Source: Nemertoderma westbladi (taxonomy: Eukaryota > Animalia > Xenacoelomorpha). Taken from it: a stretch of 64,000 bases of DNA. Both the position numbers and the translations under genes were made by a program. Where the stretch lies: positions 1,417-65,416 of the forward strand of contig JAUCBJ010005435.1 of assembly GCA_032718475.1 (NCBI GenBank), written 5' to 3'. Below the pieces are notes generated by a model. That model was not told the DNA's origin, ran no database searches, and saw nothing but the letters and a program-made list of their open reading frames with translations. The stretch's first letter is position 1, and each line of letters begins with the position of its first letter. Below are positions 1 to 64,000 of the stretch, one piece after another.

Positions 1-975
1 GCGATGCTACAAGTTTGTGATCAACTAGTTGTAAAAACAGAGGTCCATTTCAGCTTTCCTTACACGCTTTAACTGTGATTTGTTAACCTACTAACTAGGG
101 CTATTTAAGTGAATTATGACATTTTTAGTTTTACAATACTCTTCTTCTTCATTAAGCCTCGTTACGTTCGTCCTGTTTTGTATAAAAATAATTTTTCTAA
201 ACGGAGACTAACGAACTTTATAAGAATGCCTCGAAACTGTCTCGAAACGGAGAGTAACTGCTGATTTATGGCAGATGGACTGTAAACTCGTTGCGTTCGT
301 TCGTTTTTACCAAACTTCCGATTCTTTCTAAACTTTTGACGGACTACATACGTACCAAGTTTCGTTTAATTTCATCAAGGAATGACTGAGTTATTAGCGT
401 TCAAAAATTTACAACGACGACGACAGACAACGACGACGACAGACAACTTGTTAATGGCACCCATATGCTAAGGCTTCGCTCACTTCGTGGCTCACCCCAT
501 AATTTGTTTATTATTTTTAATCCATAGGTCTACCTCTGTACCTGCTACTGCATATTACCAATAATTGGGGTGTGGTTTCAGCCTATTACCTAAATAGGTA
601 TCAGCCTATTTTAACATATTAACTTAATTTCGCGAATATTTAATTTCGATATTCACCATTTAAGGTACCTTTTAAAGGAAAGTAGCAGGTTATAACAGCA
701 GGCTTTTCTAACCAAAACAAAATAAGCTAAATATAGTTTTAATGTAGGCCTACATTTCTGCATTTCCGTATTTTCATAATCAGCTATGCAGATGCACTAT
801 GCAGCTAGGCATACAGTAATACACGTTCGTGGGGCCTTCGCGCAGCATGAAGTGAGCAAAGCCTTTAGCCAATACTGTAATAACCCGTCTGCCCGATACA
901 GGTTGTTAGTTCTTATGGTAAGACGGTCAGACGGTATCGATTCTCAGTCTGCTGCGGGCTGCGGCAGTTATGGTG

Positions 976-1090
976 CGTTAGGTCCTGGCGATTTAGGTCC
1001 TGGTAACGTTAGGTCCGTGGTATTAGGTCCTGGTAGCATTAGATCCGTGGCGTTAGGTCCTGGTAGCGTTAGGGCCGTGCCATTAGGTCA
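976..1090. repeat. 15/30-bp short tandem repeat (ttaggtcctggtagcg)
   Basis: About 8 diverged units; explains the LGPG repeats in ORF 786-1112. Confidence 0.7.
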
Positions 1091-1903
1091 GAATGTGCCT
1101 ATAATAATGTAATGTCTGATAATATTGCAGCCTGGCAAATCACAAACCAAATCACAAAAAGTAATCCCAAAACCAAATCACACCAAACCAAATCAGTAAA
1201 TCACACAGAACAGCCGAAAGGTCCAACGAATCTGTACAAAAAAAATACAAAATAGTACAGTAGTAGGCCTACAATATACAGTACACTGTAGCTCTGTCAG
1301 TCTGTGGTGCCTCATGCATCATGCTGTCATTGGCAGATTGGTCATGCACGGCTGAGTGCATTTTATTGCACTATGTAATGTAGTCGATAAATAATACAGA
1401 AATATGTGGGTTTTGGACTTTCGGAGGCCCGGGCCCGGCCCGAGCCCGAGGCATGTAGTACTGTACTGTGACTGTCAGACTGTGGACTGTCTGACTGTAG
1501 TGCAGTACAGCAGTAGTGGGAGTAGCAGTACAGCAATAGCCAGTAGGCCTAGGTCTACTAGCATTCCAATTTTGTACTACCGGTACCCGTATGTTCTGTT
1601 CATTAAGTTTAGACTTCAGATAACCGCATAGCATAGGCTGATAGGTGATAGGCTAATAATAACTCATGTAAAATGTAAAATTATTGAGAATGCTGAATTT
1701 TTTGAGAGGTTTTAAGGAGTCCCTCTCGAATTCTAGAGAGGGAGACCCTAGTGATTACAGTGAAGACGATTCAACAGCTTACAGAAATGACCAGAATCCC
1801 AAAGTGGTAAGTTCCAAAGCTTAGCGTTACAGTTTGCAGGTTTGTACAGACAGTGCAGTAGCAGTCATTTTCCTGCAATATAATTTTATGTACAGGTACA
1901 CTG

Positions 1904-3555
1904 GGGTATAACTTTTGCGTAGAGGTATAGCCTACATAGAGGCTACATGTAGGTATGTGTAGCCTACATGTAGATGCACGTGTAGGGTGAATGTAGGTAG
2001 GTGTAGGTAGGTCTTTAAAAACAACAATGATGAATGAATAGGCCTACACGGGGTACCCGGACCCGAACTTCCTCGATGAGATGCGAATGCGGCGAACGGG
2101 GGTGGTACCCGGAACAACCACGAAGAGATGCGCATATGGCGGGCGGTGGTACCCGAAACAACCAGGAGGAGATGCGAATACGTCGAATGGGGGTCCCCTG
2201 AATACCCACGAGACGGAGCCTATCAATTCTACAGTACTGACAAAGGAAAAAACGACTGAACGATATACCGATACATACTGTAGATCTTATGATCCTGCGG
2301 GTTCAGGCATGGAGGCTAATGACTTTGTATGGGCCGAACGGCCCGAACCTGATGTTTCCAGTCAAGGAGGAATCGACTAACGGTTAGGGTTAGAGCTCGT
2401 CGTCGGTGTCCATGAGGGTCTGAGGATGAGTGGGTAATTCAACAAAACGCTAACAATGATACCGGACTGACTGATTGAACCAGAGTGGCGATGGTAGTCG
2501 CTGATGTATATATATTATATATATCATGTATTGATTGTTAGTAGATATTTTTTTATAGTATTTGTTTATTAAATTGTCTTCAATGTCTATATTGATAATA
2601 TTGTGTGCTGTGCTGATTTTACTTATTTTTCATTTTATAAATCTTGCTGTGGCCGTTTTAATCTACTAAACTGCCGTATCAATTTCATGATATTTTAATG
2701 GATATGCAATTTAACTTCTTCTTTCTATTAACTTTCAATGCAATCAAATATAACTGTAAAGCTATTGACTTTCGTGTTATTGTTTTGCTGTTACTTCGAG
2801 ATGGGATTTGAATCCCATCGGATTACTGATTAATTCCCATCATCGAGATGGGAATACTTTATAATGAAACAGTGTGGTGGTCCGCGGGATAGTGGGAAGG
2901 GATGGGACTGTTGCTGGTTGGTGGAATGTGACTGCCTGAAAAATTAAAACAAACAAAACTTCCAGACTTCTATATTTTTACTTTCAAAACAAAACGTCCA
3001 AAACATTTCAATGCTGAAGTACTGTTCAAGTCCCATGGATGTATGGTTGATAAACAGATAAAGAGGGGCAGAGGGGGGTCAGGGTTTCTGGTAGACTATA
3101 GTCCCCGCGATGATGGCTGTTCTTGTTTAGGTTACTCTTACTTAATAAACATATAAATCAGAACGAGTTAATCTAATGGAACGATGCCTTTCGTGGCGTT
3201 AGCATACTCAAATTTATTAGGGCATAATATTTATGACGAGTAAGGGACTTTAGTATAATCAGAACGCGATGTTTGATATTTATACAGTACTGCAGTATGC
3301 AGTAAAACCTGTTGTCTGACAGCAGACAGGTCTGCAGGTTGATGTACCGTATTGTACCGTGGAGATCAGAGATTATTGCCATACATCCTGATTGACGACC
3401 GTGTATCACGTTACTGCAAGTTGACACATAAATTACATTAATATCTATGGGACTACACCTACCTACATTCACCCTACACGTGCATCTACATGTAGGCTAC
3501 ACATACCTACATGAAGCCTCTATGTAGGCTATACCTCTACGCAAAAGATGTACCC
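1904..3555. mobile_element. Non-autonomous Mutator-like (MULE) element
   Basis: ~100-bp TIRs (gggtataacttttgcgtagagg... / ...cctctacgcaaaagatgtaccc) flanked by a 9-bp TSD ggtacactg (1895-1903, 3556-3564). Confidence 0.8.
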
Positions 3556-3617
3556 GGTACACTGCAGTGCAGCACTGGCAAACTGCTGGTGGTACAGGCA
3601 GACTGGCACAATCAAAT

Positions 3618-5645
3618 GGGGTGTGGGTTGATTCGCCCCAAGTCTATTCGCCCCAAGCAGCCAAGTCTATTCGCCCCACATTTTAGGCAGTTAGGGGCAT
3701 ATCTGCATAGGACTTGGGGCGAATCAACTTTTACTGTGAACCAGTTCGCCCCTTCCTAATCCATTCGCCCCAGACAGCCAGATGATTTTATTTAATGTTT
3801 CGCTGTATTCTTCCAGGTGCAATGATATTAGAAAGCGCAGAAATTCCAGATTATGATCAAAGGTTGTACAGTTGTAGGCCTAATCAATCTGTTTCATAGT
3901 TAAGATCATGCAAGGCTAATCTAAGTGTAAAAAAGGTGTCTACAGCCACATTAAAAACAATTCAATTAAAATATTTTAGAATGGTAAATATTGTAGGTAA
4001 TTATTTTCACTGTACTCGAACTCGAGATATTTTATTTACCGAGCATTGCGACATGCGAGGTTAATAAGGAATCTGGAGAGCATAGAACATAATTTTATTT
4101 TTAAAGTAAACATTATTTTCACAACCTTATTAATAGGCCCCTATAGGCCCTATTAGTTTTATTGACTGATTGAATCAATGGCAAGTTCCTTTCATAATGT
4201 TTTTAAAAACTAGGCAGAAATGTTCTAAAACATGTTTGTTTTTATAAAATAAGATGCTAGAATATATTATATTATATATTATTTTTATAATATTATATAT
4301 AAGTTATAGGCCTAGTTCATATCCGTACCGTTGGTATTTTCGTATTGCAAAAATAAGACTATAAGTATGAAATACCCTATGTTATTGAGATATTGTTTAT
4401 TGTTTTGGTTAGAAAAGCCCACCACTGTAACCTGCTCCTTTCCGGTAATTAAGTAATGGAGATTAGTTTATTGTTTTGGTTAGAACTTAGAAAACACCAC
4501 CACTGTAACACCACCGGTACGCATATGAACGATAACCTATATATAATATATTATTAAAACGTTCTAGAACTACATGTCTAAAAAAATATCACGTGCTATC
4601 GAGGGTCAAAATATTGTTTGTAACAAGATTTCTACTGGAATGTATTGTGATAGGTCGACCAGGTCAAAAAAATATTACGTGCAATCGAGGGTCAAAGCAA
4701 GGCCTGCAAAAACTTCAGGTTTTTCCATCAAAAATTAGGTTAAAGGTTTTTGTTAGGTTTTCGCAGGTTTTTGAATGTTTTTGCTAGGTTTTTGTAGTAT
4801 TTATGTCTGTCTGTATTTAGTATTTGTATATTGATTGATTAGATTGACCTGAGCTTGATTGCTTCATCAGTTCATTCGTTATGCTGTTATGGCAGTATGG
4901 TCAGATGGTTAGATAAATTATATGGGGCCGCAATTATTGCTCAAGATTATACTTTATACGCACCAGTATAAGCCTACAATATATTACAAAATAGATTGAT
5001 TATGGTTTTAAAAAGGGATATTAGTCAGTCCAGCAATGAGGTTTTATTGTCGGCTTAGTTAGCCTACAGCCAGAACACTCACACAGTAGGCTATAGCATT
5101 AGGCAATAACATGTATGCCTCTCTGTTTCTGTAGTCTGTCTGTTTTACGCGTGGAACCAAATTATTTTTGATCATTGGGCCTCCGCTTTGCAGGACATTG
5201 TTTTCGCCGTGAAGACCAGCCGGTTCACAATCTTGTGCTTTGGCAGCTCCATGGAGACAATAAGCATGGTGGACTGGACAGCCCATGACTTTCGTGCGAC
5301 GCCTCTTAAAAGGCACTGGCCTTGAAGACTGGAAGATGCGGATAGTCTCGCGAAAGGAATGGGGGGTAGGGATAGGGAGTTGTGGCGGTGCAACTTTGTT
5401 GACAAGCCGGCACAGCATTATTAATGCATGCTGCATTGGGCTTGCCAATTGTGGTGGTGATAAAATGTTTTTTATTAAGCCGGCATAGCATCCCAATGTG
5501 CAGTTTCAATGCAACAGGCCGATTATAGATAATGGACTACGAAGGTATGGCAAATCGGTCAACTGTCCAAGTCGATTCGTCCAAAGTCCATATGCCCCTA
5601 AAATGTGGGCAAATCTAGGGAGGCAAGTCTAGGGAGGGGCGAATC
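3618..5645. mobile_element. Possible second MULE-like element
   Basis: Subterminal attcgcccc / ggggcgaat repeats at both ends and a 9-bp direct repeat caatcaaat (3609-3617, 5646-5654); TIRs are imperfect. Confidence 0.4.
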
Positions 5646-6254
5646 CAATCAAATAATAATAATTAATGTATATTTGCGGGCTACCGTCACTACCCACTGC
5701 TGCACTTCGGTACCGCGTACCGGCATTGCCTGTGGGCCCTACCTGTCACCGGTACACATCAATTCACATTTTTCAACCATGGTGCAGTAATATTGTTTAG
5801 ACAGTGACGTCCTCATTTTAAAATCTCGTTCGAACCTCGTTTATAAATTGTTTATTTTTACTCCTTTTTATGGTAGGAGAGAGGCAGAGAGGTGCAGCGA
5901 CCCCCTATTTTATCCGGTGCCGAATTTAATGTAGATTTCAAATCTGTAACCATTTTTCTCATCTTTTCTCGAACTTGAGTTATTGGATAAAACGTAAGGG
6001 TTTGTCTATTTTTTGGCATGCCTTCGAGCAGCACGATTTTTTCACTTGAATAAGGTCATTTTCACCAAAAAGTATCCCAAGGTAAAGTTACAAATATAAT
6101 TGCAAAATGGTTTATTTTATTTGTTATATTTTTGCTATGATTAAAAATTTCGTTGAATCTCATTCATTTTGATCAAGTTAGTAGGAGGGGGGGGGGGGGG
6201 GGGGGTCTAGTTCGCCGAATTTAAGACATTATGTTCAATAGACGATGTGTGTGT

Positions 6255-7066
6255 TAGGGTTCGACCGGAGCTATTTTTTTTGCCGGAGCCGGGTACCGGA
6301 CCGGAGCAACCTAAAAGTGCCGGAGCCGGGGCCGGAGCCGGACCGGAGCAACATTGTTTGTTATTTAACCTTGACACTTGAATTTGCCGGGGGGGGGGGG
6401 GGGGGGGGGGGGCTCTTTACTGCTTTACATAATCAATTAACGGATATCTATCTGTCTATCTAGTACGGTAGTAATAGCATAGATCTACAGACTGACAGAC
6501 CTATACCTGTATAGGCCTACTGAGTACTGATATAATATAATCTATATTCTATATACGGTCATTCGGGTACTGCGACTGCCTGACAGCTGGACAGCCTGGC
6601 CGATGTACTAGCTAACTGGCAGACTGGATTGGAATGGAACTAATTCTGTTACTGCAGTACTGGTAACAATTAAAGTTAGGTCTTGTAGTCTTGGGCAGTT
6701 GGGTAAGTGGAAGACTGTCAGTCGTCAGACTCATACAGTCATACTGTCATAGGCCTACAGCTGAGCTGTACAGCCTGACAGCGAAAGACAGTCAGACAAC
6801 AGGACAATGCAACAGCAATAGGCAGATAGGCCTACAGCCTACCACCTACGGCCATACCGTAGGCCTAATACATTCGGCAGTACAGTCTGTGGTCTGCCAG
6901 TCAGCCAGTAGACATTGATAAGTTCGCAGACGGACGTCCGGTGTCTGGCTGTATGTTTGCCTTGCCTATCCATGTAGCTATGCATCGTGCAGCACAAATA
7001 CTTTTTGCCGGAGCTCCTGCACCTAATTTGACCGGAGCCGGACCGGAGCCGGACATGCCAAGTCCG

Positions 7067-7098
<32 letters not shown>

Positions 7099-7113
7099 TC
7101 CGGTCGAACCCTA
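6255..7113. mobile_element. hAT-type MITE
   Basis: 18-bp TIR tagggttcgaccggagct / agctccggtcgaacccta, subterminal ccggag repeats, 8-bp TSD gtgtgtgt. Confidence 0.85.
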
Positions 7114-7419
7114 GTGTGTGTGGTGCGTGTAAGCCAGGTAGTATAATAATTATGCTACTTCCACTAATATCATGATGTTTTTTATATTGCTATCTAAATG
7201 CATATATCTTCCACTTGCTATGACAGTATGATGTACTATATGAAACATACCAATACGCTTGCGACTTCGCTGTTGAACCTTCAACACATATGGTACCAAA
7301 TAACTTACCCTTATTAATAACCCGTCATAATATAATCTGGTGGTCAATTTGGGCGGGGTGGAGGGGCGTTGGGCTGTTATAAATGCCGTATATTTTGGGA
7401 GAAATGGGGGATCTTTATT

Positions 7420-8040
7420 AATAATAACTTAGTTAGCTATACGATGGATTGCGTACGGGAGACGTGTAGGGGCATTAGCCGGCAAGATCCAGCTGTGGGA
7501 TCAATGAATATTTGATCTTTGCTACAGAAGCAGCCGATCAGTCTCTACGCACCCCAGTGTCGGCTTATGGATTATTGGGGTGCAGATTGCAAATGCAGAC
7601 TACCTCACACTCAACTGAATGAGTCATCGGCACTTGTTTAGGACGTTGTGGTTGCCAACAAATGTTTGTTTTATGGAGTGTAAATGCTGTGACATCCCGG
7701 TACATTAGTTTCCTATAAATCGTCACAATCTTAAACTACTAACTGAGTTCGAGTTGAGTGGCACCGCAGATTGATGCTTACTACTACTAATAGGTCGAGC
7801 GAGTTCGGATAGGGGAAATTAGATCATTCAAGGCTTCCCGATTCCCATGGTTGTCTGATTTCCAGATGGTATCCTTTTTGGATGGAGCTACCTGATTTCT
7901 TAACTTCCATGTCTCTTCTGCTGCTATCTATCAATGACCCAAGGTACTGGAAGTTGTCCATTGAAGTCATATATTCGGATTTTGTAGCATTTATATGCAA
8001 TCCGTCGTGTAACTAGCTGCGTGATACCTGCTGCTTCTAC
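7420..8040 (-). pseudogene. Degenerate non-LTR retrotransposon (LINE) reverse transcriptase remnant
   Basis: Minus strand reads GLHINATKSEYM..DNFQYLGSLIDSSRRDMEVKK, matching the RT C-terminal GL.IN..K / F.YLG motifs. Confidence 0.65.
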
Positions 8041-10334
8041 TTGTGATCCGAAGAAATGAAATGCGCAGGTTACAGTAGTCTAAGACAATAAACCAAAGTC
8101 AAAACAACACGTACCGGTATCAGTTTTATTTTGGGGATTAATCAATTGTTATTTGCTTCGATTTCACTTGCTGGAGGTGGAATGAATTTTGATTGCGTAG
8201 AAACTCCCCCCCCCCCCCCCCCATCATATGGTTAGGTAATGTAGGCCGTAGAAAGACAGGGTGAAATGAAAACTCAGTTAAATTTTGATCGTGCTTTGCG
8301 AAGTCAGTGAAGTCTACTATACATACACAACACACAAATCTCGTCTCCCAAAATTTGACTTTGCAATTGCTGAGAGATTTACTTTTAACTATTTATACCG
8401 GTACCATACTGTCAGATGGACATGGACAAGGGCCATTTGTCCCTTACTAAAATGTTTTCTAAGGCTCTTCCCCTTCTGACACCGTGGCTTGCCCTCAATA
8501 TAAGTTACTGATATGGATGCACCTAAGTCAGTTCCAATAACAAAAATATATACAAGATTATTTATAGTTAGTAATAGTTTTATATGCCGCGTTATTTCGC
8601 TCCAATATACCTTAATTGTTATGATAGGAAAACAAAAAGGAAACGCCCATAAGGATCAATAACTTGTTTACGCCGAAACATTCTGTGCTCTGCCGGAACT
8701 GACTTCTCAAATAACTGTTTTTGAATATATTAATAATATATTACTTATGGGCTGCACGTCGTTGCGAACGTAAAGACAATTTATAGTCTTAGATAATTTA
8801 TTACATGTTACTATGGAAACTGGCATTTATATTCCCCTATTGGATATACAGGTTAATGCGCAGAGCATAGCATGCAGGCAGAGTGGGGCCCACTGAGGGC
8901 TGAAACAAACTTTCCATTTCCAACTTGACAAAGTTGCCTGTTATTGGTTGTTACAGATCCCTTGAATCTGGGGGAATACTTGTATTATTGAGACGCCTGG
9001 TTTCTACTTGATCTTCTTGTTATTGGTCAGTTCGGATCGCGTTATCCCTTTGTCTACAGCGGAATATTTATCTTCTGGGGTGCATTGTGTTTAGTGTCTG
9101 ATCTCCAGTGTTGTTAGCTAACATACTACTTAACTTTATTGACTACCGGTATATAGGATATTTACCGTCTTGTTTGCATCCAAATGTTGTTTAATGGTTT
9201 AGAAATCGTACAAAATGTTTTGTTACAAAATGGACTGCATATCCGATTACATACTGTTACCCTATACAACCCCTAAATATGTTTTATATTAGTATTTAGT
9301 ATTGTGTTTTGTGATTGAGTCAGTGGAATGGAATGGAATGGGGCCCCAATACCGGCCGCACTCAATTCTATTTAGTCCTTACAAGTAGTAAGGCCTCCCA
9401 CTGCCTAATTAACAGAATGATAGCCTCGGCTTGTTTGCCACAGTTCGCAGACCTGTACCTCGTAACTGATTCACCCCATTACTTATTATTATTACTCGGT
9501 CACACCCCACTGGGTACTGTTTATAGGTTGATAATGGGGCCGGTCTCATGTGAATTCTGGTTACTAATTGTTGGAGGGAACCCATACCTAGAGAGTAGGT
9601 GACCGACTGGACGGTGGTGTTATGATATATAATTGGGACACCGGAAGCAATTATTTGCCAAATTTGATATGTTTTTATTTTTACTTTATATCTCATATAT
9701 ATGTGAATGAATGAGATTTGCTGATGGGATGATCATTGTACATCCTGTTTCATGGTAATATTATCTTGAGTTGGTGGCGGCCAATACTGTCAGTTGTGGG
9801 GAGAGCCAGGAAGGTTAGCTTTTGCGTAGCGGTATAATTAAAGGTCCGTTTGATCCTGACGTCGTCGTTGTAAAGTGTTGAACGCCAATAGTGCCCATAT
9901 GACGAATTCCATGTATAATTATATTCACTTTTCGGTCGCAATTTAATTGGAATTTTATATATAAAGAATTTGTATTTTTGGCTCATGTGAAGTTTCCTAG
10001 CTTTCCATTTCCTCATAGACAATCATTAGCAAACATTAGAGATTCTGCGTACTTTCCCGTCCTGCCCAGGAAACTTCACATTGGGGGGGGGGGGGGGGGG
10101 GGGGGGGTCATTTTTTTACGAGTTCATTTTGCTAAGTAACGATATTTGTTGTCTGCGAGAATGTTGCTTAGGGGATTTTGGGTGGGAGGAAGAAAGGAAG
10201 GATGGGGAAAGATGGAAGGAAGAAAATGAAATGGAATGGAATAATATATAAATATTACTATTAATAATATTTTTAATAATACATTAATAGTATTTGTAAT
10301 ATTTAGGGTTAGTTAAGGTGTGGCAAGAGTTAGT

Positions 10335-11270
10335 TTTTGGTTAGAAAACCCCGCCACTGAAACCTGTTCCGTTCTAGGATTTTAAAATTTCTGTATCGCC
10401 ACTGTTTCTTCAGTATTTTATGTGTTGTTTTTGTTGTTTATTTTCTGTATCAGCCATGTAACTAGTTTTATAGAGTATCGCTTATTGTTTTTTTGGTTGA
10501 AAATACCGCTACTGTAACCTGTTCCTTTCCCATGATTGGAATACACTTTGTATCGCATATTACTCATACATTACTTAGTATCGTTTATTAACTAATTTTA
10601 TTGAGTATGGTTTATTGTTTTGGTTAGAATACTCCACCACAGTAAACTTATCCTTTCCCATTATTGGTGTATTTTATGTATTTATTGTTTTGGTTAGAAT
10701 ACACTGGCACTGTAACATGTTCCTTCCCCATTATTGGAGTATTATCTTTATTCACCACGACCATATAACTAGTTTTATTGAGTATCGTTTTTTGTTTTGG
10801 TAGAAAATCCATAACCTGCTTCTTTGGTATATGCATAAGGTATTGGTTATATCATTTGTGTACTTTTTTATCGCCTCTGCAACTCATTTTCTTCATTATC
10901 ATTTGCTGTTTTGGTTAGAAAACACCACCAATGTAACCTGTTCCTTTCCCATGATTGGAATACACTTTGTATCGCATAATTGTCATCCGTTACTTAGTAT
11001 CGTTTATTGTTCTGGTTAGAAACCACCGCCACTGAAACCTGTTCCTTTCCCATTACTGTATAGTATATTATATTATTACATTGCTTCTTTCCTTCCACCC
11101 AATCCAACCTTCATTCTTTGTCACTGAGGGTGGCGGGAAATGCCCTGAATAACACACATGGGCCGTATTTTTTTTCTCCTTATTAAGAGTTTTATTGCGC
11201 TTATTTTCTTCCATCTTATAACCTGTACAGATACTAAATAGTTTATTGTTTATGGTTAGATTCAACCCTT
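10335..11270. repeat. Degenerate tandem/dispersed repeat (ttattgttttggttagaaaac..cactgtaacctgttcctttccc)
   Basis: About 8 diverged copies here and 2 more at ~4395-4515. Confidence 0.7.
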
Positions 11271-12204
11271 ATGTGTCCTGGGATATTGGTCAAAACCTGG
11301 TATTCTTCACATGGGGGAACGGTGGTAAACTGCAAAGTGAAATCTAACAGCAGAAAGTCCAGTATACAATACAGGGCCCTAATAAGTCTGACAATCATCA
11401 CGTGTAGTCCACCAAATGTTTAGAAATTCTACACACAAACAGACTTCTATGGTTCCTCTGTTGGCCGCTAAAGGGGTTTACCAGGTTCACTAATTATACT
11501 GCTACGCAAACGCTCATCATTTACCAAGAATTTCACTTGTTCTGTTAGGAATCAAATAGATTCTTCGCCGCATTCGGTTATGGGAAGGATAGAAAGAAAG
11601 ACAAGTAGTAATAATAGGCTCAGGAACAGAACCCATCCAAACACTGAGCGCGTATTGGAAATGGGAAACCATTTTTATGAGATGAGAAATCTGAGTTTTC
11701 GTTAATATAAATAGTTTTCTTTATCCTTGAGTTCAACCTCTAACAGAAACGGTGTGTCTTGCATGATCCCATTAACACACCCATTGTACTGCCTGGTACT
11801 TCGTTAGAAGAATTACCCTTTGATACTTAACACCTCGTCAATAATCCATATTCGCGACATGGGTGGTACACTATTTTTACTTTACAGGAGGACACTAAAC
11901 TACCAAACCACTATTTAAATACACATCGTTGAATTCGCTTTGTATGAAACTAATCCGGATATTTCGGGGAATACTGTCTGTCTGTGAATCTGTTTTGTGC
12001 GCGTGGGTGTAGTGTTACACCCTGTAGAAAATAGCATACCGGACCGGTACAGTAGTGTATAGGGTACATAGCATTTTAAAGTTAATTTTTATGTTAATTA
12101 TCAATTGGGGGAAATTGATATGTTACACAGTGGTAGGTTATTGTAACCAATACGATTTTTGTACTTGGCGGCGTAGTTTTTACACCCGGTGAGTGCTTTA
12201 CACT

Positions 12205-13850
12205 GGTTGCGGAATGGTAGACAGGAGTGGGTATGAATGGTGGACACTGGGTGAGGTCTATTGGTCTACTGGTCCGGTGTGGGAGACAATGAGTGTGGAG
12301 TAACGAGTGTTATGTAGTGGTGGTAGACAGTGGGTGCAGAGTGTTCTGTATTGGTGTTTAGACAATGGGTGCGGAGTGTTAGGTACTGGTGGTAGACAGT
12401 GGTTGCGGTAGACAGTAGGTGTGGAGTGTTAGGAAGTGGTGGTAGACAGTGGGTGCGGAGTGTTATCTAGTGATGATAGACAGTGGGTGTGGTAGTGGTG
12501 GCAGACAGTGGGTGCGGAGTGTTAGGAAGTGGTGGTAGACAGTGGGTGCGGAGTGTTATCGAGTGATGATAGACAGTGGGTGTGGTAGTGGTGGCAGACA
12601 GTGGGTGCGGAGTGTTAGGAAGTGGTGGTATAGACAAGTGGGTGCGTAGTGTTATCTAGTGATGATAGACAGTGGGTGTGGTAGACAGTGGGTGCGGAGT
12701 GTTAGGAAGTAGTGGTAGACAGTGGGTGCGTAGTGTTATCTAGTGATGATAGACAGTGGGTGTGGTAGACAGTGGGTGCGTAGTGTTATCTAGTGATGAT
12801 AGACAGTGGGTGTGGTAGACAGTGGGTGCGGATTGTTAGGAAGTTGTGGTAGACAGTGGGTGCGGAGTGTTATCTAGTGATGATAGACAGTGGGTGTGGT
12901 AGACAGTGGGTGCGGAGTGTTAGGAAGTGGTGGAAGACAGTGGGTGCGGAGTGTTAGGTAGTGGTGGTAGACAGTGGGTGCGTAGTGTTATCTAGTGATG
13001 ATAGACAGTGGGTGTGGTAGACAGTGGGTGCGGAGTGTTAGGAAGTGGTGGTAGAGAGTGGGTGCTTAGTGTTATCTAGTGATGATAGACAGTGGGTGCG
13101 GAGTGTTAGGAAGTGGTGGTAGACATTGGGTGCGGAGTGTAATCTAGTGATTATAGAGAGTGGGTGTGGTAGACAGTGGGTGCGGAGTGTTAGGAAGTGG
13201 TGGTAGACAGTGGGTGCGGAGTGTTAGGTAGTGGTGGTAGACAGTGGGTGCGTAGTGTTATCTAGTGATGATAGACAGTGGGTGTGGTAGACAGTGGGTG
13301 CGGAGTGTTAGGAAGTGGTGGTAGAGAGTGGGTGCTTAGTGTTATCTAGTGATGATAGACAGTGGGTGCGGAGTGTTAGGAAGTGGTGGTAGACAGTGGG
13401 TGCGGAGTGTTAGGTAGTGGTGGTAGACAGTGGGTGCGTAGTGTTATCTAGTGATGATAGACAGTGGGTGTGGTAGACAGTGGGTGCGGAGTGTTAGGAA
13501 GTGGTGGTAGAGAGTGGGTGCTTAGTGTTATCTAGTGATGATAGACAGTGGGTGCGGAGTGTTAGGAAGTGGTGGAAGACAGTGGGTGCGGAGTGTTAGG
13601 TAGTGGTGGAAGACAGTGGGTGCGGAGTGTTAGGTAGTGGTGGCCACTGGTGGTTGACAGCGGGTGCGGTGTGCTAGACAGTGGGTGAGGAGTGGTAGAC
13701 AGTGCTTGCTGATTGGTGGACACTGGGTGCGTTATATTGGACAGTGCGCCTAGCCCTGTGTGGTAGATAGTGATTGAGGGGTGGTAAACCGTGGTTGTGG
13801 AGTGGTTGCGGAGTGATGGACACTGGGTGCGATATATTGGACAGTGGGCC
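12205..13850. repeat. G-rich minisatellite (gtagacagtgggtgcggagtgttaggaagtggtg and variants)
   Basis: Tandem copies seen directly; a few more units at ~14120-14190. Confidence 0.92.
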
Positions 13851-16160
13851 TATTTCTAAAGGGACATATTTCTAAAGTAGTTTAAAAAATTTCCAAATTG
13901 TAATTTTTATTTATAAATTTCACTAATATATTTAGAAAAAAAGCGCTGCTACACTGAAATACTAATTTTGTATTTGAGATAGGTTTGACAAAGTTTAACC
14001 TTTGACAAAATCGTTTCAACATCATTGAAGCGTTTGACACGGTGGTTTACATCTGCCCAAGTACCGAAGACTGTTCGGCCACTGTTGACCGAAGTGGTAG
14101 ACTAGACACAGACAGAGGGCCCGGTGGTGGCAGACAGTGGGTGCGGAATGGTAGACAGTGGGCCCGGTGGTGGCAGACAGTGGGCGCCGGGGCGCGGAGA
14201 GGAGACCGTAAATGCGTGCCGACTCTACTACTATTAGGGAGTCATTTACATTAGATACATACAGTACAGTGTATACAACTCATTGTGTTTCATAGCAATC
14301 ACATCAACCACAATTCAAAACACCGAAAATATGGTTAAAACGTAAAATTGTATAGTGCATTGATTAATTGTCGGTATTGCTGCTGCTACATGGGATAAAC
14401 ACACGGCCGCTAACTATTACAACTACTGGTGGTCCCAGACTCAGTGGTGCTAGACGGCCAAGCCTATAAGCTAACTCATTGCAGCATCTGGTATTTCTCA
14501 TATCATGTATATTAAAATTAAGTGTTGCAAGCAAATCGATTGGGCCCCTGTTGGATATGTTGGCTTTGTAGTATGTGAAGTTGGGAAATGTCGTTAGTGG
14601 CAGGTGATATGCCTCAATGGAGGTCGCCTATCTAATTATATGAAGTATTAGTCATCATCTTTGCATATTGATACCCCTCCTGGTTACCAATCACTATACA
14701 GGGGAAGGGGGTTTCGTTTCAAAGCCTAACAGATGGGGACAGGTTGTTTGTTATTTTGCAATAAATATAAATATAATTTATTATTTTATGGCGATTTAAC
14801 AATAAATTAAGTTGGTTTATTGCCGTTTCGGAGACAAACCTAATCAGATTTGTACAACGGCAACAAATAGGGTAATTTGGGCATTAATACTAAAGCTCCA
14901 GCTAGGGTATAGGTAGATAAGGATGGCCAGCTTTGCAGCCTGTGTGTGTTGGTTATATATTATGGATGGGTAACTGGCACGCCTTAGTCTGACTAGTGTA
15001 CTTCTATCAGGCACAATAGACACACATACATCCTGTCAGTAATAGTTGGCCAGTAATAAAGGGAAGTATATGTGTAGGAGGAATTAATAAAGAGGTGCTG
15101 TGTGGCAGGCCTATATTTCCTTCAACTGGTATTCGCATATATCTGTAGTTGTAGTCATTTATTTTATTTTTTATTGCAATAATTTGCCAACTTACTCAGG
15201 CTATGGTATTTACTATTAATAGCTCTTCGCCTGTGTTTAAAGTTCAGAAGTTTGCTGGTAGGTTTTAATTATTTGATCGAACTGAACAGTCGTTATTCAA
15301 ATACTTTAGTTCGTTTGAGATTAAATATTTACCAACATAGCCAACGGTTGGTCTTTGTAAAAGATTTATAGTTAACTTAATTAAATTTGGTGTACTGTTT
15401 AGACTATGTTCACCATGACAGCAATATAGTCCGTCACATCTAATCAGCTGTTTTTTAGAGATTTTTTTGTACGGTATATCATTAAAATCTAAATACATTT
15501 TTTCTGCCAATACTGTTATATTAGAAAAACTGTAATAGCTTATTTAATAGCTGAATGAATAGGGCCTACTATATATTTTATTTCTAACTTTAACAGATTC
15601 ACGTTATGCATCATAGGTGGGGTGGTGCTATCCTTCCACATTCTATATATATATATATAGAATGCTGGAATATATATGTATAATATTTAACATTGCCGCC
15701 AACTCAAACAAACAAACACTTACAATATGGCAATTTTGTAGTGAGTAGATAACTCTTTACCGTTACTTCAAGTTGACCCAAGTTATCTTTCCTGCCACGT
15801 TCTTATGTTATGTTTACGTTTCTTAGTGAACTTTGATCTGTTATTCCATGTATTTAGTGTATGAAACATTGCCTCCTATCTCTATACCATTACTTCTTAT
15901 TGGTATTAATTGGAATAAGGGGTACTTGTGTTGGATAAGATACCGTAGACAGTTCCCATAACGATTAACGTACTATCAGTGCTATTGAATGAGATTAGCA
16001 CTACTAACTCGACTAACTAACTATATATATATGGGAGTATTAATTTGCGAATTTTGAGCGTATGAGCGTAGTGTAGCTGTCGAGTGTAGAAGAGGTAGAT
16101 AGTTTCAAACAATTTCCAAATATTTTTTTGACTATTTACTATAATATTATAATATGTGTG

Positions 16161-16217
16161 ATGGCGGCTACTCGATTATTCGACGATGTGTATTCTTCCG
16201 AAGATTGCGATGACATG
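16161..16217 (+). CDS. Candidate first coding exon (MAATRLFDDVYSSEDCDDM)
   Basis: ATG-initiated 19 codons ending at a perfect donor ATG|GTAAGT in phase 0, matching the phase-0 acceptor at 20717. No homology support. Confidence 0.45.
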
Positions 16218-19200
16218 GTAAGTCGTCATTGGAATCATTGGGTTGACTATTAATATCCGTCAAAGGTCAAACAGTGAAATTTATCATTTTTTTCGGAAAT
16301 TTTATAATTTGAGAAATATAATTGTTTATTAACGATACTTGGTGAGAAACTTTTTACACTATTCTCGAAGCATTTTATGTACCGAGCCCAAGCGAGGTTA
16401 ATAAATGGTCGGGAGAATATTGAAATAATATGTTCTATGTAGGCGGCCTACTGACGTACTTATATTTCATCCAGAGACTGGGGGAAACTGGACGCAAATT
16501 CCATCGTGGCGAATTAATCTATCAATTTTATTACCAATTTTAAGGAAAGGATTAGGTTACAGTGGCATGTTATTCTAACCAAAACAAACGAAAGTTAATA
16601 TAACTGGTTCCAGTTTCATTTTTGACATAGTAATCAGCTGAATATTTGCGTCGAAGGTTTTATTAATGATTTTGATATAGACTTTTATTATACTGTGTGT
16701 CGTGTGCCATCTACTGTGTGTCGTGTGCCATCTACTTTGTATCGTGTGCCATCTACTATGTGTCGTGTACCACCTACTGTGTGTCGTGTGCCATCTACTG
16801 TGTGTCGTGTGCCATCTACTGTGTGTCGTGTGCCATCTACTGTGTTTCGTGTGCCATATACTGTGTGTCGTGTGCCATCTACTGTGTGTCGTATGCCATC
16901 TACTGTGTGTCGTGTGCCATCCACTGTGTCGTGCGTGAGGCATCTAGTGTGTGTCGTGAAGCAACTACTGTGTATCGTGTGTCATCGTGTGCCATCTACT
17001 GTGTGTCGTGTGTCATCTTTGGTGTCTCGTGTGCCATCTAATGTGTGTCGTGCACCATCTACTGTGTGTCGTGTGCCATCTACTGTGTGTCGTGTGCCAT
17101 CTAAGTACTGTGTGTCGTGTGCCATCTACTGTGTGTCGTGTGCCATATACTGTGTGTCATGTGCCATATACTGTGTGTCGTGTGCCACATTAGGTGTATC
17201 GTGTGCCATATACTGTGTGTCGTGTGCCATATACTGTGTGTCGTGTGCCATATAATGTGTATCGTGTGCCATATGCTGTGTGTCGTGTGCCATATACTGT
17301 GTGTCGTGTGTCATATACTGTTGTCGTGTGCCATCTACTGTGTGTGGTGTGCCACATTAGGTGTGCCGTGTGCCAAATACTGTAAAGTTGTTCGGTATAT
17401 TATCTATATCTATAATGAATAGGTGGCTATGAAGTATGAACCTCATGACAGCAATTAATACCCAACGCTTGGAATTTTTTTCCCTATCCGTACTGGTACT
17501 TTTAATTTCATTTATAAATTTCCACCCACAATGAACTATATGGAAGGATTGGCGTATAATTTCGGTAATCCCACCTATCATTTGGATTTTATTTTTTATC
17601 ATAATCTTCTCCTCTGAGGTTCCATTGTTTATGATGGAACATTGTGGAATTCAGGTGGTTCTGACCAATTACTCTAATGGAAGTAGCGAGATTTGAATTA
17701 CGCTTAACCTCACGGCCTAACCGCCTGGGTTTCCTTTTCTCGTAAACCAACTTTCCTGTAAGTCTTATCCGTAATGGCCTGCTCAATTTGCACCACGCTG
17801 ATTGAGTGATTGCTTCCTGCTAGCGTTATTTATATTTTGGAGGCCCTCAGCTGTCCTTCTCCACTCATCCAAAATCAGTGTCTTATTATTACAGCGATAC
17901 CAATACTAATTTAGTTGTTTCATATTATTTATATTAATTCATTACCGGTACGGTTTTAATTTTTGTTCTGTAATATTATTGTTTTGATACCGGTATTAAA
18001 TTATGTGTATGTATAATGAATTATATTATATTTACAACTATTTGTGTTTGTTATATTTTACTGTTCGCAATTTATGTTGCTGCACTAACTGTATATTATT
18101 GTACCGGTACTATCTATAAATAGATATATTTATTTTCTGTATCTGAACAAAAGTGACCCTTCTGTAGCCTACTTTTTTTGAAAACCTCCTAGACATTCAC
18201 ATAACTTCGTACAATTTTAATAAATCATACTCATACAACTATCAGAGTAATTTATGGCATATAATAAAATGAATCCTGTACATTACATACAATATTAATT
18301 ACCTGTAATAAATCCGGGCATCGCTAGACAGATATATTTATTGCCAATTATTAACATTTCAAATAAGCTTTCCATTTTTCTGAATTTATGCAGAATGCAT
18401 GTACTTGTACTATATATATATATATATATACTATTACACAATACAATTGAATACATGCATACCATACATTCACAACATGTACTTGTAGTCAAGATAAAGA
18501 ATACCGTACCTATACTATATTTATCCTGATATTCTATAAAAAAAAACTCATTCCTTGATGTAGAGTTTTTTCTCTTACATTAATCTAAAATTGTATTTCT
18601 AATTTTTATAATTTATGCTATTACTATTAATTATGATTCAATTTATTCTATTCTACCCCATGTCCTGAAATATAGTGTCGTTATATATATATAATATATA
18701 CCAGCCACCTCCCCCCCAATTTTTCTACAAAACGTAATGAGATTGTATGCAATTTGAAACAAAGTTAGTTTCATCTCCCTCCTACTTCGTGGGTGAGCCA
18801 GAACTTTTACTTTTGCCTTCATTCTTTAGCTACAATCGTTTAAAAAAGTGTCTCCGTCGATATTGTACCAGTTACATCGCAGTTATTCATCCAACTTTTA
18901 GTGATTTATTGGTACTATTGGAAAGCTGATCGGGCAAGGATTCCAATTCTGTAAAAATATTTGAATTTGGTTAGGAAATAGCTGAGATATTGGCATTCGA
19001 ATTTTGCATGTATTTGCTTTCGCTGCAGGCCATTTATTCAATTGAATAAATACACAACGTTCTAGATAAACTATAAGAAGGTTTGAGATGTCAGTTATAT
19101 TTGATGAAAAGTTCTGGGTTGGAGCAAGTTAAATATTATTTATTAATCAATTTCAAATATAAATATATTTCGGGAGCTCAGCGAGCTATCATTATCAATA

Positions 19201-22200
19201 AAGTACTAATTCTAAAATAAATTGCAGAATTGACTACCGTTACGCAGGGACTGGGATCGAATCGAAATCGAATCGAACGAATTTCACTGGGTCGAAATCG
19301 AATCGAAAGCTTTTTTCCATAAATCGAATCGAATCGAAAAATGACGAAATCTAATCGAAAATGTGCTGAATCGAATCGAAAAATATATGGGAAATCGAAG
19401 ACGAAAAATTGCTTTCGATTCGATTCGATGCCAGTCCCTGCGGCGTTACGTATGACTTGAAATCTGTTGAAAATTGAACAAAAACAGAATAAATTTCTTG
19501 TAACAAAAAACATATGCTACTATATACGCTACACATACATCTTACATATACTTATCTTACTACTATCATATACTTATATATCTTACATATAGTAGCATAT
19601 ATATTTTTTGTTACAAAAAATTTGTTCTGTTTTTTGTTCAATTTTCAACAGATTTCAAGTCAACGTTACAGTTACGGTAGTCAATTCTACAATTTATATT
19701 AGAATTAGTACTTTATCTGTTTATTGATAATGATAACGCTGAGCTACTGAAATATATTTATATTTGAAATTGAATAATAATATTTAACTTGCTCCAACCC
19801 AGAATTTTTCATCGAATGTTCTAGAACATTTTGATTATGTATTAATATTCATGTACTCGTATTATCATGTAGGAATTGCATTGTTGCCAAGCTACTTATG
19901 AGATAAACAAAATGTTCTAGAACATTGTAAATTAAATTTAAATGGAATAAATGGCTTGCAGCGGAAGCAAATACATGCAAAGTTGGAATGCCCATATTGC
20001 AGCTATTTCCCAACCCAAATTAAAATATTTTTACATATTTGGAATCCTTGCACGGTCAGCTTTCCGCTGGTACCAACAAATCACTAAATGTTTGAAGAAT
20101 AACTGCGGTGTAAATGGTGCAATATCGTCGGAGACACCTTTTTTAAACGCTTGTAGCTAAAGAATGAAGGCAAAAATAAAAGTTCTGGCTCACCCACTAG
20201 CACTAAGGAGGAGGGAGATGAAACTAACTCTGTTTCAAATTTTATGCAATCGCATTACAATTTGCAGAAAAATGTAGGGGGGGGGGGGGGTACCTGAATA
20301 ACGACAATATATTCCAGGACATGGTGTATTCTGTTTCATGAATTAATTGCCATTGCAATATGGTTATTTTATTGTATTGTTCTTACTCATTAATTAAATT
20401 ACTATTTTTGTCGAAATGGAGTTCCTTCCTGTTCTTGTTGAGGAAGTAGATGCAGAAGTAAGTAGAAGGAAGTAGAAGTTAATTTGTTGCTTTGAAAATA
20501 AAATGCTGTTTGTGCACCAGAGTACCAGCGCCTGATAGAATACATAATTAATTATGCAGCATTTTTTTTGCAGATCGCCCTAATTTAAACCATACACCCC
20601 AACCCTAAGTAATAATCTATTAAATTTCGCAACCAGGGCCCTGCCCTTCGGATCAAACACAACCGGTCTACTTCCAGTAACTAACCACTAAATCTCTTTC
20701 CAATTTCCATTTGCAGACCAACCACGAACGACTGGATCTCAACGTCCAAGAAGTTTTGGCCTCCCTGTATCCGCCATTCCGGGAAACCGCCCCCATTCTG
20801 ATTGGCCAGGCTTGTATGATAGTAGACCACCAGTTCGCCGGCGACGAGTTTGCTTTCCTTACGGACTTCCTATTGGTTGCTAAGCCCATTCTGCAATGCG
20901 TCAGGGAGGAGGCCAAAGTTTGTGTAAGTATTCCTTATCATAGTTATAAGGCCTATATTATGCCTTACCATGGCCTACCTACCTATACCTATAACACCAC
21001 CGCATAGGTTTGTATGTTATATAAACGCCTAAAGTCCATGAGATACACCCTCAGCCTTAGATTCGGCTGGTGGCTTATTCAGGGATTCACCTTGAATTTA
21101 GTTTCGACGTTTGTTTTTCCCGCCAAAAAAGGCACAGCTTAATGAACATTAAATAGGTTACAATGACTTTCAGTCAAACCAAAACAAGTAAGTTATTAAA
21201 AGTTTTGTGATTATGGCCTGAGATGGACCAACAAACTGGTTGGTAAAGCAATTTATTTGACTCGGTCAAATAATAAATTGCGGGGATCTCAAATCTTGTG
21301 ACGAACTGAGATGTGGCATTGGGATAGGGAGCAACGGCGGGGTCGATAAAATACCATTCGACGTGATTTATTACAGCGATGTAGGTTAATGTCGTTACAT
21401 CTTTGTTATTCTCGTATTTTAGTTGGTATGGAAGTCTGACAACGTCGCTATTCTACCGGAGGGATGGCCCTTGGTCTACAACAATCTCATACTCGTCCAT
21501 CTTCTCGAAGTTGAACCCCACCATCTGCGTCCCGGTGATTTCTACTTCGTCGTTAAATGCCTCGCCCCCCGCACCGTAAAACTATTCCTGAAATTCGTCC
21601 GAGATGGTTAGTAAGATAAACAAAATATTTATTATTTGTTCCCCCACTATGGAATAATATGCACAAAATGTATGTATCTATGCCATCGTCACATCGGCTC
21701 TGAAATACTTTAAAATATAAAACAATACTTTTATTTTTTTAATCTCTGAATTCAATGCGACTGTGTCGCGCAACTGACTGCGAATGTTACCGAAACTTCA
21801 GCCAAGTTTTATTCGTTATATTTTTTTCCTTTTACTTTTAGAATTCGAAAGTTTTTATCCCAATTCCCCATATCAAGTATAATAAGCCATTCAATTGATA
21901 ATGTCTATCGTGGAGTGACTCGAACATGTTTTTTTCTAACAAATAATATACCGGTAACCAAATTTAACCATATGGAACAAGTAGTCAAGTGAATCTAGCA
22001 AAAAAATGAGAAGTATTTCGCAATCAATCCGAACCACGCATTTTGGATTCTATATTACCTTATTAATGACCAAAAAAAAGTCTATAAAATTTTATTTTAC
22101 GGATCATATGTTTATTCATGAAAATTCTGCTTAAATTTGCATAACACAAGCCAAACAAAAGGAACAGTAGGGAAAAGTAAGTAGCAAATTGGTGATGTTC

Positions 22201-24524
22201 CAGAATATTTTAATTAATTTCACAATAAGGTGTGATTCAATGGGAAATTAGTAATATTTACACTGGCGTGTTACACATTAATTGCTATATCTCGGTAACT
22301 AAAAGTCGCATCAAGTTTTTAAATATATCAACAACTTCACGATATATTAAGGTAACTGTTGTAAAAAAATTATACAATTCCACTGCAAGGAAATTTCATA
22401 ATTTCCATTAATGTTAGTGAAGATTTTTCACATACTTAAATTGTGATTGCTCTATTGATTTTAGGTGTAATTAATTTATTTTTTTTTAGTTTGAAAACCG
22501 CAATTAGTTTATCATATAACAAATACATTTTTTGGGGATAAGGGTTTTTGAGTTCGATAAATCCGATGGGCGAGGTTACATCCACCCGTTTAGTAGAGAA
22601 GTTGTGTAAATAAGATCCTTATATTGTACCAGCAAAAATATTATTAAAAATGGTTAAATTATTAGACAAATTTCCGTTGCTCTGGAAACTAAATTGGTAA
22701 CCATATAGAAGTGCATACTTCTGTCAATCGATAGTCATTAGAGTAAAGTTTGTCTGTACGAAATTTGGAGAAAATCCCACCAATAGACCCCTTGTTGCTA
22801 TGTAAAATCCATGTTGCTAAGGAAAGAAACAGCAAATTGAAGGAGATCCGCATAATATATTTTTATAGACTTTTTTGGGGGTATTAACAAGGTAATGTAG
22901 AATAACAAAAAATTTGGTTTGGGTGAATTGCGAATTTGTTATGGGTTGACCCCCTTTTTCGGCTAGATTGACTCGCCTAAAGTACAACTATTTTTCTACC
23001 TGATCCATGTATTATTTTACTTGATACAGGTCGTCTTCATCACAAAATAATCTCCGAGGATTATTTCGACATGTTATTTACTCACGAATGGCTCGTCGGT
23101 CTTCCAGAAAATACCGAAGCCAACCCTCTAAAGCACTGCGTGCTGTGTGGACCCCAAGGAGTCGTTAGGTAAGTTAGTTACACCAAGGTTCCACCTTGGA
23201 GTTAGTAGTGGTCGCATTGAATTCACATCTCCCGTAGGTCGTGGGTTCGATCCTCACATGGGCCAGGGCAGTTTTCGTTTCGGCACGAATGCTTTAAAGG
23301 GACCAGCCAGGGCGCATCGCTGCCTTGCATCCTTAAGTAGTAGCTAAATGAGTAATGGAGTTTCCTCTGGGGAGTAAAGTTCTGGGGGGACCCTGGAAAT
23401 AAGTCGTCAGACTTTGTGCGTAATCCCTGGCCTATCGGCCGAAGAAAATTTACTTTTACTTTACTTTACTTTAGTTTAATGTCTTTATCCCAATCTGTTA
23501 GTAACATGTTGCTTGTTGTTGATTACCCCGCCGTAAAAGATAACTGTTTTTTTTACCCCCTTAAATTTATTTTTATCAGGTTAACATGGGAAGAAGTTAC
23601 CCACCCTAAATGCCAGTCGTCCGATACAATATTGATGCATTCTCTTCGCCGCTCAAAGAAATTCCAATCCAAAGCTTCCCGCGCCAGTATGTCCAGCACG
23701 GGCTCAGTTAGCTCGGAGGCAGAACTTACAGACAGGTAGGTTAGGTTGTTCGGTTATTAATTGTTGGTCAGCCGGTCTGTAAGTGTCCGTCAAGGTTGGT
23801 CGGTTATTGTTGGTCAGCCGGTAGTGTCGGTCACTTAACTTACAGACAGGTAGGTTAGGTTGGTCGGTTATTGTTGGTCAGCCGGTTTGTAGTGTCGGTC
23901 ACTTAACTAACCGACAGGTAGGTTAGGTTGGTCGGTTATTGTTGGTCAGCCGGTTTGTAGTGTCGGTCACTTAACTAACAGACAGGTAGGTTAGGTTGGT
24001 CGGTTATTGTTGGTCAGCCGGTTTGTAGTGTCGGTCACTTAACTTACAGACAGGTAGGTTAGGTTGGTCGGTTATTGTTGGTCAGCCGGTAGTGTCGGTC
24101 ACTTAACTTACAGACAGGTAGGTTAGGTTGGTTATTGTTGGTCAGCCTGTTTGTAGCGTCGGTCACTGAATTTACTTTGGAGTAGCGCCAACTTAATGTT
24201 GCCTGTGCTGTGCGGCTTATTTATTATGAACTATTGTGTCTGTCCGAGTCCGTCTAATATTTGTTGCAGTCTCATGTACAGGCATTATACGGTAAGGTAT
24301 ATATAGATCCTGTTCCTGTACTATAATACTCTAAGTGACATCCTCCAATATTTTTTCCACTTCTGAACAAAAAGCCCTAGACCATGTATTAATTACAGTC
24401 GTATTATCACCTTAACCACAATTCATTGATTTGAGTTTGTTTGTAGTTTGCAGCTTTACGTGTAAGTCTGGTTTGATTTTGTTTGCCTTTCTTCGTCTAC
24501 TCACTCTCTTTTTCTGTCTGTCTG

Positions 24525-24589
<65 letters not shown>

Positions 24590-27500
24590 GCCTGTCTGTC
24601 TGTCTGTGTCTGTCTGTCCTCTATTAGTATTAACTAAGTATTTTCTTTCCAACAGTCCGAGTCCGAAACCGTCGCCAAAGATTTCAGATAAATTCCGTAA
24701 ACACCGGAGTCCCTCGATCGACTTCAACGGATTGAACCGGTCGATATTCGGTAGAAAATCATCTTCGAAACTCCAACAGCCTATCAAAGAGGAATCCTTC
24801 CGCGATCGCAGTAAAACACATCCAGACTCTAATAAATCTAACAGTCTAACTGTGGGCCTATCCGCAAATTGTTTAAATAATTACAGTAAGGAAACCCCGC
24901 CCCCCTCACATGCGGAATCGGTTCCCCCATCTAGTGCCCCCTACCTCCCCCCCACATCCCCCCTCCTCCGTCGCCACCCCAAGCTGAACGCCGTCGGCCG
25001 TCGGTCAGCTCGCGATCGTCCCGCTTCCATCGCCGACGCCTCCAGTCTGGGCCTCGCAGCCGGCGGTTCCCTCCCAACCTCCGGAGTCTCCACGCCCAGT
25101 CTCCCGGGGTTACCGAAGTCCCAGACCTACACGTCCGGCGTCGGGGAGGTCAGCTCCACTTCCGTCGGTTACGGTGACGTCATCGTTGCCAGGCGACTAC
25201 ACGAGGCGCTGGAACACAGCGCGCAGACGGTGCGCGGCGGATGGATCGAGACTGACCTGGACGCTGCCATGGCAACGGTTTCCTCGACGACCGGAGACGA
25301 CGCAGAGCCTCCCTCGCCTACAGCCGACTTAGCTCAACGCCTTGCCGAAACTGAAAGTTTATTAGGCAACGCCGGAACTCCTCATTCCTCTCTTCATTCA
25401 GAAAGTTAGTTGAAATTTATTCACTTATATTATCTGGTTGTTCTCTTACAGGGGCGGCCAAGTCAATGACTATATAATTGTGTCATCTATGTAACATCAT
25501 AAAGTTGTAAGTTCATACGTAGAACGTAAATACACTTAACAATATATTTTGGTAGTTATTCGATCGAAAATAATGTCGCTAAAAATCTATCGAAATTTTT
25601 TTCATTTGCGATGAGTTTCGATTAATTTTTTAACTATAGAATTTTAAACTTTTTTTAACAAAAAGCTTAACATACAGTTTTTTATTAATTTTAATTATTC
25701 TGTAATTTTGAATGTTAAAATTTTAGAACAAAACTAAAAGTACATAAACACACAGTATTCTAATACTCATAATGCATTTGTACTCTATCAATCCATTCAT
25801 TATTTAATCTAAATATAACAAACCGTTCTCAACCAAATTGTAAATTGTAAAGTGCGACTTTACACAAATAATTTTTTTGAAATATTAAGCATATTATTAT
25901 TTTTAGAGTACCAGTTAAATGACTGGGAGGAAATCTTGGGATAGGTGTAACGCCCACGGCCCACCCCTACCCTCGGGTAGCAGCTATCGAAAGAGGAGCC
26001 TTCGGGTCGCCTTCGGGTCGCCTCCGGCTTCGACCGACTGTTTGCTTGCTTGATTCTTTATAAAATAAAATTTTTATAATAGTAACCAATAAATAATTGA
26101 TAATTTTTTTATATATTACATTGGTAATAATCGAAAATCATCGGTAATCAATCGAAAATTTCAGTAAATCGATCGAAATATTTGGTAAATTTCGATGGAC
26201 AACGCTAACTATAAATCACCAAGAATTTAGTATTATGAGGATGGAGTGGATGGAGTTAATTTATTTTTATTTCAATTAAATTTGTGATAAATAATTAAAA
26301 GTCAAATATTCAGACATCAAATTTCAAATTTGGCTACTTTTGACTGGAATGACTCTATTGTGCAATCCAGGGTTACCTAAATTTGTCTACGTAATACCCA
26401 CACGTTAGTGGAGCCTCCCCACAGGGCGAAGTTAGCAATCGTAGCACATAAGGTGCGAATAAGGCCCTACTCGAGCAGCTGGGTGCACCCAAGCAAATTA
26501 TATTGACACAGTTTAATTTAATCAAAGATCGAGAGTTAATCTGATAAAATAAGCCTGCCACCTTTCGCCGACTGACAGACAGACCGACCGACCGACATTC
26601 ATCGGTTAATAGCGATACCCGTATATGCTATAAATCTCTCTTTTTCGGGGTTCGTCCTTGAACTTGTAACTAAAGGAAGCATTACTGTGCGGTGCGGGAG
26701 ATGGGCTATCAATCCGTTATATCAGTGCACATAGTTATTGGCGTGTAGTTAACTTCTTTAAAGTAACCGGCCATTGTTTGTTTACATGTATGTATACCCA
26801 TCATATTTACCTAAAACGCTTTTATAATTAATTTAGATTAATACTTTTTTTTGCGATAATTTGGCGGCTACTTTTGTCACTTTTGACGAGAATCAACCAC
26901 GTAATAATTTATATTTTTGATATGCATATTCAATTCAAACTTTTTTTTTCAATAATTATCTTTATAATTAATTATTGGCCATTTATAGTTATCAGAAGAA
27001 AGATATATATCTTGTATGATTCACTAATAATAAACTACCTCAGCAATAAACCTGTTTTTTTATTCTCTCTCTTGTAGGACCCTCTCCATATACGAATTCC
27101 TTCATTGCCAGCCAACTATGCATCTCCATACCCCGCCAATGTATAGAAGTTAACTTCGAATTGTTACATTCCGGTTCTTGTATCATTCCAGGTATGTAAC
27201 ATTCAGTTAATCCTATGTGATTCTCTTTACTCTAATAACAGTATTTATCATTTTAAATGATTGTTATTCCAAAGTTTGTACTTTAACGTGGTTTTCGTTC
27301 TGTTGTACATTATTACTAGAGTATACGTGGCTATATCTCACAATTCAGTTACATTTAATTAATAGCGAATAAAGGAAATGCTTTGGATATATTGGGATAT
27401 TATTGGGATATCAATATTATTTATGGGGAGGGGATACTTCATTAAATATTTTGGACGCGATATTAGGCGAGTTCTTATCAATGTAACTATATCAACTAAA

Positions 27501-30500
27501 CTCTGAACGTCGTTTTTAAATGAACATATCCAATTGGTTAAATGCTTTTTTGGTTAATTATGATGGTGACAGGAAATGGAAGGTTTGTGTTTAACATAGA
27601 GTAATTATTACTTCATTGTCTGTCCAGGAACGCGAGATTTAAATCAGAGACCGGTTATTGAATTGAACACAGCCAACCCAATTTGGTCTGGAACAGAACT
27701 CAGCAGTCTGGATGTCGGAAAGCTGCTTCTTTACTACTCCAATATACCGAGGTGAGTTTTATAAACTCAACCCAGTTAGACTTAAGCGGTGCTATACTAT
27801 GACTGTGGATAATATAGACTACGTCCTACGTCATTAACATTTGATGCCTTCTCATATAACTCTCCATTTATTTAGCACACAACTAACATAAACTCTATCA
27901 TAATGCAACTCCCATTTATTTATCACACGGCAACCATAAACTTTCTCATATGTAACTCCCATTTATTTCTCACACAGTTCCCATAAACTTTCTCATATGT
28001 AACTCCCATTAATTTCTCACACAGTTCCCATAAACTTTCTCATATGTAACTCCCATTCATTTATCACACGGCATCCATAAACTTTCTCATATGTAACTCC
28101 CATTCATTTCTCACACAGTTCCCATAAACTTTCTCATATGTAACTCCCATTAATTTCTCACAAGGCATCCATAAACTTTCTCATATGTAACTCCCATTCA
28201 TTTCTCACACAGTTCCCACAAACTTTGTCATATGTAACTCCCATTCATTTCTCACACAGTTCCCATAAACTTTCTCATATGTAACTCCCATTCATTTCTC
28301 ACAAGGCATCCATAAACTTTCTCATATGTAACTCCCATTCATTTCTCACACAGTTCCCATAACCTTTCTCATATGTAACTCCCATTAATTTCTCAAAAGG
28401 CATCCATAAACTTTCTCATATGTAACTCCCATTCATTTCTCACACAGTTCCCATAAACTTTCTCATATGTAACTCCCATTAATTTCTCACACAGTTCCCA
28501 TAAACTTTTTCATATGTAACTCCCATTCATTTATCACACGGCACCCATAAACTTTCTCATATGTAACTCCCATTCATTTCTCACACAGTTCCCATAAACT
28601 TTCTCATATGTAACTCCCATTCATTTCTCACACAGTTCCCATAAACTTTCTCGTATGTAACTCCCATTCATTTATCACACGGCACCCATAAACTTTCTCA
28701 CATGTAACTCCCATTCATTTATCACACGGCATCCATAAACTTTTTCATATGTAACTCCCATTCCTTTATCACACGGCACCGATAAACTTTCTCATATGTA
28801 ACTCCCATTTATTTATCACACGGCATCCATAAACTTTTTCATATGTAACTCCCATTCATTTATCACACGGCATCCATAAACTTTTTCATATGTAACTCCC
28901 ATTCCTTTATCACACGGCACCCATAAACTTTCTCATATGTAACTCCCATTTATTTATCACACGGCATCCATAAACTTTTTCATATGTAACTCCCATTCAT
29001 TTATCACACGGCATCCATAAACTTTTTCATATGTAACTCCCATTCCTTTATCACACGGCACCGATAAACTTTCTCATATGTAACTCACATAGCACCCGAC
29101 CCATTAATTTTCTCATATGTATCTCACATTTATTTCTCACACAACTGTCTTATAAACTTTCTCTTTTATTTCTCACACAATTATCTTATAAACTCTCTCA
29201 TTTATTTCTCACATAGCATCCATAAACTTTCTCATATGTAACTCACATTTATTTCTCACACAACTCTCATATAAACTTCCTCATTTATTTCTCACACAAA
29301 TCTCTTATAAACTCTCTCATTTATTTCTCACATAGCATCCATAAGCTTTCTCATATGTAACTCACATTTATTTCTCACACGGCACCCATAAACCTTCTCA
29401 TATGTAACTCACATTTATTTCTCACACATCTCTCTTATAAACTTCCTCATTTATTTCTCACACAAATCTCTTATAAACTATCTCATTTATTTCTCACACA
29501 TCTCTCTCATAAACATCCTCACCTCATTTATTTCTCACACAAATCTCTTATAAACTCTCTCATTTATTTCTCACATCTCTCTTATAAACTTCCTCATTTA
29601 TTTCTCACACAAATCTCTTATAAACTTTCTCATTTATTTCTCACACAGTTCCCAGGATTTAACTCGCGGTATGACAGTACTCGTTGACGCTCGCTGGGCT
29701 CTGTTATCTGCGGCTGATATTCTAAGTAAATCGATTGTCTACTTCGAAACAATGAGACCGGGGTGTATTCGTAGACTTCATATCGTCTGTCAAAATTCGA
29801 CTCAGGTAAGACCTGAACAACATTATCTATATTAATTTTATCATAATTTGAAAAATATTACCAAGACACGTCACAGAATTTATATTTTTGTAATATTATC
29901 GATTTCCCGGTTCCCACATATCACTAATAGCCACCACACCACACCAATCGTTCGCCTATTCTTTAATTTCTTGTTTATAATTCTCAGTTATATTGATCTG
30001 TTTGCAGGTATTCATAGAGAAGAAATGTGCTGTAACTCGTATTGGAACGCTAACGTTAACGTTTAGCAACTCAATGCAGTCTTTATTGGATATTTCCGAT
30101 CGCCATCAATTAACCACCTACTCCGGGGGTCGATATACGTACCTGCACGAGGATTGGATCCGTTTCAGAATGAAGGTGAGTTCGAACACGGGGATTGGAT
30201 CCGGTTCAGAATGAAGGTGAGTTCGAACACGGGGATTGGATCCTGTTCAGAATGAAGGTGAGTTCGAACACGGGGATTGGATCCGGTTCAGAATGAAGGT
30301 GAGTTCGAACACGGGGATTGGATCCGTTTCAGAATGAAGGTGAGTTCGAACACGGGGATTGGATCCGTTTCAGAATGAAGGTGAGTTCGAACACGGGGAT
30401 TGGATCCGTTTCAGAATGAAGGTGAGTTCGAACACGGGGATTGGATCCGTTTCAGAATGAAGGTGAGTTCGAACACGGGGATTGGATCCGTTTCAGAATG

Positions 30501-33500
30501 AAGGTGAGTTCGAACACGGGGATTGGATCCGTTTCAGAATGAAGGTGAGTTCGAACACGGGGATTGGATCCGGTTCAGAATGAAGGTGAGTTCGAACGCG
30601 GGGATTGGATCCGTTTCAGAATGAAGGTGAGTTCGAACACGGGGATTGGATCCGGTTCAGAATGAAGGTGAGTTCGAACACGGGGATTGGATCCGGTTCA
30701 GAATGAAGGTGAGTTCGAACACGGGGATTGGATCCGGTTCAGAATGAAGGTGAGTTCGAACACGGGGATTGGATCCGTTTCAGAATGAAGGTGAGTTCGA
30801 ACACGGGGATTGGATCCGTTTCAGAATGAAGGTGAGTTCGAACACGGGGATTGGATCCGGTTCAGAATGAAGGTGAGTTCGAACGCGGGGATTGGATCCG
30901 TTTCAGAATGAAGGTGAGTTCGAACACGGGGATTGGATTCGGTTCAGAATGAAGGTGAGTTCGAACACGAGGATTGGATCCGGTTCAGAATGAAGGTGAG
31001 TTCGAACACGGGGATTGGATCCGGTTCAGAATGAAGGTGAGTTCGAACACGGGGATTGGATTCGGTTCAGAATGAAGGTGAGTTCGAACACGAGGATTGG
31101 ATCCGGTTCAGAATGAAGGTGAGTTCGAACACGGGGATTGGATCCGGTTCAGAATGAAGGTGAGTTCGAACACGAGGATTGGATCCGGTTCAGAATGAAG
31201 GTGAGTTCGAACACGGGGATTGGATCCGGTTCAGAATGAAGGTGAGTTCGAACACGGGGATTGGATCCGTTTCAGAATGAAGGTGAGTTCGAACACGGGG
31301 ATTGGATCCGGTTCAGAATGAAGGTGAGTTCGAACACGGGGATTGGATCCGGTTCAGAATGAAGGTGAGTTCGAACACGGGGATTGGATCCGTTTCAGAA
31401 TGAAGGTGAGTTCGAACACGGGGATTGGATCCGTTTCAGAATGAAGGTGAGTTCGAACACGAGGATTGGATCCGGTTCAGAATGAAGGTGAGTTCGAACA
31501 CGGGGATTGGATCCGGTTCAGAATGAAGGTGAGTTCGAACACGGGGATTGGATCCGGTTCAGAATGAAGGTGAGTTCGAACACGGGGATTGGATCCGGTT
31601 CAGAATGAAGGTGAGTTCGAACACGGGGATTGGATCCGGTTCAGAATGAAGGTGAGTTCGAACACGGGGATTGGATCCGGTTCAGAATGAAGGTGAGTTC
31701 GAACACGGGGATTGGATCCGGTTCAGAATGAAGGTGAGTTCGAACACGGGGATTGGATCCGGTTCAGAATGAAGGTTGAGTTCGAACACGGGGATTGGAT
31801 CCGGTTCAGAATGAAGGTGAGTTCGAACACGGGGATTGGATCCGGTTCAGAATGAAGGTGAGTTCGAACACGGGGATTGGATCCGGTTCAGAATGAAGGT
31901 GAGTTCGAACACGGGGATTGGATCCGGTTCAGAATGAAGGTGAGTTCGAACACGGGGATTGGATCCGGTTCAGAATGAAGGTGAGTTCGAACGCGGGGAT
32001 ATTTATGTTATACTTACTTAGTATTGATTGACACACAACCTAGCTAAGTCTCTCTATATCCCTCGTTGCGTTCTCTCTCTGTAGTTGGAACCATTATCGG
32101 AACTGTGTAAGGCGGCGGCTAGTTTCCTCCGTCGGATGCACACGGAACTCTCTACGGAATCCATCCCTTCCTTCGCTCGGGATATATCATCCCTACACGC
32201 CCATCACGAGAGTCGCATTGCCAGTATCCACGAAGATGCGAGGGTAGATCGGTTGCTAAGCGACGGTCCCACTGCTCTCAAGTCACTCAAGAACGAATCA
32301 ATGTCGCTTGGTTAGTGTGGGTTTCTTGTGTCTGTCTAGTCTAACATTGTATCAATTGGTTAGTCAGTTTACTGTGTCTGTCTATCATTGTATCAATTGG
32401 TTAGTGTAAGTTTACTGTGTCTGTCTAACATTGTATCAATTGGTATTGTGTCTGTCTAACATTGTATCAATTGTTTAGTGTTAGTTTATTGTGTCTGTCT
32501 AACATTGTACCAATTTGTTAGTGTCTGTTTATTGTGTCTGTCTAACATTGTATCAATTGGTTAGTGTCTGTTTATTGTGTCTGTCTAACATTGTACCAAT
32601 TGGTTAGTGTCTGTTTATTGTGTCTGTCTAACATTGTATCAATTGGTAGTGTCGGATTATTGTGTCGTCTGACATTGTATCAATTGGTTAGTGTCGGTTT
32701 ATTGTGTCTGTCTATCATTGTATCAATTGGTTAGTGTCGGTTTATTGTGTTGTCTAACATTGTATCAATTGGTTAGTGTCGGTTTATTGTGTCTGTCTAT
32801 CATTGTATCAATTGGTTAGTGTCGGTTTATTGTGTCTGTCTATCATCGTATCAATTGGTAGTGTCGGTTTATTGTGTCTGTCTAACATTGTATCAATTGG
32901 TTAGTGTCGGTTTATTGTGTCTGTCTAACATTGTATCAATTGGTAGTGTCGGTTTATTGTGTCTGTCTAACATTGTATCAATTGGTTAGTGTCGGTTTAT
33001 TGTGTCTGTCTAACATTGTATCAATTGGTAGTGTCGGTTTATTGTGTCTGTCTAACATTGTATCAATTGGTTAGTGTCGGTTTATTGTATCTGTCTAACA
33101 TTGTATCAATTGGTAGTGTCGGTTTATTGTGTCTGTCTAACATTGTATCAATTGGTTAGTATCGGTTTCTTGTGTCGTCTAACATTGTATCAATTGGTTA
33201 GTGTCGGTTTATTGTGTTTGTCTAACATTGTATCAATTGGTTAGTGTCGGTTTATTGTGTCGTCTAACATTGTATCAATTGGTAGTGTCGGTTTATTGTG
33301 TCTGTCTATCATTGTATCAATTGGTAGTGTCGGTTTATTGTGTCGTCTAACATTGTATCAATTGGTAGTGTCGGTTTATTGTGTTTGTCTAACATTCTAT
33401 CAATTGGTTAGTGTCGGTTTATTGTGTATGATTAACATTGTATCAATTGGTTAGTGTCGGTTTATTGTGTCTGTCTAACATTGTATCAATTGGTTAGTTT

Positions 33501-36500
33501 CGATTTATTGTGTCTGTCTAACATTGTTTCAATTGGTTAGTGTCGGTTTATTGTGTCTGTCAAACATTCTATCAATTGGTTAGTGTCGGTTTATTGTGTC
33601 TGTCAAATATTCTATCAATTGGTAGTGTCGGTTTATTGTGTCTGTCTATCATTGTATCAATTGGTTAGTATCGGTTTATTGTTTCGTCTAACATTGTATC
33701 AATTGGATAGTGTCGGTTTATTGTGTCTGTCTATCATTGTATCAATTGGATAGTGTCGGTTTATTGTGTCGTCTAACATTGTATCAATTGGTTAGTGTCG
33801 GTTTATTGTGTCTGTCTAACATTGTTTCAATTGGTTAGTTTCGGTTTATTGTGTCTGTCTAACATTGTATCAATTGGTTAGTGTCGGTTTATTGTGTCTG
33901 TCTAACATTGTATCAATTGGTTAGTTTCGATTTATTGTGTCTGTCTAACATTGTATCAATTGGTTAGTGTCGGTTTATTGTGTCTGTCTATCATTGTATC
34001 AATTGGTTAGTATCGGTTTATTGTGTCGTCTAACATTGTATCAATTGGATAGTGTCGGTTTATTGTGTCTGTCTATCATTGTATCAATTGGATAGTGTCG
34101 GTTTATTGTGTCGTCTAACATTGTATCAATTGGATAGTGTCGGTTTATTGTGTCTGTCTATCATTGTATCAATTGGATAGTGTCGGTTTATTGTGTCGTC
34201 TAACATTGTATCAATTGGTTAGTGTCGGTTTATTGTGTCTGTCTAACATTGTTTCAATTGGTTAGTTTCGGTTTATTGTGTCTGTCTAACATTGTATCAA
34301 TTGGTTAGTGTCGGTTTATTGTGTCTGTCTAACATTGTATCAATTGGTTAGTTTCGATTTATTGTGTCTGTCTAACATTGTATCAATTGGTTAGTGTCGG
34401 TTTATTGTGTCTGTCTATCATTGTATCAATTGGTTAGTATCGGTTTATTGTGTCGTCTAACATTGTATCAATTGGATAGTGTCGGTTTATTGTGTCTGTC
34501 TATCATTGTATCAATTGGATAGTGTCGGTTTATTGTGTCGTCTAACATTGTATCAATTGGTTAGTGTCGGTTTATTGTGTTTGTCTAACATTCTATCAAT
34601 TGGTTAGTGTCGGTTTATTGTGTCTGTCTATCATTGTATCAATTGGTTAGTGTCGGTTTATTGTGTCTGTCTAACATTGTATCAATTGGTTAGTTTCGAT
34701 TTATTGTGTCTGTCTAACATTGTTTCAATTGGTTAGTGTCGGTTTATTGTGTCTGTCTAACATTGTATCAATTGGTTAGTTTCGATTTATTGTGTCTGTC
34801 TAACATTGTTTCAATTGGTTAGTGTCGGTTTATTGTGTCTGTCAAACATTCTATCAATTGGTTAGTGTCGGTTTATTGTGTCTGTCAAATATTCTATCTA
34901 TTGGTAGTGTCGGTTTATTGTGTCTGTCTATCATTGTATCAATTGGTTAGTGTCGGTTTATTGTGTATGTCAAACATTCTATCAATTGGTTAGTGTCGGT
35001 TTATTGTGTCTGTCAAATATTCTATCAATTGGTAGTGTCGGTTTATTGTGTCTGTCTATCATTGTATCAATTGGTTAGTATCGGTTTATTGTGTCGTCTA
35101 ACATTGTATCAATTGGATAGTGTCGGTTTATTGTGTCTGTCTATCATTGTATCAATTGGTTAGTATCGGTTTATTGTGTCGTCTAACATTGTATCAATTG
35201 GATAGTGTCGGTTTATTGTGTCTGTCTATCATTGTATCAATTGGATAGTGTCGGTTTATTGTGTCGTCTAACATTGTATCAATTGGTTAGTGTCGGTTTA
35301 TTGTGTCTGTCTAACATTGTTTCAATTGGTTAGTTTCGGTTTATTGTGTCTGTCTAACATTGTATCAATTGGTTAGTTTCGATTTATTGTGTCTGTCTAA
35401 CATTGTTTCAATTGGTTAGTGTCGGTTTATTGTGTCTGTCAAACATTCTATCAATTGGTTAGTGTCGGTTTATTGTGTCTGTCAAATATTCTATCAATTG
35501 GTAGTGTCGGTTTATTGTGTCTGTCTATCATTGTATCAATTGGTTAGTGTCGGTTTATTGTGTCTGTCTAACATTGTATCAATTGGTTAGTTTCGATTTA
35601 TTGTGTCTGTCTAACATTGTTTCAATTGGTTAGTGTCGGTTTATTGTGTCTGTCAAACATTCTATCAATTGGTAGTGTCGGTTTATTGTGTCTGTCTATC
35701 ATTGTATCAATTGGATAGTGTCGGTTTATTGTGTCTGTCTATCATTGTATCAATTGGTTAGTATCGGTTTATTGTGTCGTCTAACATTGTATCAATTGGA
35801 TAGTGTCGGTTTATTGTGTCTGTCTATCATTGTATCAATTGGATAGTGTCGGTTTATTGTGTCGTCTAACATTGTATCAATTGGTTAGTGTCGGTTTATT
35901 GTGTCTGTCTAACATTGTATCAATTGGTTAGTGTCGGTTTATTGTGTCTGTCTAACATTGTATCAATTGGTAGTGTCGGTTTATTGTGTCTGTCTAACAT
36001 TGTATCAATTGGTTAGTGTCGGTTTATTGTATCTGTCTAACATTGTATCAATTGGTAGTGTCGGTTTATTGTGTCTGTCTAACATTGTATCAATTGGTTA
36101 GTATCGGTTTCTTGTGTCGTCTAACATTGTATCAATTGGTTAGTGTCGGTTTATTGTGTTTGTCTAACATTCTATCAATTGGTTAGTGTCGGTTTATTGT
36201 GTCTGTCAAACATTGTATCAATTGGTTAGTGTCGGTTTATTGTGTCTGTCTAACATTGTATCAATTGGTTAGTTTCGATTTATTGTGTCTGTCTAACATT
36301 GTTTCAATTGGTTAGTGTCGGTTTATTGTGTCTGTCAAACATTCTATCAATTGGTTAGTGTCGGTTTATTGTGTCTGTCAAATATTCTATCAATTGGTAG
36401 TGTCGGTTTATTGTGTCTGTCTATCATTGTATCAATTGGTTAGTATCGGTTTATTGTTTCGTCTAACATTGTATCAATTGGATAGTGTCGGTTTATTGTG

Positions 36501-39500
36501 TCTGTCTATCATTGTATCAATTGGATAGTGTCGGTTTATTGTGTCGTCTAACATTGTATCAATTGGTTAGTGTCGGTTTATTGTGTCTGTCTAACATTGT
36601 TTCAATTGGTTAGTTTCGGTTTATTGTGTCTGTCTAACATTGTATCAATTGGTAGTGTCGGTTTATTGTGTCTGTCTAACATTGTATCAATTGGTAGTGT
36701 CGGTTTATTGTGTCAGTCAAATATTCTATCAATTGGTTAGTGTCGGTTTATTGTGTCTGTCTAACATTGTATCAATTGGTTAGTTTCGATTTATTGTGTC
36801 TGTCTAACATTGTATCAATTGGTTAGTGTCGGTTTATTGTGTCTGTCTAACATTGTATCAATTGGTTAGTTTCGATTTATTGTGTCTGTCTAACATTGTA
36901 TCAATTGGTTAGTGTCGGTTTATTGTGTCTGTCTATCATTGTATCAATTGGTTAGTATCGGTTTATTGTGTCGTCTAACATTGTATCAATTGGATAGTGT
37001 CGGTTTATTGTGTCTGTCTATCATTGTATCAATTGGATAGTGTCGGTTTATTGTGTCGTCTAACATTGTATCAATTGGTTAGTGTCGGTTTATTGTGTCT
37101 GTCTAACATTGTATCAATTGGTAGTGTCGGTTTATTGTGTCTGTCTAACATTGTATCAATTGGTTAGTGTCGGTTTATTGTGTCTGTCTAACATTGTATC
37201 AATTGGTAGTGTCGGTTTATTGTGTCTGTCTAACATTGTATCAATTGGTTAGTGTCGGTTTATTATATCTGTCTAACATTGTATCAATTGGTAGTGTCGG
37301 TTTATTGTGTCTGTCTAACATTGTATCAATTGGTTAGTATCGGTTTATTGTGTCGTCTAACATTGTATCAATTGGTTAGTATCGGTTTATTGTGTCTGTC
37401 TAACATTGTATCAATTGGTTAGTGTCGATTTATTGTGTCTGTCTAACATTGTTTCAATTGGTTAGTGTCGGTTTATTGTGTTTGTCTAACATTCTATCAA
37501 TTGGTTAGTGTCGGTTTATTGTGTCTGTCTAACATTGTATCAATTGGTTAGTGTCGGTTTATTGTGTCTGTCTAACATTGTATCAATTGGTTAGTTTCGA
37601 TTTATTGTGTCTGTCTAACATTGTTTCAATTGGTTAGTGTCGGTTTATTGTGTCTGTCAAGCATTCTATCAATTGGTTAGTGTCGGTTTATTGTGTCTGT
37701 CAAATATTCTATCTATTGGTAGTGTCGGTTTATTGTGTCTGTCTATCATTGTATCAATTGGTTAGTGTCGGTTTATTGTGTATGTCAAACATTCTATCAA
37801 TTGGTTAGTGTCGGTTTATTGTGTCTGTCAAATATTCTATCAATTGGTAGTGTCGGTTTATTGTGTCTGTCTATCATTGTATCAATTGGTTAGTATCGGT
37901 TTATTGTGTCGTCTAACATTGTATCAATTGGATAGTGTCGGTTTATTGTGTCTGTCAAATATTCTATCAATTGGTTAGTGTCGGTTTATTGTGTCTGTCA
38001 AATATTCTATCAATTGGTAGTGTCGGTTTATTGTGTCTGTCTATCATTGTATCAATTGGTTAGTATCGGTTTATTGTGTCGTCTAACATTGTATCAATTG
38101 GTAGTGTCGGTTTATTGTGTCTGTCTAACATTGTATCAATTGGTTAGTGTCGGTTTATTGTGTCTGTCTAACATTGTATCAATTGGTAGTGTCGGTTTAT
38201 TGTGTCTGTCTAACATTGTATCAATTGGTTAGTGTCGGTTTATTATATCTGTCTAACATTGTATCAATTGGTAGTGTCGGTTTATTGTGTCTGTCTAACA
38301 TTGTATCAATTGGTTAGTATCGGTTTATTGTGTCGTCTAACATTGTATCAATTGGTTAGTATCGGTTTATTGTGTCTGTCTAACATTGTATCAATTGGTT
38401 AGTGTCGGTTTATTGTGTTTGTCTAACATTCTATCAATTGGTTAGTGTCGGTTTATTGTGTCTGTCTAACATTGTATCAATTGGTTAGTGTCGGTTTATT
38501 GTGTCTGTCTAACATTGTATCAATTGGTTAGTTTCGATTTATTGTGTCTGTCTAACATTGTTTCAATTGGTTAGTGTCGGTTTATTGTGTCTGTCAAGCA
38601 TTCTATCAATTGGTTAGTGTCGGTTTATTGTGTCTGTCAAATATTCTATCTATTGGTAGTGTCGGTTTATTGTGTCTGTCTATCATTGTATCAATTGGTT
38701 AGTGTCGGTTTATTGTGTATGTCAAACATTCTATCAATTGGTTAGTGTCGGTTTATTGTGTCTGTCAAATATTCTATCAATTGGTAGTGTCGGTTTATTG
38801 TGTCTGTCTATCATTGTATCAATTGGTTAGTATCGGTTTATTGTGTCGTCTAACATTGTATCAATTGGATAGTGTCGGTTTATTGTGTCTGTCTATCATT
38901 GTATCAATTGGTTAGTATCGGTTTATTGTGTCGTCTAACATTGTATCAATTGGATAGTGTCGGTTTATTGTGTCTTTGTCTATCATTGTATCAATTGGAT
39001 AGTGTCGGTTTATTGTGTCGTCTAACATTGTATCAATTGGTTAGTGTCGGTTTATTGTGTCTGTCTAACATTGTTTCAATTGGTTAGTTTCGGTTTATTG
39101 TGTCTGTCTAACATTGTATCAATTGGTTAGTTTCGATTTATTGTGTCTGTCTAACATTGTTTCAATTGGTTAGTGTCGGTTTATTGTGTCTGTCAAACAT
39201 TCTATCAATTGGTTAGTGTCGGTTTATTGTGTCTGTCAAATATTCTATCAATTGGTAGTGTCGGTTTATTGTGTCTGTCTATCATTGTATCAATTGGTTA
39301 GTGTCGGTTTATTGTGTATGTCAAACATTCTATCAATTGGTTAGTGTCGGTTTATTGTGTCTGTCAAATATTCTATCAATTGGCAGTGTCGGTTTATTGT
39401 GTCTGTCTATCATTGTATCAATTGGTTAGTATCGGTTTATTGTGTCGTCTAACATTGTATCAATTGGATAGTGTCGGTTTATTGTGTCTGTCTATCATTG

Positions 39501-42500
39501 TATCAATTGGATAGTGTCGGTTTATTGTGTCTGTCTATCATTGTATCAATTGGTTAGTATCGGTTTATTGTGTCTGTCTATCATTGTATCAATTGGATAG
39601 TGTCGGTTTATTGTGTCTGTCTATCATTGTATCAATTGGATAGTGTCGGTTTATTGTGTCTGTCTATCATTGTATCAATTGGTTAGTATCGGTTTATTGT
39701 GTCGTCTAACATTGTATCAATTGGATAGTGTCGGTTTATTGTGTCTGTCTATCATTGTATCAATTGGATAGTGTCGGTTTATTGTGTCGTCTAACATTGT
39801 ATCAATTGGTTAGTGTCGGTTTATTGTGTCGTCTAACATTGTATCAATTGGATAGTGTCGGTTTATTGTGTCTGTCTATTATTGTATCAATTGGATAGTG
39901 TCGGTTTATTGTGTCGTCTAACATTGTATCAATTGGTTAGTGCCGGTTTATTGTGTCTGTCTAACATTGTTTCAATTGGTTAGTTTCGGTTTATTGTGTC
40001 TGTCTAACATTGTATCAATTGGTAGTGTCGGTTTATTGTGTATGCCTAACATTGTATCAATTGGTTAGTGTCGGTTTATTGTGTCTGTCTAACATTGTAT
40101 CAATTGGTTAGTTTCGATTTATTGTGTCTGTCTAACATTGTATCAATTGGATAGTGTCGGTTTATTGTGTCTGTCTATCATTGTATCAATTGGATAGTGT
40201 CGGTTTATTGTGTCGTCTAACATTGTATCAATTGGTTAGTGTCGGTTTATTGTGTCTGTCTAACATTGTTTCAATTGGTTAGTTTCGGTTTATTGTGTCT
40301 GTCTAACATTGTATCAATTGGTAGTGTCGGTTTATTGTGTATGCCTAACATTGTATCAATTGGTTAGTGTCGGTTTATTGTGTCTGTCTAACATTGTATC
40401 AATTGGTTAGTTTCGATTTATTGTGTCTGTCTAACATTGTTTCAATTGGTTAGTGTCGGTTTATTGTGTCTGTCAAACATTCTATCAATTGGTTAGTGTC
40501 GGTTTATTGTGTCTGTCAAATATTCTATCAATTGGTAGTGTCGGTTTATTGTGTCTGTCTATCATTGTATCAATTGGTTAGTGTCGGTTTATTGTGTCTG
40601 TCTAACATTGTATCAATTGGTTAGTTTCGATTTATTGTGTCTGTCTAACATTGTTTCAATTGGTTAGTGTCGGTTTATTGTGTCTGTCAAACATTCTATC
40701 AATTGGTTAGTGTCGGTTTATTGTGTCTGTCAAATATTCTATCAATTGGTAGTGTCGGTTTATTGTGTCTGTCTATCATTGTATCAATTGGTTAGTGTCG
40801 GTTTATTGTGTCTGTCTAACATTGTATCAATTGGTTAGTTTCGATTTATTGTGTCTGTCTAACATTGTTTCAATTGGTTAGTGTCGGTTTATTGTGTCTG
40901 TCAAACATTCTATCAATTGGTAGTGTCGGTTTATTGTGTCTGTCTATCATTGTATCAATTGGATAGTGTCGGTTTATTGTGTCTGTCTATCATTGTATCA
41001 ATTGGTTAGTATCGGTTTATTGTGTCGTCTAACATTGTATCAATTGGATAGTGTCGGTTTATTGTGTCTGTCTATCATTGTATCAATTGGATAGTGTCGG
41101 TTTATTGTGTCGTCTAACATTGTATCAATTGGTTAGTGTCGGTTTATTGTGTCTGTCTAACATTGTTTCAATTGGTTAGTTTCGGTTTATTGTGTCTGTC
41201 TAACATTGTATCAATTGGTAGTGTCGGTTTATTGTGTCTGTCTAACATTGTATCAATTGGTTAGTGTCGGTTTATTGTGTATGTCAAACATTCTATCAAT
41301 TGGTTAGTGCAATTAATAGTTTGTTTAATTTGGTAATGTGAACAGCCTTTTTACTCAGAAATGCAAAAATTCACGAATTCTCAATTGATTACAAATTTAC
41401 GCGCCCATTGGGAAAACCAAAGTTCAAGTCAACAATCCTAAAATATTCATATTAATTTACATTACAAAGTAAATTACCAAGGTCTCAGGTAACTCTTTGA
41501 ATTAATGTGTTGTGGTAGCGGTTCGCACATTGATTTTCCCCAACCGGTTCATTAGTAAAGCAAAGAACTACGTATTTATTACTCCGTCAACCCTATGTGG
41601 GGTGGGGGGTGCGTTTCATAAAAAAATGAAACTTGCAGTTCGCTTCAGCTTCAGCGTATAATTAAGTTAAATATTTTTACAATCAACCAATTACATTGTA
41701 AAAATGTCCATTTTAGGTCATTCTGTGGATTATAGTAATTCTATGGCTTCGATTGAAACAGTTTATATTGAAGTTGAACGAACTTTGCATCAACTCAAGA
41801 CGTCAGCCGATAATCATTTACAAGCGTTGGAGGAATGTATGAGGATGCGACTGTTCGATGACGAATACAATAAGGTACGTTAGGTGGCGTTACAAGTTTA
41901 GTATTATTGTAATCTATGAGTCGTTTTTTACAGGTGTAACTGAGCCTATTATTGAGAAATAAATAAGGGGCATACACAGTAACAGTACACACACACACAG
42001 GTCTTATTAAGGTATCATTGGTATTGGTAATTTAATTTAATTTTATTTTTAGATAATTCATTGGTTAGCCAGGAAAGGTGAGAGTTTCCTCAACCGTCTG
42101 GACCTTGGTGACTCTTTGACTTCTATTAAAGCTTCCGAGAAAGAGTTTGAGAAATTCTATTTCACTGCCATTGTAAGTTTTAATTAATTGTTTCGTGAAT
42201 GTTGCGTTAATGGCATTTAGAATGGACTTTTATTGATTGTAATTTATTACGAACACCAGTACATTACATAAAATAATAGCTTAGACCAGCGTCACGTAAA
42301 CTAATATTTTATTTGATTAGAAATATTGCGAGAAAGCTGAGGAATTAATCGAGGAAGGGTCGAGTTTGGCTTCGACTCCCACCGGCACAGCAACGGGAGT
42401 TCGAGATAAATGTAAATCGCTCAAGTTAAAACTCGCTAGTTTCTACAGAGCTTTGGAACGCAGACGAGCAGAGATAGACCAAATGCTGAAACTACACCAT

Positions 42501-45500
42501 TACATTGATTCGGTGAGGACATATATTAGTTTCCAGTCGTTCAGCTAAGTGCGTATTGTTTTACTTTGTCTTTCTGTTTTGGGTTTTTCCTCACTAGCAG
42601 GGTAAGCCTAAAGTCATTAGTTTGAAATGTTGTGCACCTGCATTTATATATGTTGTGCACCTGCATAGATATGCATTTATAACTTCATGCATATCTACCG
42701 GAACTTCAGAAACGGTCATGTAAATTAACTACAAAATTTTCCAACTGGTTATTTTCTTCCGATAGGCATTTGATTGGGCTCTGTCGGGAATGAAATACCT
42801 CGCCAAAATGAATATGCAACAAGTTATTAACGAAGATGGTTGTAAACGGTTGCTAAGATACCTGGAACGCTACCAACGGAAGCATCCACCAATAGCGAAC
42901 GATACCTTCAAGAAAATGTCGGATTTAGCTCAATCGATGGGTAGGTCTAGTCTCAATGTTAACATCCATCACTCAATTGTCCATATAGATTCAATTAATT
43001 TATAAGTTAAACAGGATGAAGAGAAGTCTACGGACACCATCAGGAGACACGGGTTGGAAATATGAATTCCGAAGTTCTAAAATTCATCTTATTTAACTTC
43101 AACTTCTATTAATCCAGAGTCCTGTTTAATCTTAGAACATTTCAGGAAGTTTCAATGTTTCCTTGGAATCTTAATTTATTGGTTGCATGTTTAACAATTC
43201 TTTTAGGTACTCAAAGAATTTTGCAGCAGGTAGAGTTCGCCCAATCCCGTTGCCGAGAAACCGAACAGTTGCTAAGGAAACGGACTATGTCTCTAACGAA
43301 AGCCGCCAATCAGTTCCACGTGGAGGACGAACCTAGCAGCGCGAACTCTTCGTTCCACACGCAGCCGACGGCCGCCCAACCCGGCGACGGAGACAACCTC
43401 TCGATGTGCACCCACGTCGACGAGCAGGTCGTACCGGAGTACTCGATGGACGAAGCCTCCGAGTCGGAGAGTCTCCCGTCGGATCGGTTCGCCCGCCGTC
43501 CCTCGCAACCGAGCGGCCACCGACCCTCCCAACCGCCCCCCATGCCGGTCTACTACCACCGTCGGACGGACTCGGCCCAGACGGACCCCACCCCGGGACG
43601 ATTAAACCCGTCGCCCCCCGGAGACCCGTCGCCCAGACAACCCGACATCACGGACTCGGTTCCTTCTCGTCTCCGCGGCCGCTCTCACTCCATGCAGGAC
43701 CTCGGGCCCGACCGCTCTGACGACGACGTCGCCTCCAACCTACTGGAAGCGCAGCAACAGGCCGAGTTGCTGCAGATCGGGATCGATCCAAAGATAAACA
43801 ATCAGTTGCCTAAGCGACCGGCAGCCAAGAAGGTTGGTTACACTTGGTCTATTTGCGGTAGTCTGTGTTCTCTATGTGTAGCGGTTGACGTACTAGCCAT
43901 GCCGCATGGCGGTGCGGGTTGGAGGTATTAACGTTCACTAATTACAATCGTTCTCTTCCGTGGAATTATTTTTCATTTTCTTAAAATATTAATTATTTCT
44001 GGTTTTAATGCATCCCTATACTTCACACAGACAGAGTACCATATCCTTTGTTTCTGGTGTACGGGATATGCTAATATAATATGTGGCGGCATGTGTGTAC
44101 GAGATTAACATATTGCTATGGTAACAATCTCTAAGGGTGCCGCCACACAAAGAATCAATGCCGATTATCGTATAATTCGGTGTATTATGGCGCCATGTCA
44201 TCGTAACTGACTCGATTACTGGGTTGTTTTAGGTAAATATGAGTCCGGCCCATGAGGAGAGCTCTATAATGACCCCGGTGGTATCGGCACAGTTGCGGAA
44301 CATCATGTCGGAACTCATACAAACCGAACGGGACTACATCTCTTCTTTAGACTATGTTATAGAACATTACGTGCCTCACACAGACCGCAGTGACCTACCC
44401 CAAGGATTACGGGGCAGACGAACTGTCGTCTTCTGTAACATCGAGAAAATACGGGACTTCCACAAACATTACTTCCTATCCAGTATTCAGGGTAAGTTAT
44501 CACATGTTCTTCTTATTAAAATGTACTAATTACTGTACAGGATAATTTATACTAATTTAATTTAAAAATTATAATACTATCAAGCAAGACCAAAAAAACG
44601 TAAATTGTTTGGATAAAAATATTCGCAGCAGTTCCCTTGACTGCATAAGTTTTAATAATTAAATTAAATTATAATTATAATTAACCAAGTATCAGTAGTT
44701 GGCATGGTTTATTTGGTTATGGTTAACATTAATGGTTAACACATAAAAAATATGGATCTTTAATAGTAACCTATTATGTTCTAGAATATGAAGATAACCC
44801 TTTGAATATTGGGGTTGCCTTCATACGACACGAGAAGAGTTTCAACCTCTACACTCTGTACAACAAGAATAAACCGTGTTCAGACAGTCTGCTGGCGGAT
44901 CACAGCGATTACTTCCACATAAAACAGAATGAACTTGGCGATAAACTCAATCTCGCGAGCTACTTACTCAAACCGGTGCAACGGATGACCAAGTACGCCT
45001 TACTAATACAGGACCTACTTAAACATGCGCCACCTGGCGACAATCCCTCGAATAATCTAAAGTCTGCCCTCGATATGGTGCGATTCACACTTCGTCATGG
45101 CAACGACTTGCTCGCTCTGGAGAGTCTAATGCATTGCGATTTTAATATCAACGAACAGGGGCAGTTATTGATGCAGGATGAATTCTTAGTATGGCAGGTA
45201 GGTGGCGCACCAAGAGTATTAGTAAACCCGCAGCAAATCAAATACAAATCCTTGTAAACCTCGCAGCATAATCTCAATGTTATAATATTAATATGTTTCA
45301 TGGTTTTTCTTTCAGGGGCGTAAGAAGTTTATGAGACACGTGTTCTTGTTTCAAGAATTAGTTGTGTTTAGTAAACGAAAGAAAAGCCGTAGAGGGGCTG
45401 ATGTATATCACTATAAATCTAGTTACAAGGTGAGTATGGGACCATGTAGGGTGACAAGGTTAGTATGGGACCATGTAGGGTGACAAGGTTAGTATGGGAC

Positions 45501-48500
45501 CATGTAGGATGACAAGGTGAGTATGGGACCATGTAGGGTGACAAGGTGAGTATGGGACCGTGTAGGGTGACAGGTGAGTATGGGACCGTGTAGGGTGACA
45601 AGGTGAGTATGGGACCATGTAGGGTGACAAGGTGAGTATGGGACCATGTAGGGTGACAAGGTGAGTATGGGACCATGTAGGGTGACAAGGTGAGTATGGG
45701 ACCGTGTAGGGTGACAAGGTGAGTATGGGACCATGTAGGGTGACAAGGTGAGTATGGGACCATGTAGGGTGACAAGGTGAGTATGGGACCGTGTAGGGTG
45801 ACAAGGTGAGTATGGGACCGTGTATGGTGACAAGGTGAATATGGGACCGTGTAGGGTGACAAGGTGAGTATGGGACCATGTAGGGTGACAAGGTGAGTAT
45901 GGGACCGTGTATGGTGACAAGGTGAATATGGGACCGTGTAGGGTGACAAGGTGAGTATGGGACCATGTAGGGTGACAAGGTGAGTATGGGACCGTGTAGG
46001 GTGACAAGGTGAGTATGGGACCGTGTAGGGTGACAAGGTGAGTATGGGACCGTCTAGGGTGACAAGGTGAGTATGGGACCATGTAGAGTGACAAGGTCCA
46101 TGTAGGGTGACAAAGGTGAGTATGGGACCATGTAGGGTGACAAGGTGAGTATGGGACCATGTAGGGTGACAATGTGAGTATGGGACCATGTAGGGTGACA
46201 AGGTGAGTATGGGACCGTGTAGGGCGACAAGGTGAGTATGGGACCGTCTAGGGTGACAAGGTGAGTATGGGACCATGTAGAGTGACAAGGTCCATGTAGG
46301 GTGACAAAGGTGAGTATGGGACCATGTAGGGTGACAAGGTGAGTATGGGACCATGTAGGGTGACAAGGTGAGTATGGGACCATGTAGGGTGACAAAGGTG
46401 AGTATGGGACCATGTAGGGTGACAAGGTGAGTATGGGACCATGTAGGGTGACAAGGTGAGTATGGGACCATGTAGGGTGACAAAGGTGAGTATGGGACCA
46501 TGTAGGGTGACAAGGTGAGTATGGGACCATGTAGGGTGACAAGGTGAGTATGGGACCATGTAGGGTGACAAGGTGAGTATGGGACCGTGTAGGGTGACAA
46601 GGTGAGTATGGGACCATGTAGGGTGACAAGGTGAGTATGGGACCATGTAGGGTGACAAGGTGAGTATGGGACCATGTAGGGTGACAAGGTGAGTATGGGA
46701 CCATGTAGGGTGACAAAGGTGAGTATGGGACCATTTAGGGTGACAAGGTGAGTATGGGACCATGTAGGGTGACAAGGTGAGTATGGGACCATGTAGGGTG
46801 ACAAGGTGAGTATGGGACCGTGTAGGGTGACAAGGTGAGTATGGGACCGTGTAGGGTGACAAGGTGAGTATGGGACCGTGTAGGGTGACAAGGTGAGTAT
46901 GGGACCGTGTAGGGTGACAAGGTGAGTATGGGACCATGTAGGGCGACAAGGTGAGTATGGGACCATGTAGGGCGACAAGGTGATTATGGGACCATGTAGG
47001 GTGACAAGGTGAGTATGGGACCATGTAGGGTGACAAGGTGAGTATGGGACCATGTAGGGTGATAAGGTGAGTATGGGACCATGTAGGGTGACAAGGTAAG
47101 TATGGGACCATGTAGGGTGACAAGGTGAGTATGGGACCATGTAGGGTGACAATGTGAGTATGGGACCATGTAGGGTGACAAGGTGAGTATGGGACCATGT
47201 AGGGTGACAAGGTGAGTATGGGACCATGTAGGGTGACAAGGTGAGTATGGGACCATGTAGGGTGACAAGGTGAGTATGGGACCATGTAGGGTGACAAGGT
47301 GAGTATGGGACCATGTAGGGTGACAAGGTGAGTATGGGACCATGTAGGGTGACAAGGTGAGTATGGGACCGTGTAGGGTGACAAGGTGAGTATGGGACCA
47401 TGTAGGGTGACAAGGTGAGTATGGGACCATGTAGGGTGACAAGGTGAGTATGGGACCGTGTAGGGTGACAAGGTGAGTATGGGACCGTGTATGGTGACAA
47501 GGTGAATATGGGACCGTGTAGGGTGACAAGGTGAGTATGGGACCATGTAGGGTGACAAGGTGAGTATGGGACCGTGTATGGTGACAAGGTGAATATGGGA
47601 CCGTGTAGGGTGACAAGGTGAGTATGGGACCGTGTAGGGTGACAAGGTGAGTATGGGACCATGTAGGGTGACAAGGTGAGTATGGGACCATGTAGGGTGA
47701 TAAGGTGAGTATGGGACCGTGTAGGGTGACAAGGTGAGTATGGGACCATGTAGGGTGACAAGGTGAGTATGGGACCGTGTAGGGTGACAAGGTGAGTATG
47801 GGACCGTGTAGGGTGACAAGGTGAGTATGGGACCATGTAGGGTGACAAGGTGAGTATGGGACCGTGTAGGGTGACAAGGTGAGTATGGGACCATGTAGGG
47901 TGACAAGGTGAGTGAGTATGGGACCGTGTAGGGTGACAAGGTGAGTATGGGACCATGTAGGGTGACAAGGTGAGTATGGGACCGTGTAGGGTGACAAGGT
48001 GAGTATGGGACCGTGTAGGGTGACAAGGTGAGTATGGGACCGTGTAGGGTGACAAGGTGAGTATGGGACCATGTAGGGTGACAAGGTGAGTATGGGACCG
48101 TGTAGGGTGACAAGGTGAGTATGGGACCGTGTAGGGTAACAAGGTGAGTATGGGACCATGTAGGGTGACAAGGTGAGTATGGGGCCGTGTAGGGTGACAA
48201 GGTGAGTATGGGACCATGTAGGGTGACAAGGTGAGTATGGGACCATGTAGGGTGACAAGGTGAGTATGGGACCGTGTATGGTGACAAGGTGAGCATGGGA
48301 CCGTGTAGGGTGACAAGGTGAGTATGGGACCGTGTAGGGCGACAAGGTGAGTATGGGACCATGTAGGGTGACAAGGTGAGTATGGGTCCGTGTAGGGTGA
48401 CAAGGTGAGTATGGGACCGTGTAGGGTGACAAGGTGAGTGTGGGACCGTGTAGGGCGACAAGGTGAGTATGGGACCGTGTAGGGTGACAAGGTGAGTATG

Positions 48501-51500
48501 GGACCGTGTATGGTGACAAGGTGAGCATGGGAGCGTGTAGGGTGACAAGGTGAGTATGGGACCGTGTAGGGCGACAAGGTGAGTATGGGACCATGTAGGG
48601 CGACAAGGTGAGTATGGGACCGTGTAGGGTGACTAGGTGAGTATGGGACCATGTAGGGTGACAAGGTGAGTATGGGACCATGTAGGGTGACAAGGTGAGT
48701 ATGGGACCGTGTAGGGTGACAAGGTGAGTGTGGGACCGTGTAGGGCGACAAGGTGAGTATGGGACCGTGTAGGGTGACAATGTGAGTATGGGACCATGTA
48801 GGGCGACAAGGTGAGTATGGGACCGTGTAGGGTGACAAGGTGAGTATGGGACCGTGTAGGGTGACAAGGTGAGCATGGGACCGTGTAGGGCGACAAGGTG
48901 AGTATGGGACCGTGTATAGGGTGACAAGGTGAGTATGGGACCGTGTAGGGTGACAAGGTGAGTATGGGACCGTGTAGGGTGACAAGGTGAGTATGTGACC
49001 GTGTAGGGCGACAAGGTGAGTATGGGACCGTGTAGGGTGACAAGGTGAGTATGGGAGGACCATGTAGGGTGACAAAGGTGAGTATGGGACCGTGTATGGT
49101 GACAAGGTGAGTATGGGACCGTGTAGGGTGACAAGGTGAGTATGGGACCATGTAGGGTGACAAGGTGAGTATGGGACCGTGTATGGTGACAAGGTGAGTA
49201 TGGGACCGTGTATAGGGTGACAAGGTGAGTATGGGACCATGTAGGGTGACAAGGTGAGTATGGGACCGTGTAGGGTGACAAGGTGAGTATGGGACCGTGT
49301 AGGGTGACAAGGTGAGTATGGGACCGTGTAGGGTGACAAGGTGAGTATGGGAGGACCATGTAGGGTGACAAAGGTGAGTATGGGACCGTGTATGGTGACA
49401 AGGTGAGTATGGGACCATGTAGGGTGACAAGGTGAGTATGGGACCGTGTAGGGTGACAAGGTGAGTATGGGACCGTGTAGGGTGACAAGGTGAGTATGGG
49501 ACCGTGTAGGGTGACAAGGTGAGTATGGGAGGACCATGTAGGGTGACAAAGGTGAGTATGGGACCGTGTAGGGCGACAAAGTGAGTATGGGACCGTGTAG
49601 GGTGACAAGGTGAGTATGGGACCGTGTATGGTGACAAGGTGGGTATGGGACCGTGTATAGGGTGACAAGGTGAGTATGGGACCATGTAGGGTGAAAAGGT
49701 GAGTATGGGACCGTGTAGGGTGACAAGGTGAGTATGGGACCGTGTAGGGTGACAAGGTGAGTATGGGAGGACCATGTAGGGTGACAAAGGTGAGTATGGG
49801 ACCGTGTATGGTGACAAGGTGAGTATGGGACCGTGTAGGGTGACAAGGTGAGTATGGGACCATGTAGGGTGACAAGGTGAGTATGGGACCATGTAGGGTG
49901 ACAAGGTGAGTATGGGACCGTGTATGGTGACAAGGTGGGTATGGGACCGTGTATAGGGTGACAAGGTGAGTATGGGACCATGTAGGGTGACAAGGTGAGT
50001 ATGGGACCGTGTAGGGTGACAAGGTGAGTATGGGACCGTGTAGGGTGACAAGGTGAGTATGGGACCTTGTAGGGTGACAATGTGAGTATGGGAGGACCAT
50101 GTAGGGTGACAAAGGTGAGTATGGGACCGTGTATGGTGACAAGGTGAGTATGGGACCATGTAGGGTGACAAGGTGAGTATGGGACCGTGTAGGGTGACAA
50201 GGTGAGTATGGGACCATGTAGGGTGACAAGGTGAGTATGGGACCGTGTAGGGTGACAAGGTGAGTATGGGAGGACCATTTAGGGTGACAAAGGTGAGTAT
50301 GGGACCGTGTATGGTGACAAGGTGAGTATGGGACCATGTAGGGTGACAAGGTGAGTATGGGACCGTGTATGGTGACAAGGTGGGTATGGGACCGTGTATA
50401 GGGTGACAAGGTGAGTATGGGACCATGTAGGGTGAAAAGGTGAGTATGGGACCGTGTAGGGTGACAAGGTGAGTATGGGACCATGTAGGGTGACAAAGTG
50501 AGTATGGGACCGTGTAGGGTGACAAGGTGAGTATGGGACCATGTAGGGTGACAAGGTGAGTATGGGACCGTGTAGGGTGACAAGGTGAGTATGGGACCGT
50601 GTAGGGTGACAAGGTGAGTATGGGACCGTGTAGTGTGACAAGGTGAGTATGGGACCATGTAGGGTGACAAGGTGAGTATGGGACCGTGTAGGGTGACAAG
50701 GTGAGTATGGGACCGTGTAGGGTGACAAGGTGAGTATGGGACCATGTAGGGTGACAAGGTGAGTATGGGACCGTGTAGGGTAACAAGGTGAGTATGGGAC
50801 CATGTAGGGTGACAGGTGAGTATGGGACCATGTAGGGTGACAAGGTGAGTATGGGACCGTGTATGGTGACAAGGTGAGCATGGGACCGTGTAGGGTGACA
50901 AGGTGAGTATGGGACCGTGTAGGGCGACAAGGTGAGTATGGGACCATGTAGGGTGACAAGGTGAGTATGGGACCGTGTAGGGTGACAAGGTGAGTATAGG
51001 ACCGTGTAGGGTGACAAGGTGAGTATGGGACCGTGTAGGGCGACAAGGTGAGTATGGGACCGTGTACGGTGACAAGGTGAGTATGGGACCATGTAGGGTG
51101 ACAAGGTGAGTATGGGACCGTGTAGGGTGACAAGGTGGGTATGGGACCGTGTATGGTGACAAGGTGAGCATGGGACCGTGTAGGGTGACAAGGTGGGTAT
51201 GGGACCGTGTATGGTGACAAGGTGAGCATGGGACCGTGTAGGGTGACAAGGTGAGTATGGGACCGTGTAGGGCGACAAGGTGAGTATGGGACCATGTAGG
51301 GTGACAAGGTGAGTATGGGACCGTGTAGGGTGACAAGGTGAGTATGGGACCGTGTAGGGTGACAAGGTGAGTATGGGACCGTGTAGGGTGACAAGGTGAG
51401 TATGGGACCGTGTAGGGCGACAAGGTGAGTATGGGACCATGTAGGGTGACAAGGTGAGTATGGGACCGTGTAGGGTGACAAGGTGAGTATGGGACCGTGT

Positions 51501-54500
51501 ATGGTGACAGGTGAATATGGGACCGTGTAGGGTGACAAGGTGAGTATGGGACCATGTAGGGTGACAAGGTGAGTATGGGACCATGTAGGGTGACAAGGTG
51601 AGTATGGGACCGTCAAGGTGAGTATGGGACCGTGTATGGTGCAATTAGTTTAAGTTAATAGATTATCGGTAAATGGCATTAATTAATTAATATATTACAT
51701 GCGTATATACCAGTGCAATATTTGGTTATAATGGCCATACCGGGTATTTAATTGTATACCTCACTAATTTACCGCCTATACTAAGTTTATTTTCATATTA
51801 TAATCCTTTAACTGAGGAATTCATCATACTAATTGTTTGTTTGTCGGTTTTTTTGGTTTGTACTGTAAGTAAATTCTTTCTTATCATTTTGTAGATGTCC
51901 GAATTGGGTTTGACTCAGACCATCGGTGACTCTGGTTATAAGTTCGGGATTTGGTTCCGTCGATATACCTCGGCTGATAGTTTCACTTTACAGGCCAAAA
52001 GTAGCGAAGTTAAGGAAATCTGGGTCGCCGAGTTAACCAACCTATTACTTCATCAGGTTAGCCGAGTTAGCCAACCTATTACTTCATCAGGTTAGCCGAG
52101 TTAGCCAACCTATTACTTCATCAGGTTAGCCGAGTTAGCCAACCTATTACTTCATCAGGTTAGCCGAGTTAACCAACCTATTACTTCATCAGGTTAGCCG
52201 AGTTAGCCAACCTATTACTTCATCAGGTTAGCCGAGTTAGCCAACCTATTACTTCATCAGGTTAGCCGAGTTAGCCAACCTATTACTTCATCAGGTTAGC
52301 CGAGTTAGCCAACCTATTACTTCATCAGGTTAACCGAGTTAACCAACCTATTACTCCATCAGGTTAGCCGAGTTAGCCAACCTATTACTTCATCAGGTTA
52401 GCCGAGTTAACCAACCTATTACTTCATCAGGTTAGCCGAGTTAGCCAACCTATTACTTGATCAGGTTAGCCGAGTTAGCCAACCTATTACTTGATCAGGT
52501 TAGCCGAGTTAGCCAACCTATTACTTCATCAGGTTAGCCGAGTTAACCAACCTATTACTTCATCAGGTTAGCCGAGTTAACCAACCTATTACTTCATCAG
52601 GTTAGCCGAGTTAGCCAACCTATTACTTCATCAGGTTAGCCGAGTTAGCCAACCTATTACTTGATCAGGTTAGCCGAGTTAACCAACCTATTACTTCATC
52701 AGGTTAGCCGATTTAGCCAACCTATTACTTCATCAGGTTATCCGAGTTAGCCAACCTATTACTTCATCAGGTTAGCCGAGTTAGCCAACCTATTACTTGA
52801 TCAGGTTAGCCGAGTTAGCCAACCTATTACTTGATCAGGTTAGCCGAGTTAACCAACCTATTACTTGATCTGGTTAGCCGAGTTAACCAACCTATTACTT
52901 CATCAGGTTAGCCGAGTTAGCCAACCTATTACTTGATCAGGTTAGCAGAGTTAGCCAACCTATTACTTGATCAGGTTAGACGAGTTAACCAACCTATTAC
53001 TTGATCAGGTTAGCCGAGTTAACCAACCTATTACTTCATCAGGTTAGCCGAGTTAGCCAACCTATTACTTGATCAGGTTAGCCGAGTTAGCCAACCTATT
53101 ACTTGATCAGGTTAGCCGAGTTAACCAACCTATTACTTGATCAGGTTAGCCGAGTTAACCAACCTATTACTTCATCAGGTTAGCCGAGTTAACCAACCTA
53201 TTACTTCATCAGGTTAGCCGAGTTAACCAACCTATTACTTCATCAGGTTAGCCGAGTTAACCAACCTATTACTTGATCAGATTAGCAGAGTTAACCAACC
53301 TATTACTTCATCAGGTTAGCCGAGTTAGCCAACCTATTACTTCATCAGATTAATTAATAACCTACAACTTAATCTTTATTCACTAATTACTAATTTTTTA
53401 TTACATATCCATTTATATATCATTTACATTTACTCTTTTTATAGCGACTTATATGTTATTTATTCACTATATTTATAAATTGTTCAATTACGATTTATAA
53501 TTTTTTTTATTAACTAACTATTTTAATTTTAATTACTCAGTAACGAACTATTAGATACTCAATAACGAACTATTAATTATTTAGTAAGGAGTATTTAGCA
53601 AGAAAATAAAAAATTAAGTATTAAAAATAGTATATTTTCTAGCACAAAATAAGCCATGCTTCTGTGTTCGGAAATGTTGGCGCCTATGAAGTGGCTATAG
53701 TATTTAGTATAGTGGGGTCTGTGGCTGGGGGGGGGGGGGGGGGTGGTGGTATCAAGTATAGTCTTAGTATAATTAATAGTAGTATGCAGTTTTAATATTG
53801 TTGTTTAATTGTTATATATTATATTATATTATGAGTTATTAAGATTGTCTGAACGTTTGTTTTCAGGCGATGAGGAACCGGGAACGCCAACTATCTGAGA
53901 ATAATGCGATGGGAGTTGGAAGTAAACCATCGCTGACTCTAAAGAACAGTTCGTCCAGTATAACCAACAGAGCGCTGGCCTACCTGAAAACAGGCCGAGG
54001 TAAGTATAACCAACAGAGCCCTGGCCTACCTGAAAACAGGCCGAGGTAAGTATAACAAACAGAGCGCTGGCCTACCTGAAAACAGGCCGAGGTAAGTATA
54101 ACCAACAGAGCGCTGGCCTACCTGAAAACAGGCCGAGGTAAGTATAACCAACAGAGCGCTGACCTACCTGAAAACAGGCCGAGGTAAGTATAACCAACAG
54201 AGCGCTGACCTACCTGAAAACAGGCCGAGGTAAGTATAACCAACAGAGCGCTGGCCTATACCTGAAAACAGGCCGAGGTAAGTATAACCAACAGAGCGCT
54301 GGCCTTTCTGAAAACAGGCCGAGGTAAGTATAACCAACAGAGCGCTGGCCTACCTGAAAACAGGCCGAGGTAAGTATAACCAACAGAGCGCTGGCCTATA
54401 CCTGAAAACAGGCCGAGGTAAGTATAACCAACAGAGCGCTGGCCTTTCTGAAAACAGGCCGAGGTAAGTATAACCAACAGAGCGCTGGCCTACCTGAAAA

Positions 54501-57500
54501 CAGGCCGAGGTAAGTATAACCAACAGAGCGCTGACCTACCTGAAAACAGGCCGAGGTAAGTATAACCAACAGAGCGCTGACCTACCTGAAAACAGGCCGA
54601 GGTAAGTATAACCAACAGAGCGCTGGCCTTCCTGAAAACAGGCCGAGGTAAGTATAACCAACAGAGCGCTGGCCTATACCTGAAAACAGGCCGAGGTAAG
54701 TATAACCAACAGAGCGCTGGCCTTTCTGAAAACAGGCCGAGGTAAGTATAACCAACAGAGCGCTGGCCTTCCTGAAAACAGTCCGAGGTAACTATAACCA
54801 ACAGAGCGCTGACCTACCTGAAAACAAGCCGAGGTAAGTATAACCAACAGAGCGCTGGCCTTTCTGAAAACAGGCCGAGGTAAGTATAACCAACAGAGCG
54901 CTGGCCTACCTGAAAACAAGCCGAGGTAAGTATAACCAACAGAGCGCTGACCTACCTGAAAACAGGCCGAGGTAACTATAACCAACAGAGCGCTGACCTA
55001 CCTGAAAACAAGCCGAGGTAAGTATAACCAACAGAGCGCTGACCTACCTGAAAACAGGCCGAGGTAACTATAACCAACAGAGCGCTGACCTACCTGAAAA
55101 CAAGCCGAGGTAAGTATAACCAACAGAGCGCTGGCCTACCTGAAAACAGGCCGAGGTAAGTATAACCAACAGAGCGCTGGCCTACCTGAAAACAAGCCGA
55201 GGTAAGTATAACCAACAGAGCGCTGGCCTTTCTGAAAACAGGCCGAGGTAAGTATAACCAACAGAGCGCTGGCCTTTCTGAAAACAAGCCTAGGTAATAT
55301 TGCTGTAATTTAGTAGTGAAGGGGGGGGGGGGGGGGGGGGCTGACTTACTTAGTGGACATTCTGTGCTTTGTGACTGGTGGTGTGGCAAATTTCGTGACA
55401 CTTTGTGACTGGGTGGGAGGGTGTCTGAAATGTTTCACAATTTATAAGGTGGGTGTTGTTAGGTTGGCACTGTTAGCCATGCTGGGAGGTGGGTAAATGT
55501 TGACACATTGTGATGAAGGGGGGGGGGGGGGGGGACCTGTCTGAATCGGTCGATTCAGACAAGGTATTCTTTTAGTAACCCTTTCAACCAACAATGTTTT
55601 CATACATGTACATTTACTTCCAGGTGCCCGGGCACGTAATTCTATAGCGGTCTCGCCCGCCGACAACATGGGTGCATCGTGCAGTAAACGCCCACATTCA
55701 GTGATCTCTTACTCCAGTGGTAGTAGTTCAAATTCCTCAGTTATATCATCAAGTAAGTTTATTAATTTCTACTCGAGAATTTATGAGTAATGACTATTTA
55801 CATACTTGTGTGTAAAGTATTACAGTGTGATGATCCGAGTGTCTTTGTTACACGAACGAACGTTAGTGAGTGAGTGAAAATAAAGCTCCGAGGATCAGAA
55901 CACTGTAAAGTACTTTGCAACAAGTATATATGTAGTTTTATTCCAAAATGTTAACATTACGAAATGATTGTATATATATTATAAGTGATAGAAACTGCAC
56001 AAATTATATTAGTTGCTGTATAAATAAATGTAAAATGACATAAATTATGTTATAAATAAGTTAGCTTATATTTATGGTGGCGCGTGGAGCCATGTTATAA
56101 TAATATAGCTAGGCCCTACTGGTTATTAATAGCTATACCCCGCCTACCGGTAGGTAATGCAGTAGGCCTATCTGGCTGTCAGGTAAATTTCCACCTATTG
56201 TTTACGTTTCCATTTCCACCTATTGTTTACCTGGTATCCAATGACGGCGTTAAGTAATGTCCCCTTAGTGGACATTACTTAACGCCGTCATGGGTTACCA
56301 CGTAAACAATAACACCAAATACAATACTAAATGTACAGGCCAATACAATGCTGTAATGTCCTTTAAAGTTTTAAAGTGCTAAATAACAACTCGCTGTTAA
56401 TACTAACGGCGTTGAGTAATGTTACAATATTGGAATAAAGTAACATTATCGTATTTGCAATAAATTAATATTTTTAAATGTTAAATATAAACATTCACAT
56501 TCAATTCAAGAAAAACAACTTGGAATTTTTGTTGCCATTTTGTTCCTTTTTGGTAATTAATTATATCAATTTGGTAGTTAATATTATATTAAATTGACAA
56601 ACTCCTTGAATACATATAGTCAGGAACTTTCGTAAGAATAAATTCCCTATAACCAGTTGATATGTCGTACATTAATAATTATTTGTCCCACAAGTTATAA
56701 CTTTGCATTCTTGGTTTCCTAGGTTACACGCCGTTCTACCACAGTGGTTGCTATGACCCCGCCGCCCACCAACGACCCCAGTTGTCACAGCAACGCAGTA
56801 GCGAGAGTTACGGAGACTCGAGTCCGGTTGACGCAGTCAGCCCCGAGCCGCCCGTCGTTGGTGCCGGGCTAACATCTGGTTCACCTTCGGAGAGATTCGT
56901 TTCCCAAATATCCCAGTAAGTTGAAGTAAAATCCGTAAGTTCCTATTTGTTGCAGTTCACTATACCCTCGGTTAGACTTAAACACCAGTCTATACCGACG
57001 TTCATGTCTGCAAATATCGTTATTAGCTGGTCCTGATTACCTTGGCTAATTATACAATTCCCAAGGGTAATTATGCCATGCTGACATTGTAGTTACGAAC
57101 TTAGTGGCCGGAACATACAGAAAGACTGTCTTATAATAAATAATTTAAAAAGTTTATATTTATAGGCAGATTTTGTTCGATCTTTATTCGAATTCTCATT
57201 AGTTTTTAACGTACCGCTTTATTAATTAATAGTCATCGCCTGTCAATTCATACACTATATATCGTGACCATAGAGCCAGAACAACACATACCACACTACT
57301 TTTTGGTGAGTGTTGTTCTGGCTCTTTGATGGTCACGATGTGTTAGACCAAGAAGTTCAACTGCGGAGATATTAAAAATTATCCTTCTATACGGGATATT
57401 TTACTAATTAACACCTAACTTTTTTCTGTAAAGCGTTCTTTCTGTATATATATACAAAAAGTACTAACTTAATTTTTTTTTATAAGGAAACAGTTTACTT

Positions 57501-60500
57501 AGCTAGTATATATACATTATACACACTATTTTAGTATTATGTTGAGCCTCCAGGGGGCTGGGGGGAAGAACTGGGGCGAGATTCTTGCCACGTATATTAA
57601 TAAAAGAGTTTATATCCGTATGCGCTTTCGCCCGTTTCGGGTGTCTTCAGCGGAATATATTAAACATTAAAAACCAAATTAAATAAAATTCAAAGTAAAT
57701 TTACAAATAAAACGAGGGACTGGATCGACGTCATTCCGCAATATTAAATATGTTTTAGTAATGGATCACAGTGTGTTAAATATTTATGTCAGAGCAGTCG
57801 GGCCGAAATTGTTAAACGTTTTACCTCAACTCTTACGCAATATGTCTGATTGTTCCCTCGACTCTACCAAAACCACTTTTATACATATTTTGGGCAGCAT
57901 TCCGGACAGTAAACCTGCAGCCCAGGATATACCGGAATAAGTGCAACTCATCTCAACTCACTTATTAAACTTATTCCGTATTTGCGTTTGCGATACATTA
58001 CCTTTTTATTTTCTTCATGATAAGTATATTACGAGGCAATACATAATAGTTAAATTAATATTACTTTACTCTCGTAATTGTAGGTAAATAATATTTCTAA
58101 TGTTTTTGCAGTCTTGGGCTAAATTATATTTATACATATTTTGGTGCGTTCAACGAGATCTCCACGGTTTTTATATAATAGAGCAATTAATAAATTTATG
58201 CCCGAAAAACCTATAATACAATGCAGTTAGCTTTAGAATAACAAAACATAATAGAAGTCAGTCAGGTAATACTTCCCTTAAGTTAAGTTATGCAGTTTAC
58301 ATTAACCGTACTTAGTTAATCGTTAATCAATTTTATTAAAGTTAATCCTTCGGCCGCCAAACTGAATCCATCGCCGGTCGAGACTTATTAACAAAAAATC
58401 TGCACATAGTGCCCACTAAAGCGGTGCAACATGGAACATAACCTTGTACATTTAATGTAGTTATAAAGTTCAAGTTTCAGCGAGTTTGTATGATTTTGAT
58501 TATTCAAATAATCTGCAATATATCCATAGCTTAAAGCTAATAGTGAAATCCACATCTCGCTATTTGGTGTCGGAACTATGGTAAATTAAAGTGTCTCGTT
58601 GTTTTCGATTAAAGGCTGTTAATTCATCGTATTCGATTCAACATCGGCAAACATGAACGTGAGAGCGGTTTTTCATTTATCGCAATATTTACAATAAATA
58701 AATTACTATTTGAAACAGAGATGATTTAATGGAACCGTATTGTTAAATACGAGTCCGACACAATATATATATATTCGACCTTTCGCATTCAATGAGTTAA
58801 TATTTAAATGTAAGGTGTGTGGCTCCATCAATATTACATCTGTGGGGCGAGCCACGAAGTGAGCTGTCGTCGTCTTAATTTTTTGATCAGTATTAACTAT
58901 ATCATTCCTTAATGAAATCAAACCAAACTAGGTACAGTACGTATGTAGAAAGAATCTGAAGTTTGGTCAAAATCAGACAGTCAGTCTGTCAGTCGGTACC
59001 AGACAAGTAGTTTCAGACTTTCGATAAAAACCGAAATAATTCTGTCAATCACTGATTAAATCATACAAAACTTGATACGTATGCAGTCTCGTGCTGCGCG
59101 AAGGCCCCACGAACGAGCCCTACCACGTCTATAATTGTGCATGCACCCTTGATAAAGTCACATTTTAAAAACCTGAGAAATGGTGTGAAAGTGATAATAA
59201 ATGTTAAGAAAAATAAAATGCCTGTTCACCATCACCACCATGGATGATCTTCCACAGTGGCATATACCCTTCCACTCTGTTTCCCATTCCCAAGGTTGAT
59301 ATCTTATATATCGACCAGTCAAGGATGAAAACCTGGTTTGGGTTAGCCTGCAATATTTAAAGCACTGTAACTGTAACCAACAGTGTTGCCCCCTTCTATG
59401 GATCCAACCAGGGCCTCCTGATAGGAAGCCCAGGTGCAGCTTGAATATAAACAAATGTGGTGCATTTTTAGGCAAACTAGCAAATTTGAGACAAGAATTC
59501 TATTTTGCAGGCTCATATTGCTTGACTAATATACAGAGAATTTATGCTACTAGTTTTTATGGCAGCCCGGTATGGGACTTGTTTTCACATGAATGCGCCA
59601 GGATATTTACTGCATGGAATTTACTGTATTCTTATTCTATTTAAGTATGGTTGTTTGTATATTTTCTACTGTACTTAATTCTACTTTAAGTATTATACTG
59701 TTACTGTTACTTACTTACCGGTACAATTATTGTGCTCTCTATAGATTCTCATTACTTTATGCTGTTCCCAGCTTGCTGGTGTACGAAAATAAACGAAATA
59801 AAATAAATTAAAATAATTATTATTGGTATTTTGGGTGAATGAGTGGTTTCATATTATTATAACTTTCGTTTGGCACAGCTTTTTATAGACGGTAATGACG
59901 TCCAGGTGGGATCGAGGTGGTGCCCTCCAGGTTGGAAGTCTGACGCTCTAACCATTCAACTAGCGTTTCAGATAAAAGGTAGACCTATGGAAATACTACC
60001 TGATAAAATTGTATATGTTCGCAATTTTTACCTCGTCATGGCCTCCCATCTGCCAACACCATCATCTGATGCGACTGTGCTCAATCATGTCAGATGGTAT
60101 TGTCAATGGGAGGCCATGATGGGTTGTGTACAAAACACAGACCCAAGACCCCAGACCCCCAGGTACAAAACACAGACCCCCCCCCCCCCCCATGTACAAA
60201 ACACAGACCCCCCCAGGTACAAAACACAGACCCCCCCAGGTACAAAACACAGACCCCCCCAGGTACAAAACACAGACCCCCCCAGGTACAAAACACAGAC
60301 CCCCCCCCCCCCCCCCCCTCTGTGGGGTCTGTGTTTTGTACCTGGGGGGGGGGGGTCTGTGTTTTGTACCGGGGGGGTCTGTGTTTTGTACCTGGGGGGT
60401 CTGTGTTTTGTACCTGGGGGGGTCTGTGTTTTGTACCTGGGGGGGTCTGTGTTTTGTACCTGGGGGGGTCTGTGTTTTGTACCTGGGGGTCTGGGGTCTT

Positions 60501-61860
60501 GGGTCTGTGTTTTGTACACAACCGGCCATGATGATGTAAAAAACATTCAGTCCGCGGCAAGCCGATTTTAGGGCATTCATCGTAATTTAGGAAATATAGG
60601 GTATCTATAATATAATGGGTAATATAAGGATAGGCCCTAAAAACTGCGAACTACGCGTAGTTGCAAGAGAGTGGACCTTAGGCGGCCCCCCACGTCGGGA
60701 GTCCCGTACCGGTCCGGTACCTAGACCAGTACTACACGACCGTAGTTGGTTACGGTTACGGTTTTTTGTCTACTTACCTAGGCCTATTTTTGTATTTTTT
60801 CATTGTAACAAGTAACATGTAAATATAGGCAACTGTATGTAGTTGGTGTAGTTCCGTCTGTTTGATTTATATCCTGAAGATGGCCCTAGTGGCAGAAATT
60901 AAATTGATAATAAAGAACTTGTTGTTTTCTCATTTAATCACCAGGGCAGAAATAACTCCAAAAAGATGACCTATATTTCCTAAATTATGATGATGTATAG
61001 CTATGGTAATTAATGACTTGAGAGCCAGACCAACTTCAATACACTCGGCTCATATTGCTGAAAAGTGCTACTTTTAACGCTTAATGTAAATGTAGTTAAT
61101 AACAATTTGGGTGTGTGAGGGTGGGTTGTGTACATGTTATTATTACGGGACAAATTGAACTAATTATGATTGGTTGTTTTATACAAATTCTAAAATGATA
61201 AATTGGGACTGGGGATTCAAAAGCAAAAGGTCTATTATTTCAAAACTAAGTTTAATGTATACTTTCGATATTCTTCATTGTTAGTTTGTCTCCAGATGGC
61301 TTTGCTTACTTTTGCAGTTCACTATACCCTCGGTTAGACTTAAACACCAGTCTATACCGACGTTCATGTCTGCAAATATCGTTATTAGCTGGTCCTGATT
61401 ACCTTGGCTAATTATACAACAATTGCCGAGGGTAATTATACCATGCTGACATAATAGGATTATAAACTCTACAATTAGTGAATTACATAGTTTAACAGCT
61501 TGGAATTAATAAATATATCTGTGTCTATAAAGAACAACTATAAAACACTTTGATTAAAATAAATGTTTACATATTATAATTGCGTACATTACGATGTATA
61601 AGACACATTGACATATTCTGAGGTAACTGCACTCGCCCATGTAAACTATCTCGCTTCGCTCGGTTTATAAATCGACTGGTACAACAGTAATCATATAAAG
61701 TCCCACTTTACACGACGTGGTATGCATAAATATTAATTATTTTGTTTATTAAAGGTCGTCGTCTGTATTAAAAGGAATTCAAGAAGAGGAAGACCGCGCA
61801 TCTTCACCAGTGCCCGATGACGTCATCAATATTCAAAATAATGTTTCCATGGAAACCTAG
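16161..61860 (+). CDS. PLEKHG4: Multi-exon PLEKHG4/PLEKHG4B/ARHGEF40-family Rho guanine nucleotide exchange factor (whole gene span, ~24 exons, ~1686 aa)
   Basis: Exons join in frame with GT-AG sites. Family motifs: LASLYPPFRETAP, EGWPL, LRPGDFY, LLHSG..PGTRD, GMTVLVDAR, DH domain (ELIQTERDYI, LASYLLKPVQRMTKYALL), PH domain (RHVFLFQELVVFSK, FGIWFRR), MGVGSKP, KRPHS. The exact paralogue cannot be assigned; first and last exons are less certain. Confidence 0.9.
16691..17385. repeat. 21-bp minisatellite (tactgtgtgtcgtgtgccatc)
   Basis: About 30 tandem copies; source of the repetitive ORFs in all frames. Confidence 0.95.
18656..20326. mobile_element. ~1.7-kb foldback (palindromic) non-autonomous element flanked by TA, Tc1/mariner-like
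   Basis: Arms are reverse complements over most of their length (ccccatgtcctgaaatatagtgtcgttat / ataacgacaatatattccaggacatggtg; gggtgagccagaactttt / aaaagttctggctcaccc), centred at ~19550. Confidence 0.8.
19245..19440. mobile_element. Small hAT-like MITE nested in the left arm of the foldback element
   Basis: TIR cagggactgg / ccagtccctg with atcga subrepeats; absent from the right arm; TSD not clean. Confidence 0.7.
20717..20923 (+). CDS. PLEKHG4: RhoGEF exon, N-terminal family domain (TNHERLDLNVQEVLASLYPPF...EAKVC)
   Basis: ttgcag acceptor, gtaagt donor; resembles the ARHGEF40/PLEKHG4B N-terminus. Confidence 0.9.
21423..21606 (+). CDS. PLEKHG4: RhoGEF exon (LVWKS...EGWPL...LRPGDFYF...VRD)
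   Basis: ttttag acceptor, gttagt donor; family motifs. Confidence 0.9.
23030..23168 (+). CDS. PLEKHG4: RhoGEF exon (GRLHHK...LFTHEWL...CVLCGPQGVVR)
   Basis: tacag acceptor, gtaagt donor; phases consistent; LFT.EWL motif. Confidence 0.88.
23190..23473 (+). mobile_element. tRNA-derived SINE in intron
   Basis: A-box-like tagtagtggt, B-box ggttcgatcc at ~23244, 3' (ttac/tttac)n tail. Confidence 0.6.
23580..23735 (+). CDS. PLEKHG4: RhoGEF exon (LTWEEVTHPK...EAELTD)
   Basis: ttatcag acceptor, gtaggt donor; phase 2/2. Confidence 0.85.
23723..24168 (+). repeat. Donor-junction tandem array, 68-bp unit, ~6 donor copies
   Basis: Unit aacttacagacag|gtaggttaggttggtcggttattgttggtcagccggtttgtagtgtcggtcactt; first copy is the real exon end. 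Confidence 0.9.
24513..24618. repeat. (TCTG)n microsatellite
   Basis: Seen directly, just upstream of the acceptor at 24655. Confidence 0.95.
24656..25404 (+). CDS. PLEKHG4: RhoGEF exon, Ser/Pro-rich low-complexity linker
   Basis: GC-rich open frame (part of ORF 24483-25409); aacag acceptor, gttagt donor. Confidence 0.85.
27078..27191 (+). CDS. PLEKHG4: RhoGEF exon (PSPYTNSF...FELLHSGSCIIPG), start of Sec14-like region
   Basis: ttgtag acceptor, gtatgt donor; LLHSG motif. Confidence 0.85.
27628..27751 (+). CDS. PLEKHG4: RhoGEF exon (GTRDLNQRPVIE...LLLYYSNIP), Sec14-like
   Basis: tccag acceptor, gtgagt donor; GTRD..RPV motif. Confidence 0.88.
27860..29654 (+). repeat. Acceptor-junction tandem array, 47-bp unit (~36-bp variants near the exon)
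   Basis: Unit aactcccattcatttctcacacag|ttcccataaactttctcatatgt; last copy is the real acceptor at 29648/29649. Confidence 0.9.
29649..29805 (+). CDS. PLEKHG4: RhoGEF exon (SQDLTRGMTVLVDAR...CQNSTQ), Sec14-like
   Basis: cacacag acceptor keeps the frame (the next AG gives a stop); gtaaga donor. Confidence 0.88.
30008..30175 (+). CDS. PLEKHG4: RhoGEF exon (VFIEKK...QLTTYSGGRYTYLHEDWIRFRMK)
   Basis: ttgcag acceptor, gtgagt donor; QLT...GG...Y.H..WI motif ending the Sec14-like domain. Confidence 0.9.
30146..32000 (+). repeat. Donor-junction tandem array, 41-bp unit, ~45 copies
   Basis: Unit cacggggattggatccggttcagaatgaag|gtgagttcgaa (30 nt exon + 11 nt intron). Confidence 0.97.
32085..32310 (+). 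CDS. PLEKHG4: RhoGEF exon (LEPLSELC...NESMSL), spectrin-like helical region
   Basis: ctgtag acceptor, gttagt donor; ORF 32085. Confidence 0.88.
32308..41309 (+). repeat. Donor-junction tandem array, 42-43-bp unit, ~210 copies, 9 kb
   Basis: Unit ttg|gttagtgtcggtttattgtgtctgtctaacattgtatcaa, beginning at the exon end 32310. Confidence 0.95.
41717..41874 (+). CDS. PLEKHG4: RhoGEF exon (GHSVDYSNS...LFDDEYNK)
   Basis: ttttag acceptor, gtacgt donor; phase 1/0. Confidence 0.87.
42053..42172 (+). CDS. PLEKHG4: RhoGEF exon (IIHWLARKGE...DLGDSL...FYFTAI), spectrin-like
   Basis: ttttag acceptor, gtaagt donor; WL..KGE..GDSL spectrin signature. Confidence 0.88.
42321..42512 (+). CDS. PLEKHG4: RhoGEF exon (KYCEKAEEL...LERRR...HHYIDS)
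   Basis: gattag acceptor, gtgagg donor. Confidence 0.87.
42766..42940 (+). CDS. PLEKHG4: RhoGEF exon (AFDWALSGMKYL...AQSM)
   Basis: gatag acceptor, gtaggt donor. Confidence 0.87.
43207..43832 (+). CDS. PLEKHG4: RhoGEF exon, Pro/Ser-rich linker before the DH domain
   Basis: ttttag acceptor, gttggt donor; within ORF 43155-43931. Confidence 0.85.
44233..44491 (+). CDS. PLEKHG4: RhoGEF exon, DH domain N-half
   Basis: IMSELIQTERDYISSL...LRGRRTVVFCNIEKIRDFH; ttttag acceptor, gtaagt donor. Confidence 0.95.
44785..45197 (+). CDS. PLEKHG4: RhoGEF exon, DH domain C-half and PH start
   Basis: YNKNKP, LASYLLKPVQRMTKYALL, LRHGNDLLA, EQGQLLMQDEF; ttctag acceptor, gtaggt donor. Confidence 0.95.
45316..45429 (+). 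CDS. PLEKHG4: RhoGEF exon, PH domain (GRKKFMRHVFLFQELVVFSK...YHYKSSYK)
   Basis: tttcag acceptor, gtgagt donor; PH motif. Confidence 0.93.
45425..51641 (+). repeat. Donor-junction tandem array, 29-bp unit, ~210 copies, 6.2 kb
   Basis: Unit acaag|gtgagtatgggacc(a/g)tgtagggtg, beginning at the exon end 45429. Confidence 0.97.
51895..52056 (+). CDS. PLEKHG4: RhoGEF exon, PH domain C-half (MSELGLTQTIGDSGYKFGIWFRR...LLLHQ)
   Basis: ttgtag acceptor, gttagc donor; PH C-terminal helix with Trp. Confidence 0.93.
52027..53352 (+). repeat. Donor-junction tandem array, 34-bp unit, ~39 copies
   Basis: Unit gccgagtta(g/a)ccaacctattacttcatcag|gtta (30 nt exon + 4 nt intron). Confidence 0.97.
53867..53999 (+). 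CDS. PLEKHG4: RhoGEF exon (AMRNRERQ...MGVGSKPSL...KTGR)
   Basis: tttcag acceptor, gtaagt donor; resembles the PLEKHG4B post-PH MGIGNKP motif. Confidence 0.9.
53957..55297 (+). repeat. Donor-junction tandem array, 46-bp unit, ~29 copies
   Basis: Unit agtataaccaacagagcgctggcctacctgaaaacaggccgag|gta (43 nt exon + 3 nt intron; the next unit completes gtaagt). Confidence 0.97.
55624..55752 (+). CDS. PLEKHG4: RhoGEF exon (GARARNSIAVS...KRPHSVISYSS)
   Basis: ttccag acceptor, gtaagt donor; resembles the PLEKHG4B ARTRASIAVS/KRPHS motif. Confidence 0.88.
55795..56440. mobile_element. Hairpin-rich non-autonomous element
   Basis: Imperfect palindrome at 55795-55937, inverted termini tttattccaaaatgttaacattac / gtaatgttacaatattggaataaa, internal hairpin at 56221-56311. 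Confidence 0.55.
56723..56915 (+). CDS. PLEKHG4: RhoGEF C-terminal exon (YTPFYHSG...FVSQIS)
   Basis: cctag acceptor and GC-rich open frame. It ends at a gtaagt donor, or reads on to TAA at 56917-56919. Confidence 0.72.
59441..59815 (+). pseudogene. 5'-truncated LINE remnant
   Basis: GAFLGKLANLRQEFYF...IYATSFYGSPVWDLFS..C.RIFTAWN resembles the post-RT region of non-LTR elements; followed by an A-rich aataaa tail. Confidence 0.55.
60122..60523. mobile_element. Foldback/MULE-type MITE made almost entirely of TIRs with tandem subrepeats
   Basis: Near-perfect 402-bp palindrome (ggttgtgtacaaaacacagaccc...) with a 10-bp TSD ggccatgatg (60112-60121, 60524-60533). Confidence 0.9.
61755..61860 (+). 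CDS. Candidate terminal exon (SSSVLKGIQEEEDR...VSMET*)
   Basis: ttaaag acceptor in phase 2, matching the 56915 donor; open to TAG. Confidence 0.55.
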
Positions 61861-64000
61861 ATATATCAAACTCTCATTTATCAACAAACTGAATTTCAAT
61901 TACTCGATGTCGCCGCTCTGAATGGTGTCCGAATCACTCGGGTCGGTTTCAGTTCGACTTCTTGATATAGAACGTGATCATACAGTAAATATGAAAATCT
62001 GTTGGGGGCCGTGGATACTTCGTTGGTAATTAACTCAAGTCATATTGGCTTATAATTATTGTCATGCCATGGGTGGGGGCGTGGGTATTACGGTAAGTCT
62101 TATTCACTATGGTTGTTAATCTCTTGTTATTTTAAACACATCGCTGTAAAACTTACTGACATTTTGATAAGTAATTTATTTTCCTCAAAAATATTTAATA
62201 ATAATAAATGAATTGTTGTAAAATATTAAAGAATATTTAGTTAATATCAGCAAAATAACAACAAATTTTTGGGTTTCTCTGTAGAATTTAAACTTCCCAA
62301 TTTAATTGTAACTCTTCTTAATTTACAACTGTCTTCCACTAATAAAACTACAGTCCATTCTTAAAATACAATATTTTAAGTCATTTTTTAAGTCAATAGA
62401 TATTTATCAACAATTTTTACTAATAATTATAATTATAAGTTCACTTTGTTACCCGGTTAATAATTTCGATTTTATTACAAATTCTATCTATTTATTTACA
62501 CTTCTACCTCTATTATCGTCTAGGTCTTATTGTCTGCCCCCTCCCTACCATTTTGTGCTATGTTGGTTTGTATGTTTCAGGTTGTACTAGTTGTACTTGC
62601 TATTTGGATAAACATTTACCGAATTTGTTCAATTTATATTCCCGGTGGTCAATAAGCCAATCGCTGTAGATATTTATTACAAATGTTATAAATACCAGTT
62701 AGTAATTTAAATATTTATGTTTCATGTATCAAAATTTGTTCTTCCTATTACTGAATATTTTCCGTTTACTTGGCGGTTCGGCCTTGTATTTTGTCATGGT
62801 AACAGTGTCTGTTGGCATTGAATTCCAAATAGACTGAGTGTATAAGTGTAGGTCTCCCTGTCTCACGTGATGTGTTGAATCTTGATTGGTGCTATTTCGT
62901 TGTGAGATTCGTTACTTCCTTCTAGAATGTGTAGTATTTTTGTTATATTATCTATAATTTTGTGGTATCTGCCCGCCCACTTCTCGTGTGTTGCGAAGAA
63001 TAGGTAATTTTTAGTTTGTTTGTTTTCTATTTTTAATCTTGAGTAATGTAAAACGTTATACCGTAGCTTAAGTGTCATAAGGCCCTAAAAGTGGGATTTT
63101 ACTTTTTTTTAATACAATTCCACACTGTAAGAGATGCTCTAACAGCTGGTGAAGTTTTGAACACTTTAACCAATGGGAAGTGATGATTATTGGGTAGTAA
63201 AGTGAAGCACTATAATCCCTCCAGCAGACAATATTTTACTGCAGAAAGGCCTTAAATCTTTTTTTATAGGCCTTATGACAGTTAAGCTACGATATATTAG
63301 ATATAAGTAGCCATAACGTGGAGCATAGCACGTGCTACACCGAATAGTGTGAATTTGTTTTTAATAATTCAAAATTATAATGGACGAATATTTTTTAGCA
63401 ATTGAAAGTGAATCAATGACAGGACCAATTGAATTATGCAAATTTTTGTGATTGTTGTTGTTATTTGTTGTTGTTATTTGTCGTCGTTGTCAATTTTGTT
63501 TTTTGAACTTCAAGTTAGTAGCTTATTATTTTATTAATTTTGTCGTGCCTTCAACTATTTTTTGATTATTGTGTTTTCTTACTATAAGTTTAATTGAGAT
63601 AATTAATGTAAGCAACACGATCTATAAATATATAACGCCGTATTTTGATCTTAACTATATTTCCCGTCACATATTGTATTTTATTTTCATCAGAATTTAT
63701 CAGCTGATTTCAGAATTTATCAGCTGATCATCAGATTTTATTTTCATTTTTTTTTGTTGGGAAATAAGACTTTTTAACTAATATTTCAAATTATTTCAAT
63801 TTTTGCATATTTTATTATCAGTATATTTGATTGTTAAAGAATGATTACACCATATAGAACATATAGAACACCATAATAGTCAAATATTTTATCAATATCC
63901 GGTACTCTACTATTATTTATCTGTATACTGCTATTCTAAACTCGTTACCGTAAAAACTTTATCTTTAATTTATTCGTCATTGTTTCTTCAAACTTACATC

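Follow-up and report, generated by a model that had tools for sequence, protein, structure and literature searches.

In amphioxus, Adh3, the globins BflGb6 and BflGb9, troponin C, and PGBD5 carry so-called mirages (PMC3087553, PMC3902484), tandem copies of an exon-intron boundary on the donor or acceptor side, with a unit of 10-160 bp and a normal mRNA (PMC3087553). The edge units of these arrays escape homogenization, and both the mechanism and the cause of junction placement are called unclear in that account (PMC3087553). In human genes, VNTRs span the donor site in F7 IVS7 (37 bp), 6-16, CBS IVS13, LMNB2, and PDGF intron 4; the downstream pseudo-donors are described as identical, with the most upstream site being chosen (PMC1557585). 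Intron gain has also been reported through short tandem duplications carrying splice signals, with a potato case that spans an intron-exon boundary (PMC4974935, PMC3265369). Our literature search found no genome-wide test of array placement at junctions.

We analyzed a 64,000-nt stretch of DNA, here called the window, which contains a RhoGEF gene with seven tandem arrays at its splice junctions (Table 1). The reading frame stays open over the joined exons for 1652 amino acids up to the stop, all 22 introns run from GT to AG, and all 22 donors carry a G at +5; the gene is intact. An earlier note on this DNA had counted 23 introns, of which 22 are supported by GT..AG ends and the open frame, and a 23rd would exist only with a candidate micro-exon that contig-length arithmetic (run X4, described below) allows to be either present or absent. 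The predicted product contains RhoGEF and PH domains (Pfam), and its homologues carry the names puratrophin-1 and PLEKHG4B. The protein is 36% identical to its Branchiostoma counterpart over 1114 amino acids and forms its own separate long branch, and the host is a long-branched non-protostome animal other than a lancelet. Among 96 candidate stretches, a search with the exon-18 peptide gave three distant loci that match at 33-58% across 26-60 residues, and a search of metagenome contigs for the 22-nt dispersed-repeat pattern gave 0 matches.

Table 1. Coordinates of the gene, its exons, and the large arrays discussed in the text (window positions)
Feature	Position	Strand	Detail
RhoGEF gene, puratrophin-1/PLEKHG4-like (DH-PH)	16161..56920	+	23 coding exons
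Exons 1-6	16161-16217, 20717-20923, 21423-21606, 23030-23168, 23580-23735, 24656-25404	+	exon 1 is our own reading, predicted
Exons 7-12	27078-27191, 27628-27751, 29649-29805, 30008-30175, 32085-32310, 41717-41874	+	
Exons 13-18	42053-42172, 42321-42512, 42766-42940, 43207-43832, 44233-44491, 44785-45197	+	
Exons 19-23	45316-45429, 51895-52056, 53867-53999, 55624-55752, 56723-about 56920	+	
Candidate micro-exon	24270-24296	+	27 nt, in frame; if real, intron count rises from 22 to 23
68-bp donor array, intron 5	23723..24175	+	unit = 13 exon nt + 55 intron nt; donor after 23735
47-bp acceptor array (and derived 36-bp), intron 8	27849..29654	+	6 exon nt; true acceptor before 29649
41-bp donor array, intron 10	30146..32000	+	unit = 30 exon nt + 11 intron nt; donor after 30175
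43-bp donor array, intron 11	32308..41309	+	only 3 exon nt exact; donor after 32310
29-bp donor array, intron 19	45425..51633	+	5 exon nt; donor after 45429
34-bp donor array, intron 20	52027..53352	+	unit = 30 exon nt + 4 intron nt; donor after 52056
46-bp donor array, intron 21	53957..55297	+	unit = 43 exon nt + 3 intron nt; donor after 53999
21-bp array, intron 1	16691..17383	.	away from known junctions; counter-example (eighth large array)

TRF recovered all seven arrays at the positions and with the periods (68, 47, 41, 43, 29, 34, and 46 bp) reported in the earlier note. Units are of minisatellite size (29-68 bp), with a consensus that differs from locus to locus (TRF). A scan of the 44 junctions of the gene detected junction-crossing copies at exactly seven, six donors and one acceptor, with scores of 22-74 versus shuffled maxima of 7-11; the other 37 junctions score <=8 and none is borderline. 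The arrays are mutually unrelated and sit at real exon boundaries, as had been claimed. In a self-BLAST of the window, with matches starting inside arrays filtered out, none of the matches listed linked one array to another, and the seven unrelated units (TRF) show no element common to the introns of the kind that an introner or transposon origin would leave. The bases added by the arrays make up 21,652 of the 40,760 bases of the gene (53%), in agreement with the earlier figures of about 22 kb and half the gene, and in each array-bearing intron 104-548 nt of unique sequence remain together with the distal splice site. Further arrays in the window, at 971, 10330, 12305, 16691, and 60127 (TRF), lie off known junctions, and seven small TRF hits lie inside introns, none at a junction. 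Some of the small intronic hits belong to dispersed repeats.

That each unit copies the junction holds well for four arrays, in which the exon contributes 30/41, 30/34, 43/46, and 13/68 nt, and is thin for three (5/29, 3/43, and 6/47 nt). Five of the six donor units read AG/GT across the junction. The 68-bp array has five intact donor copies and a degenerate first unit, and the 41-bp array keeps GT in 44/44 copies and has a 9-nt overhang resembling the unit start; first-donor use is presumed in both. The 43-bp array has about 210 copies, with GT in approximately 170-173 and GA in 35, and the 29-bp array keeps GT in 212/212 copies. In the 34-bp array, 35 of 38 copies have an intact GT, the last unit has AT instead, and positions +5/+6 of the working donor are supplied by the next copy. 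The 46-bp array has GT in 28/28 copies, and its last unit lacks the +5 G. Last-unit donor scores are -0.2 (vs 8.5) for the 34-mer and 2.2 (vs 11.1) for the 46-mer, and the last donor is intact in the other four of the six arrays. In total, the donor arrays hold about 497 intact GT copies (5 + 44 + 173 + 212 + 35 + 28 for the 68-, 41-, 43-, 29-, 34-, and 46-mers); an earlier count of about 550 was right in being large but too high as a figure, 35 units of the 43-mer having GA. Overhangs of 9, 10, 3, 9, and 1 nt occur in five donor arrays. The units share few variants, and the last units deviate in the 34-, 46-, 29-, and 68-mers. The 47-bp acceptor array is older and more diverged. Its units had been said to copy AG plus the exon start, which is true of only 10 of 40 upstream units, namely 10 of the first 17 and 0 of the last 23 (units are not independent), so that these copies are confined to the portion distant from the exon. 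We considered conservation of GT among copies as a sign of selection and rejected it, because many further columns are equally invariant.

Our RNA evidence consists of assembled contigs from one run (X4), contigs in which minor isoforms are dropped. This run is labelled 'DNA?', and we treated it as RNA-derived on the sole ground that six introns are spliced out of its contigs at GT..AG, which is also the RNA support for the exon boundaries; stretches without cover in the samples were left out of the evidence. In these contigs, the end of exon 11 (32310) is joined to exon 12, exon 19 (45429) to exon 20, and exon 21 (53999) to exon 22, and the first donor at 52056 is used, with exon 21 starting at record place 691 as predicted. 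Authentic sites were thus used at 4/4 junctions directly tested, and the other three are covered indirectly by one unbroken 3781-nt contig. As had been proposed, splicing from the first donor restores the mRNA in these four arrays, and the arrays are likely tolerated on account of this choice by the spliceosome.

An assembly or amplification artefact deserves almost no credence. The window may derive from the X1 data, and the 46-mer stands at only about 2-3.5 times single-copy depth elsewhere (48 vs ~25 in X2 and 25 vs ~7 in X3, compared with a summed depth of 1351 vs 18-41 in X1, all contig depths and not copy numbers). Against this, variants among units are structured, and tandem joints of the 29-mer are present in X1 and X2 and those of the 34-mer in X2, a different sample and study, with raised depth. 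The 29- and 34-mer arrays are therefore not assembly artefacts, their lengths being given as assembled.

The RhoGEF arrays belong to a known class, the mirages or junction-spanning minisatellites. The unit spans an authentic boundary in 7/7 cases, the minisatellite units are unrelated, copies carry GT or AG, authentic sites are spliced wherever directly tested (4/4), and the arrays show signs of concerted evolution with divergent edge units. The earlier note had implied a new phenomenon, but boundary-spanning arrays are already described as mirages (PMC3087553, PMC3902484) in amphioxus, and five human genes have them in the form of donor VNTRs (PMC1557585). Like the mirages, the RhoGEF arrays have boundary copies at donors and at an acceptor, with splice signals in many copies (PMC3087553). 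BflGb6 is described with 3-6 units (PMC3087553), whereas the RhoGEF gene has seven junctions, up to 212 copies, and up to 9 kb of array. Similarly, the first unit of the F7 array has 4 exon nt, close to the 3-5 nt of some RhoGEF arrays, and in the human cases described each gene has a single array of 5-25 copies, compared with six donor arrays and about 500 copies here (PMC1557585). The distinction from intron gain by tandem duplication (PMC4974935) stands, given that the RhoGEF arrays enlarge existing introns and create no new one, that unique intron sequence and the distal site remain, and that X4 contigs skip to the next exon. In addition, every unit contains intron bases, and we found no wholly exonic AG/GT unit making both intron ends, as in a Rogers-type gain.

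Seven of the eight large arrays in the RhoGEF gene lie at junctions. A null model that collapses the arrays and discards exonic duplications expects 0.96/8 (P for at least seven, 1.9e-6), and the same model minus three long introns expects 1.62/8 (P 7e-5), so placement within this gene exceeds chance. When only the four arrays with at least 13 exon nt are counted, P is 0.009-0.056, and for all 11 larger arrays in the window it is 8e-5 to 0.005. These P values are uncorrected and refer to one gene picked post hoc from a very large scan. Arrays are present at 6/18 real donors scoring >=8.1 and at 0/29 unused look-alikes on both strands (P 0.002), or at 1/29 look-alikes if site 12188 is counted as array-bearing (P 0.009); the scoring matrix was trained on the gene's own 22 donors. 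A donor-like DNA motif as the sole seed is disfavoured by these look-alikes without arrays. The donor:acceptor ratio of 6:1 is not significant (P 0.09), and the closeness of breakpoints to the junction is a weak signal based on values set by eye (P 0.02-0.05). An apparent regularity in array-end phase (by-eye P 2e-4) was not reproduced by a scripted test (two-sided P 0.25), in which indels prevented a result for the 68-mer.

It is possible, though we think it unlikely, that duplications have no birth bias at all, and that a minisatellite-rich genome with short introns, in which junction duplications survive via the first donor, has produced this gene as an extreme draw. The median collapsed intron is 365 nt, the five other window arrays listed above lie off known junctions, and the window was selected post hoc, all of which suit this account. 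However, a null with short introns and survival expects only 1-1.6/8 (P 2e-6 to 7e-5), and two arrays retain just 3-4 intron nt, which is disfavoured under survival. The earlier note had offered survival as an option, and its rescue by the first donor is supported in four arrays; alone, survival predicts no excess over purely intronic arrays, and it would therefore give one only if duplications started more often in or beside exons.

Because the small intronic hits lie off junctions, the bias may concern growth and not birth. Duplications would then arise anywhere, and donor-bearing units would expand further through a link to splicing, either by instability from repeated U1 binding, pausing, or R-loops or because U1 sites shield a lengthening intron from premature cleavage. 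We regard this as improbable. Large arrays are at junctions in 7/8 cases and the 6-7 small intronic ones are not (Fisher P 0.005, table 7/0/1/6), both arrays of about 200 copies have a G-rich sense strand (0.30 and 0.60), and GT is kept in every copy of the 29-, 41-, and 46-mers (212/212, 44/44, and 28/28). Yet numerous other unit columns are invariant too, GT is lost from 35 units of the 43-mer, and the small hits are partly pieces of dispersed repeats. Candidate seeds named in the earlier note are repair at spliceosome/Pol II pause sites or R-loops and RNA-templated repair; G-skew is compatible with R-loops in only 4/7 arrays, two donor arrays have none, and the array with the strongest skew in the window lies off known junctions.

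Retention of the arrays for a function, as alternative-donor ladders, backup donors, or recursive splice points, is very unlikely. The AG/GT reading of five donor units would suit such a role, and nearby copies are reported in minor use for human 6-16 and CBS (PMC1557585). On the other hand, none of the unit lengths (68, 41, 43, 29, 34, 46, and 47) is a multiple of three and use of the second copy therefore shifts the frame, the first donor is used at 4/4 junctions in X4 contigs, and the 46-mer possibly has far fewer copies, perhaps about 3-4, in another sample.

The most likely explanation is that duplication is locally biased toward exon ends, in combination with a survival filter. We assign a probability of roughly 0.55 to the reading that these are seven independent mirage minisatellites, born at exon edges with a start bias at exon ends, grown, and tolerated through first-donor choice. 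First, a junction-crossing piece of 29-68 bp would be doubled, aided by 1-10 nt of imperfect breakpoint homology. Copies would then climb to 6-212, likely by slippage and unequal exchange, with variants spreading and edge units diverging. In four of the six donor arrays (one run), the upstream donor is chosen and the mRNA is unchanged despite 24-185 equal downstream sites. Competing copies may subsequently be lost, a fate proposed for AG copies close to the acceptor and for the last donor in the two mostly exonic arrays. In the step of which we are least sure, transcribed exon ends, or the bases just inside them, would give rise to duplications more often than intron interiors do, and selection would remove wholly exonic duplications, leaving survivors concentrated on donors.

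A genome with arrays in 7/22 introns of one gene could separate birth bias, growth bias, and survival. The gene is also a natural extreme test of first-donor choice outside mammals, with up to 185 equal downstream sites, and it calls for caution in gene prediction and assembly because half of it consists of junction copies. The density of its arrays is a hint that functional splice sites may promote this kind of duplication. A bolder and rather doubtful idea is that using a splice site is in itself mutagenic for this lineage: U1/spliceosome commitment, pausing of the polymerase, or an RNA:DNA hybrid at a working 5' splice site would mark the DNA there for short tandem duplication and run-away expansion. 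If so, intron size would be driven outward from the exon edge, and a quarter of the donors in this gene would have given rise to kilobase arrays.

Seven tandem arrays were recovered by TRF in the window, matching the earlier note, which had placed them at exon-intron junctions of a single gene. All 44 junctions were also scanned for junction-crossing copies, and the result agreed: seven junctions scored 22 to 74 and the remaining 37 no more than 8, with shuffled maxima of 4 to 14. Together, the arrays as assembled contribute 21,652 nt, or 53% of the gene, in line with the ~22 kb and roughly half of the gene claimed before. They hold about 497 intact GT copies; hundreds of donor copies are thus present, fewer than the ~550 first counted. 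Given the exon shares of the units, four arrays are plain exon-end copies (13 to 43 exon nt) and three overlap the junction by only a few bases (3 to 6 exon nt), so the claim that each unit copies its junction holds well for the former only. Units share a few variants, and edge units deviate. Intron 1 holds one more large array, the eighth, with a 21-bp unit; it lies away from any known junction. We conclude that the arrays are real and were described correctly in the main.

The gene, the arrays at its junctions, and other repeats in the window
Feature	Position	Strand	Exon share of unit	Remarks
RhoGEF gene, 23 coding exons	16161 to ~56920	+		Exons join in frame; GT..AG at 22/22 introns
68-mer, intron 5			13/68	Donor
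47-mer, intron 8			6/47	Acceptor
41-mer, intron 10			30/41	Donor
43-mer, intron 11			3/43	Donor
29-mer, intron 19			5/29	Donor
34-mer, intron 20			30/34	Donor
46-mer, intron 21			43/46	Donor
Variants in arrays	52027-52056, 53957-53999			Would alter amino acids if converted into coding first unit (e.g., Thr to Ala, His to Asp in PH-domain helix)
(TCTG)27 microsatellite	24513-24618			38 nt upstream of exon 6 acceptor; near junction, does not cross it
G-rich higher-order array, 1.4 kb (34/50/84 bp)	12180-13731			Upstream of gene
103-nt inverted repeats	1904-2006, 3453-3555			97% identity, 1.65 kb apart, 44-bp triplet repeat inside; element (1904-3555) likely MITE-type
Nested inverted repeats, intron 1	18711-20283			18711-19066 with 19916-20283, 19099-19243 with 19671-19817; resembles a non-autonomous DNA transposon or foldback element
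Piece of gene's 3' end region, 140 nt	56950-57087, 61312-61452			Recurs 4.4 kb downstream, 96% identity
Two 23-bp tandem arrays, inverted orientation	60127-60517			Flank C run; hairpin-like element, ~390 nt
Degenerate 70-100 bp repeat family	4375-4520, 10330-11050			Clusters
G or C homopolymers, 14-25 nt	Several places, 6083-55536			Numerous in introns and intergenic DNA

The joined exons give a product of 1652 aa. Single exons match Pfam RhoGEF and PH, and homologues of exon 18 carry the names puratrophin-1/PLEKHG4B (top identity 60 to 63%). Among 120 fetched proteins, the top full-length BLAST match was from Saccoglossus (703 bits, 37%). A 20-row tree was built with 19 of these homologues, picked for spread. 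In it, the product is a long branch, unsure in placement, that falls outside the protostomes and is separate from lancelets, vertebrates, hemichordates, and echinoderms. The gene has 22 introns, or the 23 of the earlier note if a candidate 27-nt micro-exon is counted. GC content is 50% in exons versus 33% in array-free introns.

Because contigs of X4, a sequencing run labelled 'DNA?', skip six introns at GT..AG, we read X4 as RNA-derived. In X4, the end of exon 11 is joined to exon 12, exon 19 to exon 20, and exon 21 to exon 22, and exon 21 begins at record place 691, where use of the 34-mer's first donor should put it by calculation (528+162+1). Therefore, the first donor, upstream of the copies, is used at all four arrays tested (43-, 29-, 34-, and 46-mer), in one run and in contigs, which lose minor forms; this bears out the proposal that the first donor restores the mRNA. 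Downstream sites scoring as well as the used donor number 136, 185, 32, and 24 at these arrays. For the 68-, 47-, and 41-mer, splicing at the authentic site is supported indirectly, by the length of one unbroken 3781-nt X4 contig that extends 2253 nt upstream of exon 12, versus a sum of 2224 nt for exons 2 to 11 (2251 nt with the micro-exon). X4 and the window have 0 differences in exon 21.

A second run, X2, comes from a sample and study other than X1, which may be the window's own source; X2 contains tandem joints and raised depth for the 29-mer and 34-mer. The 46-mer is one 76-nt record in X2 and X3 (~2x and ~3.5x single-copy depth, respectively) versus a summed depth of 1351 over 18-41 in X1, which is a hint, no more, of length polymorphism, because contig depth is no copy number.

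In amphioxus, minisatellites whose unit spans an exon-intron boundary are known as mirages. They are tandem copies of such boundaries in Adh3, globins, troponin C, and PGBD5, leave the main mRNA undisturbed, and are of unclear origin (PMC3087553, PMC3902484). Donor-spanning VNTRs are described in five human genes (PMC1557585); the human F7 VNTR overlaps its junction by 4 nt, like the three few-base arrays here. The arrays show the testable defining features of mirages and are a dense case of this known class, not a new system. Rogers-type intron gain was rejected, as its defining features (PMC4974935) fail for the arrays; the earlier distinction from intron gain by tandem duplication stands. 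A genome-wide test of junction enrichment was not found among the listed results of full-text searches, where most subscription papers fell outside coverage.

Placement was compared with a null in which units of the eight observed lengths fall randomly at every position not wholly exonic, with arrays collapsed (median intron 365 nt). The null expectation is 0.96 at junctions, with P = 1.9e-6 for seven or more of eight; omitting three long introns gives 1.62 and P = 7e-5. The four strong cases alone gave P values of 0.009 and 0.056; with the count widened to all 11 larger arrays of the window, 7 of them at junctions, the values were 8e-5 and 0.005. A donor matrix was built from the gene's 22 donors, and the weakest array donor set the cutoff score. 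Outside arrays, both strands taken together, it found 29 look-alikes that are not used. Arrays lie at 6/18 real donors versus 0/29 look-alikes (P = 0.002), or 1/29 with site 12188, which closely precedes the array at 12305 (P = 0.009). The claim of placement beyond chance is favored by the P values for seven of eight, but the excess is suggestive rather than established, because it concerns one gene chosen post hoc from a large scan. Seven small intronic TRF matches lie away from junctions and are compatible with bias in either the birth or the growth of arrays. The G-rich array upstream of the gene opens with degenerate units directly 3' of donor-like site 12188 (score 8.9) and could represent an older mirage, formed at a 5' exon that the annotation lacks.

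To explain the junction excess, we favor a higher duplication rate at or just inside exon ends, which would act together with loss of wholly exonic events. Each array would start as one duplication between short look-alikes, for which alike flanks are expected; five donor arrays overrun a whole number of units by 1 to 10 nt, with imperfectly alike flanks (9, 10, 3, 9, and 1 nt), and a scripted formal test of such a start was not significant. Unequal exchange among units would follow, with which the shared variants and deviating edge units are in keeping. The higher rate at exon ends may stem from splicing machinery, from pausing, from R-loops, or just from the chromatin and base composition of exons; G-skew is compatible with R-loops in 4/7 arrays. 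Arrays would be tolerated because the first donor is chosen, as at four arrays here; this choice has been studied experimentally in human F7 (PMC1557585). Competing copies would be removed. In the acceptor array, 10 of the first 17 units carry the copy of AG plus exon start and none of the last 23 does, units not being independent. The last donor of the 34-mer lacks the +1 G and that of the 46-mer the +5 G, versus 22/22 working donors that keep both; the last donors of the other four donor arrays are intact. The acceptor gradient and the two decayed donors fit removal of competing copies, and edge decay could also explain the losses in those two donors. The gene offers a case that is unusually clean and is backed by RNA, and why arrays sit on junctions becomes testable given the genome.
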